Assembly (NCBI GenBank): GCA_964610735.1
Contig: CAZSYH010000005.1
Coordinates: 5,912-69,911 of the forward strand
Source of the DNA: an uncultured Syntrophaceae bacterium
Lineage (GTDB): Bacteria > Desulfobacterota > Syntrophia > Syntrophales > UBA2210
Length of the DNA stretch: 64,000 bases
Direction of reading: 5' to 3'
Both the position numbers and the translations under genes were made by a program. The notes below the pieces were generated by a model. It was not told the origin of the DNA. It made no database searches and saw only the letters and a program-made list of their open reading frames with translations. Positions 1 through 64,000 of the stretch are shown in pieces (within the stretch, counting starts at the first letter, position 1; every line of letters begins with the position of its first letter).

Positions 1-602
1 GAGTTAGTTTTACCTTGGAGATGGGAGGGACAGGCAAAGGTGTCGATATGACCGTTGTCGGCAGACATAATATATACAATGCCCTGGCCTGCGCGGCTGC
101 CTGCCGGGCCATGGATATTGGATACGATATGATTTGTAACGGATTGTCGGCATTTAGACAGATACAGGGCCGCATGGACGTTCACAGGCTGAAGAGTGGG
201 AGTTTCATTATCGATGATACCTACAACTCCAATCCTGCATCGGCAATGGAGGCCCTCAAGGCATTGAGCGATTTAAAGGGAAACAATGAGAGCATTGTTA
301 TTTTCGGAGATATGCTTGAACTGGGAGTGGAGGCTGAAAAACTGCACGAAGAGATTGGAATAGCTATGTCTGATACCGGCGTGGGCAGCATATTTCTCAG
401 AGGAGATTTCGCGGGATCTGTGGCGAGGGGCGCCATAGAAGAAGGGTTCAGGGAAGACCGCATATATTTTATCGAGACACCGGAAATGGTGATAGAAGCG
501 CTCCATTCATTGCTGCGCGAAGGAGACTGGATACTGGTAAAAGGATCGAGAAGCATGAAAATGGAGGAATTTCTCCAGGTAATAATAGAGGAGTTCGGTT
601 AA
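1..602 (+). CDS. murF: UDP-N-acetylmuramoyl-tripeptide--D-alanyl-D-alanine ligase, C-terminal part (5' end outside window)
   Basis: Frame is open to the window edge. Mur-ligase residues are present (GRHNIYNALA, DDTYNSNP). It lies directly upstream of mraY, as in dcw clusters. Confidence 0.85.
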   Translation, partial: VSFTLEMGGTGKGVDMTVVGRHNIYNALACAAACRAMDIGYDMICNGLSAFRQIQGRMDVHRLKSGSFIIDDTYNSNPASAMEALKALSDLKGNNESIVIFGDMLELGVEAEKLHEEIGIAMSDTGVGSIFLRGDFAGSVARGAIEEGFREDRIYFIETPEMVIEALHSLLREGDWILVKGSRSMKMEEFLQVIIEEFG

Positions 603-668
603 GTAATCATATCTGAATAGGAAGCTATACATTACGGCATCTTGGGGTTTGACCGGGAGAATTTATAA

Positions 669-1748
669 ATGATCTACCACTTCTTATATCCATTCAGCGA
701 TACATATTCCTGGCTTAATGTGTTTCGCTATATAACCTTCAGGACGATATACGCCACGATAACCGGTTTGACCATTTGTTTTGTCCTTGGGCCATGGGTG
801 ATTAATAAACTCCGGTCTATCGGCATAGAACAGCCTATCCGCGGTGACGGTCCCGGCTCTCATCTTTCAAAAGAGGGTACACCCACGATGGGCGGCATCC
901 TTGTCATCTTTTCTGTTGTTGTGTCAACCCTCCTCTGGGCAAAACTCAATGTGGGCTATGTATGGATTATTCTCATGGTAACGGTGGGATTCGGTCTTAT
1001 CGGTTTCTGGGATGATTACCAGAAATTGTCAAACAGAAGCAGCAGGGGGGTTCCGGGAAAACTCAGGCTTGCCGCGGAGATTATGATAGCGCTTTTTGTG
1101 AGTATTGTTCTTTACATGAACCCGGATTTCAGCTCGAATCTCACAGTGCCATTTTTTAAGACCATTCTTCCTGATCTTGGCTGGGGTTATGTAATCTTTT
1201 CTACGTTTGTTATTGTAGGGGCGGCAAACGCGGTAAATCTTACGGATGGTCTGGACGGTCTTGCCATAGGTCCGGCAACGATATGCTTCGGGACCTATCT
1301 TCTTTTTGCCTATTTTGCCGGGAATATAAAGTTGTCCGGATATCTCCAGCTATCCTATGTGGCGGGAGTGGGGGAGCTTGCGGTCTTTTGCGGCGCAATG
1401 GTTGGGGCCGGAGCCGGTTTCCTCTGGTACAATACCTATCCAGCTCAAATATTCATGGGAGATGTGGGGTCACTCTCTCTGGGCGGCGCTCTGGGTACTA
1501 TAGCCGTTCTCACAAAACAGGAGATACTCCTTGCGATAGTAGGAGGCATATTTGTAGTTGAGACCATTTCGGTCATCTTCCAGGTAGGTTGGTTCAAGGT
1601 GTCTAACGGGGACCGCATGTTCAGGATGGCGCCTATACATCACCACTTTGAGTTGAAGGGATGGGCGGAGCCTAAGGTTATTGTGCGTTTCTGGATCATT
1701 TCCATTATCCTCGCGCTTATCGCCATAAGTACTTTGAAGTTGAGGTAA
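669..1748 (+). CDS. mraY: phospho-N-acetylmuramoyl-pentapeptide transferase
   Basis: 359-aa polytopic membrane protein with MraY motifs ([22 protein letters not shown]). dcw gene order supports the call. Confidence 0.95.
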
Positions 1749-1768
1749 TGGGGGACAGTTTTGGGTAA

Positions 1769-3166
1769 ATGTTTATGAATCTTAGTGGAAAGAGAATTCT
1801 GGTAATCGGTCTGGGCCGAACCGGTGTGGCGACGGCCGGATTCCTGCTTGATAAGGGTGCCAGGGTTATGATTGCCGATGAAAAACCTGTCTCTGAGCTT
1901 GGAGATGCCGTTGATGTCTTTACGGGGCTGGCAGACGTGGAACTGGGCATCAGGCAGGATGATACAGATGTTCTTTCACGAACAGACATGATTGTGCCTT
2001 CACCGGGTGTTCCACCATTCAACACCCTGCTTGTGGAGGGCTTAAGAATGGGAATCCCGATTCTAAGCGAACTGGAACTTGCCTCCGGATATTTGAAAAA
2101 ACCGGCTATCGCGATTACCGGCACAAATGGGAAAACAACCACGACCAGTCTGCTGGGCAGGATACTGGAACATTGTGGCAAAAAGGTCTTTGTCGGCGGC
2201 AATATAGGCAATCCGCTTATATCGTATGTGAACGGCAGGCAGGAGGACGATTACGCGGTGATAGAAGTAAGCAGTTTCCAGTTACAGTGGGTCAGGAATT
2301 TTCACCCATTTATCGCTATGATTCTGAACGTAACCTGTGACCACGTCGATTATCATGGATCTTTTGAAGAATACCGCTCTGTTAAGGAAAGGATATTCGC
2401 ACGCCAGGGAGAAGGGGATCTTGCCATTCTGAATGCCGATGACCCTGTGTCGACGGATCTTTCGAAGGGCCTGCCAGCTGAACATGTCTCATGCTTCAGC
2501 TCATCGCAAAGATTGAAAGATGGAATGTTTATTGATGGCGAGTTCTTGAGATACCGCTCTGCCGGACCGGATGAGAAATATCCCATCCGGTCGATAGGAT
2601 TGAAAGGCGCGCACAATCTGGAAAATGTGATGGCTGCAGTGCTTGCCGCTAGAATGTGCGGGTGTTCGCCTGTGGAGATTATTGATGTGCTGGAGGGTTT
2701 TACCGGCATCCCTCACAGGATAGAATTTGCCGGAAGGGTGGATGGTGTAGAATATTACAACGATTCCAAGGGTACAAACGTGGACGCGGTCCACAGGGCA
2801 CTCGAATCATTCCCCGGGCCGGTTGTGCTCCTTATGGGAGGCAGATACAAGGGCGGGGACTTTGGAATACTTGCGGAACTTGTAAGGGAAAAGGTCAAGA
2901 TGCTGATCGTCTTCGGTGAAGCCGGAAGAGAGATAGATTCCATCATTGGTGGAATTACGAGGACTGAAATTGCAGGCAACCTGAAAAAGGCCGTCAACAT
3001 GGCTCGCGACAATTCGTCATCCGGCGACATCGTGCTGCTGTCACCCGGCTGCTCAAGTTTTGATGAATTCAAAAACTATGAGGAGCGGGGGGATGTTTTC
3101 AAGGACATGGTTGGTCAAATGGGTCGTCAAAAGGGACAGGGAACATGGGCGAACAGTCTTCATTAA
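1769..3166 (+). CDS. murD: UDP-N-acetylmuramoylalanine--D-glutamate ligase
   Basis: N-terminal Rossmann motif (VIGLGRTGVA) and Mur-ligase P-loop (GTNGKTTTT). Position between mraY and ftsW. The start could be the ATG at 1775. Confidence 0.92.
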   Translation: MFMNLSGKRILVIGLGRTGVATAGFLLDKGARVMIADEKPVSELGDAVDVFTGLADVELGIRQDDTDVLSRTDMIVPSPGVPPFNTLLVEGLRMGIPILSELELASGYLKKPAIAITGTNGKTTTTSLLGRILEHCGKKVFVGGNIGNPLISYVNGRQEDDYAVIEVSSFQLQWVRNFHPFIAMILNVTCDHVDYHGSFEEYRSVKERIFARQGEGDLAILNADDPVSTDLSKGLPAEHVSCFSSSQRLKDGMFIDGEFLRYRSAGPDEKYPIRSIGLKGAHNLENVMAAVLAARMCGCSPVEIIDVLEGFTGIPHRIEFAGRVDGVEYYNDSKGTNVDAVHRALESFPGPVVLLMGGRYKGGDFGILAELVREKVKMLIVFGEAGREIDSIIGGITRTEIAGNLKKAVNMARDNSSSGDIVLLSPGCSSFDEFKNYEERGDVFKDMVGQMGRQKGQGTWANSLH

Positions 3167-4284
3167 CAAGAAACAGGCCGGATATCGCGCTGCTTATTGT
3201 TACAATAATCCTGGTTGTCATCGGGACGGTTATGATCTACAGCTCGAGTTCCATAATTGCCATGGAAAAATATGGCGACGGGTACCACTATATCAAGAAG
3301 CAGATATTATTTGTCCTGATCGGGTTTGGTGTTATGACAGGAGCATCTAGGCTTCCCTACAGGTATTGGAAAAAAGCGGCTTATCCCGGCGTGCTTATAT
3401 CCATAGCGCTTCTGTCTCTGGTTCTTATTCCGGGCTTCGGTTTAAAGGCCGGCGGTGCCACCAGGTGGCTTCGCACTGGATATATGTCTTTCCAGGTATC
3501 CGAACTTGTGAAGATCATGCTGGTTATATTCCTGTCCCATTATTTTGCGAAGAAGATAGGACACATAAAGGAATTTTCGCGTGTCTTTGTGATCCCGCTG
3601 GTCATAATGATGGCAATTGTCGGCCTTGTGCTGTGTCAGCCGGATTTCGGCGCGGCCGTTATCATGGTTGTCGTGTTTATGCTTATGCTCTATCTGGCGG
3701 GGAGCAGAATTGTGTATCTTGCCGGTCTCGTGGCGGCTGTAATCCCTGTTGGCGTTGTTCTGATTCTCCATGAAAGTTACCGCATGCAGAGGCTGATGTC
3801 GTTCCTTAATCCATGGGAAGATCCATCCAATACAGGTTTTCAGATAATACAATCGTTTATTTCCTTCGGTTCCGGCGGAGCCTTTGGCGTGGGGCTTGGA
3901 AACGGAATGCAAAAGCTCTTTTATCTTCCCGAACCGCACACCGACTTCATCCTTTCGGTAATTGCTGAAGAGGGCGGTTTTGTAGGAGTTGTAATCATTA
4001 TTGTGTTGTTCTGCATCCTTGTCTTTCGTGGTTTCGCGATTTCCTTTAACTGCGCGGACCTGTTCGGAATGCTTCTGGCCTCCGGATTGACCACGGTCAT
4101 CGCACTGGAGGCGTTTATCAATATGGCGGCAGTTATGGGATTGCTTCCCACAAAGGGGCTGGTACTCCCATTCCTCAGCTACGGTGGCACATCACTGATG
4201 ATGTGCATGACGGCTGTCGGCATATTGCTGAACATATCTTCCTGTCGGGAACAGAACAGAGGGGAGATGGAAGGCCGGTCTTAG
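3145..4284 (+). CDS. ftsW: SEDS-family peptidoglycan glycosyltransferase FtsW
   Basis: 379-aa multi-TM protein with SEDS-like conserved stretches (PEPHTDFI, LPFLSYGGTS). dcw context supports the call. Confidence 0.9.
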   Translation: MGEQSSLTRNRPDIALLIVTIILVVIGTVMIYSSSSIIAMEKYGDGYHYIKKQILFVLIGFGVMTGASRLPYRYWKKAAYPGVLISIALLSLVLIPGFGLKAGGATRWLRTGYMSFQVSELVKIMLVIFLSHYFAKKIGHIKEFSRVFVIPLVIMMAIVGLVLCQPDFGAAVIMVVVFMLMLYLAGSRIVYLAGLVAAVIPVGVVLILHESYRMQRLMSFLNPWEDPSNTGFQIIQSFISFGSGGAFGVGLGNGMQKLFYLPEPHTDFILSVIAEEGGFVGVVIIIVLFCILVFRGFAISFNCADLFGMLLASGLTTVIALEAFINMAAVMGLLPTKGLVLPFLSYGGTSLMMCMTAVGILLNISSCREQNRGEMEGRS

Positions 4285-4287
4285 TCG

Positions 4288-5412
4288 ATGCTTATGGAGA
4301 AGGGCGTCAGGGTTATTATAGCGGGCGGAGGCACCGGGGGGCATGTATTCCCCGCCGTGGCGATCGCCGTGGAGTTTCTGGAGAGACCGGATGCGCGAGA
4401 TGTCCTTTTTATAGGAACTGAAAAGGGTCTGGAAGCCAGGGTTCTTCGTGATATGGGATTGACTCTTCGTACGATAAATGTGGAAGGAGTGAAGGGCAGG
4501 GGGGCTGCAAAGATGACGGTCAGTCTCCTGAAGATTCCGTGGAGCATAGCACAGTCGGTGTTTATTATACGTGACTTCCGCCCCGATATTGTTCTGGGTG
4601 TAGGGGGCTACGCTTCAGGGCCGGCGGTGATAGCAGCTCATTTTATGGGTATAAAAACAGCAATCGCGGAACAGAACGCCCTGCCCGGCCTTACAAACAG
4701 GATGCTTGGCAGGTTTGTGGACAAAATATTTCTCTCATTCCCCGATACGGGAAACTGGTTCGCGGACAGTAAAGTTGTTGCTACGGGAAACCCCGTGAGA
4801 AGGGAATTTGCGAGGGGCATTAAAAGATCTCGCAATGAAGGGAATAGATTTTCCATCCTTATATTTGGAGGCAGTCAGGGGGCCCGGGCCATCAACCGGG
4901 CGGTTGTGGAATCTATGAACTATTTGGAGGACATGCGATGCAGGTTGGTGATTACCCATCAAACGGGTAAGGAAGACTTCGATGAGGTGTCCGCCGCCTA
5001 TCGAGATCGGGGGGTAAATGCCGAGGTACATCCCTTTATTGTTGATATGTCTTCAGCTTATGGGGCAGCGGATCTCTTGATATGCAGGGCCGGCGCGACA
5101 TCCATTGCCGAGATAACGGCGACCGGAAAGGCATCTGTGCTTATTCCCTATCCATTCGCGGTCGGGAATCACCAGGAGTTGAATGCCCGCGTGCTGACTG
5201 ATGCGGGCGCGGCCGAAATGATCCTCGAGGACGGGCTTGATGGGAAAAGCCTTGCCGGGGTCATCAGGAGGCTTGCCGGCAGTCCGGAGACGATAGGAAG
5301 GATGGAAGAGAAATCTGGAAAACTGGGCAACGTGAAGGCGGCGGCACACATCGTGGATGAATGCATGATCATGCTGGACAGGGGACCGTTGACAGGGGTT
5401 GGAGGAGTCTGA
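4288..5412 (+). CDS. murG: UDP-N-acetylglucosamine--LipidI N-acetylglucosamine transferase
   Basis: GGTGGHVFPA N-terminal motif and glycosyltransferase-28 architecture. dcw context supports the call. Confidence 0.92.
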   Translation: MLMEKGVRVIIAGGGTGGHVFPAVAIAVEFLERPDARDVLFIGTEKGLEARVLRDMGLTLRTINVEGVKGRGAAKMTVSLLKIPWSIAQSVFIIRDFRPDIVLGVGGYASGPAVIAAHFMGIKTAIAEQNALPGLTNRMLGRFVDKIFLSFPDTGNWFADSKVVATGNPVRREFARGIKRSRNEGNRFSILIFGGSQGARAINRAVVESMNYLEDMRCRLVITHQTGKEDFDEVSAAYRDRGVNAEVHPFIVDMSSAYGAADLLICRAGATSIAEITATGKASVLIPYPFAVGNHQELNARVLTDAGAAEMILEDGLDGKSLAGVIRRLAGSPETIGRMEEKSGKLGNVKAAAHIVDECMIMLDRGPLTGVGGV

Positions 5413-6791
5413 TGTACAGAAGGGTGAAGAACATACATTTTGTCGGGATAGGCGGTATCGGTATGAGCGGCATTGCCGAGGTCCTCCTGAATCTCGGGTA
5501 CAAGATCAGCGGGTCCGATCTGGAACATACCGATATCACATCGAGGCTGGAATCACTCGGAGCCCGGATATTCCACGGCCACAGACCGTCAAACCTCACG
5601 GATGCCGATGTGGTTGTGAAATCGACAGCCATCGGCGAAGACAATCCCGAGGTAATGGAGGCCCACAGCCGGAATATTCCGGTTATCCCAAGGGCCGAGA
5701 TGCTGGCCGAACTGTTGAAGATGAAATATTCCATAGCAGTGTCTGGCTGTCATGGCAAGACTACAACAACTTCCATTATTTCAACGGTGCTTGCGCATGG
5801 TGATCTTGATCCTACGATGGTGATAGGGGGTAGACTGGACAGCATAGGAAGCAACGCACGATTGGGGGAGGGCGAATTTATTGTTGCCGAGGCCGATGAG
5901 AGCGACGGTTCTTTTCTCCATCTGAATCCGTATATCGCAGTGATTACGAATATAGATCGCGAACATCTGGATTATTATCCGGGAATAGGGGAGATCAAGT
6001 ATGCCTTTCTCCAATTTGCCAACTCGGTTCCCTTTTACGGGTCGGTCATATTATGCGGTGATTGTGACAATGTGAGGGATATCCTGCCGAGGATAAAGAG
6101 AAAAGTCGTTACCTATGGGGTGGATAACGAAGCCGATTTCAGAGCGATCGATATATCCTTCAGCGGGCTGACATCACAGTTTACTCTCTACCACAGGGAA
6201 ACCCTTCTCGGAAAAGTGGAGATGCAGGTTCCGGGCCTGTTCAATGTATACAATTCTATGGCCGCTGTGGCGGTGGCTCTGGAACTCGGTATGAAATTTT
6301 CCACGATACAGGAGGGGTTGAGTGCTTATAAGGGCGTGCACCGTCGACTGGAGACCAGGGGACAGACCGGTGGTGTCACGGTGGTTGATGATTATGGGCA
6401 TCATCCGACGGAGATAAAGGCGGTGCTGGCAGCCGCGAAGAATGCATGGGAAGGCAGGCGGCTGGTCGTCGTGTTTCAGCCTCACCGCTATACACGCACC
6501 AAGGCCCTGTTTGATGAGTTCCTGAATTCCTTTGACGACGCCGGGGTGTTGATTTTGACGGACATATATGCCGCGAGTGAGAAGGAGATAAAGGGCGTTC
6601 ATTCCATGAACCTTTGCAAAGGCATAAAGGACAATGGCCATGGTAATGTCACGTACCTGTCGGGTTTTAAGGAGATTGTCGATCACCTGTGTGCCATAGT
6701 GAAACCGGGTGATGTGGTCATGACGCTGGGGGCGGGAGATGTGTGGAAGATAGGAGAGGAGCTGCTGGGAAGACTTGGATGCCAGGAGTAG
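5412..6791 (+). CDS. murC: UDP-N-acetylmuramate--L-alanine ligase
   Basis: Start chosen at ATG 5412 (GGAGGAG RBS, TGATG overlap with the murG stop), giving MYRRVKNIHFVGIGGIGMSG. HGKTTTT P-loop is present. The longer track ORF from 5361 is judged an artefactual extension. Confidence 0.92.
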   Translation: MYRRVKNIHFVGIGGIGMSGIAEVLLNLGYKISGSDLEHTDITSRLESLGARIFHGHRPSNLTDADVVVKSTAIGEDNPEVMEAHSRNIPVIPRAEMLAELLKMKYSIAVSGCHGKTTTTSIISTVLAHGDLDPTMVIGGRLDSIGSNARLGEGEFIVAEADESDGSFLHLNPYIAVITNIDREHLDYYPGIGEIKYAFLQFANSVPFYGSVILCGDCDNVRDILPRIKRKVVTYGVDNEADFRAIDISFSGLTSQFTLYHRETLLGKVEMQVPGLFNVYNSMAAVAVALELGMKFSTIQEGLSAYKGVHRRLETRGQTGGVTVVDDYGHHPTEIKAVLAAAKNAWEGRRLVVVFQPHRYTRTKALFDEFLNSFDDAGVLILTDIYAASEKEIKGVHSMNLCKGIKDNGHGNVTYLSGFKEIVDHLCAIVKPGDVVMTLGAGDVWKIGEELLGRLGCQE

Positions 6792-6797
6792 AGACCG

Positions 6798-6832
6798 GGG
6801 ATCAGGGATTAGGGATTAGGGATCAGGGATCA
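6798..6832 (+). repeat. five tandem copies of the heptamer GGGATYA (G3-N4 tracts) in the murC-murB spacer
   Basis: Read directly: gggatca gggatta gggatta gggatca gggatca. It lies between the murC stop (6791) and the murB ATG (6839). Confidence 0.9.
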
Positions 6833-6838
6833 GGACGG

Positions 6839-7798
6839 ATGATTATAGACAGACAATTCAGGGACAAGATAGGCGGCATGGTCACCGGAAAGGTGCTCTT
6901 CGATGAGCCGATGTCTGAGCACACCTCCATGGGTGTCGGAGGCAGGGCTGACGCGCTGATCTTTCCCGATACTGTCGGTGAATTAAAAACGCTGGTTTCT
7001 TTTTTCCTTAGAGAAAAGGTTTCTTTCCTCCCTGTCGGAAACTGTACGAATCTTATCGTGAGAGATGGTGGTTACAGAGGGGTGCTGATTTCCCTGGAGG
7101 CGCTTCGAAGGCTGGAGATAAGGGACCAGAATCTCCCCCGTAGATCTACTCTGAAAGAAGAATATGCCGGCAGTGTCTGCTTTTATGCCCAGGCCGGGGT
7201 TTCACTCTCCGGCATTGTTGAGTTTTCGATCAGGGAAGCTCTATCAGGGATGGAATTTTGTGCCGGGATACCGGGCAGTGTCGGAGGTGGTCTGAAAATG
7301 AATGCCGGCGCGTGGGGAAAGGAGTTAAAGGATGTAGTGAAATCGGTTTCCATTATCGATGCCGGCGCGAAGACAAGGGAGATAGAGAGAAAAGACCTGC
7401 CGTTTGAGTACAGAAATCTCGATCTTCCCAAAGGGACAATTATTACAGGTGCCGACTTCCACCTTGCAAGAGGAGACAGAAATGAAATTCAGGGAAAGAT
7501 TTCAGACATTATGGCGATGCGCAGAGAAAAACACCCTTTGTTATATCGAAGCGCGGGTTCCGTGTTCAAAAACCGTCCCAACTGTCCGGCAGGAAAAATG
7601 ATTGAAGAGGCGGGGCTTAAGGGTCTTAAGGCAGGGGACGCGGAAATATCCGAAAAGCACGGGAATTTCATTGTGAATAGAGGCAACGCGAAAGCAGGCG
7701 ATGTTATCGCCCTAATTGATACAATCCAAAATAAAATTTTGGGTGAGAAAGGAATTCTTCTTGAAAAAGAGTTAAAGATCATAGGGGAGGATCTATGA
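6839..7798 (+). CDS. murB: UDP-N-acetylenolpyruvoylglucosamine reductase
   Basis: FAD-binding PCMH-type N-terminus (SEHTSMGVGGRADALIFP) and MurB C-terminal motifs (AGSVFKNP-like SAGSVFKNRP). The start is set at ATG 6839, after the heptamer repeat. Confidence 0.88.
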   Translation: MIIDRQFRDKIGGMVTGKVLFDEPMSEHTSMGVGGRADALIFPDTVGELKTLVSFFLREKVSFLPVGNCTNLIVRDGGYRGVLISLEALRRLEIRDQNLPRRSTLKEEYAGSVCFYAQAGVSLSGIVEFSIREALSGMEFCAGIPGSVGGGLKMNAGAWGKELKDVVKSVSIIDAGAKTREIERKDLPFEYRNLDLPKGTIITGADFHLARGDRNEIQGKISDIMAMRREKHPLLYRSAGSVFKNRPNCPAGKMIEEAGLKGLKAGDAEISEKHGNFIVNRGNAKAGDVIALIDTIQNKILGEKGILLEKELKIIGEDL

Positions 7799-8637
7799 AA
7801 AAACCCCTTGAAAGAATCCCTTCGCCGAAGAAGAACAGGCTGAAACGGCGATCAGGAGTGATCTCGGGCGAAATTTTCAGGACACTTGCCATTGTCGGTG
7901 TTGCCGGCCTGCTGGCCTTTTTCATGGTGTACGCATATAATTTTGCCATGTGTGCCAATTATTTCCAGTTGAAAAACACCATCGTCAGGGGTTGCGACAA
8001 GGTCAGCAAGGAGAGGATTGTTGAACTTGCGGGGATATTACCCTCTATAAATGTCCTGACTGTGAATTCCGGGAAGATGGCGCGAGGCATAGAGGATGAT
8101 CCGTGGATCAAGAATGCCTCTGTCGGAAGGGAATTTCCAGACAGGCTGGTTATTGAGGTTGTTGAGAGAGATGCCTTCGCTCTCCTTAAAAAGGACAAAG
8201 ACCTGTATGCTGTGGATCGTGGTGGAGAGGTGTTTAAAAAGTTTGAAGCGGGCGACCGAGTAAACGCTCCAGTGCTCACAGGGTTCTACAGAAATGGAAT
8301 AGTAAGAAAAAGTCTGCTGGAGAAGGCCTTTGAATTTCTTGACTATCTTTCTGAAGGAGACAATTTCCCGAGAGCATGGAATGTATCGGAGATTTATGTA
8401 GATGACCTGTATGAGTTTTCTGTTGTTACGGATAATCACCTGTTTTTGAATCTCGGTTTTGGAGATTACGGGAAAAAGTTGAAGAGGCTGAAGAGGGTTA
8501 TGATGGATCTGGCGCGAAGAAATCCGGATGGGGCGTCTTTGAGCATTGATCTCGTAGATTGCAGCAGGATTGTAGTTCAGCGTGGAAATGTTTTCAGTCC
8601 GAAAAGTCCGATAGAAGATCACAAGACAGAGATATGA
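7795..8637 (+). CDS. ftsQ: cell division protein FtsQ (single TM plus POTRA)
   Basis: One N-terminal TM helix followed by a POTRA/FtsQ-type domain. Sits between murB and ftsA, with an ATGA overlap to murB. Confidence 0.8.
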   Translation: MKKPLERIPSPKKNRLKRRSGVISGEIFRTLAIVGVAGLLAFFMVYAYNFAMCANYFQLKNTIVRGCDKVSKERIVELAGILPSINVLTVNSGKMARGIEDDPWIKNASVGREFPDRLVIEVVERDAFALLKKDKDLYAVDRGGEVFKKFEAGDRVNAPVLTGFYRNGIVRKSLLEKAFEFLDYLSEGDNFPRAWNVSEIYVDDLYEFSVVTDNHLFLNLGFGDYGKKLKRLKRVMMDLARRNPDGASLSIDLVDCSRIVVQRGNVFSPKSPIEDHKTEI

Positions 8638-8656
8638 TGTCGGAGAGGATGGATGG

Positions 8657-9883
8657 ATGGCAAAAAGGGAAAATATCGTAGTAGGGCTGGACATAGGAAC
8701 AACCAAAATATGTGCCGTTGTCGGTGAGATCACAAATGCCGGAATAGATATAATCGGGCTTGGCACTCATCCGTCAAGCGGTCTTCGGAAAGGTGTAGTC
8801 GTTAATATTGACAACACCGTGGATTCAATAAAGAGGGCTGTGGAAGAGGCGGAATTGATGTCGGGATGTGAGATAAGGTCCGTTTTTGCGGGTATTGCCG
8901 GGAGTCATATAAAGGGACTGAACAGTTATGGCATTGTGGCGGTCAAGGGCGGTGAAGTTGATGAATATGACGTAAAGAGAGCGTTGGAGGCGGCCAAGGC
9001 GGTTGCTATTCCTCTGGACAGGAGGATAATTCACATACTGCCTCAGTATTATATAGTTGACGATCAGGATGGAGTAAAAGAACCCATAGGGATGTCGGGG
9101 GTCAGGCTTGAAGCCAAGGTTCATGTTGTTACCGGAGCGATTACGTCCATACAGAATATAATGAAGTCAATTAATCGAGTGGGTCTGGATGTGAACGACA
9201 TCATTCTGGAACCCCTGGCCTCCAGCGAAACGATTCTCAGTCAGGATGAAAAGGAACTGGGCGTTGCCCTGATCGATATCGGTGGCGGTACCACTGACAT
9301 AGCGGTGTTTGCCGGGGGAAGCATTCAGCATACCGCTGTCCTGCCTCTGGGGGGCAATTACGTTACCAGTGATATATCTGTGGGACTGCGGACTCCGGTG
9401 CTGGAAGCTGAAAAGATAAAGATAAGGTATGGCTGCGCATATACTCCGCTGATACCCCAGAATGAAATCATAGAGGTCCCAAGTGTGGGTGGAAGAAGTC
9501 CGAGAAATATTTCAAGGCAGGTGCTGGGGGAGATCATTGAGCCGCGCATGGAAGAGATTCTCAGTCTCGCGCAGAGAGAAATTGTCAAATCGGGTTATGA
9601 CGATTTATTGGCTGCAGGTGTTGTGCTTACAGGGGGGACAGCAACCCTTGGAGGGATAACGGAACTGGCGGAGCAGATATTTAACACCCCGGTAAGGAAG
9701 GGATATCCCATGGGTGTGGGAGGTATTACAGATATAATTAATAACCCGATGTATGCGACGGGAGTGGGTCTGGTTGTTCATGGAAGTAAAGACCACTCTG
9801 ATTATGCCGTAAAGAAAAGTGAAAAGAATATACTGGGGAACCTGACAAAAAAAATAAAAAGATGGTTCAACGATTTTTTCTGA
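8657..9883 (+). CDS. ftsA: cell division protein FtsA
   Basis: Actin-like ATPase motifs ([22 protein letters not shown]) and a C-terminal amphipathic tail. Confidence 0.93.
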
Positions 9884-9900
9884 GAAGGGAGGGTATTAAC

Positions 9901-11070
9901 ATGTTTGAATTAGTAAAAGGTAACGCTAAAAGCAACACAGCAAAGATCAAGGTTATAGGTATCGGAGGTGGCGGAGGAAATGCCGTTAATATGATGATGA
10001 CCTATAATCTCAAAGGTGTGGATTTCATCGTGGCAAACACGGATTCCCAGGCTATGGTGGCGTCAAAAGCTCCGATAAAAGTACAATTGGGCGCGGAGAT
10101 TACAAAGGGTCTTGGCGCAGGATCGGATCCTGAAGTGGGTAAGAAGGCGGCTATTGAATCCCAGGACAAGCTGAGGGAACTCCTGGATGGAGCTGATATG
10201 GTTTTCGTGACGGCAGGTCTTGGCGGAGGTACCGGAACCGGTGGCGCACCGATTGTGGCGGAAATCGCGAAAGAACTGGGGGCGCTCACTGTCGCGGTAG
10301 TCACAAGACCGTTTCAGTTTGAGGGAAAGAAACGGGAGAGACAGGCGGAGGAAGGCCTCACAGAATTGAAAAAGGTGGTTGATACGCTTATTGTAGTTCC
10401 TAATCAAAGGCTTCTGAGCATCAGTGGGAGAAATATGTCTTTTTCTGATGCGTTCAAAAAGGCTGACGATATTCTCTACAACGGAGTTAAAGGAATTTCC
10501 GACCTTATTATGGTTCCCGGTCTGATCAATCTTGATTTCGCTGATGTCAAGAATGTCATGTCCGAGATGGGACTGGCTCTTATGGGTACCGGTGTGGCCA
10601 GTGGTGATAACAGGGCTGTTGAAGCCGCGCAGAAGGCGATTTCCTCTCCCCTGCTGGAAGAAAACTCTATTCAGGGGGCTCGGGGTATACTTCTCAACAT
10701 AACAGGCGGACCCAATATAACACTTTTTGAGGTAAATGAGGCGTCATCTCTGATACAGGCCGAGGCTCACGAAGACGCAAACATTATATTCGGAATGGTT
10801 GTCGATGATAATATGGAAGACGAGGTACGTATTACCGTCATTGCAACAGGATTCGATTCAAACGGCTGGAATGGTGAAAGAGTTTCTGAAATTCCCAAAA
10901 TACCGAGTTTAAACGACAGAAGAAGAGACGATCTGTCAATCCCTACTTTTAAAAGAAACCGGGACGATAAGACAGGAGAGAAGCCTGTTGTTATCAGGAT
11001 GGGAATGATAAATGATGATGACAATCCGGATTTTGAAACCCCTGCCTTCCTCAGGAGACAGGCAGATTAG
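9901..11070 (+). CDS. ftsZ: cell division GTPase FtsZ
   Basis: Tubulin signature [17 protein letters not shown]-like NTDSQAM, and a conserved C-terminal peptide (DIPAFLRRQ-like [10 protein letters not shown]). The start is at ATG 9901. Confidence 0.97.
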
Positions 11071-11212
11071 GAGGCTGTATAAAAGTTCGTAGATGCTGAA
11101 TGTCAAGAGAAGTCAATGGTGAAGAGCTGCCGGGGTTTGGAAATCCGGCAGAAAACCATGGAGTTGACGGAGGGATGCTGCCAGATAACCGGGAAAGTTT
11201 CCGATTGTCTCC

Positions 11213-11521
11213 TCACTGCTGTTGTATCTTAAAAAGACGAACAAAATACCGCCATGCCTTCTTCAGCAGAAGGCGAGAATAACGGACCCCTTCCGGGCCC
11301 GCCAGCAATGCACCCAGTCCCAGCATTACCCAGCTCAGGGCGTATAGCGCTATTCCCAGGTAGAGGAAGAATTCGTCGTGTTTGTTTATGGCTATGGCAT
11401 TACATGCCACCACAGCCCCCCAGCCAAGCGGCTGATTTGTTGTCAGCAGTATTATTCCTATCCAGAACCTGAGGCTGAACTTTATGTTTCCTTCACCCTG
11501 CGGAGGCGCATGGTTCCTCAT
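11213..11521 (-). CDS. small hypothetical membrane protein (about 3 TM segments)
   Basis: 102-aa ORF with clear hydrophobic helices. No family recognised. Confidence 0.4.
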   Translation of the reverse strand: MRNHAPPQGEGNIKFSLRFWIGIILLTTNQPLGWGAVVACNAIAINKHDEFFLYLGIALYALSWVMLGLGALLAGPEGVRYSRLLLKKAWRYFVRLFKIQQQ

Positions 11522-11530
11522 CCTTTTCCC

Positions 11531-12421
11531 CTATACGTCAAAAGATTCTCCCTCTTTCGGTGCAACGCATATGGTGGAGGAGCCTTTCCTTTCTAATATA
11601 GCCTGTGCCGTCTTAAGTTTATTGTCTATATCATCGTCTGTTTGATCAGGGTCATGGTGAAACAGGTACAGGGTTTTTACCCTGGCCCTGTCGGCCAGCT
11701 CCACCACCTGAGTTATCGATGAATGTCCCCATCCGATTTTCTCTTCATATTCCTCATCTGTGTATGTACAGTCGGTTATCAATACATCGGTATTTGCGAC
11801 AAAGTCTGTCAGCTTGTTTACATAGTTTTCGCTGTAGAGTCTGTTGGAATCCGGGCACATTTCATTGTCCGTGACATAGCAGATAGACCTGCCCCCGTAG
11901 TTCAGGCGGTACCCAAGGCATTGACCCGGGTGATTCAGAAACATTGTTTGTATCTTTATTGCGTCTATGTCGAATCTTTCTTCTCCCAGATTATGGAAGG
12001 ATACCGCTGCGGCGAATTCCTTTATATTTATGGGAAAATATACGCCGTCCATTAGCCCTGCTATCAATTCACGCATGGACATGCCACCATTGAGCGGGCC
12101 ACAGATCTCAAGCTCGTTTCCCTTCGTATACAAAGGCGAGAAGAAGGGGAGGCCGTTTATATGATCCCAGTGAGGATGCGATATAAATATCATGGCCTTT
12201 GTGGGCTTACTTTTTTTGGATATGAGATAATTTGACAGTTCTTTTATCCCGGTTCCGGCGTCGAAAATGAAAAGATTATTCTTTGGGAATTTAATGCTTA
12301 CACAGGATGTATTCCCCCCGTACCTCACTGTCTTTCGCCCTGGCACCGGCAGAGTCCCGCGTACACCCCAGAAGCTCACTCTGATATCTTCTTTCATAAG
12401 TTGTTTGTGTTTTTTGTTCAT
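11531..12421 (-). CDS. MBL-fold metallo-hydrolase
   Basis: HxHxDH-type motif (SHPHWDHINGLP) and a later HHDP motif. Length is typical for the family. Confidence 0.8.
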   Translation of the reverse strand: MNKKHKQLMKEDIRVSFWGVRGTLPVPGRKTVRYGGNTSCVSIKFPKNNLFIFDAGTGIKELSNYLISKKSKPTKAMIFISHPHWDHINGLPFFSPLYTKGNELEICGPLNGGMSMRELIAGLMDGVYFPINIKEFAAAVSFHNLGEERFDIDAIKIQTMFLNHPGQCLGYRLNYGGRSICYVTDNEMCPDSNRLYSENYVNKLTDFVANTDVLITDCTYTDEEYEEKIGWGHSSITQVVELADRARVKTLYLFHHDPDQTDDDIDNKLKTAQAILERKGSSTICVAPKEGESFDV

Positions 12422-12563
12422 AATATTCCCACCAGAGTAAATTTCGCCATATAATTCATTATCGGATTGTGAACTAAATTAACGTTTGCTTCTCTCATGA
12501 TTTTTTGTTTGTGTCAAAACATTTTGCTGAAATTTTTAAAAATCACTGCGCTCACGGGTGGCT

Positions 12564-13340
12564 TCATTGATTCGTATATCGAAATGCTTTCAGATTCAGC
12601 CCCAGTTCCATACCGTCTTTCAGACGAACCAGGGATTGTGATAAGCGCGCCTCTCCGGCATGTTTGCACAACATTTCGCCCAGCTTGCCTTTGATGATAT
12701 AGGCAACCGACAGTATATTGTCCAGGTTTTCCAGCTCGTTCAGTAGTCGGGCGGCTGTTTTGGGTCCTACTGTAGGGACTCCGGTTATGTTGTTCGTTGT
12801 GTATCCCGTAAGTGCTAAGAAATCCACCACTTGATCCGGTTGTACGTGCAGTTTTTCCTTTACGTATGCCTGATCCATATCCAGTCTCTGGAAATGGTCA
12901 CGCACCACTATCAGATCTGAAACAAGCTGCAGAAACATCCTGTCTGTCGAGAGTATGACGGCATTTCCGCTTCGGGATGCCACCTTGCAGGCCAATGTAG
13001 CTATAATATCGTCTGCTTCCAGGTTAGAAAAATACACGGAGGGGACACCGATCTCCAAAAACGTGTCCCTGAACCGGTTCATCTGTGCGTTCAGGGCTTC
13101 GGGCATGGGTGAACGACCGGCCTTGTATTCGGGATAGAGACTATGTCGCCAGCTCGGTTCGTGTCCGTCAAAAACACAGATTGCGTGTGTGGGTCGGCAT
13201 TCTCGCAGAGCACGTTGAAGGGAATGGAGGCTTGTTTTCAGTGCGTCATCCACGCGGTCCGGTCCGTCATCTCCCGGTTGCGCGGCATACACGCGGCGAA
13301 TAAGGTTTAGGGCGTCTATCAGTAAAAGTCTTATTTTCAT
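12564..13340 (-). CDS. xni: flap endonuclease Xni (5'-3' exonuclease family)
   Basis: Close resemblance across the length to E. coli Xni/YgdG as recalled (LLIDALNLIRR, YKAGR, EADD, GVPGVGPKTA-like GVPTVGPKTAA). Confidence 0.8.
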   Translation of the reverse strand: MKIRLLLIDALNLIRRVYAAQPGDDGPDRVDDALKTSLHSLQRALRECRPTHAICVFDGHEPSWRHSLYPEYKAGRSPMPEALNAQMNRFRDTFLEIGVPSVYFSNLEADDIIATLACKVASRSGNAVILSTDRMFLQLVSDLIVVRDHFQRLDMDQAYVKEKLHVQPDQVVDFLALTGYTTNNITGVPTVGPKTAARLLNELENLDNILSVAYIIKGKLGEMLCKHAGEARLSQSLVRLKDGMELGLNLKAFRYTNQ

Positions 13341-13354
13341 GTTCTCTTGGACTC

Positions 13355-14593
13355 TTAATCTGTGGGTGGTCTGTTCAGACTATCGGCGAACACCCGATAC
13401 CTTCTCGCCTCCCTTTCGTTTCCCATGGCAGTGTAGATCTGCTCTACCTTTCTGAAATGGTTTCCCCTCCCTGCCGGGTCTTCATCAACCAGCGAAAGAT
13501 ATATCTCCAGTATCTGCGCTGAATGATCTCCGAGTTCCGTGGAGATATCAGCGTATTTTTGTTTGATGAAAGGGTCGACCCTCGCACCGCAGCCGCGGCA
13601 TTGCGACATTATCTCGCTGTACAGATCAAGGGCTTCTTTCTTTTTCCCCAGTGCTTCATATGTTGCCGCCAGAGACAGGGCTGTGTGCTCATCCCGGCCA
13701 TGAGACTCGAGGAGATCCAGGTAGAAAGACTCCGCGTCCTGATGTCTTCCGGACCGGTATAGTGATTCGCCTCTGAGATGCAGTAGGGGCGCTGAATCCA
13801 GCATTTCTACCGGACAGGAGAAGAGCAGGTTATCGGCTTCATCGAACTTTTTCATTGTCCACAAGGTCTCGCATAAGAGCTGATATCCATGTATGGAATC
13901 TGGATGGTTTTTGATAAATTGTTCAAGAAGCAGGAGGGCATCCTCGTATCTTTTCAAGTTCAGGTATGCAGTGGCCAATTCAAGGGAGATCAGACTATCC
14001 GGCTGGTTTTCTTCCAGCGCCTGCGACAACTTTATTACCGCCAGTTCATATTCACCCCGGTTCAGAGCCACATATCCTGTTATGAACGTGTTTCCATAAC
14101 CCCGGTAGGCATCTTGGACCTCGTCCGGCAGCGCGCCGCACAGAGCGGTAAAATATTCGCGCTCCTGTGTGTGCCATTCCCGGTTTTTTGCCTTATTCTC
14201 CTGGGTTTGAACCCAGGGGGCTTCCATATTCTCCCCTGCGATCTTGTCCTGAGTCTTGCCGAGCAATTGTTCGATTTCAGCAATAAGCTCAGGATCTTCC
14301 GTCAGTTCCAGCGCGAGATGGAGTAGTTCTGACGCGCCTTCATGGTCTCCGGATTCTCTCAGCAATTCCCCATTCTGTTTATGCCGCAGGGCCAGCGCTT
14401 CACTGCTTCTGATCACTTTTTCCCGGAGGCGATTTTCAAGCTCCGTATCTTCCGAACCTCTCTTGCTCATCTTGGCCAGAGCAGTTTCATACTCAAGCCT
14501 GGCTGCCCCGTATTCCATGATCTCGAAGAAACTGTCTCCCTTTTGTTCATATTCTTCGGGGGTTTTACCTGAAAATATCTTCAAAAATCCCAT
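13355..14593 (-). CDS. TPR-repeat protein
   Basis: 412 aa with repeated about 34-aa helical A/Y/L patterns typical of TPR. No catalytic motif. Confidence 0.7.
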   Translation of the reverse strand: MGFLKIFSGKTPEEYEQKGDSFFEIMEYGAARLEYETALAKMSKRGSEDTELENRLREKVIRSSEALALRHKQNGELLRESGDHEGASELLHLALELTEDPELIAEIEQLLGKTQDKIAGENMEAPWVQTQENKAKNREWHTQEREYFTALCGALPDEVQDAYRGYGNTFITGYVALNRGEYELAVIKLSQALEENQPDSLISLELATAYLNLKRYEDALLLLEQFIKNHPDSIHGYQLLCETLWTMKKFDEADNLLFSCPVEMLDSAPLLHLRGESLYRSGRHQDAESFYLDLLESHGRDEHTALSLAATYEALGKKKEALDLYSEIMSQCRGCGARVDPFIKQKYADISTELGDHSAQILEIYLSLVDEDPAGRGNHFRKVEQIYTAMGNEREARRYRVFADSLNRPPTD

Positions 14594-15268
14594 TCAGTTG
14601 CCTCCTTCAGTTCCCTGCTTCTCTCCCCTGATTACGACAAATGAGCCTTCGCCGTATCCCTTCTTTACTATTTCCGTATGGTCTATATCCTTCAGATCAC
14701 GGAAGATTGTCTGGGTAAAGGCAAAATTTCCGAACCCTGCGCCTGTCATGAGAAAAACAATCTCGTCCGCTGAATAAAAAGATGCCTCCCTGTAAAACTT
14801 GTTTTCAGCTTTATACCTTTCATATTTCTTTCCGACAGGGCTGATGCGATCGACAAAACCGATCAAAAGTGCGCCGCCCGGCTTCAGTATCCTGTATGCC
14901 TCACGCAGAGCGGTCTTTACATCGTTCAGGAAACAGATTGCCGTGACCATCAGTGCGAAATCAAACCGGTCATTATCAAATGGAAGATCTTCGGCAACAC
15001 CTTCATGAACCTCTATACCTCGTTTTATGGCAATCTCAGCCATTTTCAGGGACGGGTCAATTCCAAGCCTGATGCCGAGTGGAACAGCGAATCTTCCGGA
15101 GCCCACACCTATCTCGATGCTTTCTCCCCCTGCCGGCAGCAATTCTTTCACAGCCCGTAACTCGGCCTCATACACGAACCGGTTTTCCTCAAACCACTCC
15201 TCGTATTCATCCGTATGTGTTTCAAATGGTACCTTCGTCACCATGTGCTTTGCCTTGCCTTGTTCCAC
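14594..15268 (-). CDS. class I SAM-dependent methyltransferase
   Basis: Motif I (IEIGVGSGRF) and post-I acidic residue, Methyltransf_11-like. Abuts the TPR gene start. Confidence 0.8.
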   Translation of the reverse strand: MEQGKAKHMVTKVPFETHTDEYEEWFEENRFVYEAELRAVKELLPAGGESIEIGVGSGRFAVPLGIRLGIDPSLKMAEIAIKRGIEVHEGVAEDLPFDNDRFDFALMVTAICFLNDVKTALREAYRILKPGGALLIGFVDRISPVGKKYERYKAENKFYREASFYSADEIVFLMTGAGFGNFAFTQTIFRDLKDIDHTEIVKKGYGEGSFVVIRGEKQGTEGGN

Positions 15269-15299
15269 AAAATACTCCGATTCCTTGTCTCCGGTTTCT

Positions 15300-15968
15300 C
15301 TATATGTCGATTATCAGCCCCGCGCCTCCCTCAGTATATGTATCGGGATATAATGATTTTATTTTTGCCTTGAACTGGGTGCAATGGGTGGCACATACCA
15401 CTGGTATTCCCTTCAGCAGTTTAAATTCGTTAAAGCCGTGCAGACCGCCTATAAGAGCATGGATTTTTCCATATGTGGAAGCTGCTTCCAGTATATTTTT
15501 TACACCCGGGTGAGAACAACCGGATATTACAACCTGTCCCTTATCCGTGTTGACAACAAGTGATTGTTCAATCTCGCCACCGTAGGGTACTTGTTCAGAC
15601 CCCTGAAGCTCTCCTGTTGAGAAGATTCCTTCGCAGATTTCCATCGGTTCTTTCACCGTTATAATCTCCCTGGCCGAATCTGGTGGGATGCTGTACGACG
15701 AAGGGATGTACAGACTGACGTTGCTGTTTTCTTTGAGAAAATCCGCTAGTCCTCCTGTGTGATCCCAGTGGGCATGAGAGATTACAACTATCTCGATAGA
15801 TTCCGGATCAATATTAAGGGTCTTCATATTGCCGAGGAGTATGGCGCCCTTTGCCCCCGTATCAAAGAGTATCGTTTTGTCGTATGCTTCCACGAGACAG
15901 GCAAATCCCCAGTCGGGGATAAGATCCTTTTTTGATGTTTCATTATCGTAGATAATTGTGATTCTCAT
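15300..15968 (-). CDS. MBL-fold metallo-hydrolase (COG1237-like)
   Basis: SHAHWDHTGG motif. The start is set at ATG 15968, preceded by AGGAGGAG. The track ORF extends further to 16025. Confidence 0.8.
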   Translation of the reverse strand: MRITIIYDNETSKKDLIPDWGFACLVEAYDKTILFDTGAKGAILLGNMKTLNIDPESIEIVVISHAHWDHTGGLADFLKENSNVSLYIPSSYSIPPDSAREIITVKEPMEICEGIFSTGELQGSEQVPYGGEIEQSLVVNTDKGQVVISGCSHPGVKNILEAASTYGKIHALIGGLHGFNEFKLLKGIPVVCATHCTQFKAKIKSLYPDTYTEGGAGLIIDI

Positions 15969-16075
15969 ACATCTCCTCCTATATATGGCAAGTATGTCTG
16001 TGAATTCAAGGGATTCTGGTGGCACCTAATTTGCGGGATTCCCAATATTTTTCCTACGTATAATCTTTTTATCTT

Positions 16076-16724
16076 CAGTGGTCAATGTGGAAAAGTAGTT
16101 TGTGGACAGGATTAAAATGTGTGGATAGCGGTTGCCTTGAAGGAGACAAATATGCGGGTTCCTTCCTCGAGTCGGAGGTCAAGCAGAGCGCCCTTTGTAA
16201 CCAGGGACTTGAATGTGATGTTTTCCACCATAATGCCTGCTTCGTAATATAATCCACGATCGGATATTTCGGTTATATTTCCCGCGAAGGAGTTTCTCAT
16301 GCTTGAAGTTAATTCCTCTCGACTGAGGACAATGTCTTCCGGTCTGATCGCTATGTACCCTTTGCCGTTCAAAGGTTTTACGCTCAACTCTATCTCCAGG
16401 TTTCCCGTAAACGCCGTTGTTTCTCGAAACTGCGCGGCGAAGAGATTCTTCATGCCTACAAAGTCTGCAACAAAGGTGGAATCCGGGCGTTTGAATATGT
16501 CTTCCATCGTTCCTGCCTGTATGATTTTTCCATTGTTCATTATCGCCGCCCGGTCCGATAGTGAGAGCGCTTCCGCGAAATCGTGTGTAACCATGAGAAA
16601 CGTGACATTGGAATCCCTGTGCAGTTTCTTGAGCCCCGCCCTGATCTCCTCTCTGAATCCGGGGTCCAGTGCCGAAAGAGGTTCGTCAAGGAGTAGAATT
16701 TCCGGGTCCACCATCAGTGCCCTT
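16076..16724. repeat. left copy of a 649-bp direct duplication (identical to 21263-21911)
   Basis: Aligned by eye with a constant offset of 5187 bp. The encoded 200 aa are identical to the C-terminus of the ORF at 21299-22336. Confidence 0.9.
16112..16724 (-). pseudogene. 5'-truncated duplicate of the tungstate/molybdate ABC ATPase gene (Walker B to TOBE domain only)
   Basis: Translation is identical to residues ...ALMVDPEILLLDEP...TAIHTF of the full gene. Walker A and the Q-loop are missing, and the junction is at 16724/16725. Confidence 0.85.
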
Positions 16725-16855
16725 ATAACGCTATCCGCTCATCCCGGCATTTGCCGGATGAACCAGATATTCACTACATGGTCTAACCCTAAAGGCAGCT
16801 CTGATACTGAACGCGTGATGAGAACTATCAAAGAATTTCCTCTGAAAATTTTCCC

Positions 16856-16882
16856 TTGACAATAGAACGATCGTTCTATTAT
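16856..16882 (+). promoter_or_regulatory. candidate promoter (TTGACA ... TATTAT) overlapped by a perfect 18-bp palindrome ATAGAACGATCGTTCTAT
   Basis: TTGACA at 16856-16861, palindrome at 16862-16879, TATTAT at 16877-16882 (15-bp spacer, so suboptimal). It lies 47 bp upstream of the IS91-type transposase start. Confidence 0.4.
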
Positions 16883-16928
16883 GTCTTTATGCTTCTGGAC
16901 GTATTGATCCGCCCAAAGCGAGGAAGAC

Positions 16929-18286
16929 ATGCCATTGTCAGTCGCTGTTTATCAGCCCCGCCACCCGCAAGATTCTGATTATTACCATTGCATAGAGGAT
17001 TATTTTGAAACCTTTGTACAGTGCTATGACGAGCAATTCTCACGGCAGTATGGATTTTGGCGGCCTTATGTTGAGCAGGTGATCTACCGTTATCTGGATT
17101 GCGGCGATCTGCAACACGGTTTTGCCCGTGTGAAATGCAAAGACTGCGGCCACGAAAACCTCCTGGCATTCTCCTGCAAGCGCCGTCACTTCTGCCCTTC
17201 CTGCCACCAGAAACGGTTGTGGAATTCGGAGAATGGCTCTGTGTAGATGTCCTAAAAAAGATACCCCATCGTCATTTCATATTCAGCATCCCGAAGATCC
17301 TCCGCCGGTACTTTCTTTATGACCGAAAACTTCTCGCCGTCCTCAGCCGCTGAGCTTGGGAATCAATGAAGGTTTTTCTCCAGAATGCGGTTCCTGAAAA
17401 TAATCTCATACCCGGCGCTGTCATCGCCATGCAGACCTTCGGTGACCTCCTAGGGTTCAATCCTCACTGCCACATACTTCTGACGGAGGGATGTTTTTAC
17501 GGGGACAAGGGGATGTTCAGAGTCTTGCCGCCGTTAGAGCTTAAGAAGCTGGAGGCCATTTTCCGGCACAAGGTATTCAAGATGCTCCTGAAGAAGGGCA
17601 AAATCACGGAAGAGGTGGTCAAGATGCTCTCTGCTTGGAAACATTCCGGATTCAATGTCTTCTGCGGTAAAAGAATTTAGCCCAATGACGCAACAGCGAT
17701 GGAGAATCTAGCGCATTATATCATCCGGGCGTCGTTCTCGCAGGAACGGATGAAATATTTGGAACAGGGGGGGACGGTCGTCTATACGGCCAAGGACAAA
17801 AAGACAATCAAGAGCCTCCCGGCATTGGAATGGCTGGCGGCCATGTGTTCCCACATTCCCAACCGTGGTGAGCAGATGGTGAAGTACTATGGCTATTACA
17901 GCAACGTCGCTCGCGGAAAACGGAAATAAAAAGGAACAGATGATGTCATCCCCAGCATCATTGAACCAGAGGGAAATTCAAAGGCATTCCGTAAGAACTG
18001 GGCAAGGCTGATTCAGAAGATTTATGAAGTTGATCCCCTGGTCTGCCCGAAATGCAAGGGGACCATGCGAATAATCAGCTTTATCGAAGACGTACAGGTC
18101 ATCCGGGAAATCCTTATGCATTTGGGACTCTGGCTTGTCCGGTCAAGGCCGCCGCCCACGCCCAAAATCCATGACCCTCCAAACATCGAATACGCCACTG
18201 CTGATCTCCTAATCCAACCACATTCTGACACTATCGGAGCCTGTCCTCGACCTGATCGGGGAGCGACCCCGAATATACCGGGATGA
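16929..18286 (+). mobile_element. IS91-family (HUH Y2, rolling-circle) transposase gene, decayed
   Basis: N-terminal zinc-binding domain (CGDLQHGFARVKCKDCGHENLLAFSCKRRHFCPSCHQKR), Y2 core (PHCHILLTEG) and C-terminal CPKCKGTMRII motif. There is one frameshift near 17215 and in-frame stops at 17351-17353 (TGA), 17678-17680 (TAG) and 17927-17929 (TAA). Confidence 0.8.
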
Positions 18287-18612
18287 TTACATCCAATCAT
18301 GATTTTCTAATGCATCTAAAAATATGTGTAATGAAGAAGCTTGCTTGAATTCCGGTTAAATTAACCTTCTTGGCGTCTGATTAGACCAAAAGGTGAGGAG
18401 ATTTCTCAATAGAACGAATGTTGCCAAATACCTTCAACGGGGTCATCCATACAGCATCCCATATCTTGTGCCTGAAATTTTCTTGACACACAAGAGGTCG
18501 CTTAATATACTTCACCCCACAAAAAGGAAGTTCTCAGCAATTAGCAATCTTGAGGTGGGTTTCACCATCAGAATAAACTACTCCATACTGATTATCAAAA
18601 TCATCTGAAAGG

Positions 18613-20751
18613 ATGTGTTCGTATATCACGAAAGAAAGGAGAAAGCCCTTGAAAAATTCAGCGAAAAGAACCTTTCAAGCCCTCTTGTATATCTTTCTTA
18701 TTTTTCTGCCTCTCGCCTGCAATGATGGAAACAACCTCGGTTACGAGACCTTTACCGGGACAATCCGGAAAACATCCCAATTCATCACTCAAACCATGGC
18801 CGAACAGAACATGGTAGGTTTGAGCATTGCCCTGGTTTCGGATGACCGGATTGCATGGTCAGAGGGATTCGGGTGGGCGGACCGGGAGAACGGTTTGCCG
18901 GCGCAGGCGGATACCGCCTATATGCTGGGCTCGGGCTCCAAGACCCTTACCACCTTGGCCCTGCTGCAACTGGTGGACCGGGGCCTCCTTTCTCTCGAGA
19001 GCCCGGCCACGACTTACCTCCCTGATTTTCAACTCGCCGCCCGTTATCCGAACCAGATGGGGGATATCACGGTGCGAAGACTTCTGAACCACCATTCAGG
19101 AATTCCCGGAGACATATACAACGGCGGATTCGTGGAAATGGCATGGAACCAATGGGGTTGTGACCTTTACATAGACTGGCTTCTCAACTATCTTGTTGAC
19201 GATTATCCAAGCTACGCTCCGGGGGAAATCTCCGTTTACTGCAATACGGGTTTTGTCCTGGCCGGCGAAATCGCCCTGCGGCTCGGAGGACAGGGCGGAG
19301 AGACATTCAACGATTTCATGATCCGGCAGCTTTTCCAGCCCCTAGGGATGGACAACACATCCTTTCGGGTTACCCCAGGAAACATGGCCGTGGGGTATAT
19401 AGGCGGTGAGCCGATCCCGCCTGCCGAGGCAAACTGTGTATTCGCGGCCACAGGAGGTGCGGTAACTACTGTCCTGGACATGGGCCGTTTTCTCTCCATG
19501 ATTCTGAATCATGGCTGGGGACTTGGGGGTGCTCGAATTATCGCTCCAGACACTGTAGAACTTATGGGGCAGGGCGAAAGAACGCCGCTGGATTTGAACT
19601 CATATTCCACGCCGGGCCTGGGTCTGGATACCATGGATGATCCCGTGATGCGCTATGCTGGAAGGGCGTGGACAAAGAACGGCAGCACCGGACACTTCAA
19701 CTCGTTCATGGAGATGCTCCCGGACGAGAAGCTTGCCGTAATCGTCCTCACAAATTCCGATACGGCGCAATGGGCTGTTTATTCGGTTGCCCGTGAATGT
19801 CTGAAGAATGCGGTCGAGGAAAAAACAGGCATAAAACCCTCGCTTCCCCCTTATCCGGATCTCCCGTCTGAGACGGAACCGGGCGTGATCGTGGGCACCT
19901 ATGTGAAAAAAAACGGGTATGACAGGATTTTGAATAACCTTGATGGAACCCTTTCCTGGGCGAAAGACGCCCACCTTGCAGATCCGGATGTAAAAATCCT
20001 GGTATACGGGGAAAATGTATGGAACGTTCAAGGAGGATCGGAAAGCCTGACATTCCGTAACATCTCCTTCATGGGCACGGACCATTTTGTTATGACACAA
20101 CTGGGAAGCGACGGATCTGTAGTGGACGAGAGTGTATTCGAAGGCTACGTGGTACTTGCACTGGGTGAAAAACTGGATATCCCTGTTATTCCCCCTGCCT
20201 GGCTGGAACGCATGGGGCGTTTATGGATTATTGAGAACATTCCCTTCAATGATCTTAACTGGGACTTTCCTTTTCTTTCACTGGAGGATGCCAACGGTGT
20301 CCTCATGGTCCGACAGGGAGGAAATCTGCAGGCAATTTTTCCACAAGACGACAATCTGGCGTTCGTTGGAGGCCTTGCCAACCGGAATGGGAGTTGTGTG
20401 CGGGTGAGAAACGAAGCAGGGATGGAGAAGCTCGTTTTTGTGGGTTGCGAGGCCTATCCCATAGACCGGGTTCCGGTCGTCTCTTCAGGAGATGTGATTA
20501 ACGGCAATGTTGATTTCCACAAGACGGACTGGTATCGCTTTGATTCCGCAGCCCAGGGAACCGAAGTGGTTTTCGATATTCCCGACGGTGCGGGTGGCTA
20601 TCGTCTCAGGCTTTTCACTTCTGAGCTCGTATCGCCGGTTTGTCAGGGTGTAGACAGGATATCCTGGACAGCGCCGGAGGGGGCCCTTTATCTGGCAGTA
20701 TGCCGGGTTCCGGATGCTGCTGATGAATATACGCTTCTGGTTAACCCCTGA
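18613..20751 (+). CDS. beta-lactamase-family serine hydrolase lipoprotein with a long C-terminal extension
   Basis: Lipobox-like LPLAC, SxxK (SGSKT) and YxN (YCN) motifs in the first 400 aa or so. A roughly 300-aa C-terminal region ends in a pre-peptidase-C-terminal-like beta domain. Confidence 0.8.
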   Translation: MCSYITKERRKPLKNSAKRTFQALLYIFLIFLPLACNDGNNLGYETFTGTIRKTSQFITQTMAEQNMVGLSIALVSDDRIAWSEGFGWADRENGLPAQADTAYMLGSGSKTLTTLALLQLVDRGLLSLESPATTYLPDFQLAARYPNQMGDITVRRLLNHHSGIPGDIYNGGFVEMAWNQWGCDLYIDWLLNYLVDDYPSYAPGEISVYCNTGFVLAGEIALRLGGQGGETFNDFMIRQLFQPLGMDNTSFRVTPGNMAVGYIGGEPIPPAEANCVFAATGGAVTTVLDMGRFLSMILNHGWGLGGARIIAPDTVELMGQGERTPLDLNSYSTPGLGLDTMDDPVMRYAGRAWTKNGSTGHFNSFMEMLPDEKLAVIVLTNSDTAQWAVYSVARECLKNAVEEKTGIKPSLPPYPDLPSETEPGVIVGTYVKKNGYDRILNNLDGTLSWAKDAHLADPDVKILVYGENVWNVQGGSESLTFRNISFMGTDHFVMTQLGSDGSVVDESVFEGYVVLALGEKLDIPVIPPAWLERMGRLWIIENIPFNDLNWDFPFLSLEDANGVLMVRQGGNLQAIFPQDDNLAFVGGLANRNGSCVRVRNEAGMEKLVFVGCEAYPIDRVPVVSSGDVINGNVDFHKTDWYRFDSAAQGTEVVFDIPDGAGGYRLRLFTSELVSPVCQGVDRISWTAPEGALYLAVCRVPDAADEYTLLVNP

Positions 20752-20791
20752 TAATAAGTCTGATCACCGCTTTCCACTCAAATGGGAAATA

Positions 20792-21262
20792 TTAATAGTC
20801 CCACTTCCACTTAATCCCCACCCCACCCTCGGCGTTCACCCCCGCTTCGGTCTCCACGGTGATGTTGGGGGTCACCTCCCACTTCACCGAGGCCTTACCG
20901 GACTCAGTCCCCACTCCCCGCTCCACTTCCAGTTACACGTTCTGACCAAGATATTTACCGGCCCGTATGGACGTTTCTCCCTCGGTATCGCCACTTGGTT
21001 TGAGTTCGAGTTGGTCTACGCCCAAAAACTGACGCATTTTTCCCATGAAATCGATCTCTCCGCCGCCCGCAAGCATATTGGCGGTCTGGGCCAATTGCAG
21101 GACCTGAATGGGCGATATATCGGAAACACTCCTACCGAAAAGAAGACGTGCAAGGATCTCATCCGACGGCAAGACGGGCTCCGACGTGAGTTCCATCTCC
21201 GGGGACGCCATGGATCCCGAGAGTTGCAGGCGTGCCGTCAATCCCTTAGTGGAAGCCTCTGC
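20792..21262 (-). pseudogene. C-terminal fragment of a TamB/DUF490 translocation-assembly protein
   Basis: Contains ...LTSEPVLPSDEILARLLFGRS...GKYLGQNV then an in-frame TAA (20933-20935), then LEVERGVG...GIKWKWDY stop. The N-terminus is cut at the duplication boundary 21262. Confidence 0.7.
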
Positions 21263-21911
21263 CAGTGGTCAATGTGGAAAAGTAGTTTGTGGACAGGATT
21301 AAAATGTGTGGATAGCGGTTGCCTTGAAGGAGACAAATATGCGGGTTCCTTCCTCGAGTCGGAGGTCAAGCAGAGCGCCCTTTGTAACCAGGGACTTGAA
21401 TGTGATGTTTTCCACCATAATGCCTGCTTCGTAATATAATCCACGATCGGATATTTCGGTTATATTTCCCGCGAAGGAGTTTCTCATGCTTGAAGTTAAT
21501 TCCTCTCGACTGAGGACAATGTCTTCCGGTCTGATCGCTATGTACCCTTTGCCGTTCAAAGGTTTTACGCTCAACTCTATCTCCAGGTTTCCCGTAAACG
21601 CCGTTGTTTCTCGAAACTGCGCGGCGAAGAGATTCTTCATGCCTACAAAGTCTGCAACAAAGGTGGAATCCGGGCGTTTGAATATGTCTTCCATCGTTCC
21701 TGCCTGTATGATTTTTCCATTGTTCATTATCGCCGCCCGGTCCGATAGTGAGAGCGCTTCCGCGAAATCGTGTGTAACCATGAGAAACGTGACATTGGAA
21801 TCCCTGTGCAGTTTCTTGAGCCCCGCCCTGATCTCCTCTCTGAATCCGGGGTCCAGTGCCGAAAGAGGTTCGTCAAGGAGTAGAATTTCCGGGTCCACCA
21901 TCAGTGCCCTT
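21263..21911. repeat. right copy of the 649-bp direct duplication
   Basis: Identical by eye to 16076-16724. Confidence 0.9.
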
Positions 21912-22336
21912 GCCATGGCGACCCGTTGCAGTTCTCCGCCGCTCAGATTGAGCGGAAATCGATTCAGGATATAGGAGATATCCAGATTTTCCACCAGGCG
22001 GTCGAATGTTTCATCGGACCGGTTTTTCTCGATCCTGTGGAAATGCAATCCATAGCGCATATTTTCGCGGACAGTCAGGTGAGGGAAGAGCGAGTAGTCC
22101 TGATATACTATGCTTACCCCGCGTTTCTCGGGGGCGAGTCCGGTAACGTTTTTCTCGCCGATATGGATGCTCCCGCTCTTTGTCGGAATCAGCCCGGCTA
22201 TTGCTTCGAGGAGGACTGTTTTCCCGGCGCCTGTCGGTCCCATCAGGACGAAAAACTCATTTGTGCCTATGTCGAGATTAATGTCAAACAGATTGAAATC
22301 TTTAAGATGGAGGTTGAGATTTTTTATACGTATCAT
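21299..22336 (-). CDS. wtpC: tungstate/molybdate ABC transporter ATP-binding protein with C-terminal TOBE domain
   Basis: Walker A GPTGAGKT, signature LSGGELQR, Walker B LLLDEP and a C-terminal TOBE-like fold. The start is at ATG 22336, forming an ATGA overlap with the upstream permease stop. Confidence 0.85.
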   Translation of the reverse strand: MIRIKNLNLHLKDFNLFDINLDIGTNEFFVLMGPTGAGKTVLLEAIAGLIPTKSGSIHIGEKNVTGLAPEKRGVSIVYQDYSLFPHLTVRENMRYGLHFHRIEKNRSDETFDRLVENLDISYILNRFPLNLSGGELQRVAMARALMVDPEILLLDEPLSALDPGFREEIRAGLKKLHRDSNVTFLMVTHDFAEALSLSDRAAIMNNGKIIQAGTMEDIFKRPDSTFVADFVGMKNLFAAQFRETTAFTGNLEIELSVKPLNGKGYIAIRPEDIVLSREELTSSMRNSFAGNITEISDRGLYYEAGIMVENITFKSLVTKGALLDLRLEEGTRIFVSFKATAIHTF

Positions 22337-23121
22337 GCCGTCTTTTCCCTGTCGTGGAGAGTAAGTATCCTCAGAATCAGAAAGAGTGTCAGGCATATGA
22401 AAACCAGCCATACCGCCACAGGTTGAGAGTATTTAAGTCCAAAGGCCTCGAATCGCTCGTATATCATGACCGGGGCGATCATGGGGTGGTAGGCGACAAT
22501 TACCACTGCGCCGAACTCGCTTATCGCCCGGGCGGAACACATAACGATTCCTACGAGCATGCTGCGCCACGCGAGGGGGAATGTTATCCTGAAAAAGGTG
22601 CTGAACATGGACGCCCCAAGACTGCGTGATACCTTCTCAAGTCTTGGAGAAATACTCTCGAACCCGCCCTTGACGGCATTTATGTAAAAAGGCATCCCAA
22701 CGAATGTCAGTACCACAACTATGCCGGTTACGCTTCCCATGATACGTATGCCGACCTGGCTGAACAGTTCGCCTAACCAGTGGTTCTTTCCGGCAACGCT
22801 GAGTATCGCTATTCCCACAACGGGGTGAGGGATAACTATAGGCAGGTCGATTATACTCTCTATCAGTTTTTTACCTCTGAAATCACTACGGGCCAGCACA
22901 TAGGCGAGTGGTGTCCCGAAGACAAATGAAATCAGGGCTGCCAGTCCGGCTGTATAAATACTCAGCCAGATCGACCTGACAACATCCTTATCTTTTATGG
23001 TTTCCTTCAGCATCGCAAAAGATGGCGCTGTCATCATCTCGACAAGGGGAAGAAGGATGAACGCCATAATTACGATGCCGCAGGAGACGGTAATCCAGAA
23101 AAATGGTTCTCTTTTTGTCAC
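22333..23121 (-). CDS. wtpB: tungstate/molybdate ABC transporter permease
   Basis: 262-aa protein with 5-6 TM segments and an ABC permease EAA-like loop (SRSLGASMFSTFFRITFPLA). Operon context supports the call. Confidence 0.85.
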   Translation of the reverse strand: MTKREPFFWITVSCGIVIMAFILLPLVEMMTAPSFAMLKETIKDKDVVRSIWLSIYTAGLAALISFVFGTPLAYVLARSDFRGKKLIESIIDLPIVIPHPVVGIAILSVAGKNHWLGELFSQVGIRIMGSVTGIVVVLTFVGMPFYINAVKGGFESISPRLEKVSRSLGASMFSTFFRITFPLAWRSMLVGIVMCSARAISEFGAVVIVAYHPMIAPVMIYERFEAFGLKYSQPVAVWLVFICLTLFLILRILTLHDREKTA

Positions 23122-24111
23122 TTAGTCTTTGACCTCAACCAGTTTTTGCAGTTCTGCCGGGAGGGATTTCTTCATTTCCGCGGTGGGCACCCTGCAGGGT
23201 ATAAAGGGAGGCTGCCCCATGTCCTTCAATATCTGAAGGCCGCCTTTTGGATCAAGCATGTATTCCAGAAAAGCTATGGCCGCTTCTGGGTTAGGTGCGT
23301 CTTTGATCAGGGTTACACCATACGTACATGAGATCCCCTTGATGATCATTGTGGTTCCCGGTTTCGTACCGGTAACCTCTACAAAGGACTGTTCATATAC
23401 AGGATCGTACTTGTAATTTCCAAGATTAATTTCATCAGGAAGGACAATATATTTCAGGCCATGCTGAACGGCGACTGATAGATATTCCCAGGCGTAGTCC
23501 ATATTCCCGGTCTGGAGCAGTGATATCAACTCCACCGATTTGGGGCGTACATTTTCCTCGGGGCGGTTTGCAATCAATTGTTTGTAGAGGCCGGGTTTAT
23601 TCAGCGCCTTTTCCGCGAGCTGCATTACCATGAGAGAACGATATCCGCAGGGATCGAGATTCGGATCGGAATGCCCCCATACGACATCCTTCTTCTGGAG
23701 GATTTGATACCAGTTGTCCGCGTTTACCGTGTCGGCATAAGCGCTTTTGTCGGTGTAACAGAGGACGAGCTGATTGGTAGCGAAGCGGATATTACAGTTC
23801 GCATAACCGGGTATGAGTAGTTTGTCTATCACTTTGTAATCCGCCGATGCCATGATGTCGCAGGGTTTGCCTATATCCGTTATCTTTCGCGCGCAATTTT
23901 GGCTTCCGGCAGCCTCACGCTGAAGATCGACACCGGGATATTTGGCCTCGAATGCCTTCTCCATGGCCGCGAATGGGACAGAAAGGCTGCCTGCGTGAAA
24001 CATGATCAGCTTACCGGAAGGACCGGCAAACGCGAATGTCGAGAAAAGCACAACTGTTGCACATAATAAGAGCACAACGACAGGTCTTAATAAACTCCTC
24101 TTTTTCATCAT
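23122..24111 (-). CDS. wtpA: periplasmic tungstate/molybdate-binding protein (WtpA/ModA type)
   Basis: Signal peptide, then [10 protein letters not shown]...REAAGS...ASADY motifs characteristic of WtpA-type oxyanion binders. The start is at ATG 24111, after AAGGAG. Confidence 0.75.
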
Positions 24112-24210
24112 AAACTCCTTCTTTTGATTTATTTTTGTTTCTGGCAACGGTAAACGGGCAACCATATCTTACGTGGCACACCTACCATATTTGTTATTCC
24201 ACATCAATAT

Positions 24211-24243
24211 GAAATATTAATAGTCAGTTTGAAGTATTAATGG
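24211..24243. promoter_or_regulatory. two 13-bp direct repeats GAARTATTAATRG spaced 20 bp apart in the divergent wtpA / regulator intergenic region (candidate operator)
   Basis: gaaatattaatag at 24211-24223 and gaagtattaatgg at 24231-24243, read directly. The function is inferred. Confidence 0.3.
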
Positions 24244-24296
24244 TTATTATTTCATTTTTATTGATTTTCCTTGTCCTGCGTGGTATTTTTTAAACT

Positions 24297-25175
24297 ATGG
24301 ATAAATTGCTTACGACAAAGGAACTGGCCGGATTTCTGAGACTGAATGAGAAGAAGGTATATCAACTCGTAAAGGAAGGGAATATTCCCCATGTGCGGAT
24401 TGCCGGCAAGTGGCTCTTCCCGGAAAGGCATGTCACGAGATGGATAGATGAAAATGTGCAGAGGGAAAGAGATATCCTGATTGTGGGAAGCAATGATGTC
24501 CTTATGGAAAGACTTGTGCTTCTCTATTCCCAGGAAAATTTTCCGGGGTCCGTGGCTTTCTATTCGTCAATGGGCAGTTCCAGGGGTGTGCACGCTCTCT
24601 CTCTGAAAAAAGGGCAGGTATGCTGTACTCATCTTCTGGATACGGAGACAGGAGAATATAATCTTCCCTTTCTCGACAGAGTTCTCCCGGGACAGAGATA
24701 TGTAGTTGTTAACCTGTGGCGCAGGAAACAGGGGCTGATTGTGAAGAAAGGCAATCCCATGGGACTTCGAGGACTGGAAGACGTTATAGAGAAGAAGGCG
24801 AGATTCATAAACAGGAACGAAGGGTCCGGCACACATGTCCTTCTGGAATATTTTCTGAAAGAGAAGGGTTTGGACAAAAGAGATATCACCGGTTTTAATG
24901 AAGAAGTCGACAGCCATCTTGATGTGGCCCTCAAGGTTTTTTTCGGTGAGGCGGATGTGGGGTTAGGTATAGAGTATGTTACGTACCCCCTGGGTCTGGA
25001 TTTTCTGCCGCTCAAGGAGGAGATGTTTGACCTTGTTATTCCCGTAGAACTGTGGTCCACGAGCGTCATAAAAGGGTTCATGAATTACATAGACCCGGTC
25101 AGGATAAACAACCTGTCCAAAAATCTCCCCGGCTACAACCTGAAAGATACAGGAAAGATCAGATTTGAGAATTGA
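24297..25175 (+). CDS. TunR-family-like regulator: excisionase-type HTH fused to a periplasmic-binding-protein-like oxyanion domain
   Basis: N-terminal LLTTKELAGFLRLNEKKVYQLVKEGNIPHVRIAGKWLF (HTH_17-like) plus a roughly 230-aa PBP-like domain. It is divergent from the wtp operon. Confidence 0.7.
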   Translation: MDKLLTTKELAGFLRLNEKKVYQLVKEGNIPHVRIAGKWLFPERHVTRWIDENVQRERDILIVGSNDVLMERLVLLYSQENFPGSVAFYSSMGSSRGVHALSLKKGQVCCTHLLDTETGEYNLPFLDRVLPGQRYVVVNLWRRKQGLIVKKGNPMGLRGLEDVIEKKARFINRNEGSGTHVLLEYFLKEKGLDKRDITGFNEEVDSHLDVALKVFFGEADVGLGIEYVTYPLGLDFLPLKEEMFDLVIPVELWSTSVIKGFMNYIDPVRINNLSKNLPGYNLKDTGKIRFEN

Positions 25176-25275
25176 TGGTCTTGAACTGAATGGCGAGCGC
25201 ACTTCTGAGTTATTTGTCCAGCCGCATAAAACTTCAGGCTCCTGTCTGGAGATGTAGCGGAAGCCCGGAGGGGGT

Positions 25276-26115
25276 GTGAAAACTAAGAAAAAAACTTTTC
25301 ACTGGAGAGGGTGGACCACATTTGTGGTCACCATATCCTTTATCGTAGACACTCTGTCGGGGATTATTCTTTATATTGCTCCTCCAGGAAGAATTGCCAA
25401 CTGGACCAACTGGAAGATCTGGGGACTTACAAAAGAGCAATGGGGAGCAGTGCACACCATATTTGGGTATGTTCTTCTACTGATTGTAGTTGCCCATCTG
25501 TATTTCAATTGGAGGCTCTTTGTCAGTTTCCTGTGGAACAATGCAAAAAAGGTTTTGAACCTGAAGTGGGAGCTGACTCTGTCCGTCGTGGTCTGCCTCG
25601 TTATATTCCTTGGATCTATCTGGAATATTACCCCTTTCAGCACCATCATGGAAATTGGGGAACACTTCAAGCAAGGTTGGGAACAAAGCGAGGCAAGAGC
25701 GCCACTGGCACACGCAGAGTTGCTCACCCTTAATGATTTTGCCGAGAGCATCAAAGTGCCGGTGGAACAAATAACGGAGATACTGAAATCCCTGGGGTAT
25801 GCCTTCGTTGGCATTCATCAGACCGTCGGGGACATTGCCAAGGCCAATAATATTTCTCCCAACAAGCTCTATGAGGATATTAAGGCCGGTGGTGTCAACC
25901 CCGACCCTGTCTCTCCTGAAAACATTGAGGGCTCCGGGATGGGAAGGAAAACCCTGAGGGTAATTTGTGAAGAACAGGGTTTGTCCCTGGAAAAAGTTCT
26001 TTCAAGATTGAAAGAACAGGGTTTAGAGGCCAAACCCGATGATCAACTGAAAGACCTGGCCACACAACTCGGGAAGAAGCCTACGGAGATGCTTAATATC
26101 CTTAGTGAAGAATAA
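25276..26115 (+). CDS. DUF4405-like membrane domain fused to a soluble helical-repeat domain
   Basis: GTG start after GGAGGGGG. There are 4 TM helices with conserved His (AVHTIFGY, VVAHLYFNW). The C-terminal half has about four helix-hairpin modules of roughly 25 aa. Confidence 0.6.
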   Translation: MKTKKKTFHWRGWTTFVVTISFIVDTLSGIILYIAPPGRIANWTNWKIWGLTKEQWGAVHTIFGYVLLLIVVAHLYFNWRLFVSFLWNNAKKVLNLKWELTLSVVVCLVIFLGSIWNITPFSTIMEIGEHFKQGWEQSEARAPLAHAELLTLNDFAESIKVPVEQITEILKSLGYAFVGIHQTVGDIAKANNISPNKLYEDIKAGGVNPDPVSPENIEGSGMGRKTLRVICEEQGLSLEKVLSRLKEQGLEAKPDDQLKDLATQLGKKPTEMLNILSEE

Positions 26116-26400
26116 AAAGGATATCGACCGGGGGCGAGGACATCTTCCTTGCTGTTGGTTTTCCGAATCGGTCCATTCGTGCACCATTTCAGTTCGTAAT
26201 GATTACATCTATGGCGACCCCAATACATCCTTCCCGCAATCATCGGTACAGCATCCATATTTTGAGCCGGTTTTTTGACATACAAGAGACCGCCCTGCCT
26301 GAAACAGCTTTTGACAGTTGACAGAGAATGTCGTTGTTATTAAATTATAACAGTAGGGTAAATATAGTATAGACAATTAAAACTAAATGGGAGGTGTACC

Positions 26401-26610
26401 ATGAAGATCAGTGCTCGCAACATAATGAAGGGGAAAGTCAAAGCCGTGAAAACTGGTGCAGTAAATGATGAAGTAGTGGTTGAGCTGCCGGGTGGTTCTG
26501 AAATAGTTTCCATCATTACAAAATCTTCAGCGGAAAAACTGGATTTGGCTCCCGGAAAAGAAGTTTACGCCATAGTCAAAGCATCCAATGTCATGATCGG
26601 TGTGGATTAA
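26401..26610 (+). CDS. mop: molbindin (single TOBE domain, Mop)
   Basis: 69 aa, MKISARN...KGKV....G.V..EV.V.L.GG..I.SIIT..S...L.L..G..V.A.VKAS.V.I pattern typical of Mop. Confidence 0.85.
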   Translation: MKISARNIMKGKVKAVKTGAVNDEVVVELPGGSEIVSIITKSSAEKLDLAPGKEVYAIVKASNVMIGVD

Positions 26611-26640
26611 ATGATTAGATGAACTTTTTAAGTTGAGTAG

Positions 26641-26678
26641 ATGGTACTGGCGGCTTCATCGTAAGCTGCCAGTACCAT
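26641..26678 (+). terminator. hairpin downstream of mop (14-bp stem, one mismatch)
   Basis: atggtactggcggc / gctgccagtaccat around a 10-nt loop. There is no strong U-tract. Confidence 0.4.
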
Positions 26679-27017
26679 TCTATAAATGTACTTCATCCCC
26701 GGGCGGGTAGATGCAACATGACCTCTTTCCACCCGTAACTCTTGATTCTGACAACTGCCCACCCTTGAACCGTTGTAGATGGCTTCAATAACCGGTACAT
26801 TTTATTTTCTCTTTTATCACTACCGCGCATTACCAAAGAAAGCTGCTACATAAAAGCATTTTCCCAAAAACAAAACTTCAAATACAAATCTTCCAGAAAT
26901 CAGGGCGGGACTGTGATCAGCAGAAAATATTTCAGGTTGAAAGATTATCAATTGTTCAGCCTGAAATTCCGTCACCTTTACAATTGACTTTGGCCAATGT
27001 AAGTGCCAAAAGCCCCT

Positions 27018-28199
27018 ATGGCAAATACTCAATCAAGAACCTACTGGAAAATTATCATCGCTCTCAGCCTGGTGCACTTCAGTGGGGATTTCTACAGTTC
27101 TTTCATCAACCCGCTGTTTCCCGTGTTTATGGATAAGATGGGGCTTAGTCTGACCCAGGTGGGTCTTCTGGCGGGGATTTCCCGTTTTTTGATGTTCATT
27201 GTACAGCCCATGTCAGGCTATTGGTCTGACCGGTATCCCACCCGCGGTATTCTCTTGATAGGGTTGCTCATGCCCATCCTTTTTATTCCCCTGACGGGAA
27301 TGACAACCGGTTTTTACGGATTACTTTTGTGTATTGCCATCGGCTCCATGGGGTCTTCCCTATTTCATCCCCCGGTCACAGGTATGGTGCCTCTATATGC
27401 CGGTCCAAAACTTGGGCTGGCCATGTCCATTTTTAATACGGCCGGTACCCTGGCCTTCGGGGTGGGGCCCATCTTTATCACTTTGTATGTGGCCCGGTTC
27501 GGTCTCAGCGCCATGCCGGCTACCATGATCATAGGCCTTTTGATCTGGGTGTATTTCTATCGGGTCATCCCCAAGCCCCAGGGAAACGGAATGGCCCAGT
27601 ATGGTTTTTGGGAGACCCTCAGGCAGACCCTGGGCAGTGTCTGGCAGCCGATCCTGCTGATCTGGATCGTCATGGTTATGCGAGCGGTGGTTGGTCAGTC
27701 ATTGATTACCTTTATGCCAGTTATCTGGGTTCAGAAAGGGCATAGCATTGTTTCCGCCGGTGTTCTCTTTTCCATCTTTACCCTTTCAGGGGCGGTGGCC
27801 GGGATTACCTGCGGTTATCTTTCGGACCGTATGGGATACAAACGCCTGCTGTGGATCACGCATGGTCTCATGACCCCTTTTCTGCTTGTATTTTTGTTGG
27901 TTCCCGGAAACTGGATTTATCCGGCTACGATATTGGCAGGCGGATTTAATATGGCTTCCCTGCCCCTCGGCGTGGTGATGGCCCAGAAAATCGCCCCCAG
28001 GGGCCGCTCCATGGTAGCCAGTCTGATGATGGGACTGGCTTTTGGAATCGGCGGTGTTTTTTCCCCCATCGTCGGTAAGCTGGGCGACATCTTTTCCATT
28101 CAGAGCGTACTGCTGATTATCGTATGCATTCCCCTTTTCTCCCTGATTCCAATTTATTTTATTCCTGAAGTAGGGAATTACACGGATCAACAACCCTGA
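27018..28199 (+). CDS. MFS transporter
   Basis: About 12 TM segments and an MFS loop motif (GYWSDRYPTRG, GYLSDRMGYKR). Confidence 0.8.
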   Translation: MANTQSRTYWKIIIALSLVHFSGDFYSSFINPLFPVFMDKMGLSLTQVGLLAGISRFLMFIVQPMSGYWSDRYPTRGILLIGLLMPILFIPLTGMTTGFYGLLLCIAIGSMGSSLFHPPVTGMVPLYAGPKLGLAMSIFNTAGTLAFGVGPIFITLYVARFGLSAMPATMIIGLLIWVYFYRVIPKPQGNGMAQYGFWETLRQTLGSVWQPILLIWIVMVMRAVVGQSLITFMPVIWVQKGHSIVSAGVLFSIFTLSGAVAGITCGYLSDRMGYKRLLWITHGLMTPFLLVFLLVPGNWIYPATILAGGFNMASLPLGVVMAQKIAPRGRSMVASLMMGLAFGIGGVFSPIVGKLGDIFSIQSVLLIIVCIPLFSLIPIYFIPEVGNYTDQQP

Positions 28200-28574
28200 T
28201 ATGGCCGCGCTGAATTAGCGAACGGAGTGCCACCGATAAGCCGTGTCTTCAAATACAAGTCCTTAGGGCGGCTGGTCGGGCCAGATCATTGAATGCGGGA
28301 TGAAACATGCTACTACCTGACAAATTGTTTCCCTCTCATTCCGGCTAATGGTTTGCTTCCTGAAGTCGAGGAAATTAATCGGGATCGAATGATTGTATAT
28401 TTCTTTTCGTAATCAGTGATGATTAAATAAAAGGGCGCTGTTGTCCCTAATTACCCAAACAATTGTATTTTGCTTATTCAGCCATAGATAACTTATTATG
28501 ATAACTTATTATAGGGTATTATTTAAGGGGGATCAACTTAATTATTTTTTCTTATTTTTCTCAGCTTTACGTTT

Positions 28575-29414
28575 CTATAACTTTTTACCACTCACATATG
28601 CAAGCTGGGCCGACTCTAAACTGTGGTGGGGTATTTCTCGATAAGGGATCGCTTCCTCTTTAAACTCAAAAATTTCTGACAACCCTCCCAGATTTAAACC
28701 AGCATCCTTTAATGATTTATGTTTTACTTCTTTCATTCTAAACTTTTCTATTTCTTTGAGAAGTTCATTTATATGATTTACTTTGTATGTATCCAAAAAG
28801 AGTCCTCCAATTGGATCACAAACAAGCAGTATCCCACCCGGCGCTAAAACCCGAATGGCTTCTCTAAACAGTACCTTTCTATCCGGTACGCGAATCTCAT
28901 GAAAGGTTAAAGCGCTAACCACTACCTTAAATTTTCCATCTCTAAAAGGTAAATTCAGAGCGCTGCCATGCTGGAAAGTACAACGCTGGTGGACGTTTTC
29001 AACTATTGCGTTTTTTTGAGCTCCGGCTTTACTTATCCCCATAAACGACCATCCTTTTGACCAAGTATCCACCCCATACACTTGAGCATTAGGGAAGCGT
29101 TTTGCAATTTTAATTGCGATAGGGCCAAGTCCAGTGCCAATATCCAGAACTCTTCCATATCCATCCCAAATCGCAGCCACCTCATCTAAAAAAGTTTTGT
29201 AAAACTGTCTTAACTTGTAAGGATCTACACACCAACCTAATGCATAGTAAAAATAAATTCCAGAAAAGACAAACATAGCTCCAAAAACCAAGCCGAGCAT
29301 CAATAGCCAGCTTGAGGTATTAAATATTGAAAAAAGAATAGCTAAAATACCTGCTCCAATAGAACCCAAACTTATATATTTCAATGCATTGTATCCATAA
29401 TAAGTTACTTGCAT
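28575..29414 (-). CDS. membrane-anchored class I SAM-dependent methyltransferase
   Basis: Two N-terminal TM helices, then motif I (VLDIGTGLGPIA). The gene is visibly AT-rich compared with its neighbours. Confidence 0.7.
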   Translation of the reverse strand: MQVTYYGYNALKYISLGSIGAGILAILFSIFNTSSWLLMLGLVFGAMFVFSGIYFYYALGWCVDPYKLRQFYKTFLDEVAAIWDGYGRVLDIGTGLGPIAIKIAKRFPNAQVYGVDTWSKGWSFMGISKAGAQKNAIVENVHQRCTFQHGSALNLPFRDGKFKVVVSALTFHEIRVPDRKVLFREAIRVLAPGGILLVCDPIGGLFLDTYKVNHINELLKEIEKFRMKEVKHKSLKDAGLNLGGLSEIFEFKEEAIPYREIPHHSLESAQLAYVSGKKL

Positions 29415-29638
29415 AGTTTGTTCCTACTTTTTCTGAAAAATTATTTAGAATTAATTCATACCTTCCTCAATTTAAAACTATATTTACTTATTTAAAACGT
29501 ATTTCTCTGCTACTTTTTCAGCCTCGGCTACTTCAATATAAATTTCTTCTCTCTTGGGTAAATTTAACGCATAATGATGGATCATGGCTGGAGCGGCAAG
29601 GTTAGATGAGGCTTCGCTATCGTTGCATAGTGGATGAA

Positions 29639-30400
29639 CTATGGCGCAAGTGTCTTCGCTAGTCTCTTGGCCAAGGCAACAATTGTCAGAATCGGTGGCA
29701 AACCAGAAGACGTCGGGAAAACGCTGGCATCACAAACGAAAAGGTTGTCCATCTTGGTTTGCAGATCTTTATCCACGACTTTGCCAATAGCAGCGGTCCC
29801 CCCGGGATGACCGCCCTGCACCTTCGAGACTACAATAGAGTTGCTATCTGCGCCTGCTTTGACCAATATCTCCTTGGATATCGAGGAGCCCTCCCTTAGC
29901 GTTGCCCAGTCATTCTCAGTCACCGGCTTGGAGAATGTTCCATCTGCATAGACACGTCCGAACGGATCATCAGCAATTTTGTTCATGATGCCAAGCAAGC
30001 GATCTGTAGGCAGAAAAATGCCTTTCACCCCCAACTCGGTGTACCTTACAAGCCTTGGCTGATTCAAAGAGGGAGACAAGATGAAACTCTTGCCCTTGTG
30101 GGATCCATGATAGACAAGCGACATTGTCGGCTCATTGGTCTGGCTAAGATCTTTAGTTACCCCATAAGTACTCACAAGTAGATCCATAAAGAAACCAGAA
30201 CCTGCGTCCTCGACTCCCGATTTCAGCAGGATCACGGGTGTTTCCACCCCACCAGCAGCAAGGATGACCACATCTGCCAGAATCTCGACGGCGTGTATGT
30301 GCCCGTTTCAGAGATGACCCCTCCCAACTCGTACCTCAAGGTCCCCCGTCGCGATGTCAGGACCACCGACGGTCTGTCTCTCACCCTGATCAATCCGGCC
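29639..30400 (-). pseudogene. GMC-family oxidoreductase remnant (C-terminal half only)
   Basis: ADVVILAAGGVETPVILLKSG and the C-terminal GMC_oxred_C-like region (HPGGTAAIG, NLFVCDASVFPTSSGLPP). The upstream same-frame sequence is interrupted by TGA and lacks the N-terminal FAD GxGxxG part. Confidence 0.65.
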
Positions 30401-30405
30401 TCTAT

Positions 30406-31329
30406 ATGACCCGCCAGGTAAACGAACTGGCTATGGAAAGGCGTAACTTTCAAGGGCACATCACCAGTCTCAATCCCATCAGGCCCGAGAATGCCCCGGA
30501 TCCCTGGGAAAAAGAGGCGCTGGAATCGTTCGAGGAAGGGGTGAAGGAGACCGGTTCCATCGAAAAGATCTCCGGAAAAGAATATTTCCGGTTCATGCGC
30601 CCCTTCGTCACGGAAAAGGCCTGCCTGAAGTGTCATGCTTTCCAGGGTTACAAGGAAGGGGATATCCGGGGAGGGATCAGCATATCGATCCCCATGGAAC
30701 CCCTGAGGACCATTGAACGATCCCGCAGGATCGAACTGACCCTTGCCCACGGTTTTCTATGGATCATCGGCCTCACCGGAATCGGTCTGAGCACACAACG
30801 TCTGCGGAGCCAGACCCTTCGGCGTGAAAAAGCGGAGGAACAGATCCTTCTGCTCTCCATTACCGACCAGCTTACGGGTCTGCACAACAGGCGGGGGTTC
30901 CTGGCCCTTGCCGAGCAGCAGCTAAAAGTATCGGACCGGACAAAAAGGGGTTTTCTGCTCTTTTTTGCCGATCTGGACGGGATGAAGGGGATTAACGACA
31001 CCCTGGGGCACAAGGAGGGGGATAACGCCCTCATCGAAGTGGCGGCGGTCCTCAACGAGACCTTCAGAGCATCCGACATCATAGCGCGGATGGGAGGGGA
31101 TGAATTTGCCGTCCTCGCCATCGATATGGCGGAAGAGAATGCCGACATCCAGATGCCCCGGCTGCAGGAACAGATTGAAAGGTGCAATGCTCAGGAAAAC
31201 CGCAGATACAGCCTTTCCATCAGCATGGGCTGCTCCTGCTATGACCCGGAAAATCCCCGTTCAATCGACGAACTCATGGCTCAGGCTGATGAACGGATGT
31301 ACGAGCAGAAGAGAAGTAAAAAATCCTGA
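30406..31329 (+). CDS. diguanylate cyclase with a c-heme-type (DUF3365/Tll0287-like) sensor domain, apparently N-terminally truncated
   Basis: CLKCH heme-c motif in the sensor, one TM helix, and a GGDEF domain with an intact GGDEF (RMGGDEFAV). No signal peptide or first TM precedes the sensor. Confidence 0.75.
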   Translation: MTRQVNELAMERRNFQGHITSLNPIRPENAPDPWEKEALESFEEGVKETGSIEKISGKEYFRFMRPFVTEKACLKCHAFQGYKEGDIRGGISISIPMEPLRTIERSRRIELTLAHGFLWIIGLTGIGLSTQRLRSQTLRREKAEEQILLLSITDQLTGLHNRRGFLALAEQQLKVSDRTKRGFLLFFADLDGMKGINDTLGHKEGDNALIEVAAVLNETFRASDIIARMGGDEFAVLAIDMAEENADIQMPRLQEQIERCNAQENRRYSLSISMGCSCYDPENPRSIDELMAQADERMYEQKRSKKS

Positions 31330-31701
31330 AATGCCCTCTTTGCAAGCCTGCTCAAGATAACGGGTCGATCCTAGGAGGATGGGTGTTAATAACTGGCTTC
31401 TTTCACTCTTTCTTCGATAGCTCCTACGCAGTACGGGTTGAAATCTGCTACTCGAAGCTGTTCTTCCAAAAACAAGAGTACCAATAAATAATGGTTAATC
31501 TTACGCGATAAAGTCAATGGCGTTGATAAGTAGATACCGTTCTTGTGAACCGAAGGGGACCATTGGCGGAGCGGGTCTTGTGTCTTTCCACTCCATAAAA
31601 ATAGCGGATCATCTGGACTCCGGTTTTCACGCGGAGTGACGACTTTTTACGGGTGCATCATAATTGATGGACTTGAGGACTCTGTCTCTCCGCTTTTCGC
31701 C

Positions 31702-32433
31702 TTATATGGCGATAAAATTACCCGCTTCGATACACCTGTCCCAGAATTCATTTGCTCCCTTTAGAAGAGCCTCTTTTGGCAGATAATCCCTTGCAACGTC
31801 GTCAAGGACTTGCGGTGACAGTGTGCCTTTTTCCACGAGTTCCCTTCCGGCGCGGCGCGTGGCCTCTTTTATCTCTTTTATCTGTTCACCAATAAATTTC
31901 TCCAGTGTGAAGATATAACTTGACGGCCGCACTACCGCTCCCACAAAACGGGACTGCATGTTGCGGCACATACGCTCCATCTGATCAATGAGCCCGTCGA
32001 AATTATCCCGTTCATAGAAACCGCATACACTGACCAGGACGACATCAGCGGGACTTCTCCCGTCCCTCGGCGGATGGCGGTAGTGCCCATCAACAAGTTC
32101 GAAATGGGGATCGACGAGCGGTATAATACGATCCAGAAAAGTCTTTGTCTGGGCGGTCATTCCGTCCACGTAAAGGGGGGTTCCTATCACGATACAATCA
32201 GCCTGGCTCGCCTTTTCCATAAGTTCCGGCATGTCATCCTTTTGAACACACACGCCGGGGGTTTTTACCCAGCAGTCGAAGCAGCCCAGGCAGTAATTTA
32301 TTTTTTTCTTCTGCAGGAAAACCGTTTCTACTTCTGCACCTGCCTCTCTGGCCCCTTCCAGGAAATTTTCCAGCAGTATATGGGTCATTCCCTTTTTCAT
32401 ATTCGGACTTCCGTTTACCGCGAATATCTTCAT
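31702..32433 (-). CDS. iron-sulfur flavoprotein / NADPH-dependent FMN reductase-like protein
   Basis: MKIFAVNGSP start with an AAGGAGG RBS. Flavodoxin-like fold with a compact Cys motif CLGCFDCWVKTPGVC. The longer track ORF to 32685 is rejected. Confidence 0.7.
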   Translation of the reverse strand: MKIFAVNGSPNMKKGMTHILLENFLEGAREAGAEVETVFLQKKKINYCLGCFDCWVKTPGVCVQKDDMPELMEKASQADCIVIGTPLYVDGMTAQTKTFLDRIIPLVDPHFELVDGHYRHPPRDGRSPADVVLVSVCGFYERDNFDGLIDQMERMCRNMQSRFVGAVVRPSSYIFTLEKFIGEQIKEIKEATRRAGRELVEKGTLSPQVLDDVARDYLPKEALLKGANEFWDRCIEAGNFIAI

Positions 32434-32471
32434 CCATTGCCTCCTTATTGTGTGGCCGGGCAGTGAATATC

Positions 32472-32726
32472 TCACCCGTGTCTTAATTTCATTATTATGA
32501 TGTACAGGGTGAAGCCGACTCCTATGCCATTTCCTACTATTACCGGGATCGAGTGTATCAGCAGGCCGTAAACGAACCACAGAAAAAGACCGCTTGCCAG
32601 TATCCCAAATGCACCCAATGACAGGTCGGAAGTCTTTTTGGTGCGATATATTTTGACAACCTGGGGTGTCATGGATACCGAGCATATAAACGCCGCCAGA
32701 AATCCGATTATCTCAGCTATGCTCAT
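32472..32726 (-). CDS. SemiSWEET (PQ-loop) small sugar transporter
   Basis: 84 aa, 3 TM segments, PQ motif (TPQVVKIYRTKKT). Confidence 0.8.
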   Translation of the reverse strand: MSIAEIIGFLAAFICSVSMTPQVVKIYRTKKTSDLSLGAFGILASGLFLWFVYGLLIHSIPVIVGNGIGVGFTLYIIIMKLRHG

Positions 32727-33793
32727 AGATATTCTTTCATGCCTTTTTCTTCGAGGCGTTCCACAACCTTTCGGAGAGCCTGTGAAGCACCCCTTTTACA
32801 TATGAGGAGCGAATCTCCTGTCTCCACTACAATAAGGTCTTTCACGCCGATCAGCGCCACCATTTTTTCAGGGCTGTATATGAGAGAGTTCGAGGTATCA
32901 AAGTTTATAACCTCTCCCTTTGTCGCGTTGCCCATTTCGTCTTTATCCATGACATCCCACAGGGCATCCCAGCTTCCTATATCATTCCATCCGAAATCTC
33001 CCTCTATCATGAATACATCGCCTGTCTTTTCCATTACGCCATAGTCTATGGAGACAGGCTTTATATCTCGATAGGTTTCAGAAAGAATATCTTTTTCATA
33101 TTTTGTGCCGATGGATTTTTCTATCTTCAACAATCCATCGTATAGTTCAGGGATCAGCCTTTTTATCGTGTCTAATATAGCGGATGCCTTCCATATAAAC
33201 ATTCCGCTGTTCCAGAAAAATCTCCCATCTTTTAAAAACGCCTCCGCGGTTGCCGGGTCCGGTTTTTCGCGAAACGACTGTACTTCATATATCCCGGTTT
33301 CTCCTATGGTATCGGCAACCCCGCCCTTTTCCATGTAGCCATACCCTGTCTCAGGCCATTCGGGTTTTATGCCTATGGTGACGAGGCAAGCTCTCCTCTT
33401 CGCCATTTCGCGCGCGATGGCGAGTGAGGCTAGAAAGCTCTTCGTATCCGCGATGAGATGATCGGAGGGAAGCACAAACATAACGGCGTCGGGATTTCTC
33501 TTTCTTATGTGTATCGCGGCAAGGCCGATGCATGGCGCGGTGTTTCTTCCCACCGGTTCGATCAGAATGTTTTCAGCGGGAAGCTGGGGAAGCTGTTCTC
33601 TGATCTCATCGGAATGACTCGCGCCGGTGACAATCAGGATATTGTCTTTTCCCACGAGGGGAGTCACCCTGTCCACCGTGTATTGTATGATGGTCTTCTC
33701 ACCTGTAATGTTCAGCAGGTGCTTCGGCCTCTTTTCTCTGCTCAGGGGCCAGAACCTGGTGCCCTTTCCTCCTGCCATGATTACCGCATACAT
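32723..33793 (-). CDS. manC: mannose-1-phosphate guanylyltransferase
   Basis: [19 protein letters not shown] nucleotidyl-transferase motif. The start is at ATG 33793, after AGGAGGAG. Confidence 0.88.
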   Translation of the reverse strand: MYAVIMAGGKGTRFWPLSREKRPKHLLNITGEKTIIQYTVDRVTPLVGKDNILIVTGASHSDEIREQLPQLPAENILIEPVGRNTAPCIGLAAIHIRKRNPDAVMFVLPSDHLIADTKSFLASLAIAREMAKRRACLVTIGIKPEWPETGYGYMEKGGVADTIGETGIYEVQSFREKPDPATAEAFLKDGRFFWNSGMFIWKASAILDTIKRLIPELYDGLLKIEKSIGTKYEKDILSETYRDIKPVSIDYGVMEKTGDVFMIEGDFGWNDIGSWDALWDVMDKDEMGNATKGEVINFDTSNSLIYSPEKMVALIGVKDLIVVETGDSLLICKRGASQALRKVVERLEEKGMKEYL

Positions 33794-33794
33794 A
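33688..33794. repeat. left copy of an approximately 107-bp direct repeat (manC 5' end)
   Basis: Matches 47971-48076 with 3 substitutions in the well-aligned part. Confidence 0.85.
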
Positions 33795-34052
33795 GTGTAC
33801 TCCTCCTGAAAGATCATCTAAAGTTGAAATCAGCCGACGTATATCCGGAAATTCTGCATGAAGAACCACATACGCACAATGGTTTTAAAATCACTTTACC
33901 CGGCAAGCATATCTGTCATTTTTTGAGATGGCATAGTATTCGTCGCGTGATAAACCTTGGGACCCTTTTATTCTTTTCTATGGTGATATATTAATGATAT
34001 CAGTGTCAAGATTTATTTCAGAGGGTCATTTTATTAAGTGTTCATTTTATTA

Positions 34053-34081
34053 TTGACAAAATATTTTTTGATATGTATCGT
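34053..34081 (+). promoter_or_regulatory. candidate sigma70 promoter upstream of the riboswitch-like leader
   Basis: TTGACA at 34053-34058, 17-bp spacer, TATCGT at 34076-34081. Confidence 0.35.
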
Positions 34082-34094
34082 GCTAGTTAAAGCA

Positions 34095-34205
34095 GAGGTA
34101 ACAGGCCTCCGAGTGTAACCGCCTAAAGGTTTTTGCCAATGGCATTACACCGAAGGGTTTTCCCGGAAACGGGGAAGCCTCCCGTGTTTGGAAAGAAGGC
34201 TGAAC
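34095..34205 (+). promoter_or_regulatory. Moco/Tuco (moaA-motif) riboswitch candidate
   Basis: GGCCUCCGAG ... CACCGAAGGG ... GNRA hairpin CCCG-GAAA-CGGG ... GCCUCCCGUGUUUGGAAAGAAGG. The 3' block nearly matches the E. coli moaA leader (GCCUCCCGUAUCUGGAAAGG) as I recall it. Helices GUGUAA/UUACAC and UGCC/GGCA can form. Confidence 0.6.
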
Positions 34206-34715
34206 TTTCCATGACTGTTTGTATAATATCCGCAATAGGGGATAATACGATGGTTAATTCACGGGCGCTTCTAAACAACACCTATTCTCCTTATTTTACC
34301 CCGTATACATTTATATCTCTTATCTTGCCTTGTGGATTACTGTCTTTAAACAATACATTCTCCAAAGAAAGCATAACGGCGGAGTGTTGTCGTAGCAGTA
34401 TGCTGAGCCATTGTAAGATCAAGGTGATCAAGTGTCCATCTGAATCTTTTTGACGTTTTACCGACTTACTGTCCAGAAAGTAAGTGCGGAAAAACAGAAG
34501 GGAGGTGTCAAATTACAATCCGGAGCAGCGAAGCCTCAATCTCAAAGGTAAAAGGCTTCAAGCTCGCATTTTCGAATCAGGTGAATGGCGGGGTTAGGTG
34601 TTAATCTCCTGATATTTACAGCTATTAGCCTTTCACCATAAGCATCAACCTCTTCGTAATAAAACGAAGTTGTTGATAATAAAGACTAACAAACTATCAG
34701 GATGGAGGTTATCCC

Positions 34716-35432
34716 ATGGAAACAGAAGAGAAGAAATATCCTGAGGTTCTTCAGAGAGAGACATCCCGTCGTGGATTTCTCAAGGGAGCTGCTGTAGCGG
34801 CGGGAGGCGCCGTTGCGCTGGCAACAATTGGTGTCATAAAACCCGCTGCTGTCAAGGCCGCTAACCCGGCACCGCCTCCCAAGATGATCAAGCATCTGTT
34901 TGTCGAACGTCAGAACTGTACAGGATGCCGGGGATGTGAATTTGCATGTTCCCTGTTCCACGAAGGAGTTGTCAGGCCTGAAGCTGCGAGAGTACATGTC
35001 AACAAGTATAAAGGTATCATCGATATCCCGGTAATTTGCTGGCATTGCGAAGATGCACCCTGTATTGCAGCGTGTCCCGTTGAGCCTACGGCTATCTACA
35101 AGGATGAAAAAACGAACGGCATCCTCTTGAATAAGGATACGTGTCTCGGTGCCAAGTGCAGTAAATGTGTGGAGGCATGCCCGGCACAGTTCCTGAGGTT
35201 GCATCCCGATACAGGACACCCTCTGACATGTGACCTTTGCGGTGGCGACCCGGAATGCGTGAAAGCATGCCTGGCACAATCGGGAAATCCCCAAGGGCCC
35301 TGTATTATGGGAGACAAACTCGGTTTCGGTGTGAACCTGGCATATCGCGATGTAACACCGGAGGAAGCTGCTAAGGACATGACTGTCAACTTCTTCTATC
35401 CAAATGAAACCGGGGAAAGGAGGGCTATATAA
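34716..35432 (+). CDS. Tat-signal 4x[4Fe-4S] ferredoxin subunit (NrfC/DmsB-like)
   Basis: Twin-arginine motif TSRRGFLKG, an h-region and AVKA-A cleavage site, and four Cys cluster motifs (CTGCRGCEFAC, CWHCEDAPCIAACP, CLGAKCSKCVEACP, CDLCGGDPECVKAC). Confidence 0.85.
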   Translation: METEEKKYPEVLQRETSRRGFLKGAAVAAGGAVALATIGVIKPAAVKAANPAPPPKMIKHLFVERQNCTGCRGCEFACSLFHEGVVRPEAARVHVNKYKGIIDIPVICWHCEDAPCIAACPVEPTAIYKDEKTNGILLNKDTCLGAKCSKCVEACPAQFLRLHPDTGHPLTCDLCGGDPECVKACLAQSGNPQGPCIMGDKLGFGVNLAYRDVTPEEAAKDMTVNFFYPNETGERRAI

Positions 35433-37237
35433 TGGCAGCACCACGAGGAGGAAATTTTGGAAAGGTTCTGGAAATCGATTTATCAAAAAAAACCTTTAAA
35501 ACGCGTACCGTGCCGGAGGAGATATATCAGCAATTTCTTGGTGGGGCGGGCATGGGGGATTACTTTCTTCTGCACGAGTATAAAGCCCATCAGGACCCCC
35601 TTGCTGAAAACAGCTTCCTGTATCTCGGGGCGGGCCCACTGGATGGAACGTATTGTCCGTCCACTCGAATGAGCGTCGTCCACATGAGTCCGTACACAAA
35701 AAGGCTCAGTCATGCCGAAGTGGGGGCTCATATAGGCGCCGAGATTAAGTGGGCCGGCTGGGACGGCATCTATATCCTGGGAAAATCGAAAAAGCCGGTA
35801 TGGCTCTATATCCGGAACGACAAAGTGGAGTTCAGAGATGCCAGTAACTTATGGGGCAAGGATACCGCTACAACGGAAGATATGATTGTAGAGGAATTGA
35901 AGGATCCCCGGGTCAGGGTCGCCTGTATCGGTCCCGCTGGTGAGAATGAAGTCCCGTATTCCTGTCTTATAGTAGAGCGTTTCAGGGCTGCCGCCAGGAC
36001 GAGCACCGGCGCGCTCATGGGAAACAAGAAATTAAAGGCTATTGCTATCAAGGGAAGCGGGTATGTTCCCGCAGTTGACAGCGATAAATTCATCAAAGCG
36101 GCCAAGGCAGCGAAGCAGTATGCCGTTGACAATGAAGGCTGGCAAGGCATCAAACGATGGGGCACTGCCGGTCTGCTTGAGCTGAAGAACTGGGGCACGG
36201 GATCACTCGTTACGAAAAATTATCAGACCACCTGGTTCCCGGACATTGAATACATCGGTGCCGAGGAGGCAAACCGTCGTTTCTGGAAAAGGCATGTGGC
36301 CTGTACGCACTGCCCCGTTCACTGTCAGAAACTTGGTGTTATTCGAGGTGGCAAGTACAGTGGCCTCATAGCTGAGGGGCCCGAATATGAAACCGGCGGC
36401 CTTTTGGGCAGCAATCTCGACATTTCTGAGTTTGATGGCATGATGGCCGCGATTGAACTGTGTGATGCCCTTGGCCTCGATGCCATTTCAACCGGCGGAT
36501 GTATCGGTTTTGCCATGGAATGCGTCCAGAAAGGTGTTCTCTCGAAGGCTGATCTTGACGGCATTGATCTCGAATGGGGCAACGCGGATGGGGTTGTCGA
36601 GATGGTGAAAAAGATCGCTTACAAGAACGGGAAAGCGGGAAAGCTGCTCTCTAAAGGCGTTGTTGCCATGTCACAGGAAATAGGCCACGGTTCCGAGAAA
36701 TGGGCCGTTCATACAAAGGGCAAAGAGATGGCTGCTCATGACCCGCGGGGCGATAAACCGAGGGGTGTCAGTTATGCCATGGGCCAGTGCGGCGGTGACC
36801 ATCATGAATCCAACAGCCCCGCTGGCCAGGCCCAGCGATGTATCCACAATTCGCTTGTCTGCTGTTCATTTGTCGGCGGGTACTGGTCAATGGGTATGTT
36901 CACCGATATGCTGAACCCGCTGTGTGGGTGGAGTATATCGGAAGATGATATGATGAAAACAGGCAAACGAATCCGAACTCTGGAGCGTTGCTTTGATGTC
37001 CGTGAGGGTATCAGCCGGAAGGATGATATCCTGCCGTACCGTATGACAAACGAAGCACTGCCGGAGGGACCGAAGAAAGGAGCGATTTTTACCGAGGCCG
37101 ATACAAAGAAGATGCAGGAAGATTATTATGCGTTCTTCGGATGGGATAGCAACGGTGTCCCGACGGAGAAGGCCTTGAATGATCTTGGACTCGCATTTCT
37201 TATTGACGATATCAAAGCGGCTAAGAAAAATTTGTAA
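35432..37237 (+). CDS. aor: tungsten-type aldehyde:ferredoxin oxidoreductase family protein
   Basis: 601 aa with an AFOR_N-type N-terminus (GKVLEIDLS...FLGGAGMG), CxxCxxxC (CTHCPVHC), GPEYET, and pterin-binding motifs (CDALGLDAIS, SLVCCSF). There is no signal peptide. TAATG coupling links it to the upstream Tat ferredoxin. Confidence 0.92.
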   Translation: MAAPRGGNFGKVLEIDLSKKTFKTRTVPEEIYQQFLGGAGMGDYFLLHEYKAHQDPLAENSFLYLGAGPLDGTYCPSTRMSVVHMSPYTKRLSHAEVGAHIGAEIKWAGWDGIYILGKSKKPVWLYIRNDKVEFRDASNLWGKDTATTEDMIVEELKDPRVRVACIGPAGENEVPYSCLIVERFRAAARTSTGALMGNKKLKAIAIKGSGYVPAVDSDKFIKAAKAAKQYAVDNEGWQGIKRWGTAGLLELKNWGTGSLVTKNYQTTWFPDIEYIGAEEANRRFWKRHVACTHCPVHCQKLGVIRGGKYSGLIAEGPEYETGGLLGSNLDISEFDGMMAAIELCDALGLDAISTGGCIGFAMECVQKGVLSKADLDGIDLEWGNADGVVEMVKKIAYKNGKAGKLLSKGVVAMSQEIGHGSEKWAVHTKGKEMAAHDPRGDKPRGVSYAMGQCGGDHHESNSPAGQAQRCIHNSLVCCSFVGGYWSMGMFTDMLNPLCGWSISEDDMMKTGKRIRTLERCFDVREGISRKDDILPYRMTNEALPEGPKKGAIFTEADTKKMQEDYYAFFGWDSNGVPTEKALNDLGLAFLIDDIKAAKKNL

Positions 37238-37260
37238 GGAAAATTTTTAGGTAAATGATG

Positions 37261-37296
37261 AATAATCGGGGCAGGCATCAGCCTGCCCCGATTATT
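37261..37296 (+). terminator. perfect 16-bp stem hairpin after aor
   Basis: aataatcggggcaggc atca gcctgccccgattatt. No U-tract follows, so its terminator function is uncertain. Confidence 0.45.
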
Positions 37297-37523
37297 GCCT
37301 TGGCAGGAGATTGATAAAGTCACGACAATCTATAACCATGCATCTTGATTTTTTTGCTCTTTGTCGAGACCTCTCTTAATGAGCATGTACATACGTTGTC
37401 TGAATGTCTGTTCATAAAAATACAAAATAGGGAAAAATCCTTTTATTGTGACAACGCAATAATTCATTTAAGACTTATTACATTGCCGTATTTGGAAACT
37501 AAGCAGACAGGAGTATGTAATAC

Positions 37524-38210
37524 ATGAAACTGTCGCGGCGAGATGTACTTCATATAATCATCAGCGGTGCCATATCGGGAATCGTTTTTATCTTCTTCAA
37601 GGTTTCTGGAGCAAAGGCATTGCCCCGTCCGCCGGGGTCACTCATTGAAAACGAATTTCTGAAGTACTGCACCCGATGCTACAGATGCATAGACGTGTGC
37701 CCTGCCGACGCGCTTAAACCTGCCGGCATTCTTGACGGCATAACCAACCTGGGCACACCGGTTCTCGATTGGAAGAAGTGTATCATGTGTATGGAATGTG
37801 TCAGAATATGTCCCACCGAAGCTATTAAGAAAGTCCCCAAAAAAGAGATTGATATCGGAAACGCGGTGATCGAGCCCGACACATGCCTCTCCTGGCAGAA
37901 AACGAGCAGATGCAAAAATTGTTACAAGGCCTGCAAGTATGATGCTATCAAGCTGGAAAAGGGGCGATTTCCCGTTGTCATAGAGGAAAACTGTACGGGT
38001 TGCGGCGCCTGTGAGCAAAGGTGCCCGACCGACCCTAAGTCTATTGTTGTACATTACGACAAGGTTAAAAGATTTGATCCTTCCGGAAATCGATTTGTTT
38101 TACAACTTGAAGATCGAGTAGGGCCTTATGATTTTCCTCAGTCTGATTTCAAAACATGGTTTGCAGGCAGGATGGAGAAGCTGGCCAGACACTATGGGAT
38201 TATAAAATAA
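37524..38210 (+). CDS. NapG/MauM-like ferredoxin with twin-arginine N-terminus
   Basis: SRRDVL plus a hydrophobic segment, then LPRPPGSLIENEFLKYCTRCYRCIDVCP, which parallels E. coli NapG [28 protein letters not shown] as recalled. Four Fe-S motifs are present. Confidence 0.8.
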   Translation: MKLSRRDVLHIIISGAISGIVFIFFKVSGAKALPRPPGSLIENEFLKYCTRCYRCIDVCPADALKPAGILDGITNLGTPVLDWKKCIMCMECVRICPTEAIKKVPKKEIDIGNAVIEPDTCLSWQKTSRCKNCYKACKYDAIKLEKGRFPVVIEENCTGCGACEQRCPTDPKSIVVHYDKVKRFDPSGNRFVLQLEDRVGPYDFPQSDFKTWFAGRMEKLARHYGIIK

Positions 38211-38269
38211 GGGGCAAGGGAAAGAGTGGCCTTCAATTTTGCATTAAAAGAGATAAGGATCAACCTCTA

Positions 38270-39529
38270 ATGACTGGTTTTGAACATATTCAAAATACAG
38301 GAAGAGATGCTGTACTGGTTGTCGGTGGCGGTGTAGCGGGCATTACGGCTTCTCTGGATCTGGCGGATGCGGGTCAGTCCGTTCATCTGGTAGAAAACGA
38401 CAGTCATCTCGGTGGTCAGGTCTCAAAACTGGATAAACTCTATCCGACCGATCACTGTGCCTTCTGTCCCCTCTGGACAGATGTCAAAAAGTGTATGGAC
38501 CATCCTTTAATTACTGTTCATACGCTCTCTCACATAAAGGAATTGACGCAAGAAAACGGTAGCTATTCAGCCCTCATCCTGAAACATCCTCATTACATAG
38601 ATGACAAGAAATGTATTTTCTGCGGACGATGTGTGGATGAGTGTCCGGACAACGCTATACATTCCGGCTGGGAACATTTATATCCACCCACTTTCGTGAT
38701 TGATGAAGCTTTATGTACACAATGTGGCAACTGCACGAAGGTATGCCCTTCGGGTGCTATTAATATGGAGTTGAAAGAAGAAGAAATAAATCTTCTCGTG
38801 AGGGATGTCATATGGGCAACCGGTTTTAAAGAGGCCGATCTCAGTCACCTCAAGGAATATGGAAGCGGCACCCACCCTGATATTATGACGTCCATGGAAT
38901 TTGAAGAGTGGACCGCAGAAGCAGGAACCAACAGGGGAAATATCATCAAAAGATCGGATGGCGCGGTACCGGCAAACATCGCTTTTATACAGTGCGCCGG
39001 AGCGAGGGACCTCAGGATGATTCCATCCTGCTCTGCCGTATGCTGCATGCATGCCTTCAAACAGGCCGAGTGGGTGAAAAGAAGAAATCAAAGGATCGAT
39101 TGTTATATCTTTTATACCGATTTAAGAACGGTGGGGCGCGATTATTACAGATATTCCCTGAAGAATTTTGAAGGTGCTGATGTCAAACTTGTCAGGGGAC
39201 GACCGGGATTGATCCATCCCATGCCCGGCGGTAATGGGATCGCGGTACAATTTGAAAATACGATAACACAAAAAAGAGAGATCAGAAAATTTGACATTGT
39301 GATCCTGAACGGGAACATTCAGCCTTCCCTTATTCAGCTCTGTCCGGCACAATCTGAAAAGAAAGTGGCTCCTCAGATAGACAAAGAAGGGTTCGTTATT
39401 GAAGAGTCAGGCGAAACATCTGCTTTTGCATGCGGCTTCGGTCTTGAACCGGCAGATGTTGCCGAGTCCGTAATCCAGGCGTCCGCTGCCGCAATGAGAG
39501 TTATGAATAAAGAATCTGACCAACGGTAG
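38270..39529 (+). CDS. HdrA/QmoA-like FAD-dependent oxidoreductase with inserted 2x[4Fe-4S] ferredoxin domain
   Basis: VVGGGVAGITASLDLADAG dinucleotide fold, DHCAFCP motif, and CIFCGRCVDECP plus CTQCGNCTKVCP. The start is set at ATG 38270. Confidence 0.8.
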   Translation: MTGFEHIQNTGRDAVLVVGGGVAGITASLDLADAGQSVHLVENDSHLGGQVSKLDKLYPTDHCAFCPLWTDVKKCMDHPLITVHTLSHIKELTQENGSYSALILKHPHYIDDKKCIFCGRCVDECPDNAIHSGWEHLYPPTFVIDEALCTQCGNCTKVCPSGAINMELKEEEINLLVRDVIWATGFKEADLSHLKEYGSGTHPDIMTSMEFEEWTAEAGTNRGNIIKRSDGAVPANIAFIQCAGARDLRMIPSCSAVCCMHAFKQAEWVKRRNQRIDCYIFYTDLRTVGRDYYRYSLKNFEGADVKLVRGRPGLIHPMPGGNGIAVQFENTITQKREIRKFDIVILNGNIQPSLIQLCPAQSEKKVAPQIDKEGFVIEESGETSAFACGFGLEPADVAESVIQASAAAMRVMNKESDQR

Positions 39530-39537
39530 AGTGAAAC

Positions 39538-41232
39538 ATGGCAAACATATCTGTTTTTTTATGCAAATGTTTAGGAGAAATTGATCACATAATCGATTTT
39601 GGTCTTCTCCGTGAGGAATTATCAAAAAATTCTTCTGTTGCCCTCATATCGACCGTTGATTCCCTCTGTCTCGAAACGGATATAGAGAAAACTATTTCTC
39701 TGATAAAGGAAACTGACGCTGATAAGGTATTAATCGCCGCCTGTTCTATTTTGTCGAGAGGCAATCTTGTCGTTGACTGTCTTATCAGAGCGGGGGTCGA
39801 GAGGCATAAGATCGCTCTGGTGGATATCAGGGAAGGATGCGCCTGGATTCATGGCGACAATCCTGAAGACGCCTCAAAAAAAGCAAAAGACCTCATAAAT
39901 ATGGGGATCGCTGCTCTTCAGCATAAAGAAATGTCCGACGACATGTCCGTCACCGTTAATCCGAGTGCCATGATAATAGGTGCAGGCCCCGCAGGCCTTG
40001 CCGCCGCCATATCCGTAGCAAAAATGGGATATGAGGTTAGTATCCTCGAAAGATCAAAGGACCCCGGAGGGATGCTTCGATTCATCTCCCGATGTTATCC
40101 AGGCAACGACGATGCATCGAACAAACTGGAACCATATATTAAAGAGATTGAGAATAATCCCCTCATTACCTTCTATCCGCAATCAAAAATCGCTTCTATT
40201 GAGGGAAACACCGGTAATTTCACCGTTCACTTTTCATCTCAGGAAAAAGATAGTTCCATCCATTCAGGAGTTATCATCATCGCGACAGGCGCAAAGATAT
40301 TTTTCCCGACCGGTCTTTATGGCTATGGAGAAATCAAGAATGTGATCACACAGATGGAGTTTGAGATACAAATCCTGAATGGATCATTAGAAACAAAAAA
40401 AACCGTATTTATACAATGTGTTGGCGCAAGAGATAGAAAAAGACCGTATTGTTCAACTATTTGTTGTCCAATCAGTCTTAAGAATGCATCGAGGATCGCT
40501 GAAGATGTCCCGGGCGGGTCAGTATTTATTCTCCACCGGGGGATCATGACGCCGGGGAGCACCCCGGAGAAATATTACAGGGATACACTCTCAAGTGGTG
40601 TACAGTTTATTCGTTTTGAAGAGGAACAACCACCTCGGATCATAGGCAGTGACCATGTTGAATTCGTTGAGGTGTATGATGCGATAACCGGGATTACAAG
40701 GAAGATTGAGACTGATCTGGTGGTCTTAAGTACTCCCCTTATCCCAAATAATGACAATGCGCGACTGGCTCAGATGCTGGGTATTGAAGTTGACCGTTAT
40801 GGGTTTTTCTCGGAGGTCTATCCGATGCATCCCCTGGAGACAAAAACGGATGGCATCTTCATCTGCGGCTCGGCGAGATGGCCCGTTTCTTCAGATCATT
40901 CGATAATACAGGGGAAAGCGGCAGCCATGAAGGCGGTCTCGTATTTAAAACAGAGTAAAATTGCCGCATCAACACTCAGCCGGGTCCCCGGTCCGAAAGC
41001 AGGTCATGCCTGTGTTAATGTCGATGCATGCACGGGGTGTGGTAACTGTGTTGCTGTCTGTCCCTTCGACGCCTGTCAGCTTGAAAAGCTTGAGGGCAAG
41101 TACGTAAGTACGGTGAACCTCATGAAATGCAAGACCTGTGGTAACTGCGTTCCATTATGCCCCAACGGGAGCATACAGATTCCCGAACATAACTACCGCA
41201 TGGTGGGGGGAATGATACAGAGGGCATTTTAG
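39538..41232 (+). CDS. HdrA/QmoB-like FAD-dependent oxidoreductase with C-terminal 2x[4Fe-4S] domain
   Basis: IIGAGPAGLAAAISVAKMG fold, CVGARD...YCSTICC HdrA-type motif, and C-terminal CTGCGNCVAVCP and CKTCGNCVPLCP. Confidence 0.8.
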   Translation: MANISVFLCKCLGEIDHIIDFGLLREELSKNSSVALISTVDSLCLETDIEKTISLIKETDADKVLIAACSILSRGNLVVDCLIRAGVERHKIALVDIREGCAWIHGDNPEDASKKAKDLINMGIAALQHKEMSDDMSVTVNPSAMIIGAGPAGLAAAISVAKMGYEVSILERSKDPGGMLRFISRCYPGNDDASNKLEPYIKEIENNPLITFYPQSKIASIEGNTGNFTVHFSSQEKDSSIHSGVIIIATGAKIFFPTGLYGYGEIKNVITQMEFEIQILNGSLETKKTVFIQCVGARDRKRPYCSTICCPISLKNASRIAEDVPGGSVFILHRGIMTPGSTPEKYYRDTLSSGVQFIRFEEEQPPRIIGSDHVEFVEVYDAITGITRKIETDLVVLSTPLIPNNDNARLAQMLGIEVDRYGFFSEVYPMHPLETKTDGIFICGSARWPVSSDHSIIQGKAAAMKAVSYLKQSKIAASTLSRVPGPKAGHACVNVDACTGCGNCVAVCPFDACQLEKLEGKYVSTVNLMKCKTCGNCVPLCPNGSIQIPEHNYRMVGGMIQRAF

Positions 41233-41303
41233 AGAAATGCCAAACACTTTTTTGTCATTACTGGTTAGGTGGTTATCAGTACCGAAGCGGAAGGCAGATA
41301 ATC

Positions 41304-41744
41304 ATGCATACGGTTAAAATGAAAAATCCGAAGATCCTGATTTTTGCTTGCAAATGGTGCGGGCTTATCGGAGCGGATGCCGCCGGGAAGAAGAGGATAT
41401 CTCTCCCCTCTCAGTTTCGTGTCATTCCGGTGGAATGCGCATCTCTTGTTGAACCCGATGCCGTCCTGAGAGCGCTGGCCGGGGGGATTGATGGCATAGC
41501 TGTTCTGGGATGTCACATAGGAGGGTGTCGGTATAATAATGCGAATCACACTGCCATCAAGAGAATGGAACTTCTAAAAGATCTGCTGGATACAACCGGC
41601 ATCGGACGCAGCAGGCTTTTGCTCAGTTTTGGGACCGCACATGAAGATTATCAATTTGAAGAGATAATAAAGAGTTTTTTTGACGAGGTATCGTTACTGA
41701 CCCCCCTTGATCCCTGGTTGTCGTCGTTTGGAGTGATAAGCTGA
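41304..41744 (+). CDS. mvhD: MvhD/FlpD-like [2Fe-2S] hydrogenase delta-subunit-family protein
   Basis: ILIFACKWCG...IPVECASLV...GIAVLGCHIGGCRY pattern typical of MvhD. Confidence 0.82.
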   Translation: MHTVKMKNPKILIFACKWCGLIGADAAGKKRISLPSQFRVIPVECASLVEPDAVLRALAGGIDGIAVLGCHIGGCRYNNANHTAIKRMELLKDLLDTTGIGRSRLLLSFGTAHEDYQFEEIIKSFFDEVSLLTPLDPWLSSFGVIS

Positions 41745-41746
41745 TT

Positions 41747-42598
41747 ATGCTCGAGAAAACAAAAAACATAGCAAGACAGATTCTTGAAGAGAAAAAGGCT
41801 GGTGGTATCCTGGGCCTCATGAAAGGGCAATGGAATATCATCCAGCCCCATATTTTTGAAGCACCTGCGGAATTAGACGCCCTTGTTCTTGAACCGAAGT
41901 GGTTGCTGGCAAAGCTCGCTATGGGAATATTACGTTCCTCACCGGAAAATTACAAACTGGCTGTAATCTGCCGTGGATGTGATGAAAGGGCACTGATTGA
42001 ACTGATAAAGAGAAATCAGATAGAGAAGGAAAGCCTCCTTACGATTGGAATTGCCTGCAGTCAGGAACAGGCAGCCCTATGCCTTTGCGACAGGCCGTAC
42101 CCCACGAAACTCGACGCAGGGGAGAAGGTTAAAGGGGTAGATCCTTTCCAGGACGAAAGAGTCCGGGAGTTTTTGATCGGTAATGACAAACAAAGGATGG
42201 AGAGGTGGGCTGATATGCTGAAGAGGTGTATCAAGTGTTACGGCTGCCGCAATTCCTGCCCTATCTGCATCTGTGAACCCTGCAAACTGGAAGACGATGT
42301 CTGGGTGAAAAGGGGTGTTGTGCCGGCGGAAGCAATAACCTTTCATCTTATACGTGCCTTCCACCTGTCGGATACATGTGTGGCCTGTGGGGCCTGTCAG
42401 GAAGCCTGTCCCGTTAATATCCCGCTCCTCTATCTGCAGTTCTCGATGCGCAAAACAATCCAGGAATACTACGGGTACGAGGCGGGACTTGATCTTGAGA
42501 TAAAATCACCAGTTCTTTCCGGTGTTTTCGAAGGACCCGATACGGACAGGGAATATCCTGCATGGGTAAACTCGATGAGGGAACGAGATGGGATCTAA
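41747..42598 (+). CDS. 2x[4Fe-4S] protein (AsrA/HydB/FdhB-like electron-transfer subunit)
   Basis: CIKCYGCRNSCPICIC and CVACGACQEACP motifs. It overlaps the fdhA start by 11 nt. The precise family was not recognised. Confidence 0.6.
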   Translation: MLEKTKNIARQILEEKKAGGILGLMKGQWNIIQPHIFEAPAELDALVLEPKWLLAKLAMGILRSSPENYKLAVICRGCDERALIELIKRNQIEKESLLTIGIACSQEQAALCLCDRPYPTKLDAGEKVKGVDPFQDERVREFLIGNDKQRMERWADMLKRCIKCYGCRNSCPICICEPCKLEDDVWVKRGVVPAEAITFHLIRAFHLSDTCVACGACQEACPVNIPLLYLQFSMRKTIQEYYGYEAGLDLEIKSPVLSGVFEGPDTDREYPAWVNSMRERDGI

Positions 42599-44630
42599 AT
42601 TTGTCAAGACCATTTGTCCTTACTGTGGAACAGGCTGTGGCCTTATAATAAAGATCATAGATGGTGTGGCCGTTGCCACCTATCCCGACAGGGAACACCC
42701 TGTCTCTCGAGGTAGTTTGTGCATAAAGGGATGGTCTGCTCACGAGTTTATCAACCATCCCGACCGCTTGACATCGCCTCTTTTGAGAAAGGGTGACACG
42801 TTTCAGGAAATCCCATGGGATGAAGCCATACCGATGGCGGCCTTGAAATTGCGTGAGACTGCCGCACGATATGGCGGCGATGCCATTGGTGGTCTTTCTT
42901 CCGCCAAGTGTACCAATGAAGAAAATTACCTTTTCCAGAAACTGATACGCATGGCATTTAAAACGAACAACGTGGATCACTGTGCACGTCTGTGCCATGC
43001 CCCGACTACCGTTGCAATGGTACAGGCCCTTGGCAGCGGGGCAATGACGAATTCTATTTCGGATCTGGCCGGAGCTGAGTGTATCATTGCCATCGGTTCC
43101 AACACAGCGGAGAGTCACCCGATCATCATGGGGGGAATTTATAAGGCCACTGACAGGGGTGCGACACTCATCGTTGTCGATCCCCGTGAAACGGCAGTCA
43201 CCCGGAATGCAAAGATTCACCTCCGGATAAATCCGGGAACGGATATACCCCTTTTGTGCGGTATGATGAGACACATTATTGATGAAGGACTGCACAACGA
43301 GGAATTCATCAGGGACCGTATGGAAGGATTTAAAGATCTGAATACATTCCTCCAGTCGTGGCCTGTCAAACGGGCTGCCGACGAATGCGGTATCGATGAA
43401 GAGCTCATCAGAAATGTGGCTACGATTTATGCAAAAGCAAAAGAATCTGCCGTAATCTATTGCATGGGTATCACTCAACATGCCTGTGGAACAGCCAACG
43501 TCCTCGCCATTTGTGACCTTGCCATGTTGTGCGGTCATGTTGGAACAGAACATTCCGGCATATATCCCCTTCGGGGACAGAATAATGTTCAGGGCGCCTG
43601 CGATATGGGTGCCCTGCCCAATGTCTATCCCGGATACCAGAGTGTCAGCGATTCGGCAATTCAGGACAAATTTCAAAAGGCCTGGGGGACTGAACTCTCC
43701 GATAAGCCGGGCCTTACCGTTACGGAAATCATCGGCCTCGCGGGGAAGGATATCCGCGCAGCCTATATCATGGCGGAAAATCCCGCATTGAGTGATCCCG
43801 ATACCAACCATGTTTTGGAGTCACTGAAAGCCTTTGATTTTCTCATCGTTCAGGATATTTTTCTCACCGAGACGGCAAAATTCGCACATCTGATATTTCC
43901 CAGCTCCTGTTTTGCCGAGAAGTCCGGGACGTACACCAATACGGAGAGAAGATTTCAGCTCTTGCGAAAGGCAGTCGATCCGCCGGGAAATGCAAAAGAA
44001 GACTTTGCGATTTTATGCCTTTTGGGAAACGCTTTGGGACTTAATTTTTCTTACATCCATCCTGCAGAAGTAATGGAGGAAATCGCGTCTCTGGCCCCGG
44101 CCTACGGCGGTATCCGCTTTGACAGGTTGGAGCTGGAAGGTCTGCAGTGGCCCTGCCCTGATTCAGAGCATCCAGGCACACGGTATCTTCATAAAGACCG
44201 GTTTACGAGAGGCAAAGGACTTTTCGTCATCCCCGAGTATACTCCACCCAGGGAACTACCCGATGATAAGTATCCTTATTATCTAAGTACGGGAAGAATG
44301 TTTGCTCATTATCATACTGGTACAATGACGCGCCGATCACCCTTTCTCAACAGGGAGGTGGAAAAGGCCTATGCCGAGATCAACCCGGAAAATGCTGCTC
44401 ATCTGAACGTAAAAGACGGGGAGAAAATAAAGCTAACAACCCGCAGGGGGAGTATTATAACAACCGCCCGGATAACGAAACGTGTTGCAAAGGACTGTAT
44501 TTTCGCTCCTTTCCACTTTGCCGAGGCACGGGCCAATATGTTGACCAATCCGGTCCTGGATCCCCATTCCAAGATACCGGAATTCAAGGTATGTGCCGCA
44601 GATGTAAGGAAGGAAACAGAGGATGGCTAA
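42588..44630 (+). CDS. fdhA: formate dehydrogenase catalytic subunit (Mo/W-bisPGD, Cys-type, cytoplasmic)
   Basis: N-terminal [4Fe-4S] CPYCGTGC, active-site HCARLCHAPT (Cys-His at the Sec/Cys position), downstream RGQNNVQGA, and no Tat signal. Confidence 0.88.
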   Translation: MGSKFVKTICPYCGTGCGLIIKIIDGVAVATYPDREHPVSRGSLCIKGWSAHEFINHPDRLTSPLLRKGDTFQEIPWDEAIPMAALKLRETAARYGGDAIGGLSSAKCTNEENYLFQKLIRMAFKTNNVDHCARLCHAPTTVAMVQALGSGAMTNSISDLAGAECIIAIGSNTAESHPIIMGGIYKATDRGATLIVVDPRETAVTRNAKIHLRINPGTDIPLLCGMMRHIIDEGLHNEEFIRDRMEGFKDLNTFLQSWPVKRAADECGIDEELIRNVATIYAKAKESAVIYCMGITQHACGTANVLAICDLAMLCGHVGTEHSGIYPLRGQNNVQGACDMGALPNVYPGYQSVSDSAIQDKFQKAWGTELSDKPGLTVTEIIGLAGKDIRAAYIMAENPALSDPDTNHVLESLKAFDFLIVQDIFLTETAKFAHLIFPSSCFAEKSGTYTNTERRFQLLRKAVDPPGNAKEDFAILCLLGNALGLNFSYIHPAEVMEEIASLAPAYGGIRFDRLELEGLQWPCPDSEHPGTRYLHKDRFTRGKGLFVIPEYTPPRELPDDKYPYYLSTGRMFAHYHTGTMTRRSPFLNREVEKAYAEINPENAAHLNVKDGEKIKLTTRRGSIITTARITKRVAKDCIFAPFHFAEARANMLTNPVLDPHSKIPEFKVCAADVRKETEDG

Positions 44631-45084
44631 CGATAACGACAGGATTGCCGAAGCAAGGAGATTTTCCTGCGCATACAGTTGCGTGGAATGTGGCAGGTGC
44701 GTTGCAGTCTGTCCCATGGCAGAGATGTATACAAATTTTTCTATCGAAATGTCACCACGGGGAGTCATTAAGAAAACTCTGGTCGGGAATGACATCATCA
44801 CGGACGAAAATATATGGTATTGTACCGAATGTAATGCCGGTACCGATATTTGTCCACAGGGGGTTAGCTGTCGCGATCTGATTCGAGGTCTCAGGGAAAT
44901 AGCAATCGAAGAAAACATGGTTGAAAATTTAAAATACTGTACCCGTTGCGGCAAACGGTTTTTATCAATTCCCGCAAAAAACTTTGTTTTTGAAAGGTTG
45001 AGAGAGGAACCTCCTAACGTTTTGAACGTTCTCGAACTTTGCCCCTCATGCAGGAGGGAGATGTACATGTTACGTAACACATAG
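44623..45084 (+). CDS. HdrC-like 2x[4Fe-4S] protein with C-terminal zinc-ribbon-like Cys pairs
   Basis: CVECGRCVAVCP and CTECNAGTDICP, then CTRC...CPSC. It overlaps the fdhA stop. Confidence 0.7.
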   Translation: MANDNDRIAEARRFSCAYSCVECGRCVAVCPMAEMYTNFSIEMSPRGVIKKTLVGNDIITDENIWYCTECNAGTDICPQGVSCRDLIRGLREIAIEENMVENLKYCTRCGKRFLSIPAKNFVFERLREEPPNVLNVLELCPSCRREMYMLRNT

Positions 45085-45092
45085 GCAATGTG

Positions 45093-46400
45093 ATGCAGGA
45101 ACAAACAAACGAACAAAATAACATTATCACCCTTGAGGAACTCAGGCCACGCCCGGAAGAGAAGAAAACCTTCTCCGACCACTTTATGCCGCGACTTCAT
45201 CCCGGCATCCTCTTTGATCCTAAAAAATGTACCGGGTGCGGCACCTGCGAGATGGTTTGTTCCTTAAGAAATGTTTCTAAAATAGCCCCCACTTCTGCAA
45301 GCATAAAAGTGCTCAGAGATGAGAACAGTGTCAAGAATTTTGCGATCTTCTGCCAGCATTGCCGCAAGCCTCTGTGCATAGAAGCCTGCCCCACCAGGGC
45401 GATTGAAAAGGGGGAAGACGGGATTGTCCGTATCGACAAACTGTTCTGTGTAGCATGCGGTCTTTGTACGATGGCCTGCCCGGAAGCCGCACCGCTTCAA
45501 GATCCAATAACGGGAGAGATCAATAAATGCGATCTGTGTGAGGGAGATCCACAGTGTGTCAAATATTGCCCGTCAGGAGCCCTTACTTTTACAAAGGGGA
45601 AAAGGATTCGATGGATAAAAGCCTTGCGATGGTCCGTTCAGACTATTTCATTTCTCCTTCTGGTCGTTGCCCTGATTGGAACATTCTGTTCTCTAAAGGC
45701 GGGCGCGCTTAGTTTATCCTGTCCCGCGGGAGTCCTGCAGAATATTGCGTCATCAGGTACCGTCGTGCTCGTCTGGATTCTGTCGGCTTCCCTGATCCTC
45801 GGGTTGACCATACTTGCGGGAAGATTTTTCTGTGGGTGGATCTGCCCCTTCGGCTTTTTTCTCGATCTTGTCGATAAAATTACGCCAAAGAAGATCGGAT
45901 GGCCGTCATTTCTCAAAAGCAGGATGGCAAAGTACGGAATCCTTGCCGGAGCTGTGGGAGGAAGTTGTGCCCTCGGTTTCCAGGCCTTTTGTCCTGTATG
46001 TCCCATAGGTTCAATTTGCCGTTCCTATGGAGCGGCCGGGACCCTTAATGGTGCGAATATGGGAATAGTGGCTGTACTGGGAGGCCTCGAAGTAACAGAA
46101 CGGCGGGTCTGGTGCCGATACTTCTGCCCGGTAGGGGCACTGCTGGCGCTCTTTGCAAAGATCGGTCTGATAAAAATTGTCATCGGCGCAAATCAGTGCA
46201 AGAAGTTTTCCTGTGTTCAATGTGCGGAAGTATGTCCCATGGGAATTATTGACGCGGATAAGTTGCGAGAAGGCATATCACCGGAGATACCGATGACCGA
46301 ATGTATTACATGTATGAGATGCATTGACCGATGCCCTTACGGCGCGGCAAAGATACGGTTCAGGTGGCAAAAGGCGGTGCCGGAGAATGTTGAATTATGA
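45093..46400 (+). CDS. fusion of a DmsB-type poly-[4Fe-4S] ferredoxin domain to a NapH-like integral-membrane Fe-S protein
   Basis: N-terminus carries CTGCGTCEMVC, CQHCRKPLCIEACP, CVACGLCTMACP and CDLCEGDPQCVKYCP. The membrane part carries GRFFCGWICPFG and WCRYFCPVGAL (NapH hallmarks) plus two C-terminal Fe-S motifs. Confidence 0.8.
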   Translation: MQEQTNEQNNIITLEELRPRPEEKKTFSDHFMPRLHPGILFDPKKCTGCGTCEMVCSLRNVSKIAPTSASIKVLRDENSVKNFAIFCQHCRKPLCIEACPTRAIEKGEDGIVRIDKLFCVACGLCTMACPEAAPLQDPITGEINKCDLCEGDPQCVKYCPSGALTFTKGKRIRWIKALRWSVQTISFLLLVVALIGTFCSLKAGALSLSCPAGVLQNIASSGTVVLVWILSASLILGLTILAGRFFCGWICPFGFFLDLVDKITPKKIGWPSFLKSRMAKYGILAGAVGGSCALGFQAFCPVCPIGSICRSYGAAGTLNGANMGIVAVLGGLEVTERRVWCRYFCPVGALLALFAKIGLIKIVIGANQCKKFSCVQCAEVCPMGIIDADKLREGISPEIPMTECITCMRCIDRCPYGAAKIRFRWQKAVPENVEL

Positions 46401-47707
46401 AGCTATTCGATAATTTCTACAACATGAAGGTTGGGATAGTCGACCTCACTCAATTATCCTCAGAGGTAATTCCTCTGGACGAGCAGATTGTCGCGGAAAA
46501 GATCGGCGGAGCAGCAGTAAATGAAGATCTTTTCAGGCAATATAAAGATGATGCTCCTCTGCTCATTGGTGTTGGTCCACTGACGGGCAGCTTTGCCCCC
46601 GCTTCATGCCTTTCGGTTGCAACCTTTTTATCGCCACGATTCGGAAATCTCTGCCACGTTCCTCTTATGATGCGTACCGGCCCCGAGATGAAGTTCTCGG
46701 GCATTGATTTCCTGGTGATCAAGGGAACTGCTTCCTCACCCAAGATATTGCATATAGATAAGGGAGCCATACAGATCTTATCTGCGGAACAGTTCATTGG
46801 CGTTGATATCCCTGAGGGTTTACAGACACTGAAAAAGGAAAGGATTCATTCCCGGTCAATCCTCCTGACAGGCACCGCCGCTGACCACGGGGTCCCGAGT
46901 GCTTCTGTTTCAACAGGCTTTAACGGCAGTTTGGATAAAGCGGGTCTGGCCTTTCTGATGGCCTCAAAAAATCTCAAAGGGGTCATCTTCAATGGAACTG
47001 GTGGCCTTCCCTTCGCCGAAGATAACCTTGAGGATAATGAAACAATTGAAAGAAAGCTTTTCGCGGATGAAGGACATGAGAATAAAGGCTTTCTTTCTAT
47101 GTTGGATAAGATCGGAATCGAAGAGAATCTGAAGGGGGTCATAAAAAAAGCAAAATGGCGGGACATGGCATGCTATCACTGTCCTTCTCCATGTATGAAT
47201 TCTGTCCAGTTTACATGGCACGATCCCCGGAAGAATTCCAGAGTCGAAGATAATATATTACTTTCAGATCATCTGGGATTTCTCGCGCTGGCAAAGAAAG
47301 GGGGGAAAGATGTGTTTCCACTTTCAGAAAGTTGCCTCCGTTTTGGTCTTGACCCAGTTGCCGTTGCGGAGAAATTGCCGGAGAACGGATCATTACTTGA
47401 ATCTCTGAACGCTATAGAAGAGATCTCCGTTACACCGGAAGAACCGAAGATCAAAAGGGAACACCACCAGATCGGAGAGGTTTCAGCTGAAATGCATAAC
47501 CTTTACGGCGGCGGGTTACCACCAATTTTAGCTGAAGAATTGTGGAAGAAACGGGTCCGGCTTTCTATGATTCTGGGTGTATGCCCAATATTTTTACTTC
47601 GTTTCACACAGATTTCGGAACTTGATCTTCTAAAGTTCCTCACAAGCAATGAACATGATCTGAAGTTTTTAGAAAAAAAAGAAATCCAATCTCTCATTAA
47701 AAAATAA
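46397..47707 (+). CDS. shortened AOR-family paralog (436 aa)
   Basis: AFOR_N-like N-domain (IGGAAVN..., VGPLTG). It retains CxxCxxxC (CYHCPSPC) and both pterin-type motifs (CLRFGLDPVAV, ILGVCPIF) in a compressed C-terminal region. An ATGA overlap links it to the preceding gene. Confidence 0.72.
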   Translation: MKLFDNFYNMKVGIVDLTQLSSEVIPLDEQIVAEKIGGAAVNEDLFRQYKDDAPLLIGVGPLTGSFAPASCLSVATFLSPRFGNLCHVPLMMRTGPEMKFSGIDFLVIKGTASSPKILHIDKGAIQILSAEQFIGVDIPEGLQTLKKERIHSRSILLTGTAADHGVPSASVSTGFNGSLDKAGLAFLMASKNLKGVIFNGTGGLPFAEDNLEDNETIERKLFADEGHENKGFLSMLDKIGIEENLKGVIKKAKWRDMACYHCPSPCMNSVQFTWHDPRKNSRVEDNILLSDHLGFLALAKKGGKDVFPLSESCLRFGLDPVAVAEKLPENGSLLESLNAIEEISVTPEEPKIKREHHQIGEVSAEMHNLYGGGLPPILAEELWKKRVRLSMILGVCPIFLLRFTQISELDLLKFLTSNEHDLKFLEKKEIQSLIKK

Positions 47708-47854
47708 CGAATAAAGGTGAAAAGCTAGGCCACGGGGCTTATCAAGCTTGCACCCAAATTGAAAAAGGTGGCCGAAGTGTATGTTGGTGTCCTGAAGGAG
47801 ATGGGTAGAGAGGATATAATTTTGTAAAACAGATATCCGCAGGAGGTACGTTAC

Positions 47855-47970
47855 ATGAAAGGAAATACGGGAAAGATTATTAATGTCGATCTTACCGTCG
47901 GCACGGTTAAGGTAGAGGAGCTTCCGGAGGAGCATTACCGGAAGTATATCGGCGGGAGCGGTCTGGCTAC
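47855..47970 (+). pseudogene. 5' stub (about 39 codons) of a further AOR-family gene
   Basis: [38 protein letters not shown] is a typical AOR N-terminus with an AGGAGG RBS. The reading frame then runs into antisense manC-derived sequence. Confidence 0.7.
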
Positions 47971-48076
47971 GATGATCCTCTCACCTGTAATGTTCAGCAG
48001 GTGCTTCGGTCTCTTTTCTCTGCTCAGGGGCCAGAACCTGGTACCCTTTCCTCCCGCCATGATTACCGCATACATA
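47971..48076 (-). pseudogene. stub of a manC homologue (first 33 codons or so), right copy of the 107-bp direct repeat
   Basis: Encodes [32 protein letters not shown] and then diverges. It differs from 33688-33794 only by synonymous substitutions in the aligned codons. Confidence 0.8.
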
Positions 48077-48165
48077 TTAATACCCTTCCTAACTTGATAT
48101 TGCCTTCCCCTTTCTTTCAATCGACAAAAATGTTTATAAGCCTTTCGTTATATTAATAGGGGCTC

Positions 48166-48966
48166 TTAAAGTTCAAGAACGGAGCGTACCAGATTTTCCG
48201 TCGTATACTGACCGTTCGTGATCTGGGCAAAATTATGCTCACCCCCGAAGATGTCCTGAATTATCTCTTCTACTGTATATCCGCCATCCTTCAGATTCTT
48301 CACCTTCTGTGAAAGATTTTCCAGATAATCCATGCACCCTTCAAGGGCAGCCTTGCCGTCTTCAATTATCTTGCCCACGGATGTAAACAGCACCAGTCTT
48401 TCTGTTTTAAAATCCAGTAGTTTCTTCATTGATTGTATGGTTTCACCCATATCTTCCTCCGGCCTGATAAACTTCAGTGTCTCTCTTGAGAATATGTCAC
48501 CGGAAAAGCACCAGCCCTTCTCTCTTTCCAGAAGGGCCACATGCCCCACGCTGTGGCCGGGTGTCTCTACCACATCATACCTGAAATGCTCAGTTTCCAT
48601 TACATCGGGTATCGGTCTTACCTCCGTCGGTACCGGGTAGCCCCAAACCGTTTCCTGGTAGGGGTACAAAAAAGCCTTTTTCCCTATCAGGGGGATAGAT
48701 TCGGGATGTGCGTATATGTCCACATTGAATCTGTCTTTAATGAGGTGATTGCACCCGATATGGTCCTCATGAAAATGTGTGTTTACGACCATATCCAGCC
48801 TCTTGTCTCCGAGATATGAGGCCAGCTCTTCCGCCGTATAGTCGCAGCCGGTATCTATCAGGAGACCATCCACAAGGTAAGCGGAAACCCAGTATATCGG
48901 CACACCATCTATCACTCTGCTCATCCTGATCTGAGTGACCTCATCAAACTGCGCTATCTCAATCAT
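48166..48966 (-). CDS. MBL-fold metallo-hydrolase
   Basis: THFHEDHIG motif. 266 aa. Confidence 0.8.
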   Translation of the reverse strand: MIEIAQFDEVTQIRMSRVIDGVPIYWVSAYLVDGLLIDTGCDYTAEELASYLGDKRLDMVVNTHFHEDHIGCNHLIKDRFNVDIYAHPESIPLIGKKAFLYPYQETVWGYPVPTEVRPIPDVMETEHFRYDVVETPGHSVGHVALLEREKGWCFSGDIFSRETLKFIRPEEDMGETIQSMKKLLDFKTERLVLFTSVGKIIEDGKAALEGCMDYLENLSQKVKNLKDGGYTVEEIIQDIFGGEHNFAQITNGQYTTENLVRSVLEL

Positions 48967-49213
48967 TGGATTCCTTTCTCCTCTTTTTCGAAATGAAAAG
49001 ACTGTTATTCTGTTAGATCAGAATAAACACCTTCAATATCCAAGGGGGTTATAATAATTTTATGTCCCCAGTCAATACATTTGTTCTGTTCCGTTTTTTC
49101 ATTTCATTTAATAGAGACAAACTTGTGAAAAGTCACTTCGGGGCGAAGAAAACTAACTTTTTAAAAGGCCGTTAAGATTGAGAGCTTGACAATGTCATAA
49201 TGAATAATTAAAT

Positions 49214-49567
49214 ATGAGGACACTGGAGGAAGAAATGACTATAAAAGAATTGCTGGAGCATGCCGAAAAATTTGAGGTAGATACCTACAAGCTACCCCGG
49301 AATTTCAGAGAAAATCACATTTCATTCACCGGGGCCCCCGAAAAGCATCCATATGCGGATGACAAGATTATACTTATCTCTGATCCATTCAGTACGAATA
49401 TATCCTATTATGAATTTGCCTCCGCCGATATCGCAGGGGTGGAAGATCTGCCCAATCTGGTTACCGTGGAGGGGACGTCTGTAAAGATGTGTCGTGTGTG
49501 GGTGAGAAGGGGGAGCATAGGGGTGAGGTCCGTGCCCTTTGTTGTAGAGGATACCACTCGTCAGTAG
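49214..49567 (+). CDS. hypothetical protein
   Basis: 117-aa ORF with plausible composition. No family assigned confidently. Confidence 0.45.
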   Translation: MRTLEEEMTIKELLEHAEKFEVDTYKLPRNFRENHISFTGAPEKHPYADDKIILISDPFSTNISYYEFASADIAGVEDLPNLVTVEGTSVKMCRVWVRRGSIGVRSVPFVVEDTTRQ

Positions 49568-49595
49568 CTAGAGATTATTTTCTTACCTCTATTCC

Positions 49596-50666
49596 TTACA
49601 ATTTATACTGTTCCGATATCCAAGACTGGTATTCATTATTCTTAACGCGCTGAACCCATTTGCTGTTTTCCAGATACCAGGATATGGTCTTCCTCATCCC
49701 CGATTCGAATGATTCCTTCGGTGACCAGTTCAGTTCATTATGCAGTTTTGTGAAATCGATGGCATATCTCCTGTCATGACCGGGCCTGTCCTTGACGAAC
49801 GTGATGAGATTCCTTCTGGGGCCGTTTTTGCCCATGCCTGTTGTTTCGTCCAGTATGTCGCAGATCATCTCCACGATGACGATGTTTTCCATCTCCATAT
49901 TGCCGCCTATGTTGTACGTCTCACCACGCCTGCCCGACCTCATGATGTTCCATATTGCATCACAGTGATCTTTCACATACAACCAGTCTCTCACATTCCT
50001 GCCGTCGCCGTAGACAGGCAGCTTTTCGCCATCTTTCGCGTTCAGCGTTATCAGTGGGATCAATTTCTCAGGAAACTGGTATGGTCCATAGTTGTTTGAA
50101 CAGTTGGAGATGGTCACGGGAAGCCCATAGGTTTTTCCATACGCCCTTACAATGTGGTCTGAAGAGGCCTTTGCCGCGGAGTAGGGGCTGCTGGGCTGAT
50201 ATTGTGTAGTCTCCTTGAATCCCGATGAATCGGGATCAAGGCTCCCATATACTTCATCCGTGCTTATGTGATGAAAGAGGATAAAATCTCCGGCATGTGA
50301 ACGAGCTGCTTCCAACAGGTTGAAAGTGCCGACAATATTTGTGTATATAAAGGCTCCGGGATCCTTTATCGATCTGTCCACATGCGATTCGGCGGCGAAG
50401 TGGCAGACCGCGTCTATCCCGTACCGGGAAAAGATGTTTTCCATGAGTCCAGGATCACAGATGTCCGCCTTTTCAAATATGTACCTGTCAGGGTAGTCCT
50501 TCTCTATTCCATCCAGATTATCGGGGTTTCCCGCATAGGTAAGCTTGTCCACATTTATGATCCTGCCAGTAAAATCATTTTGCCTGAGGAGATAATGTAT
50601 AAAATTGCTGCCTATGAAACCGCACCCGCCTGTCACCATCAGATTTTGTATGTCCATTTGTCCCAT
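49596..50666 (-). CDS. rfbB: dTDP-glucose 4,6-dehydratase
   Basis: VTGGCGFIGSNF Rossmann motif, the YSAAKASSD catalytic YxxxK, and family-typical length. Confidence 0.92.
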   Translation of the reverse strand: MGQMDIQNLMVTGGCGFIGSNFIHYLLRQNDFTGRIINVDKLTYAGNPDNLDGIEKDYPDRYIFEKADICDPGLMENIFSRYGIDAVCHFAAESHVDRSIKDPGAFIYTNIVGTFNLLEAARSHAGDFILFHHISTDEVYGSLDPDSSGFKETTQYQPSSPYSAAKASSDHIVRAYGKTYGLPVTISNCSNNYGPYQFPEKLIPLITLNAKDGEKLPVYGDGRNVRDWLYVKDHCDAIWNIMRSGRRGETYNIGGNMEMENIVIVEMICDILDETTGMGKNGPRRNLITFVKDRPGHDRRYAIDFTKLHNELNWSPKESFESGMRKTISWYLENSKWVQRVKNNEYQSWISEQYKL

Positions 50667-50848
50667 CACCCGATTCCCAATTTTCCCGGTATGATTACAT
50701 CAATTACGAACCGACTGTCAACCAAAATGCCGAAATCACGACAGAGAGTATTAGATGTTTGAATAAATATCATTATTTGTCATTTCGATCTAAGAGAGAA
50801 ATCTTCTTTTCGGCAGCCCGTATTATTAAGATTTCCCCCTGACGGGAA

Positions 50849-50933
50849 CTATAGTTCGACGCCGACGCTCCTCGAAATGACAAAATTCAAAGCCCTCAGT
50901 ATATAAGGGGAGCGGAGTATCTTCCTCGGTGCT
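50849..50933 (+). repeat. copy 1 of an approximately 86-bp direct repeat
   Basis: ctatagttcgacgccgacgctcctcgaaatgacaaaattcaaagccc... matches 53448-53533 at roughly 90 percent by eye. Confidence 0.8.
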
Positions 50934-50945
50934 CCCAAAATCCTC

Positions 50946-50974
50946 TTGACATACAAATTTTCCCTTCATATACT
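50946..50974 (+). promoter_or_regulatory. near-consensus sigma70 promoter upstream of the secreted Gly-rich protein gene
   Basis: TTGACA (50946-50951), 17-bp spacer, TATACT (50969-50974). Confidence 0.5.
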
Positions 50975-51018
50975 CCCAAAGAGAGGGAAAGTTCTTATCA
51001 ATGTTGTAGGAGGAGATA

Positions 51019-51732
51019 ATGAAAAGTCCATTAATTTCAGGATTTCTTGTGGTGCTTGCATTTACCTTTTTAGTTCCAATTGCCGCTATGGCTTATGGCG
51101 GTGATGGTGGCGGTGGTGGTGGCGAGGGGGGAGGTCCAATGTCTAGCGACCCCGGGTTAACAGGTTTTGTGTTTATCGATCCCTCGTCCGCGGGAGAAAT
51201 GAACATTGCCGGTGGAACAATTGACATTAATAATATTCCGGAATACGTGCCCCGCACCCCCAGAGAGCAATTCGAAATCCAACAGATGATTAACCGGTCT
51301 GACTCGGATTTCTGGACAGCAATGGGATACCTGGCCGGGGCCGGAGAGGTTGGCTCGGAAATCGGCGCCTTCGGAGGCAAGGTGGCCGGCTGGGTTCTTG
51401 CTTTCACTCCTGCGGGGGTTCCGGTAAAAATCGCCATTGCCGCCACCAGGGGTGCCGCTGACGGTTACGCATCCTCGGTAGGAAAGGACGACGGCAAGGA
51501 GGCATCCCAGGCGACATTTTCAGGAGTTGTAGCGGCAACGGTTGAAGCATCCACCTCCTCCTTGAACCCGGTAGTCGGCATTGTCGCAGGAGAGGTGGCC
51601 GGGAACCTTGCAAACAGCGAAGCTCCCAATAGAGCTCCCAGCCCCAACATTGGCGACGCCGCGATGCAGGATGCCAAAGTCACCCATGATCCTTACACCG
51701 GAAGGAAATTTACGACGCCGGTCTATAAATAA
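51019..51732 (+). CDS. secreted glycine-rich protein with Gly/Ala-zipper-like hydrophobic segments
   Basis: Signal peptide (..VPIAAMA-YG), a GGDGGGGGGEGGG tract, and C-terminal G/A-rich amphipathic stretches. No family recognised. Confidence 0.6.
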   Translation: MKSPLISGFLVVLAFTFLVPIAAMAYGGDGGGGGGEGGGPMSSDPGLTGFVFIDPSSAGEMNIAGGTIDINNIPEYVPRTPREQFEIQQMINRSDSDFWTAMGYLAGAGEVGSEIGAFGGKVAGWVLAFTPAGVPVKIAIAATRGAADGYASSVGKDDGKEASQATFSGVVAATVEASTSSLNPVVGIVAGEVAGNLANSEAPNRAPSPNIGDAAMQDAKVTHDPYTGRKFTTPVYK

Positions 51733-51829
51733 GCGGGCCGAAAATCCGTTTCCAGAACAATCCTGGGGTGATTAGGCACATGAACAGGGCCGCGCCGGGG
51801 TGGTTAGAAAAGATCCGAGGAGGAGATCA

Positions 51830-53104
51830 ATGATAAGGAAAATAATAATTGCAAGTGTCATATTAATCATGGCATGGGCTATCACGGGATGCGCGGTTCA
51901 TCAGAAAATTCAGCAGCAGCTACAGCAGAGCCGGGCAGCTCTTGATACACCCCCTTTCGAAATCAACCCTCCGCAAGTAGCGCCTATAGTGGATGCCGAT
52001 GTGCCCGCTGATATCCGCATGGTGACGGCTGCCATGGTTCAGAAATTGAGAAAAGATCAAAAGGGTATACCTCGGGTGAGCTTTGATTCGGGCGGTAACC
52101 ATTACACACCGGAAACCAGTTTTGATTACCGGGGATTCTCGGTTTCCGATATAAGTATCAATGAGCAATGGGCTAGGGATACAGGACGAAAGAGCTTTGA
52201 CTGCAGGGTCGCCGGAGTAATGCTTTTTTCGGACCAACTGGGTAGAAGGGCCATGGTGAGCTACACTGCAGATTATGAGCTTTTCCGGAACAGAATAATA
52301 ATAAGGGACTCGGCTGTGAGGCCGGTGCCTCCTGTTTTTCCCACTACCAGGGCGTTTATTATTGAAGGGAGTGAATTTAAGGGAATTGTCGATGAAAGGC
52401 CTGATTTTTACGGGTTTTACACAGGGGTTGTTTCCAAGGCCCACAGCATGACCCCCACTCCGGAAGAACGCCGGGGGCGGGAGGAATTGCAGAAAATGAG
52501 CTTGTTCGATCGGATTAAAAGGGGCACCAAGATTGAAAGACAGGAAAATTTCATGGTTATTTTTGTCATGGACCGCTTAACGCCGGACGCTGAGCTTGAA
52601 GTTGTGGTCACCAGAAATCCCAACGATATGGCTACTCTGGCCAAACCGGTTTACAGTGACTTTGACGGCTGGCGGGTGGCCATATTCGGTGGCAAATTCG
52701 CCATTGACCATGACGTGTTCTGCGCTAAAGCCTATTACAAGCCGTCCCCCGGGGTTCTTCCTGACAACAGCGAACAGGTTATGGTGGGTCTTTTTTCATC
52801 CGAAAAGAACTATGATACCCCGGGAAGCCCAACCCGTGCGGATATTCGGCCCACCAGCCACGCTTCTCCCGAGGGGCCACTGGCACTGGGCAGAAATGCT
52901 CTCGACCCTTTAAAACGGTATGACGCTGCCCTCATACAGTCCAGACTGGCCGAATTGGGATTTTACAAGACGGTTGTCGACGGCTTGTGGGGGCCAGGAT
53001 CGCGGCGCTCCCTGCAAGCCTTTCAGAGGGCAATTGGCCTTGACCCCAGCGGAAACTGGAACATGCAAACCCAGTTGAAGATGTTTTCGGGCACGGGGAA
53101 GTAG
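51830..53104 (+). CDS. lipoprotein with C-terminal peptidoglycan-binding (PG_binding_1-like) domain
   Basis: The start is at ATG 51830, after GGAGGAG. Lipobox AITGC. The C-terminus LGFYKTVVDGLWGPGSRRSLQAFQRAIGLDPSGNW matches the PG-binding repeat pattern. Confidence 0.7.
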   Translation: MIRKIIIASVILIMAWAITGCAVHQKIQQQLQQSRAALDTPPFEINPPQVAPIVDADVPADIRMVTAAMVQKLRKDQKGIPRVSFDSGGNHYTPETSFDYRGFSVSDISINEQWARDTGRKSFDCRVAGVMLFSDQLGRRAMVSYTADYELFRNRIIIRDSAVRPVPPVFPTTRAFIIEGSEFKGIVDERPDFYGFYTGVVSKAHSMTPTPEERRGREELQKMSLFDRIKRGTKIERQENFMVIFVMDRLTPDAELEVVVTRNPNDMATLAKPVYSDFDGWRVAIFGGKFAIDHDVFCAKAYYKPSPGVLPDNSEQVMVGLFSSEKNYDTPGSPTRADIRPTSHASPEGPLALGRNALDPLKRYDAALIQSRLAELGFYKTVVDGLWGPGSRRSLQAFQRAIGLDPSGNWNMQTQLKMFSGTGK

Positions 53105-53353
53105 CATCGTCAATGGTAAATCATGATAAGCCATGGGTCAGGATGACGATTAATAGTCAATAACCATGGTGGAGGAATGGCCGGGCCTGAAAGCGCTACT
53201 TCTCGGATGTTCGGAAACAGTGACGGCACCCACCCCGCTGGGGCCTATGTTGGCATGGTCATGATTCATCGTGCGTGGGGACGTTTCTGTCCACGAAGAA
53301 CATCCTTTTTGTCATTTACGCGGATAAATTCTGATTACGGGTCATAGTGTGTT

Positions 53354-53447
53354 TGGATGAAGTACCTGGGTCAGGAAGGCAAGGTCATCTGTACGGCCAG
53401 GGACAAAAAGACAAGCAAAAACTTCCCCGCCCTCGAATGGCTGGCGG
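53354..53447 (+). mobile_element. short fragment of an IS91-family transposase gene
   Basis: Encodes MKYLGQEGKVICTARDKKTSKNFPALEWLAA, paralleling MKYLEQGGTVVYTAKDKKTIKSLPALEWLAA at 17753-17845. It is cut off exactly where the 86-bp repeat begins. Confidence 0.6.
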
Positions 53448-53533
53448 CTATAGCTCGACGCCGACGCTCCTCGAAATGATAAAATTCAAAGCTCTCAGTC
53501 TATAAAGGGAAGAGGAGCATCTTCCTCGGTGCT
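53448..53533 (+). repeat. copy 2 of the approximately 86-bp direct repeat
   Basis: See 50849-50933. Confidence 0.8.
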
Positions 53534-53859
53534 TGACATGTCATATTTATTTTCTTATGCTTGGACTTGCTCCGAAAAGACTTTCAAGTAACTTACATGT
53601 AAAAAGCCAAAGAAGCAGTTTTCACGTCTGTCATTTCGAGGAGTGAAGCTAAGAGAAATCTTAATGATAGTGACATGTTGAAAACAAGACTTCTCTCTTC
53701 GATCGAAACAGGGATTTTCCACATTCGTTCGAAATGACAAATTAATGCAAGTTGCTTTCCATTATAATGCCATGTCGACGCGTCGGCATGCGGAGCTTTT
53801 TGCGAGGGAATCATCATTGTCTGTTTGCGATTCTTACGGCAAGCATCTGATTCCGAGGG

Positions 53860-54711
53860 GTGGAGATGTCTTTTGACAAACTTATTAAGAGTTATTCCAG
53901 ACCGGTTGATGTAATGCCCGTTTCTGTCTCCAGAGAGGGGACGCTGAAAAGCGCTATCAAGGCGATCCTTTTTGATGTGTATGGCACACTCTTTATAAGC
54001 GAAGCGGGCGATATAAGCGTGGCAAAAGGATGGGCCGATCGTAACATTACCGACATAACCGGTTTACTTGACAAATATAACATTAATATCCCCTCGCATG
54101 TTCTGCTCAAAGAATTCTTCTCTGAAATTGAAAGAGACAAGGAAAGATTGATAGATCAGGGAATACCGTATCCTGAGATCAGGATTGAAGAGATATGGAA
54201 AAAAGTGCTTGGTATTGAAGATATGGACAAGATCAAGGACTTTGCTGTCGAGTATGAACTTGTTGTTAATCCTGTATTCCCTATGCCCCATCTGGAAGAG
54301 ATGTTAAATGGGTGCAGGGGGAAAAATATCCCTATGGGGGTGATCTCAAATGCCCAGTTTTACACGCCCTGTCTGTTTACTTCCTTGCTGGGCAATGATC
54401 TTACATGGCTTGGGTTTCTGGATGACCTTGTCTTGTTTTCATATGTTCTGGGTTATGGGAAGCCCTCTCTTGACATATTTGAGAAGGCCGCGGGAAGACT
54501 TGAAAAAATGGGAATAATGAGGAAAGATGTTCTATATGTTGGGAATGATATGCTGAAGGATATACTTCCCGCCATGACGGTCGGTTTTCAAACAGCCCTC
54601 TTCGCGGGTGATGGCAGGTCTCTGAATCTGAGGTCGGATGATAGAAGATGTAAAGATGTGTCGCCTGACATTGTCGTGACCGATCTTTTGCAGATACTGG
54701 AATATATCTGA
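53860..54711 (+). CDS. HAD-superfamily hydrolase
   Basis: The DVYGTLF motif I region fits the HAD pattern (ILFDVYGTL), and VGNDMLKDI is a motif IV-like element. Confidence 0.75.
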   Translation: MEMSFDKLIKSYSRPVDVMPVSVSREGTLKSAIKAILFDVYGTLFISEAGDISVAKGWADRNITDITGLLDKYNINIPSHVLLKEFFSEIERDKERLIDQGIPYPEIRIEEIWKKVLGIEDMDKIKDFAVEYELVVNPVFPMPHLEEMLNGCRGKNIPMGVISNAQFYTPCLFTSLLGNDLTWLGFLDDLVLFSYVLGYGKPSLDIFEKAAGRLEKMGIMRKDVLYVGNDMLKDILPAMTVGFQTALFAGDGRSLNLRSDDRRCKDVSPDIVVTDLLQILEYI

Positions 54712-54845
54712 TACTGGGATTATTTCTGTAATCAGTAATATTTGTGGATGGATTTACTTATCTAATCTGGTATAAAACACGAACTGTGTCGGAGATGGAT
54801 TTTCCAGAAACTGGTACCAGGTAATGACTATTCTGAGGTGTGGTA

Positions 54846-55712
54846 ATGAAAAAAAACAGGTGGTTTGTTGTTGTATTTGCCGCAGTGTTCCTGATACTTG
54901 CACTTGTAATTTTTTTAAACAGAGACAATTTCTTTTCCGATGAGAAGATAGCGACAAGAGAAGAATCCAAAGCGGTTCCATATGTTTCAGAAGGGGATAC
55001 AGGGTACGATGGAAAAAGTGTCAGAAAAAAAATAGTGCCTCTCAGTCCGGAAGAAAAAGCGCAGGGATCGTCCGTTGTCGAAGAAGGCAACGAGGATCAA
55101 CTGCGGGAAAGGGTGGAACAGTTTTTTGATTACCTCGACAGACAAGACTATATAAGGGCCTACAAACTGGAGGAGGGGACATATCGGCACTTTCTGGGGC
55201 TTGTCTCGAAGCTCTCCGCACGTCCCCCCGTCGTGTCAGGTGAGATGAAGGATCTTTATATACTGAGAAATAATATAGCGCACTTTTACAGGGTTATTGG
55301 GAGAAAGAATATATTGCTGACAAAGGATATTCTTTATAACGAGGAAAAAGATCTCGAACCTGTCATTGCAATGCTTTATGAATGGGGTTTAAGGGAAATA
55401 GAAAATAAAAGTGGAAAGATTGAAGCCAGTGTGAGCGATCTTTATGAATATGCCGCTTTCTTTCTGAACACTGTGTCAGGCAAAGCCTATCTGTTGAGGA
55501 GAACGTCCGGTGTCAGGATGCTGCTGACATACTACTCTATCCTCACGATTGACAGGGCAGACAAAGAGAACCTGAACCACTACGGCGTGGACATTATCCC
55601 CCATGTGAACCTTCTTATTGACGATATCAGCAGATACAGCGGTCTGGATCACAAGGATAAATACCTTGAGAGATTAGACTCTATCAAGAAAAGCGCCGAA
55701 AATCGAATTTAA
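54846..55712 (+). CDS. hypothetical membrane-anchored protein
   Basis: An N-terminal TM helix (WFVVVFAAVFLILALVIFL) followed by a helical soluble domain. No family recognised. Confidence 0.5.
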   Translation: MKKNRWFVVVFAAVFLILALVIFLNRDNFFSDEKIATREESKAVPYVSEGDTGYDGKSVRKKIVPLSPEEKAQGSSVVEEGNEDQLRERVEQFFDYLDRQDYIRAYKLEEGTYRHFLGLVSKLSARPPVVSGEMKDLYILRNNIAHFYRVIGRKNILLTKDILYNEEKDLEPVIAMLYEWGLREIENKSGKIEASVSDLYEYAAFFLNTVSGKAYLLRRTSGVRMLLTYYSILTIDRADKENLNHYGVDIIPHVNLLIDDISRYSGLDHKDKYLERLDSIKKSAENRI

Positions 55713-55750
55713 GGTCTGTCTTGAGCCAGGCCGGCAGAATTTGTTATTCT

Positions 55751-56935
55751 CTAAGACAGGATGCCCTTGTGCCTTCTGTACCAGATGTTGGGAAACATTT
55801 TGTAGAGCAGTTTTGAAATGGGGCCTATGTACTCCTCGTTCCTTTTGTCAAACTGGCATGCCTGTATGACATGTTCCCTTATCTCATCCCTGCTTGTCTC
55901 TTCGTGGAATATCTTGTAGGCGCAGTGGAACAGAGGACTGTACATGTTTTTCTTTTCCAGGTATCTGTGCACGTTCTTTATCGTGTTTGGTCCTTCCGGG
56001 GTTCCATCTATTTTCCCCAGTGTTCTGATATCTGTTTCTATGGGATTGCCGTCAAATAATTGATAGAAATATTTGCCATATCGATAGTTTTTGCTGGCCT
56101 CCGATGAGATCGTGACATACATGTCACCCACACCGGCCTGGCTGTGAAATGCCTGGAAACTTCCCCCCAGCAACTTTGACAGGGACCTTATCTCAACGCC
56201 GGATCTTGCGAAAATGGTTCCGGGCAGGGAACTTCCCAGATTCAGGCAGTCAGTAACCCCCTTCAGGTTTGCCACGATATTTTTCAAAGCGCCACATGCC
56301 TCGATGCCAACAGTATCAAAATTGTAATAAGAACTTAACTCCCTGCGATTCAGCCTGAGAAAGTTAAGATTAAAAGTCTTTGCCGTGTCCTTATTCCCCG
56401 CCACAGTTACGCATACTGGCCTACCCGTCGCTATATCTATATCGAAGAATGGGCCCCCAATACAGATAACATCAAATTTGTGCTTGAGGTCGAAAAGATG
56501 GTTTTTAATCGCCTGAGAAGGTGTTATGAGCTCGCTGGTCTTTTCATCCGAAGACAGGCCCTTTATCGGAGATACAAGGCATGTCCGGCCCGTTTTTCTC
56601 GCTATCAGGGGTTTTATATGGTTCAGGAGTTCCCGGAGCCTGTTCATGGTTATCGAAAGTATGATAAAGTCATTTTCCTCAACAACCTTTTCCAGGTCAT
56701 TTGTTGCAGTGACGTTCGGCAACCTGGGGACATTTTCCATGCCCCCGAGCATTCCTGCAAGATCATCCGTCAGGTGTCTGGGGTTTAAATGGGTTTGATT
56801 GATTTCTCTGCATATCTCAGCGTCGTGATAATATATGGTTATATCTTTTCCGTCGCGTCCGAACTTGTAGGCAAAGGAAGTCCCGAGCCTTCCGGGCCCG
56901 ATGATTGCTATCCTGGATGGATCCAGATTTTTCAT
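55751..56935 (-). CDS. NAD(P)-dependent glycerol-3-phosphate dehydrogenase-family protein (long form)
   Basis: N-terminal IAIIGPGRLGTSFA Rossmann motif and a GpsA-like central region (ACGALKNI). There is an approximately 60-aa C-terminal extension. Confidence 0.65.
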   Translation of the reverse strand: MKNLDPSRIAIIGPGRLGTSFAYKFGRDGKDITIYYHDAEICREINQTHLNPRHLTDDLAGMLGGMENVPRLPNVTATNDLEKVVEENDFIILSITMNRLRELLNHIKPLIARKTGRTCLVSPIKGLSSDEKTSELITPSQAIKNHLFDLKHKFDVICIGGPFFDIDIATGRPVCVTVAGNKDTAKTFNLNFLRLNRRELSSYYNFDTVGIEACGALKNIVANLKGVTDCLNLGSSLPGTIFARSGVEIRSLSKLLGGSFQAFHSQAGVGDMYVTISSEASKNYRYGKYFYQLFDGNPIETDIRTLGKIDGTPEGPNTIKNVHRYLEKKNMYSPLFHCAYKIFHEETSRDEIREHVIQACQFDKRNEEYIGPISKLLYKMFPNIWYRRHKGILS

Positions 56936-57113
56936 TTTCTCGAAAACCTTTGGTCCCCTGTTTTTATTTCAGGCCTTCGTGGCAGTCCCGACGGTCCCGA
57001 CAAGTCGGGATTGCAAACCCGTTTTTCAGGATAGTAGGATAACAGAATTTTGTCAACAGTCGAAATGAATTGTGTAAGGAGCACGTAATATGTCTGGAGT
57101 TGTAGCACTTAAT

Positions 57114-57411
57114 CTGTCCGGTTTATAATGGTCACCAGGAGGTGGCCAATGAGATGAACAGAGTTGTTAAAGGAGATCCGGATTATGCGATTTGAAGAGG
57201 CTTATGGTGTATGGAGAGGGAAGCGATTGAGTCAGGAAGAAGCAGCGCGGATACTGGGGGGTATGCACCCGGACATTCCGGCGTTACATTGATCATAACA
57301 ATGGATGACGCGACAAACGAACACTACAGTATGTTCTTTGTCCAGGAGGAAGGCACAGTCAGCGGCTTTCAGGGAGTGCGGGACGAGATTCTTCAAAGAG
57401 GTCTGTTCAGT
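57114..57411 (+). mobile_element. left-end fragment of an ISNCY-family IS (terminal repeat CTGTCCGGTTT plus HTH and start of the rve domain, with internal deletion)
   Basis: RFEEAYGVW.GKRLSQEEAARILG HTH region and ITMDDATNEHYSMFFVQEEGT..RGLFS. Homology ends at tctgttcagtt. Confidence 0.7.
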
Positions 57412-57529
57412 TTTCTTACCCCGATAAACGGGATAAGTGCGTTAACGAAATTATCTTCTGGCAGAAAATAATTTCTAACTTACTAAACAGTCGGAGATTC
57501 CCCGCAACTTGTTCTGAGAAATCTTAATG

Positions 57530-59788
57530 TTATATCTTCTCTGTTTCTTTTCCCCTTTTCTTTATCATTACCAAAGCTCTTCCCGCGGCAATTTCAACCC
57601 TTTCATGATAAGATTTTATACTAAACAGGCTTTTCTGTTTAGCAATCGACTCCAGCGTCTTAATAGCTTCCGGAGCCCCTATACGGCCCAGAGCAACACA
57701 GATTTTTTCTTCCAGCTCGGTTCTTGACTTCGAGGAAATAAATGACTTAGATTTAAGTAATCCCAGAAGGGGGGATACGGCGTCACGATATTTTAAGGAA
57801 CCTAACATGTTCACGATACCGATCTTCAAGCGATCATCAGACACGGGCAAGGCGGATAATAAAATTCCCCCTTTATGTTCTCCCCCTATACTATTAATAC
57901 TTTTAAGGGCTTCTTGCTGTACCCGATAATCCTCGTGGGTCAAGAGTGGTCGCAAAACTTCCACATCTGCTTCACTGCCAATCCTACCCAACAGGAGTGC
58001 CAGATTGCGTATGTAGTACCAGTCTCCGCCTTCTTCGATCCCATCTATCAGGGCGGGAAGTGACGGGTGTCCGATTTCGGAAACAATCTGTAAAATTAGG
58101 ACGCGTTCAGAACTACTTTTGCTTTCCCGGAGTATATCAAGCAAGCGGTTTACCGGGGTTGCTCCGATGTTGGCCAGGTTAAAGCCTGCCTCCTTTTGTT
58201 TATTCTGTTCGTTTGACAGAAATTCCTTAAAAAGTATGTTCAATAATTCTTCCGTGGCAATCTCCCTTAACACGCTACCCGATATAGCTTGAATCGCCTC
58301 ATCCTTTTTCAACTTTCCTGAACCTATAAGATTGAACACTTCCAGTATGGGACCTGATTCAGCAAACTGGTGACCTCGAATCAAAGTATGAACCAGATTC
58401 TGCAATTGAACACAAATTTGTTCGTAGGCAGGAGTAACGAAAGTTTCCAATCTTATCCAACTGAACAATTTGCCTGAAAGCCTGCTAACCATATCTGTTC
58501 GCTTTTCATCAGGCTGACTTTCAATAATATTGGATAAGGCTTCCGATACCTGACCCCGCACACCCGGATTATCGCTGAGAAGTTCATCACCCAATCTGTC
58601 AATTATCGCTTCGACTGTCTCGTTTTGATCTTTGCTAAAAAGCTGTTCGATAACACCGGCCAAAGACTGCATTACTTTCTCATCTAAAAAGATCTTCTCA
58701 TCACCTTCTATGATACGATTGGCTTTATCTTTGAGATGCTCAAATTCTCTTTCCATTTCCTCTTTTTCACGAGCTATCTTTTCTTCGATTTCGCTCCCAA
58801 GCCGTTTTCCCTTGTCGGAATTCATCAAGTTTTTATCTGCCTTGTTAATTAACTCAATTTCAGAAGTATCATGAGCCGTATCTTTAGCTATAGCCATGTC
58901 TTTCATATGCTTGATTTTGGTGGCCAGATCCTCAAACTTCTCATCCTCTATTTGATTAACAATATGATCAAAGATCTCATCACTAAGCAGACCTTCCATA
59001 TTTTGAGTCAAAACCATACTAATGACCTCAATATCCATATCCGCAATAGATACTGCTACTTGCCGAAAGATCCCTTCTTTCTCCACATTGTCAGCAATGT
59101 TGTTCAAGGTACGAATCATGTGGACGACGCTCTCAGATAGTTCAATATTCGAAGTAGTTCCCCCTTGCTCGGTGATATTCTTCATACCGGATTGAAATAT
59201 ACGGGAGATCCATTCGGGATTCTTGGCCATTTCCTTGACTTTCTGTGAATCTATATCTGAGATTGCACCGGCTCCCGTTATATATTTGATAATTTCCTCA
59301 TCTTTAATGTCCAGGCTCGCCAGGATTGCATAATCCTTATCCCTTGCAACGTAGACCTTTTGATCTAGGAGGATGTGCGGTAGTCCCTTATCTTCCATAA
59401 CCTTTTGCAGGCCTCCTTCTTTTTCCACATCTTCCGGCTTTCTACTCAACATTTCAAGAAAGGTCATAAGTTCCGCTTTACCCAGCCCTCTTTCGAATGT
59501 AACACTCTTAATCCCAAAATCGAGCAGTATTTCAATAAATGCCATCACCTGGGGCTTTTCCTGGTCTTTCTGGCTCAGTAAATCCCCGCAGATGAGAAGG
59601 CTTTTTTCCGACTCGGCAAATATCAATGACTCCTCTTTGTCAAGAACTTCCTGGAGAGCCTGATATACTCTATCAATGGTATTAACGATCATGGCGCTGG
59701 AAGGAGGATAGAGGCGAAGATTAGTAATAGCAGCATTCATAATGACCATAGTATCGATCGCTTTTTTTTGTATTCCCATATCTGTCAT
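57530..59788 (-). CDS. HEAT-repeat protein (752 aa)
   Basis: The C-terminal third has PBS-lyase/HEAT-like repeats (..RNLALLLGRIGSEADVEVLRPLL.., ..ICVALGRIGAPEAIKTLE..). The N-terminal 450 aa are helical with no assigned family. Confidence 0.7.
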   Translation of the reverse strand: MTDMGIQKKAIDTMVIMNAAITNLRLYPPSSAMIVNTIDRVYQALQEVLDKEESLIFAESEKSLLICGDLLSQKDQEKPQVMAFIEILLDFGIKSVTFERGLGKAELMTFLEMLSRKPEDVEKEGGLQKVMEDKGLPHILLDQKVYVARDKDYAILASLDIKDEEIIKYITGAGAISDIDSQKVKEMAKNPEWISRIFQSGMKNITEQGGTTSNIELSESVVHMIRTLNNIADNVEKEGIFRQVAVSIADMDIEVISMVLTQNMEGLLSDEIFDHIVNQIEDEKFEDLATKIKHMKDMAIAKDTAHDTSEIELINKADKNLMNSDKGKRLGSEIEEKIAREKEEMEREFEHLKDKANRIIEGDEKIFLDEKVMQSLAGVIEQLFSKDQNETVEAIIDRLGDELLSDNPGVRGQVSEALSNIIESQPDEKRTDMVSRLSGKLFSWIRLETFVTPAYEQICVQLQNLVHTLIRGHQFAESGPILEVFNLIGSGKLKKDEAIQAISGSVLREIATEELLNILFKEFLSNEQNKQKEAGFNLANIGATPVNRLLDILRESKSSSERVLILQIVSEIGHPSLPALIDGIEEGGDWYYIRNLALLLGRIGSEADVEVLRPLLTHEDYRVQQEALKSINSIGGEHKGGILLSALPVSDDRLKIGIVNMLGSLKYRDAVSPLLGLLKSKSFISSKSRTELEEKICVALGRIGAPEAIKTLESIAKQKSLFSIKSYHERVEIAAGRALVMIKKRGKETEKI

Positions 59789-60391
59789 TGCTCCACCTCA
59801 TAATGCTTACTTATAATGGGATCAAATCTTTCCGGCCTGTTTCCTCTTGAAAATTGAAGTAGCCGATTACTTAATTTATCAAATCTATCCTTCATCTTTG
59901 GATCTTGCTCCAACTTTACCTGCAACCTCTTTCTTGCCTGACTGACAGCACTGTAATCTATCCCTCCTACCAGCAACCCAATTTCAGGTTGGGTAATCTG
60001 ACAAAAACGGTAAAGTAACTCCATCAGCATTGATCTCTCGATGGATTTCTTGCCCCGCCCGGTGATGTCTTCGACTAAAAGCAGAAGTGTAAGAAATATT
60101 GAAATGACGCATAAACTCAGAAAGATTACCCTCAGGGGTGGTAACCAATAAATGAAAATGATTGATCATGCAGACATATGACAGAAGGGTGACATTATAG
60201 ATATCTAAAGAGAGAGAAAGCTTTTCCAGAAAGACACTCTGATCCCGCACATCTAAAAATATTTCTTTCCCGTCGTTTCCTCGACAGGTGATATGGCAAC
60301 ACGCCCCTCGACAGGTGATATGGTAACACGCTCCGGGATATCGAATTTTCAGGAGTCTAGCCGTCGGCTGACGGTAACACAATGGAACCAT
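59785..60391 (-). pseudogene. IS200/RAYT-like Y1 (HUH) transposase with DnaA-C-like HTH tail, frameshifted and internally shortened
   Basis: N-part has YHITCRGN, the HUH motif NHFHLLV and FSRRHHRAG. The C-part is in another frame (ITQPEIGLLVGGIDYSAVSQARKRL). It carries a 27-bp tandem duplication at 60281-60334. Confidence 0.7.
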
Positions 60392-60433
60392 TTGTCAAGA
60401 AGGAAGATTTGATAATGTCAGAAGCAAGTAATA

Positions 60434-61296
60434 TGTCCGGTTTATAATGGTCACCAGGAGGTGGCCAATGAGATGGGCAGAGTTGTTACGGGAGATCCGG
60501 TCTGCCCGTGCGTTACACGCAGACAGGATTATGCGATTTGAAGAGGCTTATGGTGTATGGACAGGGAAGCGATTGAGTCAGGAAGAAGCAGCGCGGATAC
60601 TGGGAGTCTGTTCAGTTCATTCTACAGCGATCGCGGGAGTCATTACTGATACACGCCTGAGGGCGGTGGAAAGGTAAATAAAGGTCAGCCTACACAGTTT
60701 GAGCGTACCAAGAGACAGTTAGGGATCGAGATGACTGCTGCCTATTCTCCGCAGGCACGGGGAAGGAGCGAGCGGGTCTTCAGTACGCATCAGGGTCGGC
60801 TTCCCAAAGAACTGGTACTGTATGGAATCACTACGATGGAAGCGGCTAATCGTTATCTGGCCGAGATATATAGACCGGCATTCAACATCGAGCTTATGCA
60901 GCCTCCTGCCGAGGAAGGTTCAGCCTTTGTGCCATGGGTTGAATCAAACCTTGACGACATCCTGTGCGAGCAGTACGACCGAACAGTTACCGCCGATAAT
61001 TGCGTAAGATTTGAAGGGAAAACGCTGCAAATCCCTGCAAACCGTCATAGATGTCATTACGTCAAGGTCAAGGTACGTGCCCATCTGTACGCGATTCACT
61101 GGCTGTTTTTCACGGCCCGAGAAAGGTGGCTGATTATGACGCACAGGGAAAACTGAAAGAAAACAAAAAGGGAAAGGAAAATGCAGCGTAGGTCCGCCGC
61201 TCGCCACTTCCTCAGGAAAGCTGCGGAAGTCATAGACTGAAGCAGCTTTCCTGAGCGGTACAAAGCGGACAATGCATGTCCTACAAAACCGGACAG
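60434..61296 (+). mobile_element. internally deleted ISNCY-family IS bounded by inverted CTGTCCGGTTT termini
   Basis: The left end and HTH are identical in style to 57114-57253. It then jumps to ..LFSSFYSDRGSHY(stop)..GKVNKGQPTQFERTKRQLGIEMTAAYSPQARGRSERVF.. (rve C-terminal part, ORF 60731-61156). The right terminal repeat is at 61286-61296. Confidence 0.72.
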
Positions 61297-61444
61297 TTCT
61301 ATTTGTTGACAACACAGTCGAAATGAATTGTTCTCTATATCGGCCATTACCATAAATAAAAATATGGTTTCCTCAACTTCGTTATTGACAACATGAGGTT
61401 CGGGAAGTATAAGCCACGAAATATGCGTTAGGAGCATTCATCTT

Positions 61445-62173
61445 ATGATCACCTTTAAAAACGTGAATAAGTGGTTCGGAAAGCTTCACGTCCTTAATAA
61501 TATCAATTTTCATGTAGACACGGGAGAAGTGGTTGTCGTATGCGGTCCGAGCGGATCGGGAAAGAGCACCCTTATCAGATGTATAAACAAGCTGGAACCA
61601 GTACAGAATGGTGAGATTGTTGTTGACAGCATACCCATACATGACCGCCGAATAAACCTCACCCATTTAAGAGCTGAGATAGGATTTGTCTTCCAGCAGT
61701 TTAACCTCTATCCCCATATGACTGCCCTCCAGAATATCACACTTGCTCCCATCAATGTCAGGAAGACCAGTCCGGAAGAAGCGGAAAAGCTTGGTCTTCA
61801 ACAGTTGAAAAGAGTGGGCATCCGTGAAAAGGCCTATTCATATCCTGCTCAGTTGTCCGGGGGTCAGCAGCAGCGTGTGGCCATTGCGCGCGGTCTTGCC
61901 ATGCAGCCCAAAATAATGCTCTTTGATGAGCCCACGTCGGCCCTGGATCCGGAGATGATAAACGAGGTGTTGGATGTCATGCGCAACCTGGCGCGCGAGG
62001 GTATGACAATGATAGTGGTTACACATGAGATGGGATTTGCCCGCGAGGTTGCCGACAGGGTCGTCTTTATGGATGAGGGGCAGATAATTGAGGAGGCAAC
62101 ACCAGACGATTTCTTTTATCGTCCGCAGAATGAACGCACAAAGCTTTTTTTGAGTAAGATTCTAAAGCATTAA
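61445..62173 (+). CDS. polar amino-acid ABC transporter ATP-binding protein
   Basis: GPSGSGKST Walker [18 protein letters not shown] signature, and [13 protein letters not shown]. GlnQ/HisP-like. Confidence 0.92.
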
Positions 62174-62260
62174 CGGGCGGGTGTGTTCCTCGCAATGGTA
62201 AATATCAGTATCGTGGCGGGGGGTGTTTTTTTAAACTATTTTAACAAAGGAGGTTATTCG

Positions 62261-63103
62261 ATGAAGAGAGTATGGAAGTCTGTATTAGTGCTGGCTGTGG
62301 TATTTATGCTTGTACCGTGTATCTGCTTCGCAGGCCCTACCTATGACAAGGTCAAGGACGCGGGCGTTGTCCAGGCAGGTCTGATGTATAACAGCATTCC
62401 CGCGGCGTATTTTAACGACAAGAATGAGTGGGTTGGGTTCGATGTAGATATAGCTTCGGAGGTTGTAAAGCGTATCGGGCAGTCGATGGGCAAAGAGCTC
62501 AAGATGGAGAAGATCAAGCTGAACAACAAGACGCGTATCTCATTCCTGACATCGGGGCGGATCGATATGAGTACCGCCAACATGACCCACAAACGTGAGA
62601 GGGATAAGACGATCGATTTTTCCATCACCTATTTCTTTGATGGCGAGAAGATCCTGGCCAAAAAGGGCATGTACAAGGATCACAAGGATTTTGTGGGCAA
62701 GAAGCTTGCTTCCATGCAGGGCACAACCAGCGAGAAAAATGCCATCAATCTCCTGAAATCGCTGGGTGACACGGACCCGAAGGTCATCAGCTTCCAGGAT
62801 GAGCCCTCATGCTTCCTGGCGCTGCAGCAGGGCAAGGTTGCCGGCTGGGCGACCGATAGCACGATCCTCATCGGTTACGCCGCGAAGGAGCCGGGCAAGT
62901 ATGAACTGGTCGGCGACTTCTTCAGCGATGAGCCCTATGGCATCGGCCTTCCCCAGAACGACAGCGACTGGCGTGATGCCGTCAACTTCGCGATCCAAGA
63001 TATGTGGAAGGACGGTACCTACATGGAAATATATAATAAGTGGTATGGTGCTGACACACCCTATTACTTCCCGATGACTGAAAAGATTGAGATGTGGCCC
63101 TAA
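62261..63103 (+). CDS. amino-acid ABC transporter substrate-binding protein (family 3)
   Basis: The start is at ATG 62261, after AAGGAGG. Signal peptide and an SBP_bac_3-like sequence (GFDVDIASEV, DPYGIGL-like EPYGIGLP). Confidence 0.88.
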   Translation: MKRVWKSVLVLAVVFMLVPCICFAGPTYDKVKDAGVVQAGLMYNSIPAAYFNDKNEWVGFDVDIASEVVKRIGQSMGKELKMEKIKLNNKTRISFLTSGRIDMSTANMTHKRERDKTIDFSITYFFDGEKILAKKGMYKDHKDFVGKKLASMQGTTSEKNAINLLKSLGDTDPKVISFQDEPSCFLALQQGKVAGWATDSTILIGYAAKEPGKYELVGDFFSDEPYGIGLPQNDSDWRDAVNFAIQDMWKDGTYMEIYNKWYGADTPYYFPMTEKIEMWP

Positions 63104-63132
63104 AAATTAATGTTTGTTTTGAGTGACGAGAG

Positions 63133-63167
63133 CTGCGGCCCGGGAACTGCTCGGGCCGCAGTTTTTG
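63133..63167 (+). terminator. rho-independent terminator/attenuator between binding-protein and permease genes
   Basis: ctgcggcccg ggaactgct cgggccgcag followed by ttttt. Confidence 0.7.
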
Positions 63168-63201
63168 TGTGTTATCTTCCCTTTAGAAAACGGATGTGAG
63201 A

Positions 63202-64000
63202 ATGATGGAGCCCTGGAAACGCCAGGTTCAGCAATTTATGATAGTGGCTGGGATAGCCCTTGCCATATATCTTTTTTTCGCACATATTGACTTTGGATAT
63301 GAGTTTCACTGGTCCGTGCTCTGGGAGATGAATCCCACCTATCAGGAGGTCTTTGGTGTCTGGCTGCTGCGCGGTCTCCTGATTACCGTAGAAATTTCGC
63401 TGATCAGTACCGTTATTTCTCTTCTGTTAGGTACATTTTTCGGTATAGCCCGTCTGTCAAATTTTAAACCCCTCTACTGGTTTGCCACGGTATATGTGGA
63501 GTTCTTCCGCAATACGCCTCTGCTGGTACAGCTCTTTTTCTGGTATTTTGCTTTTCCCCTGGGGCTGCCAGACGCGGCTCGCGAGTTTTTATATAACCAC
63601 AATTACGAGCTGATAGCCGCTACAGGTGGTCTGAGTATCTATACAACTGCCTTTATTGCTGAGATAGTGCGCGCTGGCATACAGGCTATCCCACGGGGAC
63701 ACTTGGAGGCCGCAGCTTCATCTGGATTGAGCAGGATTCAGTCGTTGCGTTTTGTCATTCTGCCACAGGCTTTTCGTGTGATTATGCCCCCGCTTGGAAG
63801 TGAACTCCTGAATAACATGAAAAACTCTTCGCTCGCTATGACCATAGGGGTGGCTGACCTCTGCTGGCAGGCACAGCAGATTGAGTCCTTCACATTCCGG
63901 GGATTTGAGGCTACCACCGCGGCTACGGTCATCTATCTCAGCCTCTCCCTGATTATCAGTATGCTGATGAACAGTGTGAATCACCATTTGGAGGTAGGGG
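63202..64000 (+). CDS. amino-acid ABC transporter permease (3' end outside window)
   Basis: My own translation from ATG 63202 is open to the window edge. It reads FFRNTPLLVQLFFWYF, and the EAA loop reads LEAAASSGLSRIQSLRFVILPQA. It is absent from the ORF track because no stop lies within the window. Confidence 0.85.
   Translation, partial: MMEPWKRQVQQFMIVAGIALAIYLFFAHIDFGYEFHWSVLWEMNPTYQEVFGVWLLRGLLITVEISLISTVISLLLGTFFGIARLSNFKPLYWFATVYVEFFRNTPLLVQLFFWYFAFPLGLPDAAREFLYNHNYELIAATGGLSIYTTAFIAEIVRAGIQAIPRGHLEAAASSGLSRIQSLRFVILPQAFRVIMPPLGSELLNNMKNSSLAMTIGVADLCWQAQQIESFTFRGFEATTAATVIYLSLSLIISMLMNSVNHHLEVG

Follow-up and report, generated by a model that had tools for sequence, protein, structure and literature searches.

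Eleven consecutive genes in the 64,000-nt window (the whole stretch of DNA analysed here) appear to encode an undescribed membrane complex, in which an exported tungsten aldehyde:ferredoxin oxidoreductase (AOR) would be joined to a bifurcating formate dehydrogenase module. As the first-pass annotation had claimed, ORF analysis revealed eleven intact genes on one strand (+, 34716-47707), in the order Tat-signal ferredoxin, AOR, NapG-like, HdrA-like, HdrA-like, MvhD, FdhB-like, FdhA, HdrC-like, NapH-like, and mini-AOR (g1 to g11). The many overlapping stop and start codons that it had noted were located at g1/g2 (1 nt), g7/g8 (11 nt), g8/g9 (8 nt), and g10/g11 (4 nt), and the gaps were 2 nt at g6/g7, 5-8 nt at g4/g5 and g9/g10, 71 nt at g5/g6, and 286 nt at g2/g3. 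Domains were assigned by Pfam/NCBIfam profile searches of the operon proteins. The best explanation, which we hold at about even strength, is that a tungsten-cofactor-regulated operon encodes a single membrane-bound Fe-S/flavin/pterin complex consisting of three modules.

The search of genomes and MAGs that had been proposed recovered the whole string, uninterrupted and with identical gene order, in 28 non-redundant loci from species-level genomes of several orders, and about 24 further loci were contig-truncated pieces with unchanged gene order. The hosts were anaerobic deltaproteobacteria, mostly Syntrophales MAGs, including complete MAG chromosomes; the cultured Desulforapulum autotrophicum HRM2 also carries the full string, which makes the system accessible in culture. 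Protein identity across the loci ranged down to 34-62% depending on the gene, the flanking genes were unrelated between species, and three overlaps were kept (medians, -11 nt at g7/g8, -11 nt at g8/g9, and -4 nt at g10/g11). These results support the claim that the genes form one functional unit. Since the 11-gene order recurs with unrelated flanks, the string is more than chance, and the conservation data effectively refute the idea that unrelated, possibly decaying redox genes lacking a joint function were brought together by chance or recently, which we regard as highly improbable. Such an assembly could be suspected from a truncated AOR remnant and a 109-nt direct repeat bracketing a 14,282-nt block, which show a recent rearrangement in this species: copy 1 (33686..33794) is the first 109 nt of an intact manC-like gene on the - strand, and copy 2 (47968..48076) is an orphan manC 5' fragment with 6 mismatches to copy 1. 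The mini-AOR is also highly divergent (34-83% identity among loci). Against this, all eleven ORFs were intact in every complete locus, and the mini-AOR family has 36 columns that are invariant in an alignment of 41 of its 302 hits, and a confident predicted fold.

The expected Moco/Tuco-like leader was identified with Rfam as a Moco/Tuco riboswitch aptamer (RF01055; 34095..34214, + strand; 70.7 bits against a gathering score of 36, E 4.9e-15), and the match lacked the P3 stem, as in the 'Tuco-type' variant. The riboswitch was also present upstream of g1 in two other loci (L015 and L017), and it was not found upstream of g1 in five more distant ones. A sigma-70-like promoter candidate, TTGACA-17-TATCGT (34053..34081, + strand), was the best-scoring site (10/12) and lies just upstream of the riboswitch; promoter-like sites in the region did not exceed the shuffled expectation, so that this assignment is weak. 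The tungstate uptake genes had been described as next to the operon, but the WtpABC tungstate ABC transporter (21299..24165, - strand) lies about 10 kb upstream in the same window. WtpA scored 452 bits (cut-off, 355), and WtpB (307 bits) and WtpC (386 bits) were both just under their respective cut-offs; the transporter probably supplies the cofactor metal. Divergent from wtpA is a gene for a putative oxyanion-responsive regulator with HTH_17 and PBP_like (MoeA-C-terminal type) domains (24297..25175, + strand). Furthermore, at least 10 other loci have a ModE-N-like regulator beside the cluster, and MoaA, MoeA, and ThiF of Moco biosynthesis adjoin variant clusters.

The genes g4 to g8, all on the + strand, would encode a cytoplasmic core with homology to the Hdr complexes that depend on formate in methanogens. 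The g4 product (38270..39529; HdrA2 model 285 bits, model positions 140-558) is a short HdrA-like flavoprotein with an FAD domain and an inserted 2x[4Fe-4S] ferredoxin domain, a QmoA-like layout; its mechanical ORF starts at 38156, and gene callers take 38270 in most copies. The second HdrA-like flavoprotein, g5 (39538..41232; matches to the 9sfi and 5odc HdrA, E 1e-71 to 1e-74), has an N-terminal domain and, at its C-terminus, a 2x[4Fe-4S] domain and lacks the ferredoxin insertion, and the g5/g4 pair may form a heterodimer arranged like QmoB/QmoA. MvhD, the [2Fe-2S] electron-entry subunit of Hdr complexes, is encoded by g6 (41304..41744; FlpD 120.8 bits). The Hdr-like logic was found to be stronger than claimed: the previously anonymous Fe-S protein g7 (41747..42598) matched, in profile searches against the PDB, FdhB of Fdh-Hdr-Fmd complexes (7bkb_E, E 6e-37; 9t1s_M; 8rvu_E). 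It aligns only to FdhB residues 28-132 and 264-382, the central flavin/F420 part being missing; FdhB of this kind connects FdhA with MvhD-HdrA in the Fdh-Hdr-Fmd supercomplex of methanogens (7bkb). The formate dehydrogenase assignment of g8 (42588..44630) was likewise borne out, with 821 bits to TIGR01591 (cut-off, 666). It is a cytoplasmic catalytic subunit FdhA of the Cys type (HCARLCHAPT), and the catalytic Cys codon is an in-frame TGA (Sec) in six relatives (L009, L032, L046, L059, L061, and L071). Electrons would pass from FdhA through the truncated FdhB and MvhD to the FAD of the HdrA-like heterodimer. Flavin-based electron bifurcation or confurcation is likely to take place in this core.

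As the first-pass annotation had stated, HdrB and NuoEFG-like subunits are absent: the Pfam/NCBIfam search detected neither a CCG (HdrB) domain nor a NuoEFG-like protein among the eleven products, and hence no alternative high-potential site. In place of HdrB, the high-potential outlet may run from g9 through the polyferredoxin and NapH-like domains of g10 to menaquinone. The g9 product (44623..45084, + strand) is an HdrC-like 2x[4Fe-4S] protein (HdrC models 44-55 bits, qmoC 34 bits, below cut-offs) with an extra C-terminal 4-Cys motif and 12 conserved Cys, and its gene directly precedes g10, which encodes the sole membrane protein of the operon. The latter (45093..46400, + strand; Fer4_11, Fer4_5 of the NapH family, and Fer4_7) is a fusion of a WorS/DmsB-like 4x[4Fe-4S] domain, a NapH-like membrane domain, and a C-terminal 2x[4Fe-4S] domain. 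The membrane domain contains four hydrophobic segments whose cytoplasmic ends are rich in K/R, in agreement with the predicted location of the NapH-like protein, and both Fe-S domains lie beside K/R-rich loops. Two CX3CP motifs and five further Cys give nine invariant Cys in the membrane domain and 33 in the whole protein (453 homologs); the AF2 model was poor (pLDDT 58.8). To our knowledge, NapH-family proteins are haem-free, which counts against the proposed passage of electrons, especially low-potential ones, across the membrane. The NapH model gave 105 bits (cut-off, 234), and because all scores with the NapG, NapH, HdrC, and QmoC models (NCBIfam) were under the curated cut-offs, quinone reactivity is assumed from family resemblance.

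The periplasmic module would comprise the Tat-exported AOR g2 together with g1 and g3, docked to the outer face of the NapH-like g10. The g1 product (34716..35432, + strand; TAT_signal and Fer4_11) is a WorS/DmsB-like Tat-signal polyferredoxin with 31% identity to E. coli YdhX and 16 invariant Cys, enough for four [4Fe-4S] clusters. Its motif in the window is SRRGFLKG, and T/SRRxF[LI][KR][GS] was present at the N-terminus of every full-length ortholog. The product of g2 (35432..37237, + strand; AFOR_N 220 bits, AFOR_C 348 bits) is a full-length tungsten-type AOR (WorL) without its own signal peptide; it is predicted to be a Tat hitch-hiker with g1 as its export partner. The NapG-family polyferredoxin g3 (37524..38210, + strand; NapG model 90 bits against a cut-off of 269) also has 16 invariant Cys. 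Every g3 has an N-terminal RR motif and a hydrophobic segment (Tat signal or anchor), together with a conserved [KRTQ][AEV][LIV]PRPP motif (AKALPRPP in the window). These motifs support the predicted export of g1 and g3.

We consider it rather unlikely that g2 is a tungsten-pterin enzyme for another periplasmic low-potential substrate, the complex being a bifurcation-driven or bifurcation-feeding reductase. A physiological role is assigned for only 5 of 92 WOR clades, and none of the characterised WORs is a Tat-type enzyme from a native host (PMC13328260). In 18 loci, the gene about 100 nt upstream of g1 encodes a cytochrome P460-family periplasmic protein, which hints at other periplasmic chemistry, and class II benzoyl-CoA reductase, whose BamB reduces an aromatic ring, is a precedent for an AOR-family protein with Hdr-like partners in non-aldehyde chemistry. 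However, g2 scored 347-351 bits to the aldehyde-oxidising P. furiosus AOR and 9mqx versus 194 bits to BamB, it retains the CxxCxxxC...C motif as well as residues corresponding to E313, D338xxGLD, and H448, of which E313 and H448 are catalytic, and CoA thioesters are impossible as periplasmic substrates. On the other hand, periplasmic aldehyde sources are not evident in the host organisms, which is a point against the single complex as we propose it.

The NapGH-like conduit had been named as a pair, but the NapH-like gene is the tenth, and six genes separate it from the NapG-like gene in every full-length locus. This arrangement bears on the main alternative, clearly less probable than a single complex, that the operon encodes two physically separate enzymes co-regulated only through a common need for W/Mo-pterin. 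One would be a respiratory, periplasm-facing aldehyde:quinone oxidoreductase (g1, g2, g3, and g10, plus g11), a 'Class V WOR' with the NapGH-like proteins as its quinone-reducing anchor; the other would be a soluble cytoplasmic FdhA-FdhB'-MvhD-HdrA/HdrA'-HdrC', passing formate electrons to ferredoxin and a second acceptor. WORs that are Tat-associated and linked to the membrane form a recognised class whose partner subunits vary widely (PMC13328260), and co-regulation through the cofactor is indicated by the riboswitch and the Moco genes. The g2-g3 gap (286 nt in the window versus a median of 154 nt in relatives) means that g1-g2 could be transcribed separately, and the modules can occur apart: three loci (L065-L067) contain g4-g7 without any AOR, one AOR-containing cluster (L058) lacks FdhA, and in Syntrophobacter-type loci a Sec-FdhA has moved behind g10. 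In Desulfosarcina alkanivorans, g1-g7, g9, and g10 are present without FdhA and the mini-AOR, indicating that these two are accessory. Nevertheless, the Hdr/Fdh genes separate g3 from g10, so that the periplasmic and cytoplasmic modules are interleaved, not juxtaposed, and the genes of the first enzyme would be split by those of the second. Without HdrB, the soluble enzyme would have no high-potential acceptor site. Moreover, g9 always immediately precedes g10, the variants keeping both (L061, L070, and L071) have them travelling with the Hdr genes, and a simple path from periplasm to quinone would have no use for the extra cytoplasmic four-cluster domain of g10.

For the single complex, the analysis shows the gene content, family assignments, export signals, membrane segments, co-conservation, and the Cys/Sec exchange in FdhA; we infer that the proteins associate physically, along which paths electrons pass, that quinone is used, and what the direction and substrate would be. 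The complex, of the Qmo/Hdr bifurcating or confurcating type, would link three partners reversibly: formate/CO2 (about -420 mV), quinone (about -74 mV), and, at low potential, ferredoxin or the acid/aldehyde couple of the AOR (about -580 mV). Acid reduction driven by formate and coupled to quinone, or the opposite process, is suggested on thermodynamic grounds only. In syntrophs, low formate would favour the reduction of CO2 to formate by quinol and low-potential electrons.

The component set had been said to differ from any known complex. Indeed, our literature search found no paper treating the 11-gene string as one system; however, the 2009 D. autotrophicum genome paper probably drew the same locus, uninterpreted, as an hdr locus with 'Aor5'.

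The mini-AOR g11 (46397..47707, + strand; 436 aa) had been counted as a second AOR, which is unlikely as regards catalysis. It matched AFOR_N only, about 170 residues are missing, and the counterparts of D338, D489, and R76 (the pterin-binding residues checked) are replaced. The four [4Fe-4S] cysteines are retained as invariant C259, C262, C266, and C396, and the AF2 model (pLDDT 86) gave TM-scores of 0.61-0.66 to AOR structures. It is coupled to g10 in translation, and its most likely role is that of a [4Fe-4S] scaffold or an electron-transfer subunit without pterin. The trailing "AOR fragment" proved to be a chimera: about 40 codons left from the 5' end of another AOR gene (47855..47967, + strand; AFOR_N 32.7 bits, residues 6-43) run into repeat copy 2. 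A twelfth ORF (47855-48097, 80 aa) was rejected as a real gene, being this AOR 5' end read into the duplicated antisense manC fragment.

The translations were inspected directly, as were the upstream regions and the hydrophobic segments, and families were assigned with Pfam and NCBIfam models. Eleven intact ORFs, all on the + strand, were found at 34716-47707 and are referred to as g1 to g11 in gene order. The first two encode a Tat-signal polyferredoxin (g1, 34716-35432; TAT_signal, Fer4_11) and a 601-aa AOR (g2, 35432-37237; AFOR_N 220 bits, AFOR_C 348 bits), and are followed by a NapG-family four-cluster ferredoxin (g3, 37524-38210), a short HdrA-like flavoprotein with an inserted ferredoxin domain (g4, 38270-39529), and an HdrA-like flavoprotein with an N-terminal domain and a C-terminal ferredoxin domain (g5, 39538-41232). 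Next come MvhD (g6, 41304-41744), a 283-aa Fe-S protein without an informative Pfam match (g7, 41747-42598), and FdhA (g8, 42588-44630), which was the only one of the eleven proteins to reach an NCBIfam equivalog cut-off (TIGR01591, 821.5 bits against 666). The string ends with an HdrC-like protein (g9, 44623-45084), a protein in which a NapH-like membrane domain (Fer4_5) follows a DmsB/WorS-like four-cluster domain and precedes a C-terminal domain with two clusters (g10, 45093-46400), and a 436-aa "mini-AOR" in which AFOR_N was the sole domain detected (g11, 46397-47707). Neither a CCG (HdrB) domain nor a NuoEFG-type domain was detected in any of the eleven proteins with these models, in agreement with the first-pass annotation, which had described the set as lacking both HdrB and NuoEFG.

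The same annotation had placed the eleven intact genes behind a Moco/Tuco-type leader, and the Rfam covariance model confirmed this: a full-length match to the Moco RNA motif RF01055 (70.7 bits against a gathering score of 36) lies at 34095-34214, in the 5' leader of the operon and ~500 nt before g1, with the P3 stem deleted. The P3-less variant reportedly goes with tungsten-cofactor genes. The ~500 nt from the aptamer to the g1 start codon (34215-34715) are unusually long for an expression platform and hold only a terminator-like hairpin (34652-34669), with no convincing ORF. A promoter and terminator scan gave site counts not above shuffled expectation, and thus no evidence on operon boundaries. 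The window is chromosomal and carries a dcw cell-division cluster at 669-11070. Its tungstate transporter genes, which had been taken to adjoin the cluster, are in fact ~10 kb upstream on the opposite strand (WtpABC, 21299-24165, - strand; WtpA passes its curated cut-off, whereas WtpB and WtpC narrowly miss their own), with an HTH/PBP_like regulator alongside. This HTH_17 and PBP_like protein is divergent from wtpA, with a DUF4405 membrane protein that contains an IF2_N-like segment encoded after it (together 24297-26115); its C-terminal part resembles the oxyanion-binding domain fused to some MoeA proteins, and it may be a tungstate-responsive regulator.

The gene string proved to be conserved across genomes and MAGs. 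Contigs from one genome per species were scanned with a g7 alignment as the query, which returned 58 loci (related loci are designated L plus a number), and gene order was read by tblastn with all eleven window proteins. The genes g1 to g11 were contiguous and in identical order in 28 non-redundant loci, and ~24 further loci were contig-truncated pieces with the same order. Median identity to the window proteins ranged from 43% (g11) to 73% (g8), with minima of 34% to 62%. Median overlaps were conserved at g7/g8 (-11 nt), g8/g9 (-11 nt) and g10/g11 (-4 nt), suggesting translational coupling, and no conserved set of flanking genes was seen across the loci. In the same species, several metagenome contigs also carry the exact g7 protein, with the same genes beside it.

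Cultured hosts were reached by a search with g10. Desulforapulum (Desulfobacterium) autotrophicum HRM2 carries the complete g1 to g11 string (CP001087.1, ~1.636-1.649 Mb), and the version in Desulfosarcina alkanivorans PL12 consists of g1-g7, g9 and g10 with MoaA after them, neither FdhA nor the mini-AOR being present there. Other variants were a Syntrophobacter MAG and L061, in which a selenocysteine FdhA is placed after g10; a Desulfovibrio MAG with an MvhD-g7 fusion, an HdrC-like protein, g10, a weaker mini-AOR, ThiF and three MoeA genes; and L065-L067, which hold the g4-g7 core alone, with extra MvhD and FdhA genes in two of the three. Because the order is the same in 28 loci and the variants differ in this way, the gene string is strongly co-conserved; of its members, FdhA and the mini-AOR are the easier to dispense with. 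Two readings can be considered. That all eleven products belong to one membrane complex is, in our judgement, an evenly balanced proposition; that they form two separate, co-regulated enzymes, a periplasmic AOR:quinone oxidoreductase and a soluble Fdh-Hdr enzyme, is possible but on the unlikely side.

The core of the string is of the Fdh-Hdr type. A four-sequence g7 profile matched FdhB of the methanogen Fdh-Hdr(-Fmd) complexes (7bkb_E, E 6e-37; also 9t1s_M and 8rvu_E). The match was confined to FdhB residues 28-132 and 264-382, the central ~130 residues being absent, so that g7 is, by its profile matches, an FdhB without the central domain and not a full F420-type beta subunit. We take the missing part to be the flavin/F420-binding domain. 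For g5, HdrA structures were matched with E-values of 1e-71 to 1e-74. FAD and Fe-S domains of HdrA together with MvhD are thus present at the family level only, the score to the archaeal HdrA equivalog being 285-357 bits against a cut-off of 1100, and the CCG domains for non-cubane clusters that characterize HdrB are lacking in the cluster. In g8, besides the passed cut-off, the motif HCARLCHAPT fits the CARL[C/U]H pattern of FdhA, and the codon of the catalytic Cys is replaced by an in-frame TGA (Sec) in L009, L032, L046, L059, L061 and L071. At the sequence level, this Cys/Sec exchange is a mark of a working FDH active site.

The g1-g2 pair is predicted to lie outside the membrane. The N-terminus of every full-length g1 ortholog has the twin-arginine motif T/SRRxF[LI][KR][GS], followed by a hydrophobic stretch and an AxA-type site, and the protein has 16 invariant Cys, enough for four clusters; the same number was found in g3. 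With P. furiosus AOR and with 9mqx, a bifurcating WOR, the AOR g2 aligned at 347-351 bits; its score with BamB was 194 bits. In the alignment with 1aor, CxxCxxxC, PEYE (E313), CDxxGLD (D338) and a His aligned with H448 are kept; accordingly, AFOR_N and AFOR_C, the CxxCxxxC...C ligands, the DxxGLD pterin motif and the counterparts of E313 and H448 are all in place, as expected of the AOR family. A variant reading, in which this AOR acts on a non-aldehyde substrate, was considered beside these kept residues and appears improbable. We rejected g2 as an orthologue of E. coli YdhV, with which it shares 24% identity; the YdhV model matched only the N-terminal domain (207 bits against a cut-off of 868).

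On the membrane side, the N-terminus of g3 and its orthologs always combines an RR motif with a hydrophobic segment and the conserved motif [KRTQ][AEV][LIV]PRPP (AKALPRPP in the window), and this NapG-like protein is likewise predicted to be outside the membrane. Of the 33 invariant Cys of g10, 16 are in the N-terminal domain and eight in the C-terminal domain; the CX3CP motifs are C248/C252 and C342/C346, and five further invariant Cys (C200, C211, C301, C304 and C310) are at the predicted outer face. The loops beside the N- and C-terminal domains are rich in K/R and the 201-224 loop is not, which fits a NapH-like topology with both Fe-S domains predicted to be cytoplasmic. The third membrane segment is weak by hydropathy, and the AlphaFold2 model of g10 (pLDDT 58.8) was too poor for fold search or topology and was left out. 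The structural hallmarks of NapGH, namely the RR signal, four clusters, two CX3CP motifs and two C-terminal clusters, are thus present, whereas the scores to the NapG and NapH models remain below the equivalog cut-offs (g3, 90 bits against 269; g10, 105 against 234) and no nap genes were found. As a correction to the first-pass annotation, the NapH-like gene is the tenth, six genes from the NapG-like gene. The HdrC-like gene g9 (34 bits to the qmoC model, cut-off 300) is always directly before g10, which encodes the sole membrane protein of the cluster.

The mini-AOR had been proposed as a second catalytic AOR. Its AlphaFold2 model, built from a 41-sequence alignment, had a pLDDT of 85.9 and a pTM of 0.89, and all significant Foldseek matches were AOR-family structures (TM-score 0.61-0.66 on query length). 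C259, C262, C266 and C396 are invariant and align with the four cluster ligands of AOR. The profile-profile alignment with the AOR family covers the first 274 residues only, and the C-terminal residues were mapped by motif inspection and the Foldseek match rather than by residue-level structural alignment. By this motif reading, not a computed alignment, L and M replace the aspartates of both DxxGL(C/D) motifs (counterparts of D338 and D489). The R76 position is non-basic, and ~170 residues of domains 2 and 3 are missing. With both pterin-binding domains, the DxxGL(C/D) Asp and the phosphate-binding Arg as the marks of the AOR family, g11 falls outside it while keeping the fold and the cluster cysteines. 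Since the counterparts of the pterin-binding Asp and Arg are lost and the cluster Cys are kept, g11 is probably a pterin-less Fe-S subunit and probably non-catalytic, the pterin-binding residues examined being replaced. Among 302 homologs of the mini-AOR, the best 120 were all ~290-465 aa long (nearly all 400-465) with AFOR_N only, and most of them belonged to Deltaproteobacteria or Syntrophales MAGs. The genes of three homologs (78%, 47% and 41% identity) each end the same gene string in otherwise unrelated surroundings.

The closest known systems all have modules in common with the cluster, and in each case at least one defining feature is not shared. The methanogen FdhAB-MvhD-HdrABC complexes, with or without Fmd/Fwd (7bkb, 8rvu and 9t1s), likewise have adjacent FdhA, FdhB-type Fe-S subunit, MvhD and HdrA-type flavoprotein. 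In contrast to them, the cluster has no HdrB and just a distantly related HdrC, its HdrA is split into two flavoproteins, its FdhB is without the flavin/F420 part, membrane and exported subunits are added, and the pterin enzyme is an AOR instead of a formylmethanofuran dehydrogenase. In the 7bkb supercomplex, a polyferredoxin passes low-potential electrons to the W/Mo-pterin enzyme, a logic that would be paralleled by the AOR branch proposed here. QmoABC contains two HdrA-like flavoproteins together with modules of the MvhD and HdrC-like Fe-S types, has a membrane subunit that faces quinone, and has reportedly been proposed to confurcate quinol and a low-potential donor. This module set of the sulfate reducers is common to the cluster; however, the membrane subunit of the cluster is NapH-like (Fer4_5, CX3CP, no haem-b family match) and not HdrE/NarI-like, its MvhD is a separate protein, and its partner is FdhA/AOR and not AprAB. 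No apr genes were found in the window, nor the combination of an HdrC-like part and a di-haem cytochrome b with aprBA linkage that is typical of QmoC.

The Tat-type WORs of Class V (PMC13328260), of which E. coli YdhYVWXUT is an example, are alike in having an AOR-family large subunit, a Tat-signal polyferredoxin and membrane-linked subunits, and both they and the cluster are predicted to be periplasmic with a tungstate transporter nearby. Class V as delimited in PMC13328260 has a WorS (the polyferredoxin small subunit) that carries a Tat signal, a TM domain or both, accompanied by one or more further subunits, and the cluster fits this description. With respect to clade 41 of that source, the YdhV clade, g2 has 24% identity to YdhV and a YdhV model match to the N-terminal domain only. 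The partners differ, being NapGH-like, Hdr-like and FDH proteins instead of cytochrome b YdhU, YdhW and YdhT, and no Hdr, FDH or NapH partners were found in the discussion of Class V WORs in that paper. NapGH shares with the cluster the Tat-exported four-cluster ferredoxin; like g10, its membrane protein has four segments, two CX3CP motifs and, at the C-terminal end, a cytoplasmic 2x[4Fe-4S] domain, whereas g10 has an additional N-terminal 4x[4Fe-4S] cytoplasmic domain and the g3 and g10 genes are apart.

Class II benzoyl-CoA reductase (BamBCDEFGHI) and the class IV WorLSABC (9mqx) resemble the cluster in placing a tungsten enzyme of the AOR family and a polyferredoxin small subunit on a flavin-based bifurcating module, and Bam has HdrA- and MvhD-like parts as well. 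Both are, however, cytoplasmic with NuoEFG/Bfu-type modules, which the cluster lacks, and neither has FDH, NapGH-like proteins or exported subunits, all three of which the cluster has; the HdrB/D-like subunit of Bam is also absent. The score of g2 to BamB (194 bits against ~350 to AORs), the absence of CCG and NuoEFG, and the Tat signal of g1 set the cluster apart from class II benzoyl-CoA reductases. The cluster is thus assembled from known module types and is not a categorically new kind.

The first-pass idea of a W/Mo redox membrane machine was reasonable as a system-level proposal and is partly strengthened; its "second AOR" is probably not catalytic. Building on the observed family assignments, signals, membrane segments, co-conservation and catalytic-site exchange, a mechanism can be proposed. 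From established knowledge of Hdr enzymes, electrons would pass from FdhA through the FdhB-like g7 and MvhD to the HdrA flavin, with the role of HdrA split between an MvhD-facing g5, without the inserted ferredoxin domain, and g4, with it, an arrangement resembling QmoB and QmoA. Because HdrB is absent, the high-potential branch needs another acceptor, and since g9 is always followed by g10, the only membrane protein, an outlet to quinone via g9 and then g10 would be the simplest reading. The N-terminal WorS-like domain of g10 and the mini-AOR might form a cytoplasmic mirror image of g1-g2. The standard potentials are ~-420 mV for formate, ~-74 mV for menaquinone and ~-580 mV for the acid/aldehyde couple. 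Two formate could reduce one quinone together with one acid. With formate at micromolar levels, the opposite direction, in which aldehyde and quinol reduce CO2, would be feasible and would suit syntrophs that have to reoxidise menaquinol. The low-potential partner could be the AOR or free ferredoxin, electrons could cross the membrane through g10 or by the quinone pool, and the working direction in vivo could be forward or reverse.

A more specific version of the one-complex proposal appears doubtful to us. The NapG-like/NapH-like pair would act as a haem-free transmembrane Fe-S wire that carries low-potential electrons from HdrA-type bifurcation, with formate as the donor and quinone as the high-potential sink, to the periplasmic tungsten AOR; in reverse, aldehyde-derived electrons would run inward and be confurcated with quinol to reduce CO2 to formate. 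The pterin-less mini-AOR would then be a cytoplasmic docking mirror of the outer AOR. If true, this would be the first bifurcating complex with a membrane-crossing low-potential branch, and would give a defined role to the cytoplasmic clusters of the NapH/NosR family. If the eleven products form one complex at all, it would be a new architecture of flavin-based bifurcation, an Hdr/Qmo-type core without HdrB and with a NapH-like membrane/quinone link. It would also be a candidate answer to a question at the heart of syntrophic energetics, namely how Syntrophales, along with some sulfate reducers, transfer electrons between the menaquinone pool and formate. For NapH/NosR-family proteins, it would be a natural case in which to test the Fe-S clusters on the cytoplasmic side, which have lacked an explanation.

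A cluster-like locus is one of the nine hdr loci drawn in the genome paper of D. autotrophicum HRM2 (Strittmatter et al. 2009, PMC2702500). The legend of its Fig. 4 names ferredoxin, Fe/S protein, "Aor5 tungsten-containing aldehyde reductase", split hdrA3/A3', mvhD, fdhB and fdhA, and judging from this legend the locus is probably the same cluster as g1 to g11. In that paper, the export signals, the NapGH-like pair and the mini-AOR are not mentioned and no joint function is proposed. A known annotated complex was rejected as an explanation, since the database names are generic ("hypothetical protein", "4Fe-4S binding protein", "AOR N-terminal domain-containing protein"), only FdhA matched an equivalog and our literature search found no system-level description of the cluster. 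Because the cluster is widespread in Syntrophales and occurs in cultured strains, it is of high interest for anaerobic bioenergetics, and D. autotrophicum HRM2 (full) and D. alkanivorans PL12 (reduced) make the hypothesis directly testable beyond MAGs.

In the window, the cluster is enclosed as a whole by a 109-nt direct repeat (33686-33794 and 47968-48076; 6 mismatches) whose copies are 14,282 nt apart, with no other long repeat in the 31-50 kb region; by base composition, the block within it forms no clear island. The left copy is the first 109 nt of an intact manC-like gene on the - strand, and the right copy is an orphan manC fragment beside a metallo-beta-lactamase-fold gene (48166-48966). 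Both manC and this metallo-beta-lactamase-fold gene adjoin the cluster in this species only, and together with the bracketing repeat this suggests insertion or rearrangement of the whole block as one unit, confined to this species. An 80-aa ORF at 47855-48097 with a weak AFOR_N match had been listed as a short AOR fragment after g11. As the right repeat copy is an orphan manC fragment, the ORF consists of ~40 codons of an AOR 5' end (47855-47967) and the antisense manC repeat copy; this chimera is a non-functional, truncated remnant of a further AOR gene and was rejected as a twelfth gene (g12).

Several neighbours recur in related loci. A secreted cytochrome P460-family protein of ~166 aa (PF16694, 55 bits; CxxCH near the C-terminus) directly precedes g1, ~100 nt away and in the same orientation, in 18 loci (L019-L022, L025-L027, L029, L031, L034, L038, L039, L041, L043, L045, L056, L062 and L063); it is absent from the window and may be an additional periplasmic redox partner. 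The riboswitch was rejected as a universal feature of the cluster, being present in two of the seven related loci tested. A 109-aa HTH_1 (ModE-N-terminal-like) regulator adjoins the cluster in loci without it, upstream on the opposite strand in L019-L021, L025-L027, L038, L056, L062 and L063 and downstream in L009/L010 and L061, and therefore cofactor- or oxyanion-dependent control seems to be achieved in two ways. An HbpS-like/GlcG protein (PF03928) is near the cluster in seven MAG loci (upstream in L019, L025-L027, L056, L062 and L063) and in D. autotrophicum HRM2 (downstream in L069, 12626-13123).

A second full-length AOR, 55-57% identical to g2, is ~1.2 kb upstream of g1 in L031, L034, L039 and L045 (positions 1 to ~1830). 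Directly downstream of the mini-AOR in L009 (14157-19862) is a periplasmic-type FDH cluster with Sec-split FdnG-like, FdnH-like, cytochrome b and FdhE genes, and the downstream region of L016 (16737-20800), with only weak g8-like (30%) and g10-like (27%) matches, is probably another. A periplasmic-type FDH beside the cytoplasmic FdhA hints that formate is handled on both sides of the membrane. A c-di-GMP-I-GGC riboswitch in L017 (19398-19482) and a fluoride riboswitch in L047 (18537-18597), both downstream of the cluster, are unrelated to the finding.

Follow-up and report, generated by a model that had tools for sequence, protein, structure and literature searches.

The question raised by this locus is whether a tungsten enzyme of the AOR family works outside the cytoplasmic membrane. 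In the window (the whole 64-kb stretch of DNA that was analysed), two overlapping genes encode a ferredoxin and an AOR, and the sequence-only reading had proposed that a twin-arginine (Tat) signal on the ferredoxin takes both proteins across the membrane. Both reading frames were found on the forward strand, and a second, independent prediction with a metagenome gene caller returned identical products of 238 aa (34716..35432) and 601 aa (35432..37237).

A WorS-type ferredoxin with a Tat signal

The ferredoxin carries a Fer4_11 domain, and its 16 invariant cysteines fall into four CxxCxxCxxxC-type groups, so the four Fe-S motifs ascribed to it are present. Its assignment to the NrfC/HybA type was not upheld, since NrfC scores 49.5 bits against a cut-off of 378 and HybA 39.7 against 263, and the WorS subunits of AOR-family enzymes match far better. 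The PDB matches are WOR5-S (104 bits, E = 1e-28), AorA (87 bits) and 9mqx_E (86 bits), all covering aa 57-191 only, while BamC reaches 45 bits. Foldseek ranks 6x1o_B, 9mqx_G/E and 8c0z_C highest (TM 0.70), and the next matches after the WorS subunits are the periplasmic FdhB subunits 6sdr_B and 1h0h_B. With four [4Fe-4S] motifs and both the homology and the fold of solved WorS subunits, the protein is a WorS-type small subunit with an added N-terminus.

This N-terminus (aa 1-48; 34716..34859, forward strand) is a predicted Tat signal peptide, as judged by TIGR01409, conservation and AF2 pLDDT, and the tripartite signal claimed for it is complete. The n-region contains TSRRGFLKG (34761-34787; T16-S-R18-R19-G-F-L-K-G24), the h-region consists of 18 uncharged residues (G24-I41), and the c-region V46-K47-A48 ends at a candidate cleavage site of the AxA type before A49. 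TIGR01409 scores 23.7 bits, above its cut-off of 16.7; the Pfam model TAT_signal (PF10518) stays at 20.3, below its gathering score of 22.7, which counts against export. Across 65 homologues (51-83% identity), R18, R19 and F21 never vary. The signal cannot be attributed to chance, because 119 of 120 homologues retain it, at identities as low as 50%, and it lies 5' of the AOR in all 63 AOR genes of the family (genome copies). Among the real ORFs of the 64 kb, just two have an N-terminus with both an RR motif and a hydrophobic stretch, namely WorS and a NapG-like ferredoxin encoded 300 nt downstream, and in both proteins the n-, h- and c-regions are conserved together across 50-100% identity. 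The pLDDT of AF2 is below 50 for aa 1-51, which lie outside the fold of the protein, and 70-90 for the core. The WorS subunits of known structure begin at about aa 57, and so do relatives without a signal that are 47-51% identical in the matched core. On these sequence comparisons, the signal is an N-terminal add-on to a WorS core. Against export, no Tat chaperone, tatABC or tatA-like gene was found within the 64-kb window.

The second gene encodes WorL. Its AFOR_N (PF02730, 220 bits) and AFOR_C (PF01314, 348 bits) domains are full length, and the cofactor motifs reported for it are all there: C291xxC294xxxC298 with C478, EYE318, DALGLD345 and GGDH454. The four cysteines are invariant in 47 orthologues and most motif positions are 89-100% conserved. 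Among PDB entries, 9mqx_D (351 bits) and PfAOR (347) precede BamB (194). By its domains and motifs, WorL is a large subunit of the AOR/WOR family. It has no signal peptide, as had been stated: its residue 7 is the counterpart of residue 3 in the solved AORs, and an N-terminal extension is impossible because 35432 is the first start codon past the upstream in-frame stop.

The two genes are tightly coupled. At the junction (...ATA TAA TGG...), the stop TAA at 35430-35432 and the start ATG at 35432-35434 share one nucleotide at 35432, which is the TAATG overlap described before, and a GGAGG lies about 9 nt 5' of the WorL start. Among the 43 pairs examined, 42 have a spacing between -17 and +5 nt. 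The survey proposed earlier, of how often AOR genes are paired with RR-signal ferredoxins, gave a uniform answer in this family, with a Tat-WorS gene directly before the AOR in 63/63 copies. The close solved relatives are obligate WorL-WorS enzymes (6x1o, 8c0z and 9mqx were all solved as L-S complexes). Natural L-S fusions are also indicated by domain positions: in protein P0152 an AOR-like N-terminus is seen before the WorS domain, and P0215 is a likely fusion solely from its length and the position of the domain.

About 500 nt upstream of the WorS start lies a Moco/Tuco riboswitch aptamer without the P3 stem (34095..34214, forward strand), which scores 70.7 bits with RF01055 against a gathering score of 36, with model positions ~60-74 deleted. 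It is preceded by a sigma-70-like promoter match, TTGACA-17-TATCGT (34053-34081), which is a consensus match only. The aptamer is also found upstream in loci L003 and L011 and is absent in L019, L022, L038 and L046. The spacer of about 500 nt between riboswitch and WorS is conserved in aligned close relatives, which are too similar to be informative. This P3-less riboswitch, together with WtpABC about 10 kb upstream, gives indirect evidence that WorL may bind a tungsten bis-pyranopterin and oxidise aldehydes.

The eleven-gene cluster

The pair had been described as a two-gene unit of its own. Instead, it heads a conserved cluster of 11 genes, with NapG/NapH-like and HdrA/MvhD/FdhA proteins, in 35 of the 36 loci that can be judged, and its likely physiology therefore changes. 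These loci come from four orders of Desulfobacterota and extend down to 53% WorL identity; the single exception (L063) has the pair without the cluster. A 646-aa paralogue of WorL comes from L014, L022 and L040. The gap between WorL and the NapG-like gene is the only long junction, 287 nt here with a median of 147 nt compared with ~0 elsewhere, and therefore the pair may be a separate transcript.

All of the following genes lie on the forward strand. The product of the first (37524..38210), a NapG/MauM-like ferredoxin with four clusters, begins with a Tat-type signal too (aa 1-32), in which SRRDVL, a hydrophobic stretch and the boundary AKA/LPRPPG are conserved in all 49 orthologues. It scores 90 bits with the NapG model NF007012, below the cut-off, and is 33% identical to E. 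coli NapG, with the post-signal RPPG aligned. Two HdrA-like flavoproteins follow. The former is 419 aa long by independent gene calls (38270..39529; the longest ORF starts at 38156) and scores 231-285 bits with HdrA2 and HdrA models, below cut-off. The latter has 564 aa (39538..41232), with 357 bits for NF040770 and 243-253 bits for the PDB HdrA chains 9sfi_A and 5odc_A. Next come an MvhD-like [2Fe-2S] protein (41304..41744; PF02662 FlpD, 121 bits) and an FdhB-like Fe-S protein (41747..42598) that matches FdhB from the Fdh-Hdr-Fmd complex of methanogens in its C-terminal Fe-S portion (7bkb_E, 119 bits). The formate dehydrogenase alpha subunit (42588..44630) is a cytoplasmic-type, Cys-type protein of 680 aa without a signal, with 821 bits for TIGR01591 (cut-off 666) and the domains Molybdop_Fe4S4, Molybdopterin and Molydop_binding. 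An HdrC-like Fe-S protein of 153 aa (44623..45084) scores 44-55 bits with HdrC models, below cut-off.

The last two genes encode further AOR-related proteins. A membrane fusion of 436 aa (45090..46400) joins a WorS-like four-cluster domain (aa 39-173; best PDB matches AorA, 98 bits, and 9mqx_E, 88 bits) to a NapH-like four-helix domain with a C-terminal 2x[4Fe-4S] part (aa 193-428). Its NapH part scores 105 bits with NF007013 and is 29% identical to E. coli NapH, both CxxxCP motifs being aligned. The transmembrane peaks are conserved, and the predicted topology is N-in, C-in, with loop K+R counts of 6/0/7/1/3; by the positive-inside rule, the fused WorS-like domain should therefore be cytoplasmic, on the side of the proteins encoded by the neighbouring FdhA and HdrA genes. 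Five invariant cysteines lie in predicted periplasmic loops of the NapH part. The final gene (46397..47707) encodes a truncated AOR-like protein of 436 aa with AFOR_N only (114 bits). It retains AOR domain 1 and CxxCxxxC but is without the pterin-binding domains 2 and 3, PDB AORs align to it at aa ~50-210 only, and the gene is syntenic in most loci.

A search of the literature on the 11-gene cluster (AOR, HdrA, MvhD, NapH, Syntrophus) returned nothing relevant, and the genome paper of D. autotrophicum and the proteome paper of S. fumaroxidans contain no description of it. The present AOR lineage and its membrane-spanning 11-gene neighbourhood appear to be undescribed.

Export model and its alternatives

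Three features together point to hitch-hiker export, a route known from the small and large subunits of [NiFe] hydrogenases: the Fe-S subunit bears a Tat signal, its catalytic partner has none, and the two genes are tightly coupled. We give a probability of roughly 0.6 to the reading that WorLS is exported in this way and connected across the membrane with a formate dehydrogenase/HdrA module in the cytoplasm. WorS would fold and load its four [4Fe-4S] clusters in the cytoplasm and bind the cofactor-loaded, signal-less WorL, and the heterodimer would then cross the cytoplasmic membrane via Tat on the WorS signal peptide. Outside, WorLS would oxidise an aldehyde or reduce an acid and exchange electrons with the Tat-signal NapG-like ferredoxin, for which the NapH-like membrane part of the 436-aa fusion may be the docking site. 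From there, the cytoplasmic WorS-like and 2x[4Fe-4S] domains of the fusion would lead to the module of FdhA, FdhB-like, two HdrA, MvhD and HdrC-like proteins. A low-potential periplasmic acid/aldehyde couple would thus be linked to cytoplasmic formate/CO2, with the HdrA flavin bifurcating or confurcating and possibly a quinone or the membrane potential as third partner. The features of the sequences and their conservation, the relationship to WorL-WorS complexes of known structure and the gene order are observed here. We infer that WorLS is exported and that WorL travels with WorS, and likewise the contacts among WorS, NapG and NapH, the way in which electrons flow and the type of substrate.

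The co-export proposed by the sequence-only reading stands in its premises (the signal, the signal-less AOR and the coupling). Conservation and the obligate WorL-WorS relatives speak for it, and export itself is supported only as far as a sequence can show. Several points count against it. At least seven of the 11 cluster genes encode cytoplasmic-type proteins, and no source of a periplasmic aldehyde or acid substrate is evident. The characterised close relatives (PfAOR, WOR5, AorABC and the bifurcating AOR 9mqx) are all cytoplasmic, and we know of no experimental demonstration of an AOR-family enzyme working outside the cytoplasm. As for the wiring, NapH-type proteins are without haem, and to our knowledge transmembrane electron transfer through NapH is not an established mechanism. 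Taking the 11 genes as one membrane-spanning, flavin-based bifurcating or confurcating machine is a tentative extension that we are inclined to doubt. The periplasmic tungsten AOR (acid/aldehyde, ~ -580 mV) would be connected through the NapG-like protein and the WorS::NapH-like fusion to FdhAB-like, HdrA and MvhD proteins (CO2/formate), the third partner being quinone, the membrane potential or both. Tat-exported AORs might then have arisen a second time and independently, outside clade 41.

The synteny of the pair with HdrA, MvhD, FdhA and FdhB-like proteins, which are cytoplasmic in every solved complex, and the match of WorL to a cytoplasmic bifurcating AOR as its best PDB hit would also suit an entirely cytoplasmic bifurcating AOR-FDH-Hdr complex like BamB-I or the Class IV WorLSABC. 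The RR N-termini of WorS and the NapG-like protein would then be vestigial, or handles for chaperones or assembly, as in NarG and NapF of E. coli, which have RR motifs and yet are cytoplasmic. In vestigial motifs, however, hydrophobic core and cleavage site are lost, whereas all three signal regions are conserved in both proteins here. A co-conserved NapH-like integral membrane protein would be pointless in a soluble complex, and subunits of the NuoEFG-like WorABC/BamGHI type are missing (the cluster encodes nothing like NuoE or NuoF, its 680-aa protein being Fdh-alpha). We regard this arrangement as unlikely.

The long gap behind WorL, the solitary pair of L063 and the structural resemblance of the ferredoxin to periplasmic FdhB can also be read in terms of an exported WorLS acting alone, as a soluble periplasmic enzyme that delivers electrons to the cytochrome c pool like the two-subunit Desulfovibrio W-FdhAB, with the NapG/Hdr/Fdh cluster as a separate neighbour. 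Nevertheless, adjacency and gene order kept in 35 of 36 loci from four orders are hard to explain without functional linkage, and the cluster is itself tied to AOR biology by its second WorS-like domain and second AOR-like protein, so this reading appears quite improbable to us. Hardly credible is the export of the ferredoxin alone for some other periplasmic partner while the AOR stays cytoplasmic as a single-subunit, ferredoxin-dependent Class I enzyme. It is true that many Class I AORs work without a small subunit and that WorL has no signal, but the invariable Tat-WorS gene before the AOR, with its overlapping or nearly overlapping junctions, speaks against it, as does the mature ferredoxin, a specific WorS homologue whose solved relatives are WorL-bound.

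Relation to known systems and significance

The sequence-only reading had regarded an exported AOR as a new location for the family, but the idea is in print. Ravcheev and Thiele (2014; PMC4257093) predicted a periplasmic subunit of E. coli YdhYVWXUT, and a 2026 study (PMC13328260) defined Class V WORs, more than 10% of the family, by a Tat-signal WorS, deducing a periplasmic enzyme by the same logic as here. It states that Class V occurs in clade 41 only, and one purified Class V large subunit oxidised 0/46 aldehydes (PMC13328260), which counts against the export reading. Syntrophus, Smithella, Syntrophaceae, Syntrophales, Desulfobacterium and IPR006311 gave no match in its supplementary tables.

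When compared with Class V of clade 41 (E. coli YdhV/YdhY and Cetobacterium somerae CsWOR41; PMC13328260, PMC4257093), the present system shares a WorL with a WorS bearing an N-terminal Tat signal or membrane helix, and for both the prediction is a multi-subunit enzyme of the periplasm that is associated with the membrane. The Class V hallmark, a Tat signal on WorS, is present in our pair, and candidates for the further, membrane-associated subunit are the products of the NapG-like gene and the NapH-like membrane fusion gene, which are co-conserved in 35/36 loci. By pairwise identity and bit scores, WorL falls outside the YdhV-like clade 41: it has 601 aa and is 24% identical to the 700-aa YdhV (135 bits, many gaps), in contrast to ~350 bits for classical AORs. 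Orthology with E. coli YdhV and YdhY, suggested by the best NCBIfam models, was rejected at direct identities of 24% and 28%. The partners differ as well, being YdhWXUT, cytochrome b or flavin subunits in Class V and NapG/NapH-like, HdrA, MvhD and FdhA proteins here. Thus the idea of a Tat-exported AOR has been published for a related enzyme class, and the AOR described here is, by its sequence, not YdhV-like.

The closest sequences and folds for both subunits are those of the Class II/III/IV WorL-WorS enzymes (P. furiosus WOR5/ASOR 6x1o, A. aromaticum AorABC 8c0z and the bifurcating AOR 9mqx), with a four-cluster WorS, the same cofactor motifs and an L-S heterodimer. In contrast, their WorS begins at the equivalent of residue 57 without a signal, and the enzymes are cytoplasmic and use ferredoxin and/or NAD(P). 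The class II benzoyl-CoA reductase BamBC and the Class IV WorLSABC, suggested by the Hdr-like neighbours, were rejected as identities (BamB 194 bits, BamC 45; BamGHI-like genes absent). In [NiFe] hydrogenase 2, where the HybO signal carries HybC, a folded catalytic subunit is exported with an Fe-S partner that bears the signal, as proposed here; in the periplasmic W-FdhAB of Desulfovibrio, a folded metal-cofactor catalytic subunit also crosses with an Fe-S partner under a single signal, which is there on the catalytic subunit. The catalytic families of both are unrelated to AOR.

The NapGH, NosGH and MauMN modules, all of which serve periplasmic enzymes, similarly consist of a four-cluster ferredoxin of the NapG type, exported by Tat, and a membrane protein of the NapH type with four helices, CxxxCP motifs and a cytoplasmic 2x[4Fe-4S] part. 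Here, however, neither protein reaches its equivalog cut-off, the NapH part shares its chain with a WorS-like domain, and Nap, Nos and Mau enzymes are missing from the surroundings. The methanogen FdhAB-MvhD-HdrABC(-Fmd) complex (7bkb) and BamB-I resemble the cluster in that a tungsten-pterin enzyme, supplied via polyferredoxin-type subunits, is encoded alongside FdhA, FdhB-like, HdrA and MvhD proteins. The methanogen complex differs in that our cluster has no HdrB (CCG domains), no F420-binding part of FdhB and HdrA as two separate proteins, and both differ in that the tungsten enzyme here is predicted to lie across the membrane from the Hdr/Fdh module.

On the sequence evidence, this locus probably encodes a signal-less tungsten AOR that is carried outside the cytoplasmic membrane by a Tat-signal partner, and it shows that the statement "Class V only in clade 41" (PMC13328260) is incomplete. 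It offers a clean test case, with a textbook signal, a classical AOR with solved relatives of known chemistry and partners that stay the same. If the proposed wiring is true, this would be the first case of a flavin-based bifurcating Hdr/Fdh module joined to a periplasmic tungsten enzyme, and it would bear on the balance of low-potential electrons, formate and membrane energy in syntrophic and sulfate-reducing Desulfobacterota. Should the 11 genes indeed form a single machine, uncultured Syntrophales and other Desulfobacterota would gain a new means of attaining or exploiting very low redox potentials across the membrane.

The ferredoxin-AOR pair

The ferredoxin (small subunit WorS; 34716..35432, + strand, 238 aa) and the predicted tungsten aldehyde oxidoreductase (AOR; large catalytic subunit WorL; 35432..37237, + strand, 601 aa) lie where the sequence-only reading had placed them, with the TAATG stop/start overlap it described: at the junction, ATA-TAA-TGG, the stop codon of the ferredoxin occupies 35430-35432 and the start codon of the AOR 35432-35434, with one base in common. 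A GGAGG is located about 9 nt 5' of each start, and an independent metagenome gene caller gave the same 238-aa and 601-aa products in four other contigs with an identical AOR. Of 43 WorS-WorL pairs examined, 42 have a junction of between -17 and +5 nt.

The AOR consists of full-length AFOR_N and AFOR_C domains in which the CxxCxxxC...C cluster ligands and the EYE, DxxGLD and GGDH motifs are all kept; the four cluster Cys do not vary among 47 orthologues, and conservation reaches 89-100% at most of the motif positions. Its residue 7 corresponds to residue 3 in alignments with solved AORs, and since the first start codon past the upstream in-frame stop is at 35432, the ORF cannot be extended. 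The AOR has, as first described, the cofactor motifs but no signal of its own. WorL scored 351 bits with the large subunit of the bifurcating AOR 9mqx, 347 with P. furiosus AOR and 298 with WOR5, but only 194 with BamB; by sequence, it is a classical AOR.

The N-terminus of the ferredoxin reads METEEKKYPEVLQRE-TSRRGFLKG-AAVAAGGAVALATIGVI-KPAAVKA|ANPAPPPK, that is, a consensus S/T-R-R-x-F-L-K (R18, R19), followed by an uncharged stretch of 18 residues and a cleavage-type site, V-K-A. Of the Tat-signal models, TIGR01409 (NCBIfam) scored above its cut-off (23.7 against 16.7 bits) and the Pfam one just below its gathering score (20.3 against 22.7 bits). A rule-based six-frame scan of the 64-kb window found RR with such a hydrophobic stretch at only two real ORF N-termini, those of the ferredoxin and of the next gene 3' of the AOR. 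The pattern [ST]RRxFL[KR], the hydrophobic stretch and the Ala-rich c-region are kept in 119 of the 120 best ferredoxin homologues (50-100% identity) drawn from a collection of 5.8 billion proteins, the single exception being a truncated gene call, and R18, R19 and F21 are invariant in an alignment of 65 sequences (51-83% identity). The pairing of AOR genes with RR-signal ferredoxins, for which a survey had been proposed from the sequence, was followed in 64 genome loci, almost all from MAGs that bear the label Desulfobacterota (or "Deltaproteobacteria"); an RR-motif ferredoxin directly precedes the AOR in 63/63 copies with enough upstream DNA. A vestigial RR motif of the NarG/NapF kind is not expected to keep all three signal-peptide regions. 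Because of this conservation, we consider the twin-arginine signal to be real.

The 16 invariant Cys of the ferredoxin suffice for four [4Fe-4S] clusters; four Fe-S motifs had been counted earlier. Its supposed likeness to NrfC/HybA was rejected, as these models reached only 40-50 bits against cut-offs of 263-378. Residues 57-191 match small subunits co-crystallised with AOR-family large subunits, namely WOR5-S (104 bits), AorA (87) and 9mqx_E (86). AlphaFold2, run with 65 homologues, modelled a confident core from about residue 57 (pLDDT 70-90) and left residues 1-51 unstructured (pLDDT <50); Foldseek ranked 6x1o_B (P. furiosus WOR5), 9mqx_G/E and 8c0z_C (A. aromaticum AorABC) highest, at a target-normalised TM-score of about 0.70. 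Among relatives without a signal, the nearest share 47-51% identity across the matched core and start right at the first cluster motif. Since the WorS matches begin at residue 57 and residues 1-51 fall outside the modelled core, the pair is, on sequence grounds, a WorL-WorS whose WorS gained an N-terminal extension of about 55 residues, the Tat signal.

The 11-gene block and its surroundings

When neighbouring genes were clustered over all loci, and the window proteins compared with these loci in a tblastn matrix, the pair stood at the head of one syntenic 11-gene block, a context missed earlier: the pair is not a stand-alone operon. The order is WorS, WorL, a NapG-like ferredoxin, HdrA-like proteins 1 and 2, MvhD, an FdhB-like Fe-S protein, FdhA, an HdrC-like protein, a WorS::NapH-like fusion and a truncated AOR. 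Of the 36 loci whose downstream sequence is long enough, 35 have the block, among them Desulfovibrionaceae and Syntrophobacteraceae whose WorL is only 53-56% identical. No conserved genes were found 5' of the pair across the compared loci.

The NapG-like ferredoxin (37524..38210, + strand) is 33% identical to E. coli NapG, and its signal (MKLSRRDVL-HIIISGAISGIVFIFF-KVSGAKA|LPRPPG) is conserved in 49/49 orthologues. In the fusion (45090..46400, + strand, 436 aa), the N-terminal domain again finds its best PDB matches among WorS subunits (AorA, 98 bits). A NapH-like membrane domain follows, with 29% identity to E. coli NapH and both CxxxCP motifs aligned, and the third, C-terminal part holds 2x[4Fe-4S]. 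Hydropathy averaged over 31 orthologues, with loop K+R counts of 6/0/7/1/3, predicts an N-in, four-helix, C-in protein, which is the known NapH topology. The NapH-like domain has five invariant Cys (aa 200, 211, 301, 304 and 310) in what are predicted to be its two periplasmic loops; at the aligned positions E. coli NapH has none. These residues could be cluster ligands at the outer face, helping electrons across the membrane. The protein of 680 aa, which lacks a signal, is an Fdh-alpha (TIGR01591, 821 bits against a cut-off of 666), that of 283 aa is similar to the Fe-S portion of FdhB from the Fdh-Hdr-Fmd complex of methanogens (7bkb), and HdrA2 matches solved HdrA chains. The last gene (46397-47707, + strand), directly 3' of the one with the WorS-like N-terminal domain, encodes AOR domain 1 and CxxCxxxC only, without the pterin-binding domains; judged by their domains, the two look like a cytoplasmic WorS-WorL pair that has degenerated and mirrors the putatively exported one.

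Upstream of the ferredoxin-AOR pair, a Moco/Tuco riboswitch aptamer (34095-34214, + strand; RF01055, 70.7 bits) lacks the P3 stem, and work from 2008 by Regulski and colleagues is said to associate this variant with tungsten-cofactor genes. A sigma-70-like promoter match lies at 34053-34081. The aptamer is unusually far, about 500 nt, from the ferredoxin start codon; the non-coding spacer of that length (34215-34715) contains a weak terminator-like hairpin (34652-34669) and is conserved in the close relatives L002 and L003, both too similar to judge. The tungstate ABC transporter WtpABC (21299-24165, - strand; WtpA 452 bits, above its cut-off of 355; WtpC 386 bits, below 440) supports tungsten use by the organism. 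It is adjoined by a divergent gene (24297-25175, + strand) for an HTH protein of the excisionase type, which carries a MoeA-C-terminal-like domain and is probably the WtpABC regulator. About ten co-directional + strand ORFs at about 15-11070, unrelated to the pair, look like a cell-division/cell-wall (dcw) cluster, possibly mur/mraY/ftsW/ftsQAZ, from the first residues of their translations.

Relation to known tungsten oxidoreductases

The periplasm had been proposed as a new cellular location for the AOR family. The idea is not new: Class V of the tungsten-containing oxidoreductases (WOR), put at more than 10% of the family and stated to be confined to clade 41, is defined by WorL with a WorS bearing a Tat signal or TM helix, and a first purification, of CsWOR41L, gave an activity-less protein (PMC13328260, 2026). 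A YdhV-like WorL was rejected here: the match to YdhV has 24% identity, 135 bits and many gaps, classical AORs from other clades reach about 350 bits, and the extra ~100 residues of YdhV are absent. With a Tat-signal WorS and a WorL that is not YdhV-like, the lineage therefore belongs to Class V as defined operationally but not as defined phylogenetically; its partner genes are also entirely different. When the mature ferredoxin was searched against 1.84 billion representatives, 149 top representatives were newly returned, and 17 of these showed a Tat-type extension at the N-terminus in a simple pattern screen. At least one of the 17 is a false positive, and P0146 looks like a missed case. The flagged sequences belong to several unrelated-looking lineages, and Tat-targeting of WorS-like proteins therefore probably arose more than once.

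Three Desulfobacteraceae loci (L014 6435-9072, L022 6593-9164 and L040 6520-9097) carry a second, divergent pair directly upstream of the family pair, with a Tat-signal ferredoxin (RR motif followed by a lipobox-like ...IGC) and a 646-aa AOR that shares 31% identity with the window WorL and 27% with YdhV. Tandem duplicates of the family pair occur in L043, L051, L056 and L064. In the E. coli ydh locus (L065; ydhY at 9852-10478), the YdhY N-terminus, TRLEFLR...LLSLLGC, is a single-Arg, lipobox-like variant and not a canonical RR signal, and YdhX has a clear TRRKF signal. Two relatives of the mature ferredoxin have the WorS domain at opposite ends, C-terminal in P0152 (897 aa) and N-terminal in P0215 (820 aa). 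From these positions, and the AOR-like N-terminus seen in P0152, they look like natural fusions of AOR large subunit and WorS, which would give Rosetta-stone support for L-S association.

Proposed export and trans-membrane wiring

The conserved WorS Tat signal, the signal-less WorL, the homology to obligate L-S complexes and the tight coupling make export of the AOR likely, and the hitch-hiker co-export of the sequence-only reading is retained, without its stand-alone pair. WorS and WorL would take up their cofactors and assemble in the cytoplasm, and the WorS signal would bring both across the membrane as a unit, as HybO carries HybC. Export of WorS alone is very improbable. The co-conserved second Tat-signal ferredoxin, the NapH-type membrane protein and the cytoplasmic FdhA/HdrA/MvhD set further suggest wiring across the membrane. 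Outside, electrons would be exchanged between WorLS and the NapG-like protein, which would dock on the NapH-like domain of the fusion; the cytoplasmic WorS-like and ferredoxin domains of the fusion would connect to the FdhAB-like/HdrA/MvhD module, and quinone coupling at the NapH-like site is possible. In the methanogen complex, the HdrA flavin bifurcates formate electrons, and the low-potential branch leads through polyferredoxin to a tungsten-pterin enzyme. By analogy, this branch may end at, or start from, the AOR acid/aldehyde couple.

We give this combination of export and wiring a probability of about 0.6. Most partner proteins are cytoplasmic in character, as they would be in a wholly cytoplasmic bifurcating complex with non-functional signals, but the full signals are conserved and the block includes a NapH-like membrane protein, so such a complex is unlikely. 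Rather unlikely, too, is that WorLS is exported and works independently of the downstream cluster, like soluble periplasmic FdhAB: the gap between WorL and the NapG-like gene is the only long intergenic one (287 nt in the window, median 147 nt) and L063, alone among the 36 loci, has the pair by itself, yet the synteny of pair and block is near-universal.

In a limited search, which is not proof of absence, no description of this 11-gene cluster was found in the literature. Under export with wiring, the acid/aldehyde couple would lie across the membrane, and the reaction would therefore be coupled to the membrane potential. Relative to the literature, two points appear new, the origin outside clade 41 and the conserved association with an Fdh/Hdr module and a conduit of NapGH-like type; both would interest specialists in anaerobic energy metabolism and are directly testable.

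Follow-up and report, generated by a model that had tools for sequence, protein, structure and literature searches.

What takes the place of HdrB in an Hdr-like flavin module that shares one gene string with a formate dehydrogenase (Fdh) and lacks this subunit? The question is raised by the genome of an uncultured Syntrophaceae bacterium, of which we analyzed a window of 64,000 nucleotides. An earlier note on this DNA had described seven consecutive genes at positions 38270-45084 and proposed that, with no heterodisulfide site encoded, another component would have to be the high-potential branch of any flavin-based bifurcation, an adjacent NapH-like membrane protein and the AOR paralogs being the candidates named.

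Gene content and extent of the cluster

The interval 38270-45084 holds six genes rather than seven (HdrA1, HdrA2, MvhD, FdhB', FdhA, and HdrC'), tightly packed with spacings of −10 to +71 bp; all the genes named previously are present where they had been placed, on the + strand. The real unit exceeds this interval. It extends over 34095-47707 and comprises eleven genes and a riboswitch, in the order Moco/Wco riboswitch, WorS, WorL, NapG, the six hdr/fdh genes, WorS::NapH, and AORN (Table 1). Within this cluster of eleven genes, which is widely conserved, the six make up the cytoplasmic half; as napG and napH flank them, the membrane and cytoplasmic modules are interleaved.

Table 1. Features of the cluster, with positions in the window
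Feature	Position	Strand	Remarks
Moco/Wco riboswitch aptamer, P3 stem absent	34095..34214	+	RF01055; ~500 nt upstream of worS
WorS, 4x[4Fe-4S] small subunit of tungsten oxidoreductase, twin-arginine signal	34716..35432	+	
WorL/AOR1, AOR-family catalytic subunit, no signal peptide of its own	35432..37237	+	start overlaps worS stop
GC-rich hairpin, 15 bp, terminator- or attenuator-like	37262..37295	+	3' of worL
NapG-like 4x[4Fe-4S] protein, RR signal, predicted periplasmic	37524..38210	+	
HdrA1, QmoA-like: FAD/TrxR domain, CxxC, HA4-type cluster motif, inserted 2x[4Fe-4S] domain	38270..39529	+	
HdrA2, QmoB-like, without MvhD: N-terminal HdrA domain, FAD/TrxR domain, C-terminal 2x[4Fe-4S] domain	39538..41232	+	
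MvhD, [2Fe-2S] connector	41304..41744	+	PF02662 E 4.6e-35
FdhB', truncated FdhB/ElpB-type Fe-S subunit without FAD/F420 part	41747..42598	+	
FdhA, cytoplasmic Mo/W formate dehydrogenase catalytic subunit, Cys type	42588..44630	+	
HdrC', HdrC-like 2x[4Fe-4S] protein, extra C-terminal CxxC...CxxC motif	44623..45084	+	
WorS::NapH fusion	45090..46400	+	likely start ATG 45093
AORN, truncated WorL-like protein	46397..47707	+	AFOR_N only; start overlaps napH stop

The Hdr/Fdh module

HdrA1 aligns to HdrA residues ~144-561, that is, to the FAD/TrxR domain with the inserted 2x[4Fe-4S] domain, in agreement with its earlier description as a QmoA-sized HdrA-like protein with a ferredoxin insert. Its start at 38270 is backed by gene callers and orthologs, and its invariant cysteines are C63/C66, eight residues from C115 to C159, and C242/254/258/259. 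HdrA2 aligns to HdrA 6-235 and 308-647; its C-terminal ferredoxin domain had been recognized, whereas the N-terminal HdrA domain had been omitted. The TrxR domain of HdrA2 carries neither the insert nor the CxxC, both of which occur only in HdrA1. The two proteins map to complementary parts of HdrA, and their sets of invariant cysteines are complementary too.

MvhD, which has five conserved cysteines, had been identified correctly, as its Pfam match indicates. The next gene had been taken for a 2x[4Fe-4S] protein. It does encode an Fe-S protein, with 15 invariant cysteines, but the product is more than that, namely a truncated FdhB whose match to PDB 7bkb_E covers residues 78-132 and 250-382 (E 2.6e-33), with no match to the FrhB_FdhB Pfam domain in 41747-42598. 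Its AF2 model matches 7bkb_E and 8rvu_E, with a TM score against the former of 0.73 when normalized to the query and 0.52 when normalized to the target. FdhA scores 821 bits with TIGR01591 (cutoff 666), contains the motif HCARLCH with Cys at the Sec position, and yielded no signal peptide when one was looked for, all consistent with the cytoplasmic Cys-type enzyme (CARLCH) that had been proposed. Among PDB structures, the methanogen FdhA 9t1s_L matches it best (E 1.7e-218), and the active-site codon across related loci specifies Cys in 44 cases and is TGA (Sec) in 8. The designation of the last protein, HdrC', as HdrC-like holds at the level of HdrC models with E 1e-14, below their cutoffs; the qmoC model gives 1.9e-8. 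Residues C106, C109, C140, and C143, which form the C-terminal CxxC...CxxC, are invariant.

The resemblance to the methanogen FdhAB-MvhD-HdrABC(-Fmd) complexes (PDB 7BKB, 9T1S; Elp-Hdr 8RVU), already pointed out in the earlier note, reflects true homology of FdhA, the FdhB-type subunit, MvhD, and the HdrA domains; an HdrC-like subunit is shared as well, and so is the scheme in which a donor arm is combined with a flavin that has two exits. In contrast to these complexes, HdrA is divided here between two complementary genes, the FAD/F420 part is missing from FdhB, HdrB (CCG) is absent, membrane and periplasmic modules are added, and the host is a bacterium. The suggested likeness to QmoABC of sulfate reducers is also real as far as the HdrA split is concerned. 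Both systems have two HdrA-like flavoproteins, one of them MvhD-associated, no HdrB, and an HdrC-like Fe-S protein linked to a membrane subunit, and for Qmo a third partner, possibly Fdh, has been proposed (PMC3333476). However, MvhD is a separate gene here, the membrane subunit is of the NapH type and not an HdrE-like dihaem cytochrome b, the qmoC model covers only residues 19-100, and the partners are a tungsten oxidoreductase (WOR) and Fdh instead of AprAB.

Absence of HdrB

No CCG-domain HdrB or HdrD had been seen in the island, and re-annotation yielded none: PF02754 (CCG) has no match in any of the 11 island proteins, and when the whole window was searched for the motif in six frames, no frame of at least 100 aa contained a CCG tripeptide. 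The absence is conserved, with no CCG gene within +/-10 kb at 78 of the 79 related loci. The exception is one Chloroflexota locus, L069, where a CCG protein, found by the six-frame motif search and confirmed by Pfam (E 4.8e-38), and EtfBA are encoded just upstream of the cluster.

These numbers bear on the possibility that the module reduces disulfides as a canonical Hdr does, its HdrB or a CCG protein of the HdrD/DsrK-like kind being encoded at another place in the genome, with AOR and NapGH as conserved neighbors and not partners. The inspected sequence is only 64 kb of a genome, locus L069 shows that such a protein can accompany the cluster, and predicted bacterial HdrBCA-MvhD-FdhBA clusters exist (Desulfobacula toluolica, marine Chloroflexi) that share the FdhBA-MvhD-HdrA gene string; those, however, keep HdrBC and a single HdrA and have no WOR or NapGH genes. 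We consider this explanation highly improbable, given the 78 loci without a CCG gene, the invariant four-cysteine C-terminal module that HdrC' has in place of the HdrB-binding region, and the interleaved synteny, fusions, and Tat/NapGH covariation described below, which are hard to square with mere neighbors.

The tungsten enzyme and the membrane module

The best PDB matches of WorS are WOR small subunits (6x6u_B, 8c0z_C, 9mqx_E). It matches TAT_signal/TIGR01409, has 16 invariant cysteines, and in 42 loci its N-terminus conserves an SRRGFLKG motif, an h-region, and AxA. WorS is predicted from these features to be exported to the periplasm, carrying WorL with it. This predicted periplasmic location of the AOR and its small subunit is absent from the earlier note. 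WorL/AOR1 matches AFOR_N (E 3e-65), AFOR_C (E 9e-104), and the structures 9mqx_D and 1aor_A (both E ~1e-103), and its alignment keeps the CxxCxxxC...C cluster ligands, the equivalents of Glu313/His448, and the DxxGLD motif. The AOR-type active site appears intact, and the protein looks like a true aldehyde oxidoreductase. AORN matches PF02730 (E 1e-32), with no AFOR_C match in the Pfam search; its family is stable in length (408-465 aa), its CxxCxxxC motif is invariant, and its AF2 model (pLDDT 86.7) matches WorL structures over ~60% of their length.

The NapG-like protein matches NF007012 (E 1.2e-25) and TIGR00397 (E 1.6e-21), both below cutoff, and has 16 invariant cysteines and a conserved N-terminus (SRRD..h-region..AKALPRPPG). 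The NapH-like protein does adjoin the hdr/fdh genes as had been noted, but its N-terminal second WorS domain had been missed. The cytoplasmic WorS-type 4x[4Fe-4S] domain is followed by a membrane region, which has four hydrophobic segments by hydropathy and contains two CX3CP motifs, and the C-terminus is formed by a 2x[4Fe-4S] domain; the NapH models NF007013 (E 4e-30) and TIGR02163 match the protein below the family cutoffs. The N-terminal domain is 36% identical to WorS and matches 8c0z_C (E 5.7e-27), with 9sw6_G and 7bkb_K also among its matches. Both CX3CP motifs and the C-terminal clusters are common to E. coli NapH in the alignment, whereas five extra invariant cysteines in predicted periplasm-facing loops of the subfamily are absent from the E. 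coli protein.

Compared with the class V tungsten oxidoreductases (E. coli YdhYVWXUT, CsWOR41), WorL, a Tat-signal WorS, and membrane subunit(s) are shared, but AOR1 is only 27% identical to YdhV and closer to classical AORs, the membrane partner is NapGH-like and not a cytochrome b, and a cytoplasmic Hdr/Fdh module is undescribed for class V. With the NapGH quinol dehydrogenase of periplasmic nitrate reductase systems the cluster has in common a Tat-exported four-cluster NapG and a NapH in which two CX3CP motifs are combined with a cytoplasmic 2x[4Fe-4S] domain; it differs in lacking NapA, NapB, and NapC, in its scores below the NapG/NapH family cutoffs, and in the WorS domain and outer-loop cysteines of NapH. 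The class II benzoyl-CoA reductase BamBCDEFGHI likewise combines an AOR-family tungsten enzyme, a WorS-like subunit, HdrA-/MvhD-like proteins, and proposed bifurcation. However, AOR1 is far closer to AORs than to BamB (E 1e-103 vs 3e-56), WorS is exported, and neither BamD (CCG) nor BamGHI (NuoEFG-like) is present. A cytoplasmic CoA-ester substrate is incompatible with the predicted periplasmic location of the enzyme.

Conservation and transcript organization

A comparative search found the same gene string in several orders. The order WorS-WorL-NapG-HdrA1-HdrA2-MvhD-FdhB'-(FdhA)-HdrC'-WorS::NapH is kept in about 37 of the 39 loci with long enough flanks, from Syntrophales, Desulfobacterales, and Syntrophobacter; the string is present in the cultured D. 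autotrophicum HRM2 and Desulfosarcina widdelii. NapG accompanies Tat-type WorS in all 42 loci, as does NapH wherever the contig extends far enough, and three Chloroflexota loci with a signal-less WorS have neither. This covariation and the conserved interleaved string indicate that the NapH-like and AOR genes are members of the cluster and not chance neighbors. The Chloroflexota versions keep WorSL beside HdrA1-HdrA2-MvhD-FdhB'-HdrC'. FdhA is absent in the Desulfovibrionaceae-type loci, in which MvhD is fused to FdhB' and tatA and moeA are neighbors, as well as in D. alkanivorans and several Chloroflexota loci. As some lineages without FdhA keep all else, formate is probably not the universal partner.

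The riboswitch matches RF01055 with 70.7 bits (gathering score 36; E 1.2e-15), the P3 hairpin columns being deleted in the alignment, and is also found upstream of worS in loci L011, L013, and L028. A promoter-like site may lie nearby, at 34053-34081. The hairpin downstream of worL (−34.2 kcal/mol, z −4.5) has a strong counterpart at this position in practically every related locus, and in many of them a U-run comes next. It splits worSL from napG onward, so that the two halves may be expressed independently or at different stoichiometry.

Discussion

As the answer to the question of what replaces HdrB, we propose, at about even chances, NapGH and the tungsten enzyme, which would belong with the Hdr/Fdh proteins to a single Qmo-like complex that spans the membrane and either bifurcates or confurcates. 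The observed homologies, including that of the donor arm, domain complementarity, synteny, Tat/NapGH covariation, and gene fusions support it; the absence of CCG proteins, the cofactor riboswitch before worS, and the earlier proposal of an Fdh as partner of Qmo (PMC3333476) are also in its favor. On the other side, the hairpin between worSL and napG may count against a single complex, NapGH is a known quinol dehydrogenase, FdhA is absent from some lineages, and we know of no cofactor path across the NapH membrane domain. Moreover, the acid/aldehyde couple, at about −580 mV, cannot be a simple high-potential substitute for heterodisulfide; the earlier idea of NapH and AOR as the high-potential branch is supported only in that both belong to the conserved string, and for the AOR the potential is far too low. 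HdrA-containing complexes do not all bifurcate, and bifurcation by Qmo is unproven (PMC3333476).

We infer the assembly into one complex, its wiring, the direction of the electrons, and bifurcation itself, as follows. Two adjacent, co-oriented transcription units would encode the complex. Judging from the signal peptides, the tungsten AOR (WorL), the Tat-signal WorS, and NapG would reside in the periplasm and the WorS::NapH fusion in the membrane, with the truncated WorL-like AORN sitting on its cytoplasmic WorS domain. HdrA1 and HdrA2 would form a Qmo-like heterodimer in the cytoplasm; every functional element of the methanogen HdrA dimer is present exactly once between the two. According to published work, the donor arm consists of Fdh/Elp-MvhD and the HdrA N-/C-terminal domains and serves the partner's FAD', the high-potential electron travels via HA4' to HdrC, and the low-potential electron via HA3 to HA5'/HA6 in the inserted domain and then to polyferredoxin (PMC12350162). 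Here, HdrA2's N-terminal domain and its C-terminal one would be the mobile donor arm, binding MvhD, then FdhB', then FdhA, and HdrA1 would contribute the FAD at which bifurcation takes place, the HA4-type cluster as the route to HdrC', and its ferredoxin insert as low-potential exit. The flavin would then have three terminals: formate/CO2 through FdhA-FdhB'-MvhD, ferredoxin through the HdrA1 insert and, in HdrB's place, a path from HdrC' to WorS::NapH, on to menaquinone and/or NapG, and from there to WorS and WorL.

Alternatively, two enzymes could share one membrane anchor, with menaquinone and not the tungsten enzyme as the flavin's third terminal. WorSL-NapG-NapH would then act in the periplasm as an aldehyde:menaquinone oxidoreductase or, in line with a proposal for class V WORs, as a quinol-dependent reductase, and a separate Qmo-like FdhAB'-MvhD-HdrA1A2-HdrC'-NapH would bifurcate formate to menaquinone and ferredoxin or confurcate menaquinol and reduced ferredoxin to formate, the latter being feasible at syntrophic formate levels. 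The NapGH homology, with the CX3CP motifs and C-terminal clusters as in E. coli NapH, and the terminator-like hairpin before napG agree with this arrangement, as do the potentials of menaquinol (~−75 mV) and formate (~−430 mV; PMC3333476). Qmo offers a precedent as a menaquinol-linked HdrA pair, for which Ramos et al. (2012) proposed Fdh as the missing third partner via the MvhD domain (PMC3333476). Nevertheless, we regard a shared anchor as unlikely: the Chloroflexota loci that lack NapG and NapH keep WorSL beside the Hdr genes, which argues for a direct WOR-Hdr link, napG is grouped with the hdr genes and not with worSL, and the NapH-fused WorS domain and AORN are left without a role.

It is quite unlikely that the tungsten enzyme is instead the low-potential acceptor, like Fmd in the methanogen Fdh-Hdr-Fmd complex and BamB in class II benzoyl-CoA reductase, although both are examples of a pterin enzyme to which polyferredoxins bring electrons from an HdrA-type flavin (for one, see PMC12350162). 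Formate or reduced ferredoxin would be bifurcated to menaquinone (exergonic) and, at WorL, to a carboxylic acid or some other substrate of very low potential (endergonic). The low-potential electrons would travel on WorS-type polyferredoxins with the assistance of the membrane potential. The WorS-type domain of NapH resembles FmdF-/MvhB-type polyferredoxins, as its matches 9sw6_G and 7bkb_K show, and −75 and −580 mV average to a value above the formate potential, which would make the reaction as a whole downhill. However, it is not obvious what physiological use periplasmic acid reduction would have, HdrC', which in methanogens is the high-potential exit, adjoins the NapH fusion in gene order, and no route for −500 mV electrons across NapH is known. 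A shade more doubtful still is a linear redox loop without bifurcation, from periplasmic aldehyde oxidation through the membrane to cytoplasmic reduction of CO2 to formate or of ferredoxin, the two HdrA flavins being only one- to two-electron converters and a difference of ~150 mV being conserved as membrane potential. Under the predicted topology, a donor in the periplasm would face an acceptor in the cytoplasm, −580 mV plus roughly 150 mV of membrane potential comes close to the formate value given above, and the five extra outer-loop cysteines of NapH could hold an outer cluster; yet a linear chain would have no need of the complete bifurcation-type HdrA set (arm, HA4, insert) that all lineages keep, and no cofactor spanning the NapH membrane domain is known.

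The cluster had already been drawn in a 2009 genome paper, without interpretation there. In the membrane-spanning complex proposed here, formate, or reduced ferredoxin where FdhA is absent, would most likely be coupled by flavin-based bifurcation or confurcation to the membrane and periplasmic branch, and the distance from there to the aldehyde/acid couple, with its very low potential, would be covered by menaquinone together with the membrane potential.

Organization of the gene cluster

The gene string flagged in the earlier note is real: its members all lie on the forward strand and are tightly packed, with spacings of −10 to +71 bp, and they number six, not seven as originally counted. The reading of the architecture was largely right but too narrow. 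The actual unit extends both upstream and downstream, encompassing 11 genes from worS to aorN, which we refer to as the cluster.

Positions of the cluster genes and associated features in the window
Feature	Position	Strand	Description
Apparent dcw cell-division/cell-wall cluster	15-11070	+	Last genes ftsA, ftsZ
GGDEF diguanylate cyclase	30406-31329	+	N-terminal Tll0287-like domain
Promoter-like site	34053-34081		Just before the riboswitch
Moco/Wco riboswitch	34095-34214	+	RF01055, 70.7 bits
WorS	34716-35432	+	Four-cluster protein with canonical twin-arginine signal; matches WOR small subunits 6x6u_B, 8c0z_C and 9mqx_E
WorL/AOR1	35432-37237	+	AOR-family enzyme near classical AORs (1aor_A, 9mqx_D, E ~1e-103)
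Hairpin after worL	37262-37295	+	Perfect 15-bp stem
NapG-like protein	37524-38210	+	RR signal
Flagged gene string	38270-45084	+	Six genes, hdrA1 to hdrC'
HdrA1	38270-39529	+	Aligns with methanogen HdrA ~144-561, that is, the FAD/thioredoxin-reductase domain plus an inserted 2x[4Fe-4S] domain
HdrA2	39538-41232	+	Aligns with HdrA 6-235 and 308-647
HdrC' C-terminal CxxC...CxxC	44938-45051	+	C106, C109, C140, C143
Cysteines within the WorS::NapH membrane domain	45687-46019	+	C199, C210, C300, C303, C309 (numbered from ATG 45093)
80-aa ORF	47855-48097	+	Downstream of AORN

The six genes of the flagged string

All four domains of HdrA (N-terminal, TrxR/FAD, inserted-ferredoxin and C-terminal ferredoxin) were found, divided between two HdrA-like proteins, HdrA1 and HdrA2. 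In HdrA2 the N-terminal domain precedes a second, insert-free FAD domain, and a ferredoxin domain lies at the C terminus. An FAD domain is present in each protein, and both proteins score far under the HdrA equivalog cutoffs. The arm domains are confined to HdrA2 and the CxxC motif and inserted domain to HdrA1, and HA4-type motifs and FAD sites occur in both. The [2Fe-2S] connector MvhD is unambiguous (PF02662, E 4.6e-35), with its cysteines conserved.

The product described in the earlier note as a 2x[4Fe-4S] protein is indeed an Fe-S protein but is more than that, namely a truncated FdhB (FdhB'). Its sequence aligns with residues 78-132 and 250-382 of 7bkb_E, the FdhB of the Methanospirillum Fdh-Hdr-Fmd complex; FdhB residues 133-249 (about 105 residues) have no counterpart, and a Pfam search at E<=0.01 yielded no match to PF04422 or PF04432 (FrhB_FdhB). 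FdhB' has 15 invariant cysteines, and the only strong fold matches of its AF2 model (pLDDT 80) were 7bkb_E and ElpB (8rvu_E), with the fold match spanning only about half of FdhB. The match to FdhB in both sequence and fold rules out a generic ferredoxin.

FdhA is of the Cys type, not the Sec type, as had been read from the sequence: the HCARLCH motif carries Cys at the Sec position, and there is no signal peptide. The protein clears the FDH-alpha equivalog cutoff (TIGR01591, 821 bits versus 666) and has methanogen FdhA 9t1s_L as its nearest match, running end to end (E 1.7e-218). The active-site codon encodes Cys in 44 related loci and is TGA (selenocysteine) in 8, a count that covers the loci caught by the motif regular expression, which missed a further group. 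Examples of TGA are found at L028 11226, L069 11151 and L080 13376.

The HdrC-like protein HdrC' matches HdrC models at E ~1e-14, and hydropathy analysis revealed no hydrophobic segment. Its C-terminal CxxC...CxxC motif, invariant in 70 orthologs, sits where methanogen HdrC contacts HdrB and could form a zinc ribbon or an extra Fe centre.

Absence of a CCG domain

The heterodisulfide-site domain of HdrB (CCG, PF02754) matched 0 of the 11 cluster proteins, in agreement with the original observation, and a six-frame search for the CCG motif across the whole 64-kb window found none. No CCG domain turned up in another frame or a small ORF, and the same search caught a real CCG protein elsewhere. 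These searches cover the window, and an HdrB encoded elsewhere in the genome is a rival explanation for the missing subunit; among the related loci, a CCG gene was found near one only, L069, together with etfBA. In this locus, from a Chloroflexota MAG (Ca. Aquidulcis), the CCG protein (PF02754, E 4.8e-38), etfB and etfA occupy 35-2776, just upstream of the string beginning AOR-WorS-HdrA1.

Tungsten oxidoreductase and membrane subunits

Upstream of the flagged string are the genes for the small and catalytic subunits of a tungsten oxidoreductase (WOR), WorS and WorL, and for the NapG-like protein. In WorL, also designated AOR1, the cluster ligands, the equivalents of Glu313 and His448, and the pterin motif all align, and the scores against classical AORs are 347-351 bits.

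The gene directly after hdrC' encodes a membrane protein of the NapH type, denoted WorS::NapH because its first 170 residues form another WorS-type domain, 36% identical to WorS and matching 8c0z_C at E 5.7e-27. The five invariant cysteines of its membrane domain fall in predicted periplasm-facing loops; E. coli NapH lacks equivalents, and the five may build an additional, outward-facing metal site. The start codon of the next gene overlaps the napH stop codon. Its product, AORN, is a 436-aa truncated WorL-like protein with the AFOR_N domain alone, and its model (pLDDT 86.7) shows a truncated WorL fold that retains the CxxCxxxC cluster motif. A pseudogene is ruled out by this confident fold, the invariant cysteines and the stable size of the family (408-465 aa). 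Farther downstream, an 80-aa ORF, also called as a gene in identical metagenome contigs, aligns to AFOR_N at positions 1-38 only (E 7.7e-8) and looks like the remnant of a third AOR-family gene.

Conservation in other genomes

A scan for related loci with one genome per species returned 79 loci. As the earlier note had proposed looking for, the same gene string recurs in other genomes: among the 39 loci whose flanks are long, about 37 keep the order WorS-WorL-NapG-HdrA1-HdrA2-MvhD-FdhB'-(FdhA)-HdrC'-WorS::NapH. The hosts belong to Syntrophales, Desulfomonilia, Desulfobacterales (Desulfosarcina widdelii, D. alkanivorans) and Syntrophobacter, and also include D. autotrophicum HRM2, where the cluster occupies about 1,636,500-1,649,100 of CP001087.1. 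NapG is present in all loci with a Tat-type WorS (42 of 42), and so is NapH in those whose contig extends far enough. In three Chloroflexota loci WorS has no signal and NapG and NapH are both missing, yet AOR-WorS-HdrA1-HdrA2-MvhD-FdhB'-(FdhA)-HdrC' is retained.

Loci of the Desulfovibrionaceae type lack FdhA, have MvhD fused to FdhB', and additionally contain tatA, thiF and moeA. Examples of the fusion, 449-450 aa long, are L089 8170-9519 and L088 1353-2705; in loci of this type, tatA, thiF, a mogA-like gene and two moeA genes lie directly downstream (in L089 also 14340-14540). In an Anaerolineae locus (L078 489-5682), genes for hydantoinase A, hydantoinase B and a V4R-domain protein directly precede an HdrA1-HdrA2-FdhB'-HdrC' core; no AOR is present in this locus, and no MvhD match passed the tblastn filter. 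Given the hydantoinase neighbours and the absence of an AOR, the core module seems to be reused with other enzymes.

Regulatory elements and genomic neighbourhood

The Moco/Wco riboswitch, located ~500 nt upstream of worS, has its P3 hairpin deleted. Such P3-less variants have been linked to the tungsten cofactor. The riboswitch was also found in three close relatives (L011, L013, L028) and was not detected in L015, L046, L058 and L059. A promoter-like site lies at its upstream edge; consensus scans for sigma-70 promoters and terminators performed no better than on shuffled sequence.

The hairpin right after worL is GC-rich and stable (−34 kcal/mol, z −4.5). Essentially every related locus has a strong hairpin here, in many cases accompanied by a U-run; across about 45 loci the position is conserved but the sequence is not. 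Because of this conservation, worSL is probably a transcription unit of its own or made in excess, and the hairpin may act as a terminator or attenuator controlling how much WorSL is made relative to the other cluster proteins.

The apparent dcw cluster at the start of the window, called from translated N-termini only, indicates a chromosomal context. The diguanylate cyclase gene precedes the cluster by a few kb. Downstream of the cluster, L013 has a c-di-GMP riboswitch (19398-19482), and the Desulfosarcina widdelii locus L058 has a type II hammerhead ribozyme match (17186-17250, forward strand, 51.9 bits) at a distance of ~2.5 kb.

Comparison with known systems

The cluster joins four known kinds of system: the methanogen Fdh-MvhD-Hdr arm, Qmo, class V WOR and NapGH. 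With the Fdh-MvhD-HdrABC complex it shares FdhA (Mo/W-bisPGD, Cys-His active site) and the MvhD connector, but it lacks HdrB (in the 11 proteins and the 64-kb window) and the flavin/F420 part of FdhB. Unlike QmoABC, it has no QmoC, in which an HdrC-like domain is fused to an HdrE-like dihaem cytochrome b; HdrC' matches the qmoC model NF038018 only at residues 19-100 (E 1.9e-8; cutoff 300 bits). After the two HdrA-like genes the cluster has mvhD as a gene of its own; in Qmo the second HdrA-like protein is an MvhD fusion. No Pfam or NCBIfam model names HdrA1 or HdrA2 as QmoA or QmoB. Qmo is linked to aprBA, and the proteins scanned in and around the cluster include none that is Apr-like.

The feature shared with class V WOR is a WorL (AFOR_N plus AFOR_C) accompanied by a four-cluster, Tat-signal WorS. 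AOR1 is 27% identical to YdhV (WorL clade 41) in a pairwise comparison; with this identity and no homologs of YdhU, YdhW or YdhT, a plain paralog of E. coli YdhYVWXUT is ruled out as a close relative. Class V, Tat-exported tungsten oxidoreductases are of unknown function (PMC13328260). With NapGH, the cluster shares a 4x[4Fe-4S] NapG with predicted Tat export and a NapH that has two CX3CP motifs and ends in a 2x[4Fe-4S] domain, both scoring under the curated NapG and NapH cutoffs. Unlike periplasmic nitrate reductase systems, it lacks NapA and NapB; its sole molybdopterin protein is the cytoplasmic FdhA. Pfam and NCBIfam profiles detected no NuoEFG-type or CCG proteins in the cluster. A Bam-type benzoyl-CoA reductase is ruled out: AOR1 is far nearer to AORs than to BamB (4z3w_A, its weakest WOR match), WorS is predicted to be exported, and BamD and BamGHI are absent.

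Discussion

Proposed electron path

In methanogen HdrA, the high-potential electron exits via HA4' to HdrC and HdrB, and the low-potential electron passes through HA3 and then HA5'/HA6 of the inserted domain before reaching a polyferredoxin (PMC12350162). Since the arm, the CxxC motif and the insert each occur once and on complementary proteins, an HdrA1/HdrA2 heterodimer would provide one complete bifurcation site, which the domain mapping would place at the HdrA1 flavin. A linear redox loop in which bifurcation is absent is a rival explanation. The exit through HdrC' would have to do without HdrB, and the replacement branch might be WorS::NapH, then NapG, then WorSL, because the next gene, the synteny and the covariation of Tat-type WorS with NapGH point there.

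The acid/aldehyde couple lies at about −580 mV. Formate is at about −430 mV, ferredoxin at about −420 mV and menaquinol at about −75 mV, and the membrane potential is about 150 mV (the latter two values from PMC3333476). These potentials bar a simple substitution for HdrB; a contribution from menaquinone at NapH, from the membrane potential or from both is therefore required. There are two further rivals. The tungsten oxidoreductase and the Hdr module might simply have a common membrane anchor, in which case the true third terminal of the flavin would be quinone. Alternatively, WOR might be the low-potential acceptor, like Fmd and BamB.

A further-reaching reading, which we consider improbable, is that the cluster encodes the first HdrA-type bifurcating or confurcating machine with its third terminal outside the cytoplasmic membrane. 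Electrons would follow a largely Fe-S-wired path HdrC' → WorS::NapH → NapG → WorS → WorL, with the outer-loop NapH cysteines ligating an added cluster, and periplasmic aldehyde/acid oxidoreduction would be coupled to cytoplasmic formate/CO2 and ferredoxin with a contribution of the membrane potential. If true, this would constitute a low-potential, possibly quinone-independent redox loop; it would also assign a physiological function to class V tungsten enzymes and realise the proposed 'Qmo plus Fdh' scheme in hard-wired form.

Significance

A full-text literature search found no description or interpretation of the WOR-NapGH-Hdr-Fdh assembly. Bacterial HdrBCA-MvhD-FdhBA clusters have been predicted previously, and Fdh has been proposed as a possible third partner of Qmo (Ramos et al., 2012; PMC3333476). 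The hdrA loci of D. autotrophicum have been drawn with fdhB-fdhA, mvhD, ferredoxin, an Fe/S protein and Aor5, and the split of HdrA over 2-3 genes was remarked upon, with no function proposed (Strittmatter et al., 2009; PMC2702500). Both D. autotrophicum HRM2 and Desulfosarcina widdelii PP31, which are cultured, carry the cluster, and this makes the hypothesis directly testable.

HdrA-based electron bifurcation holds a central place in low-energy anaerobic life. To our knowledge, the partners of HdrA outside methanogens are mostly unknown, the third partner of Qmo has been an open question since 2012, and no membrane-associated tungsten oxidoreductase has an assigned role. The cluster hard-wires a split HdrA of Qmo-like form both to formate dehydrogenase and to a tungsten enzyme whose export is predicted, is widespread among syntrophs and completely oxidising sulfate reducers of sediments, peat and digesters, and suggests a function for the membrane-associated tungsten oxidoreductases.
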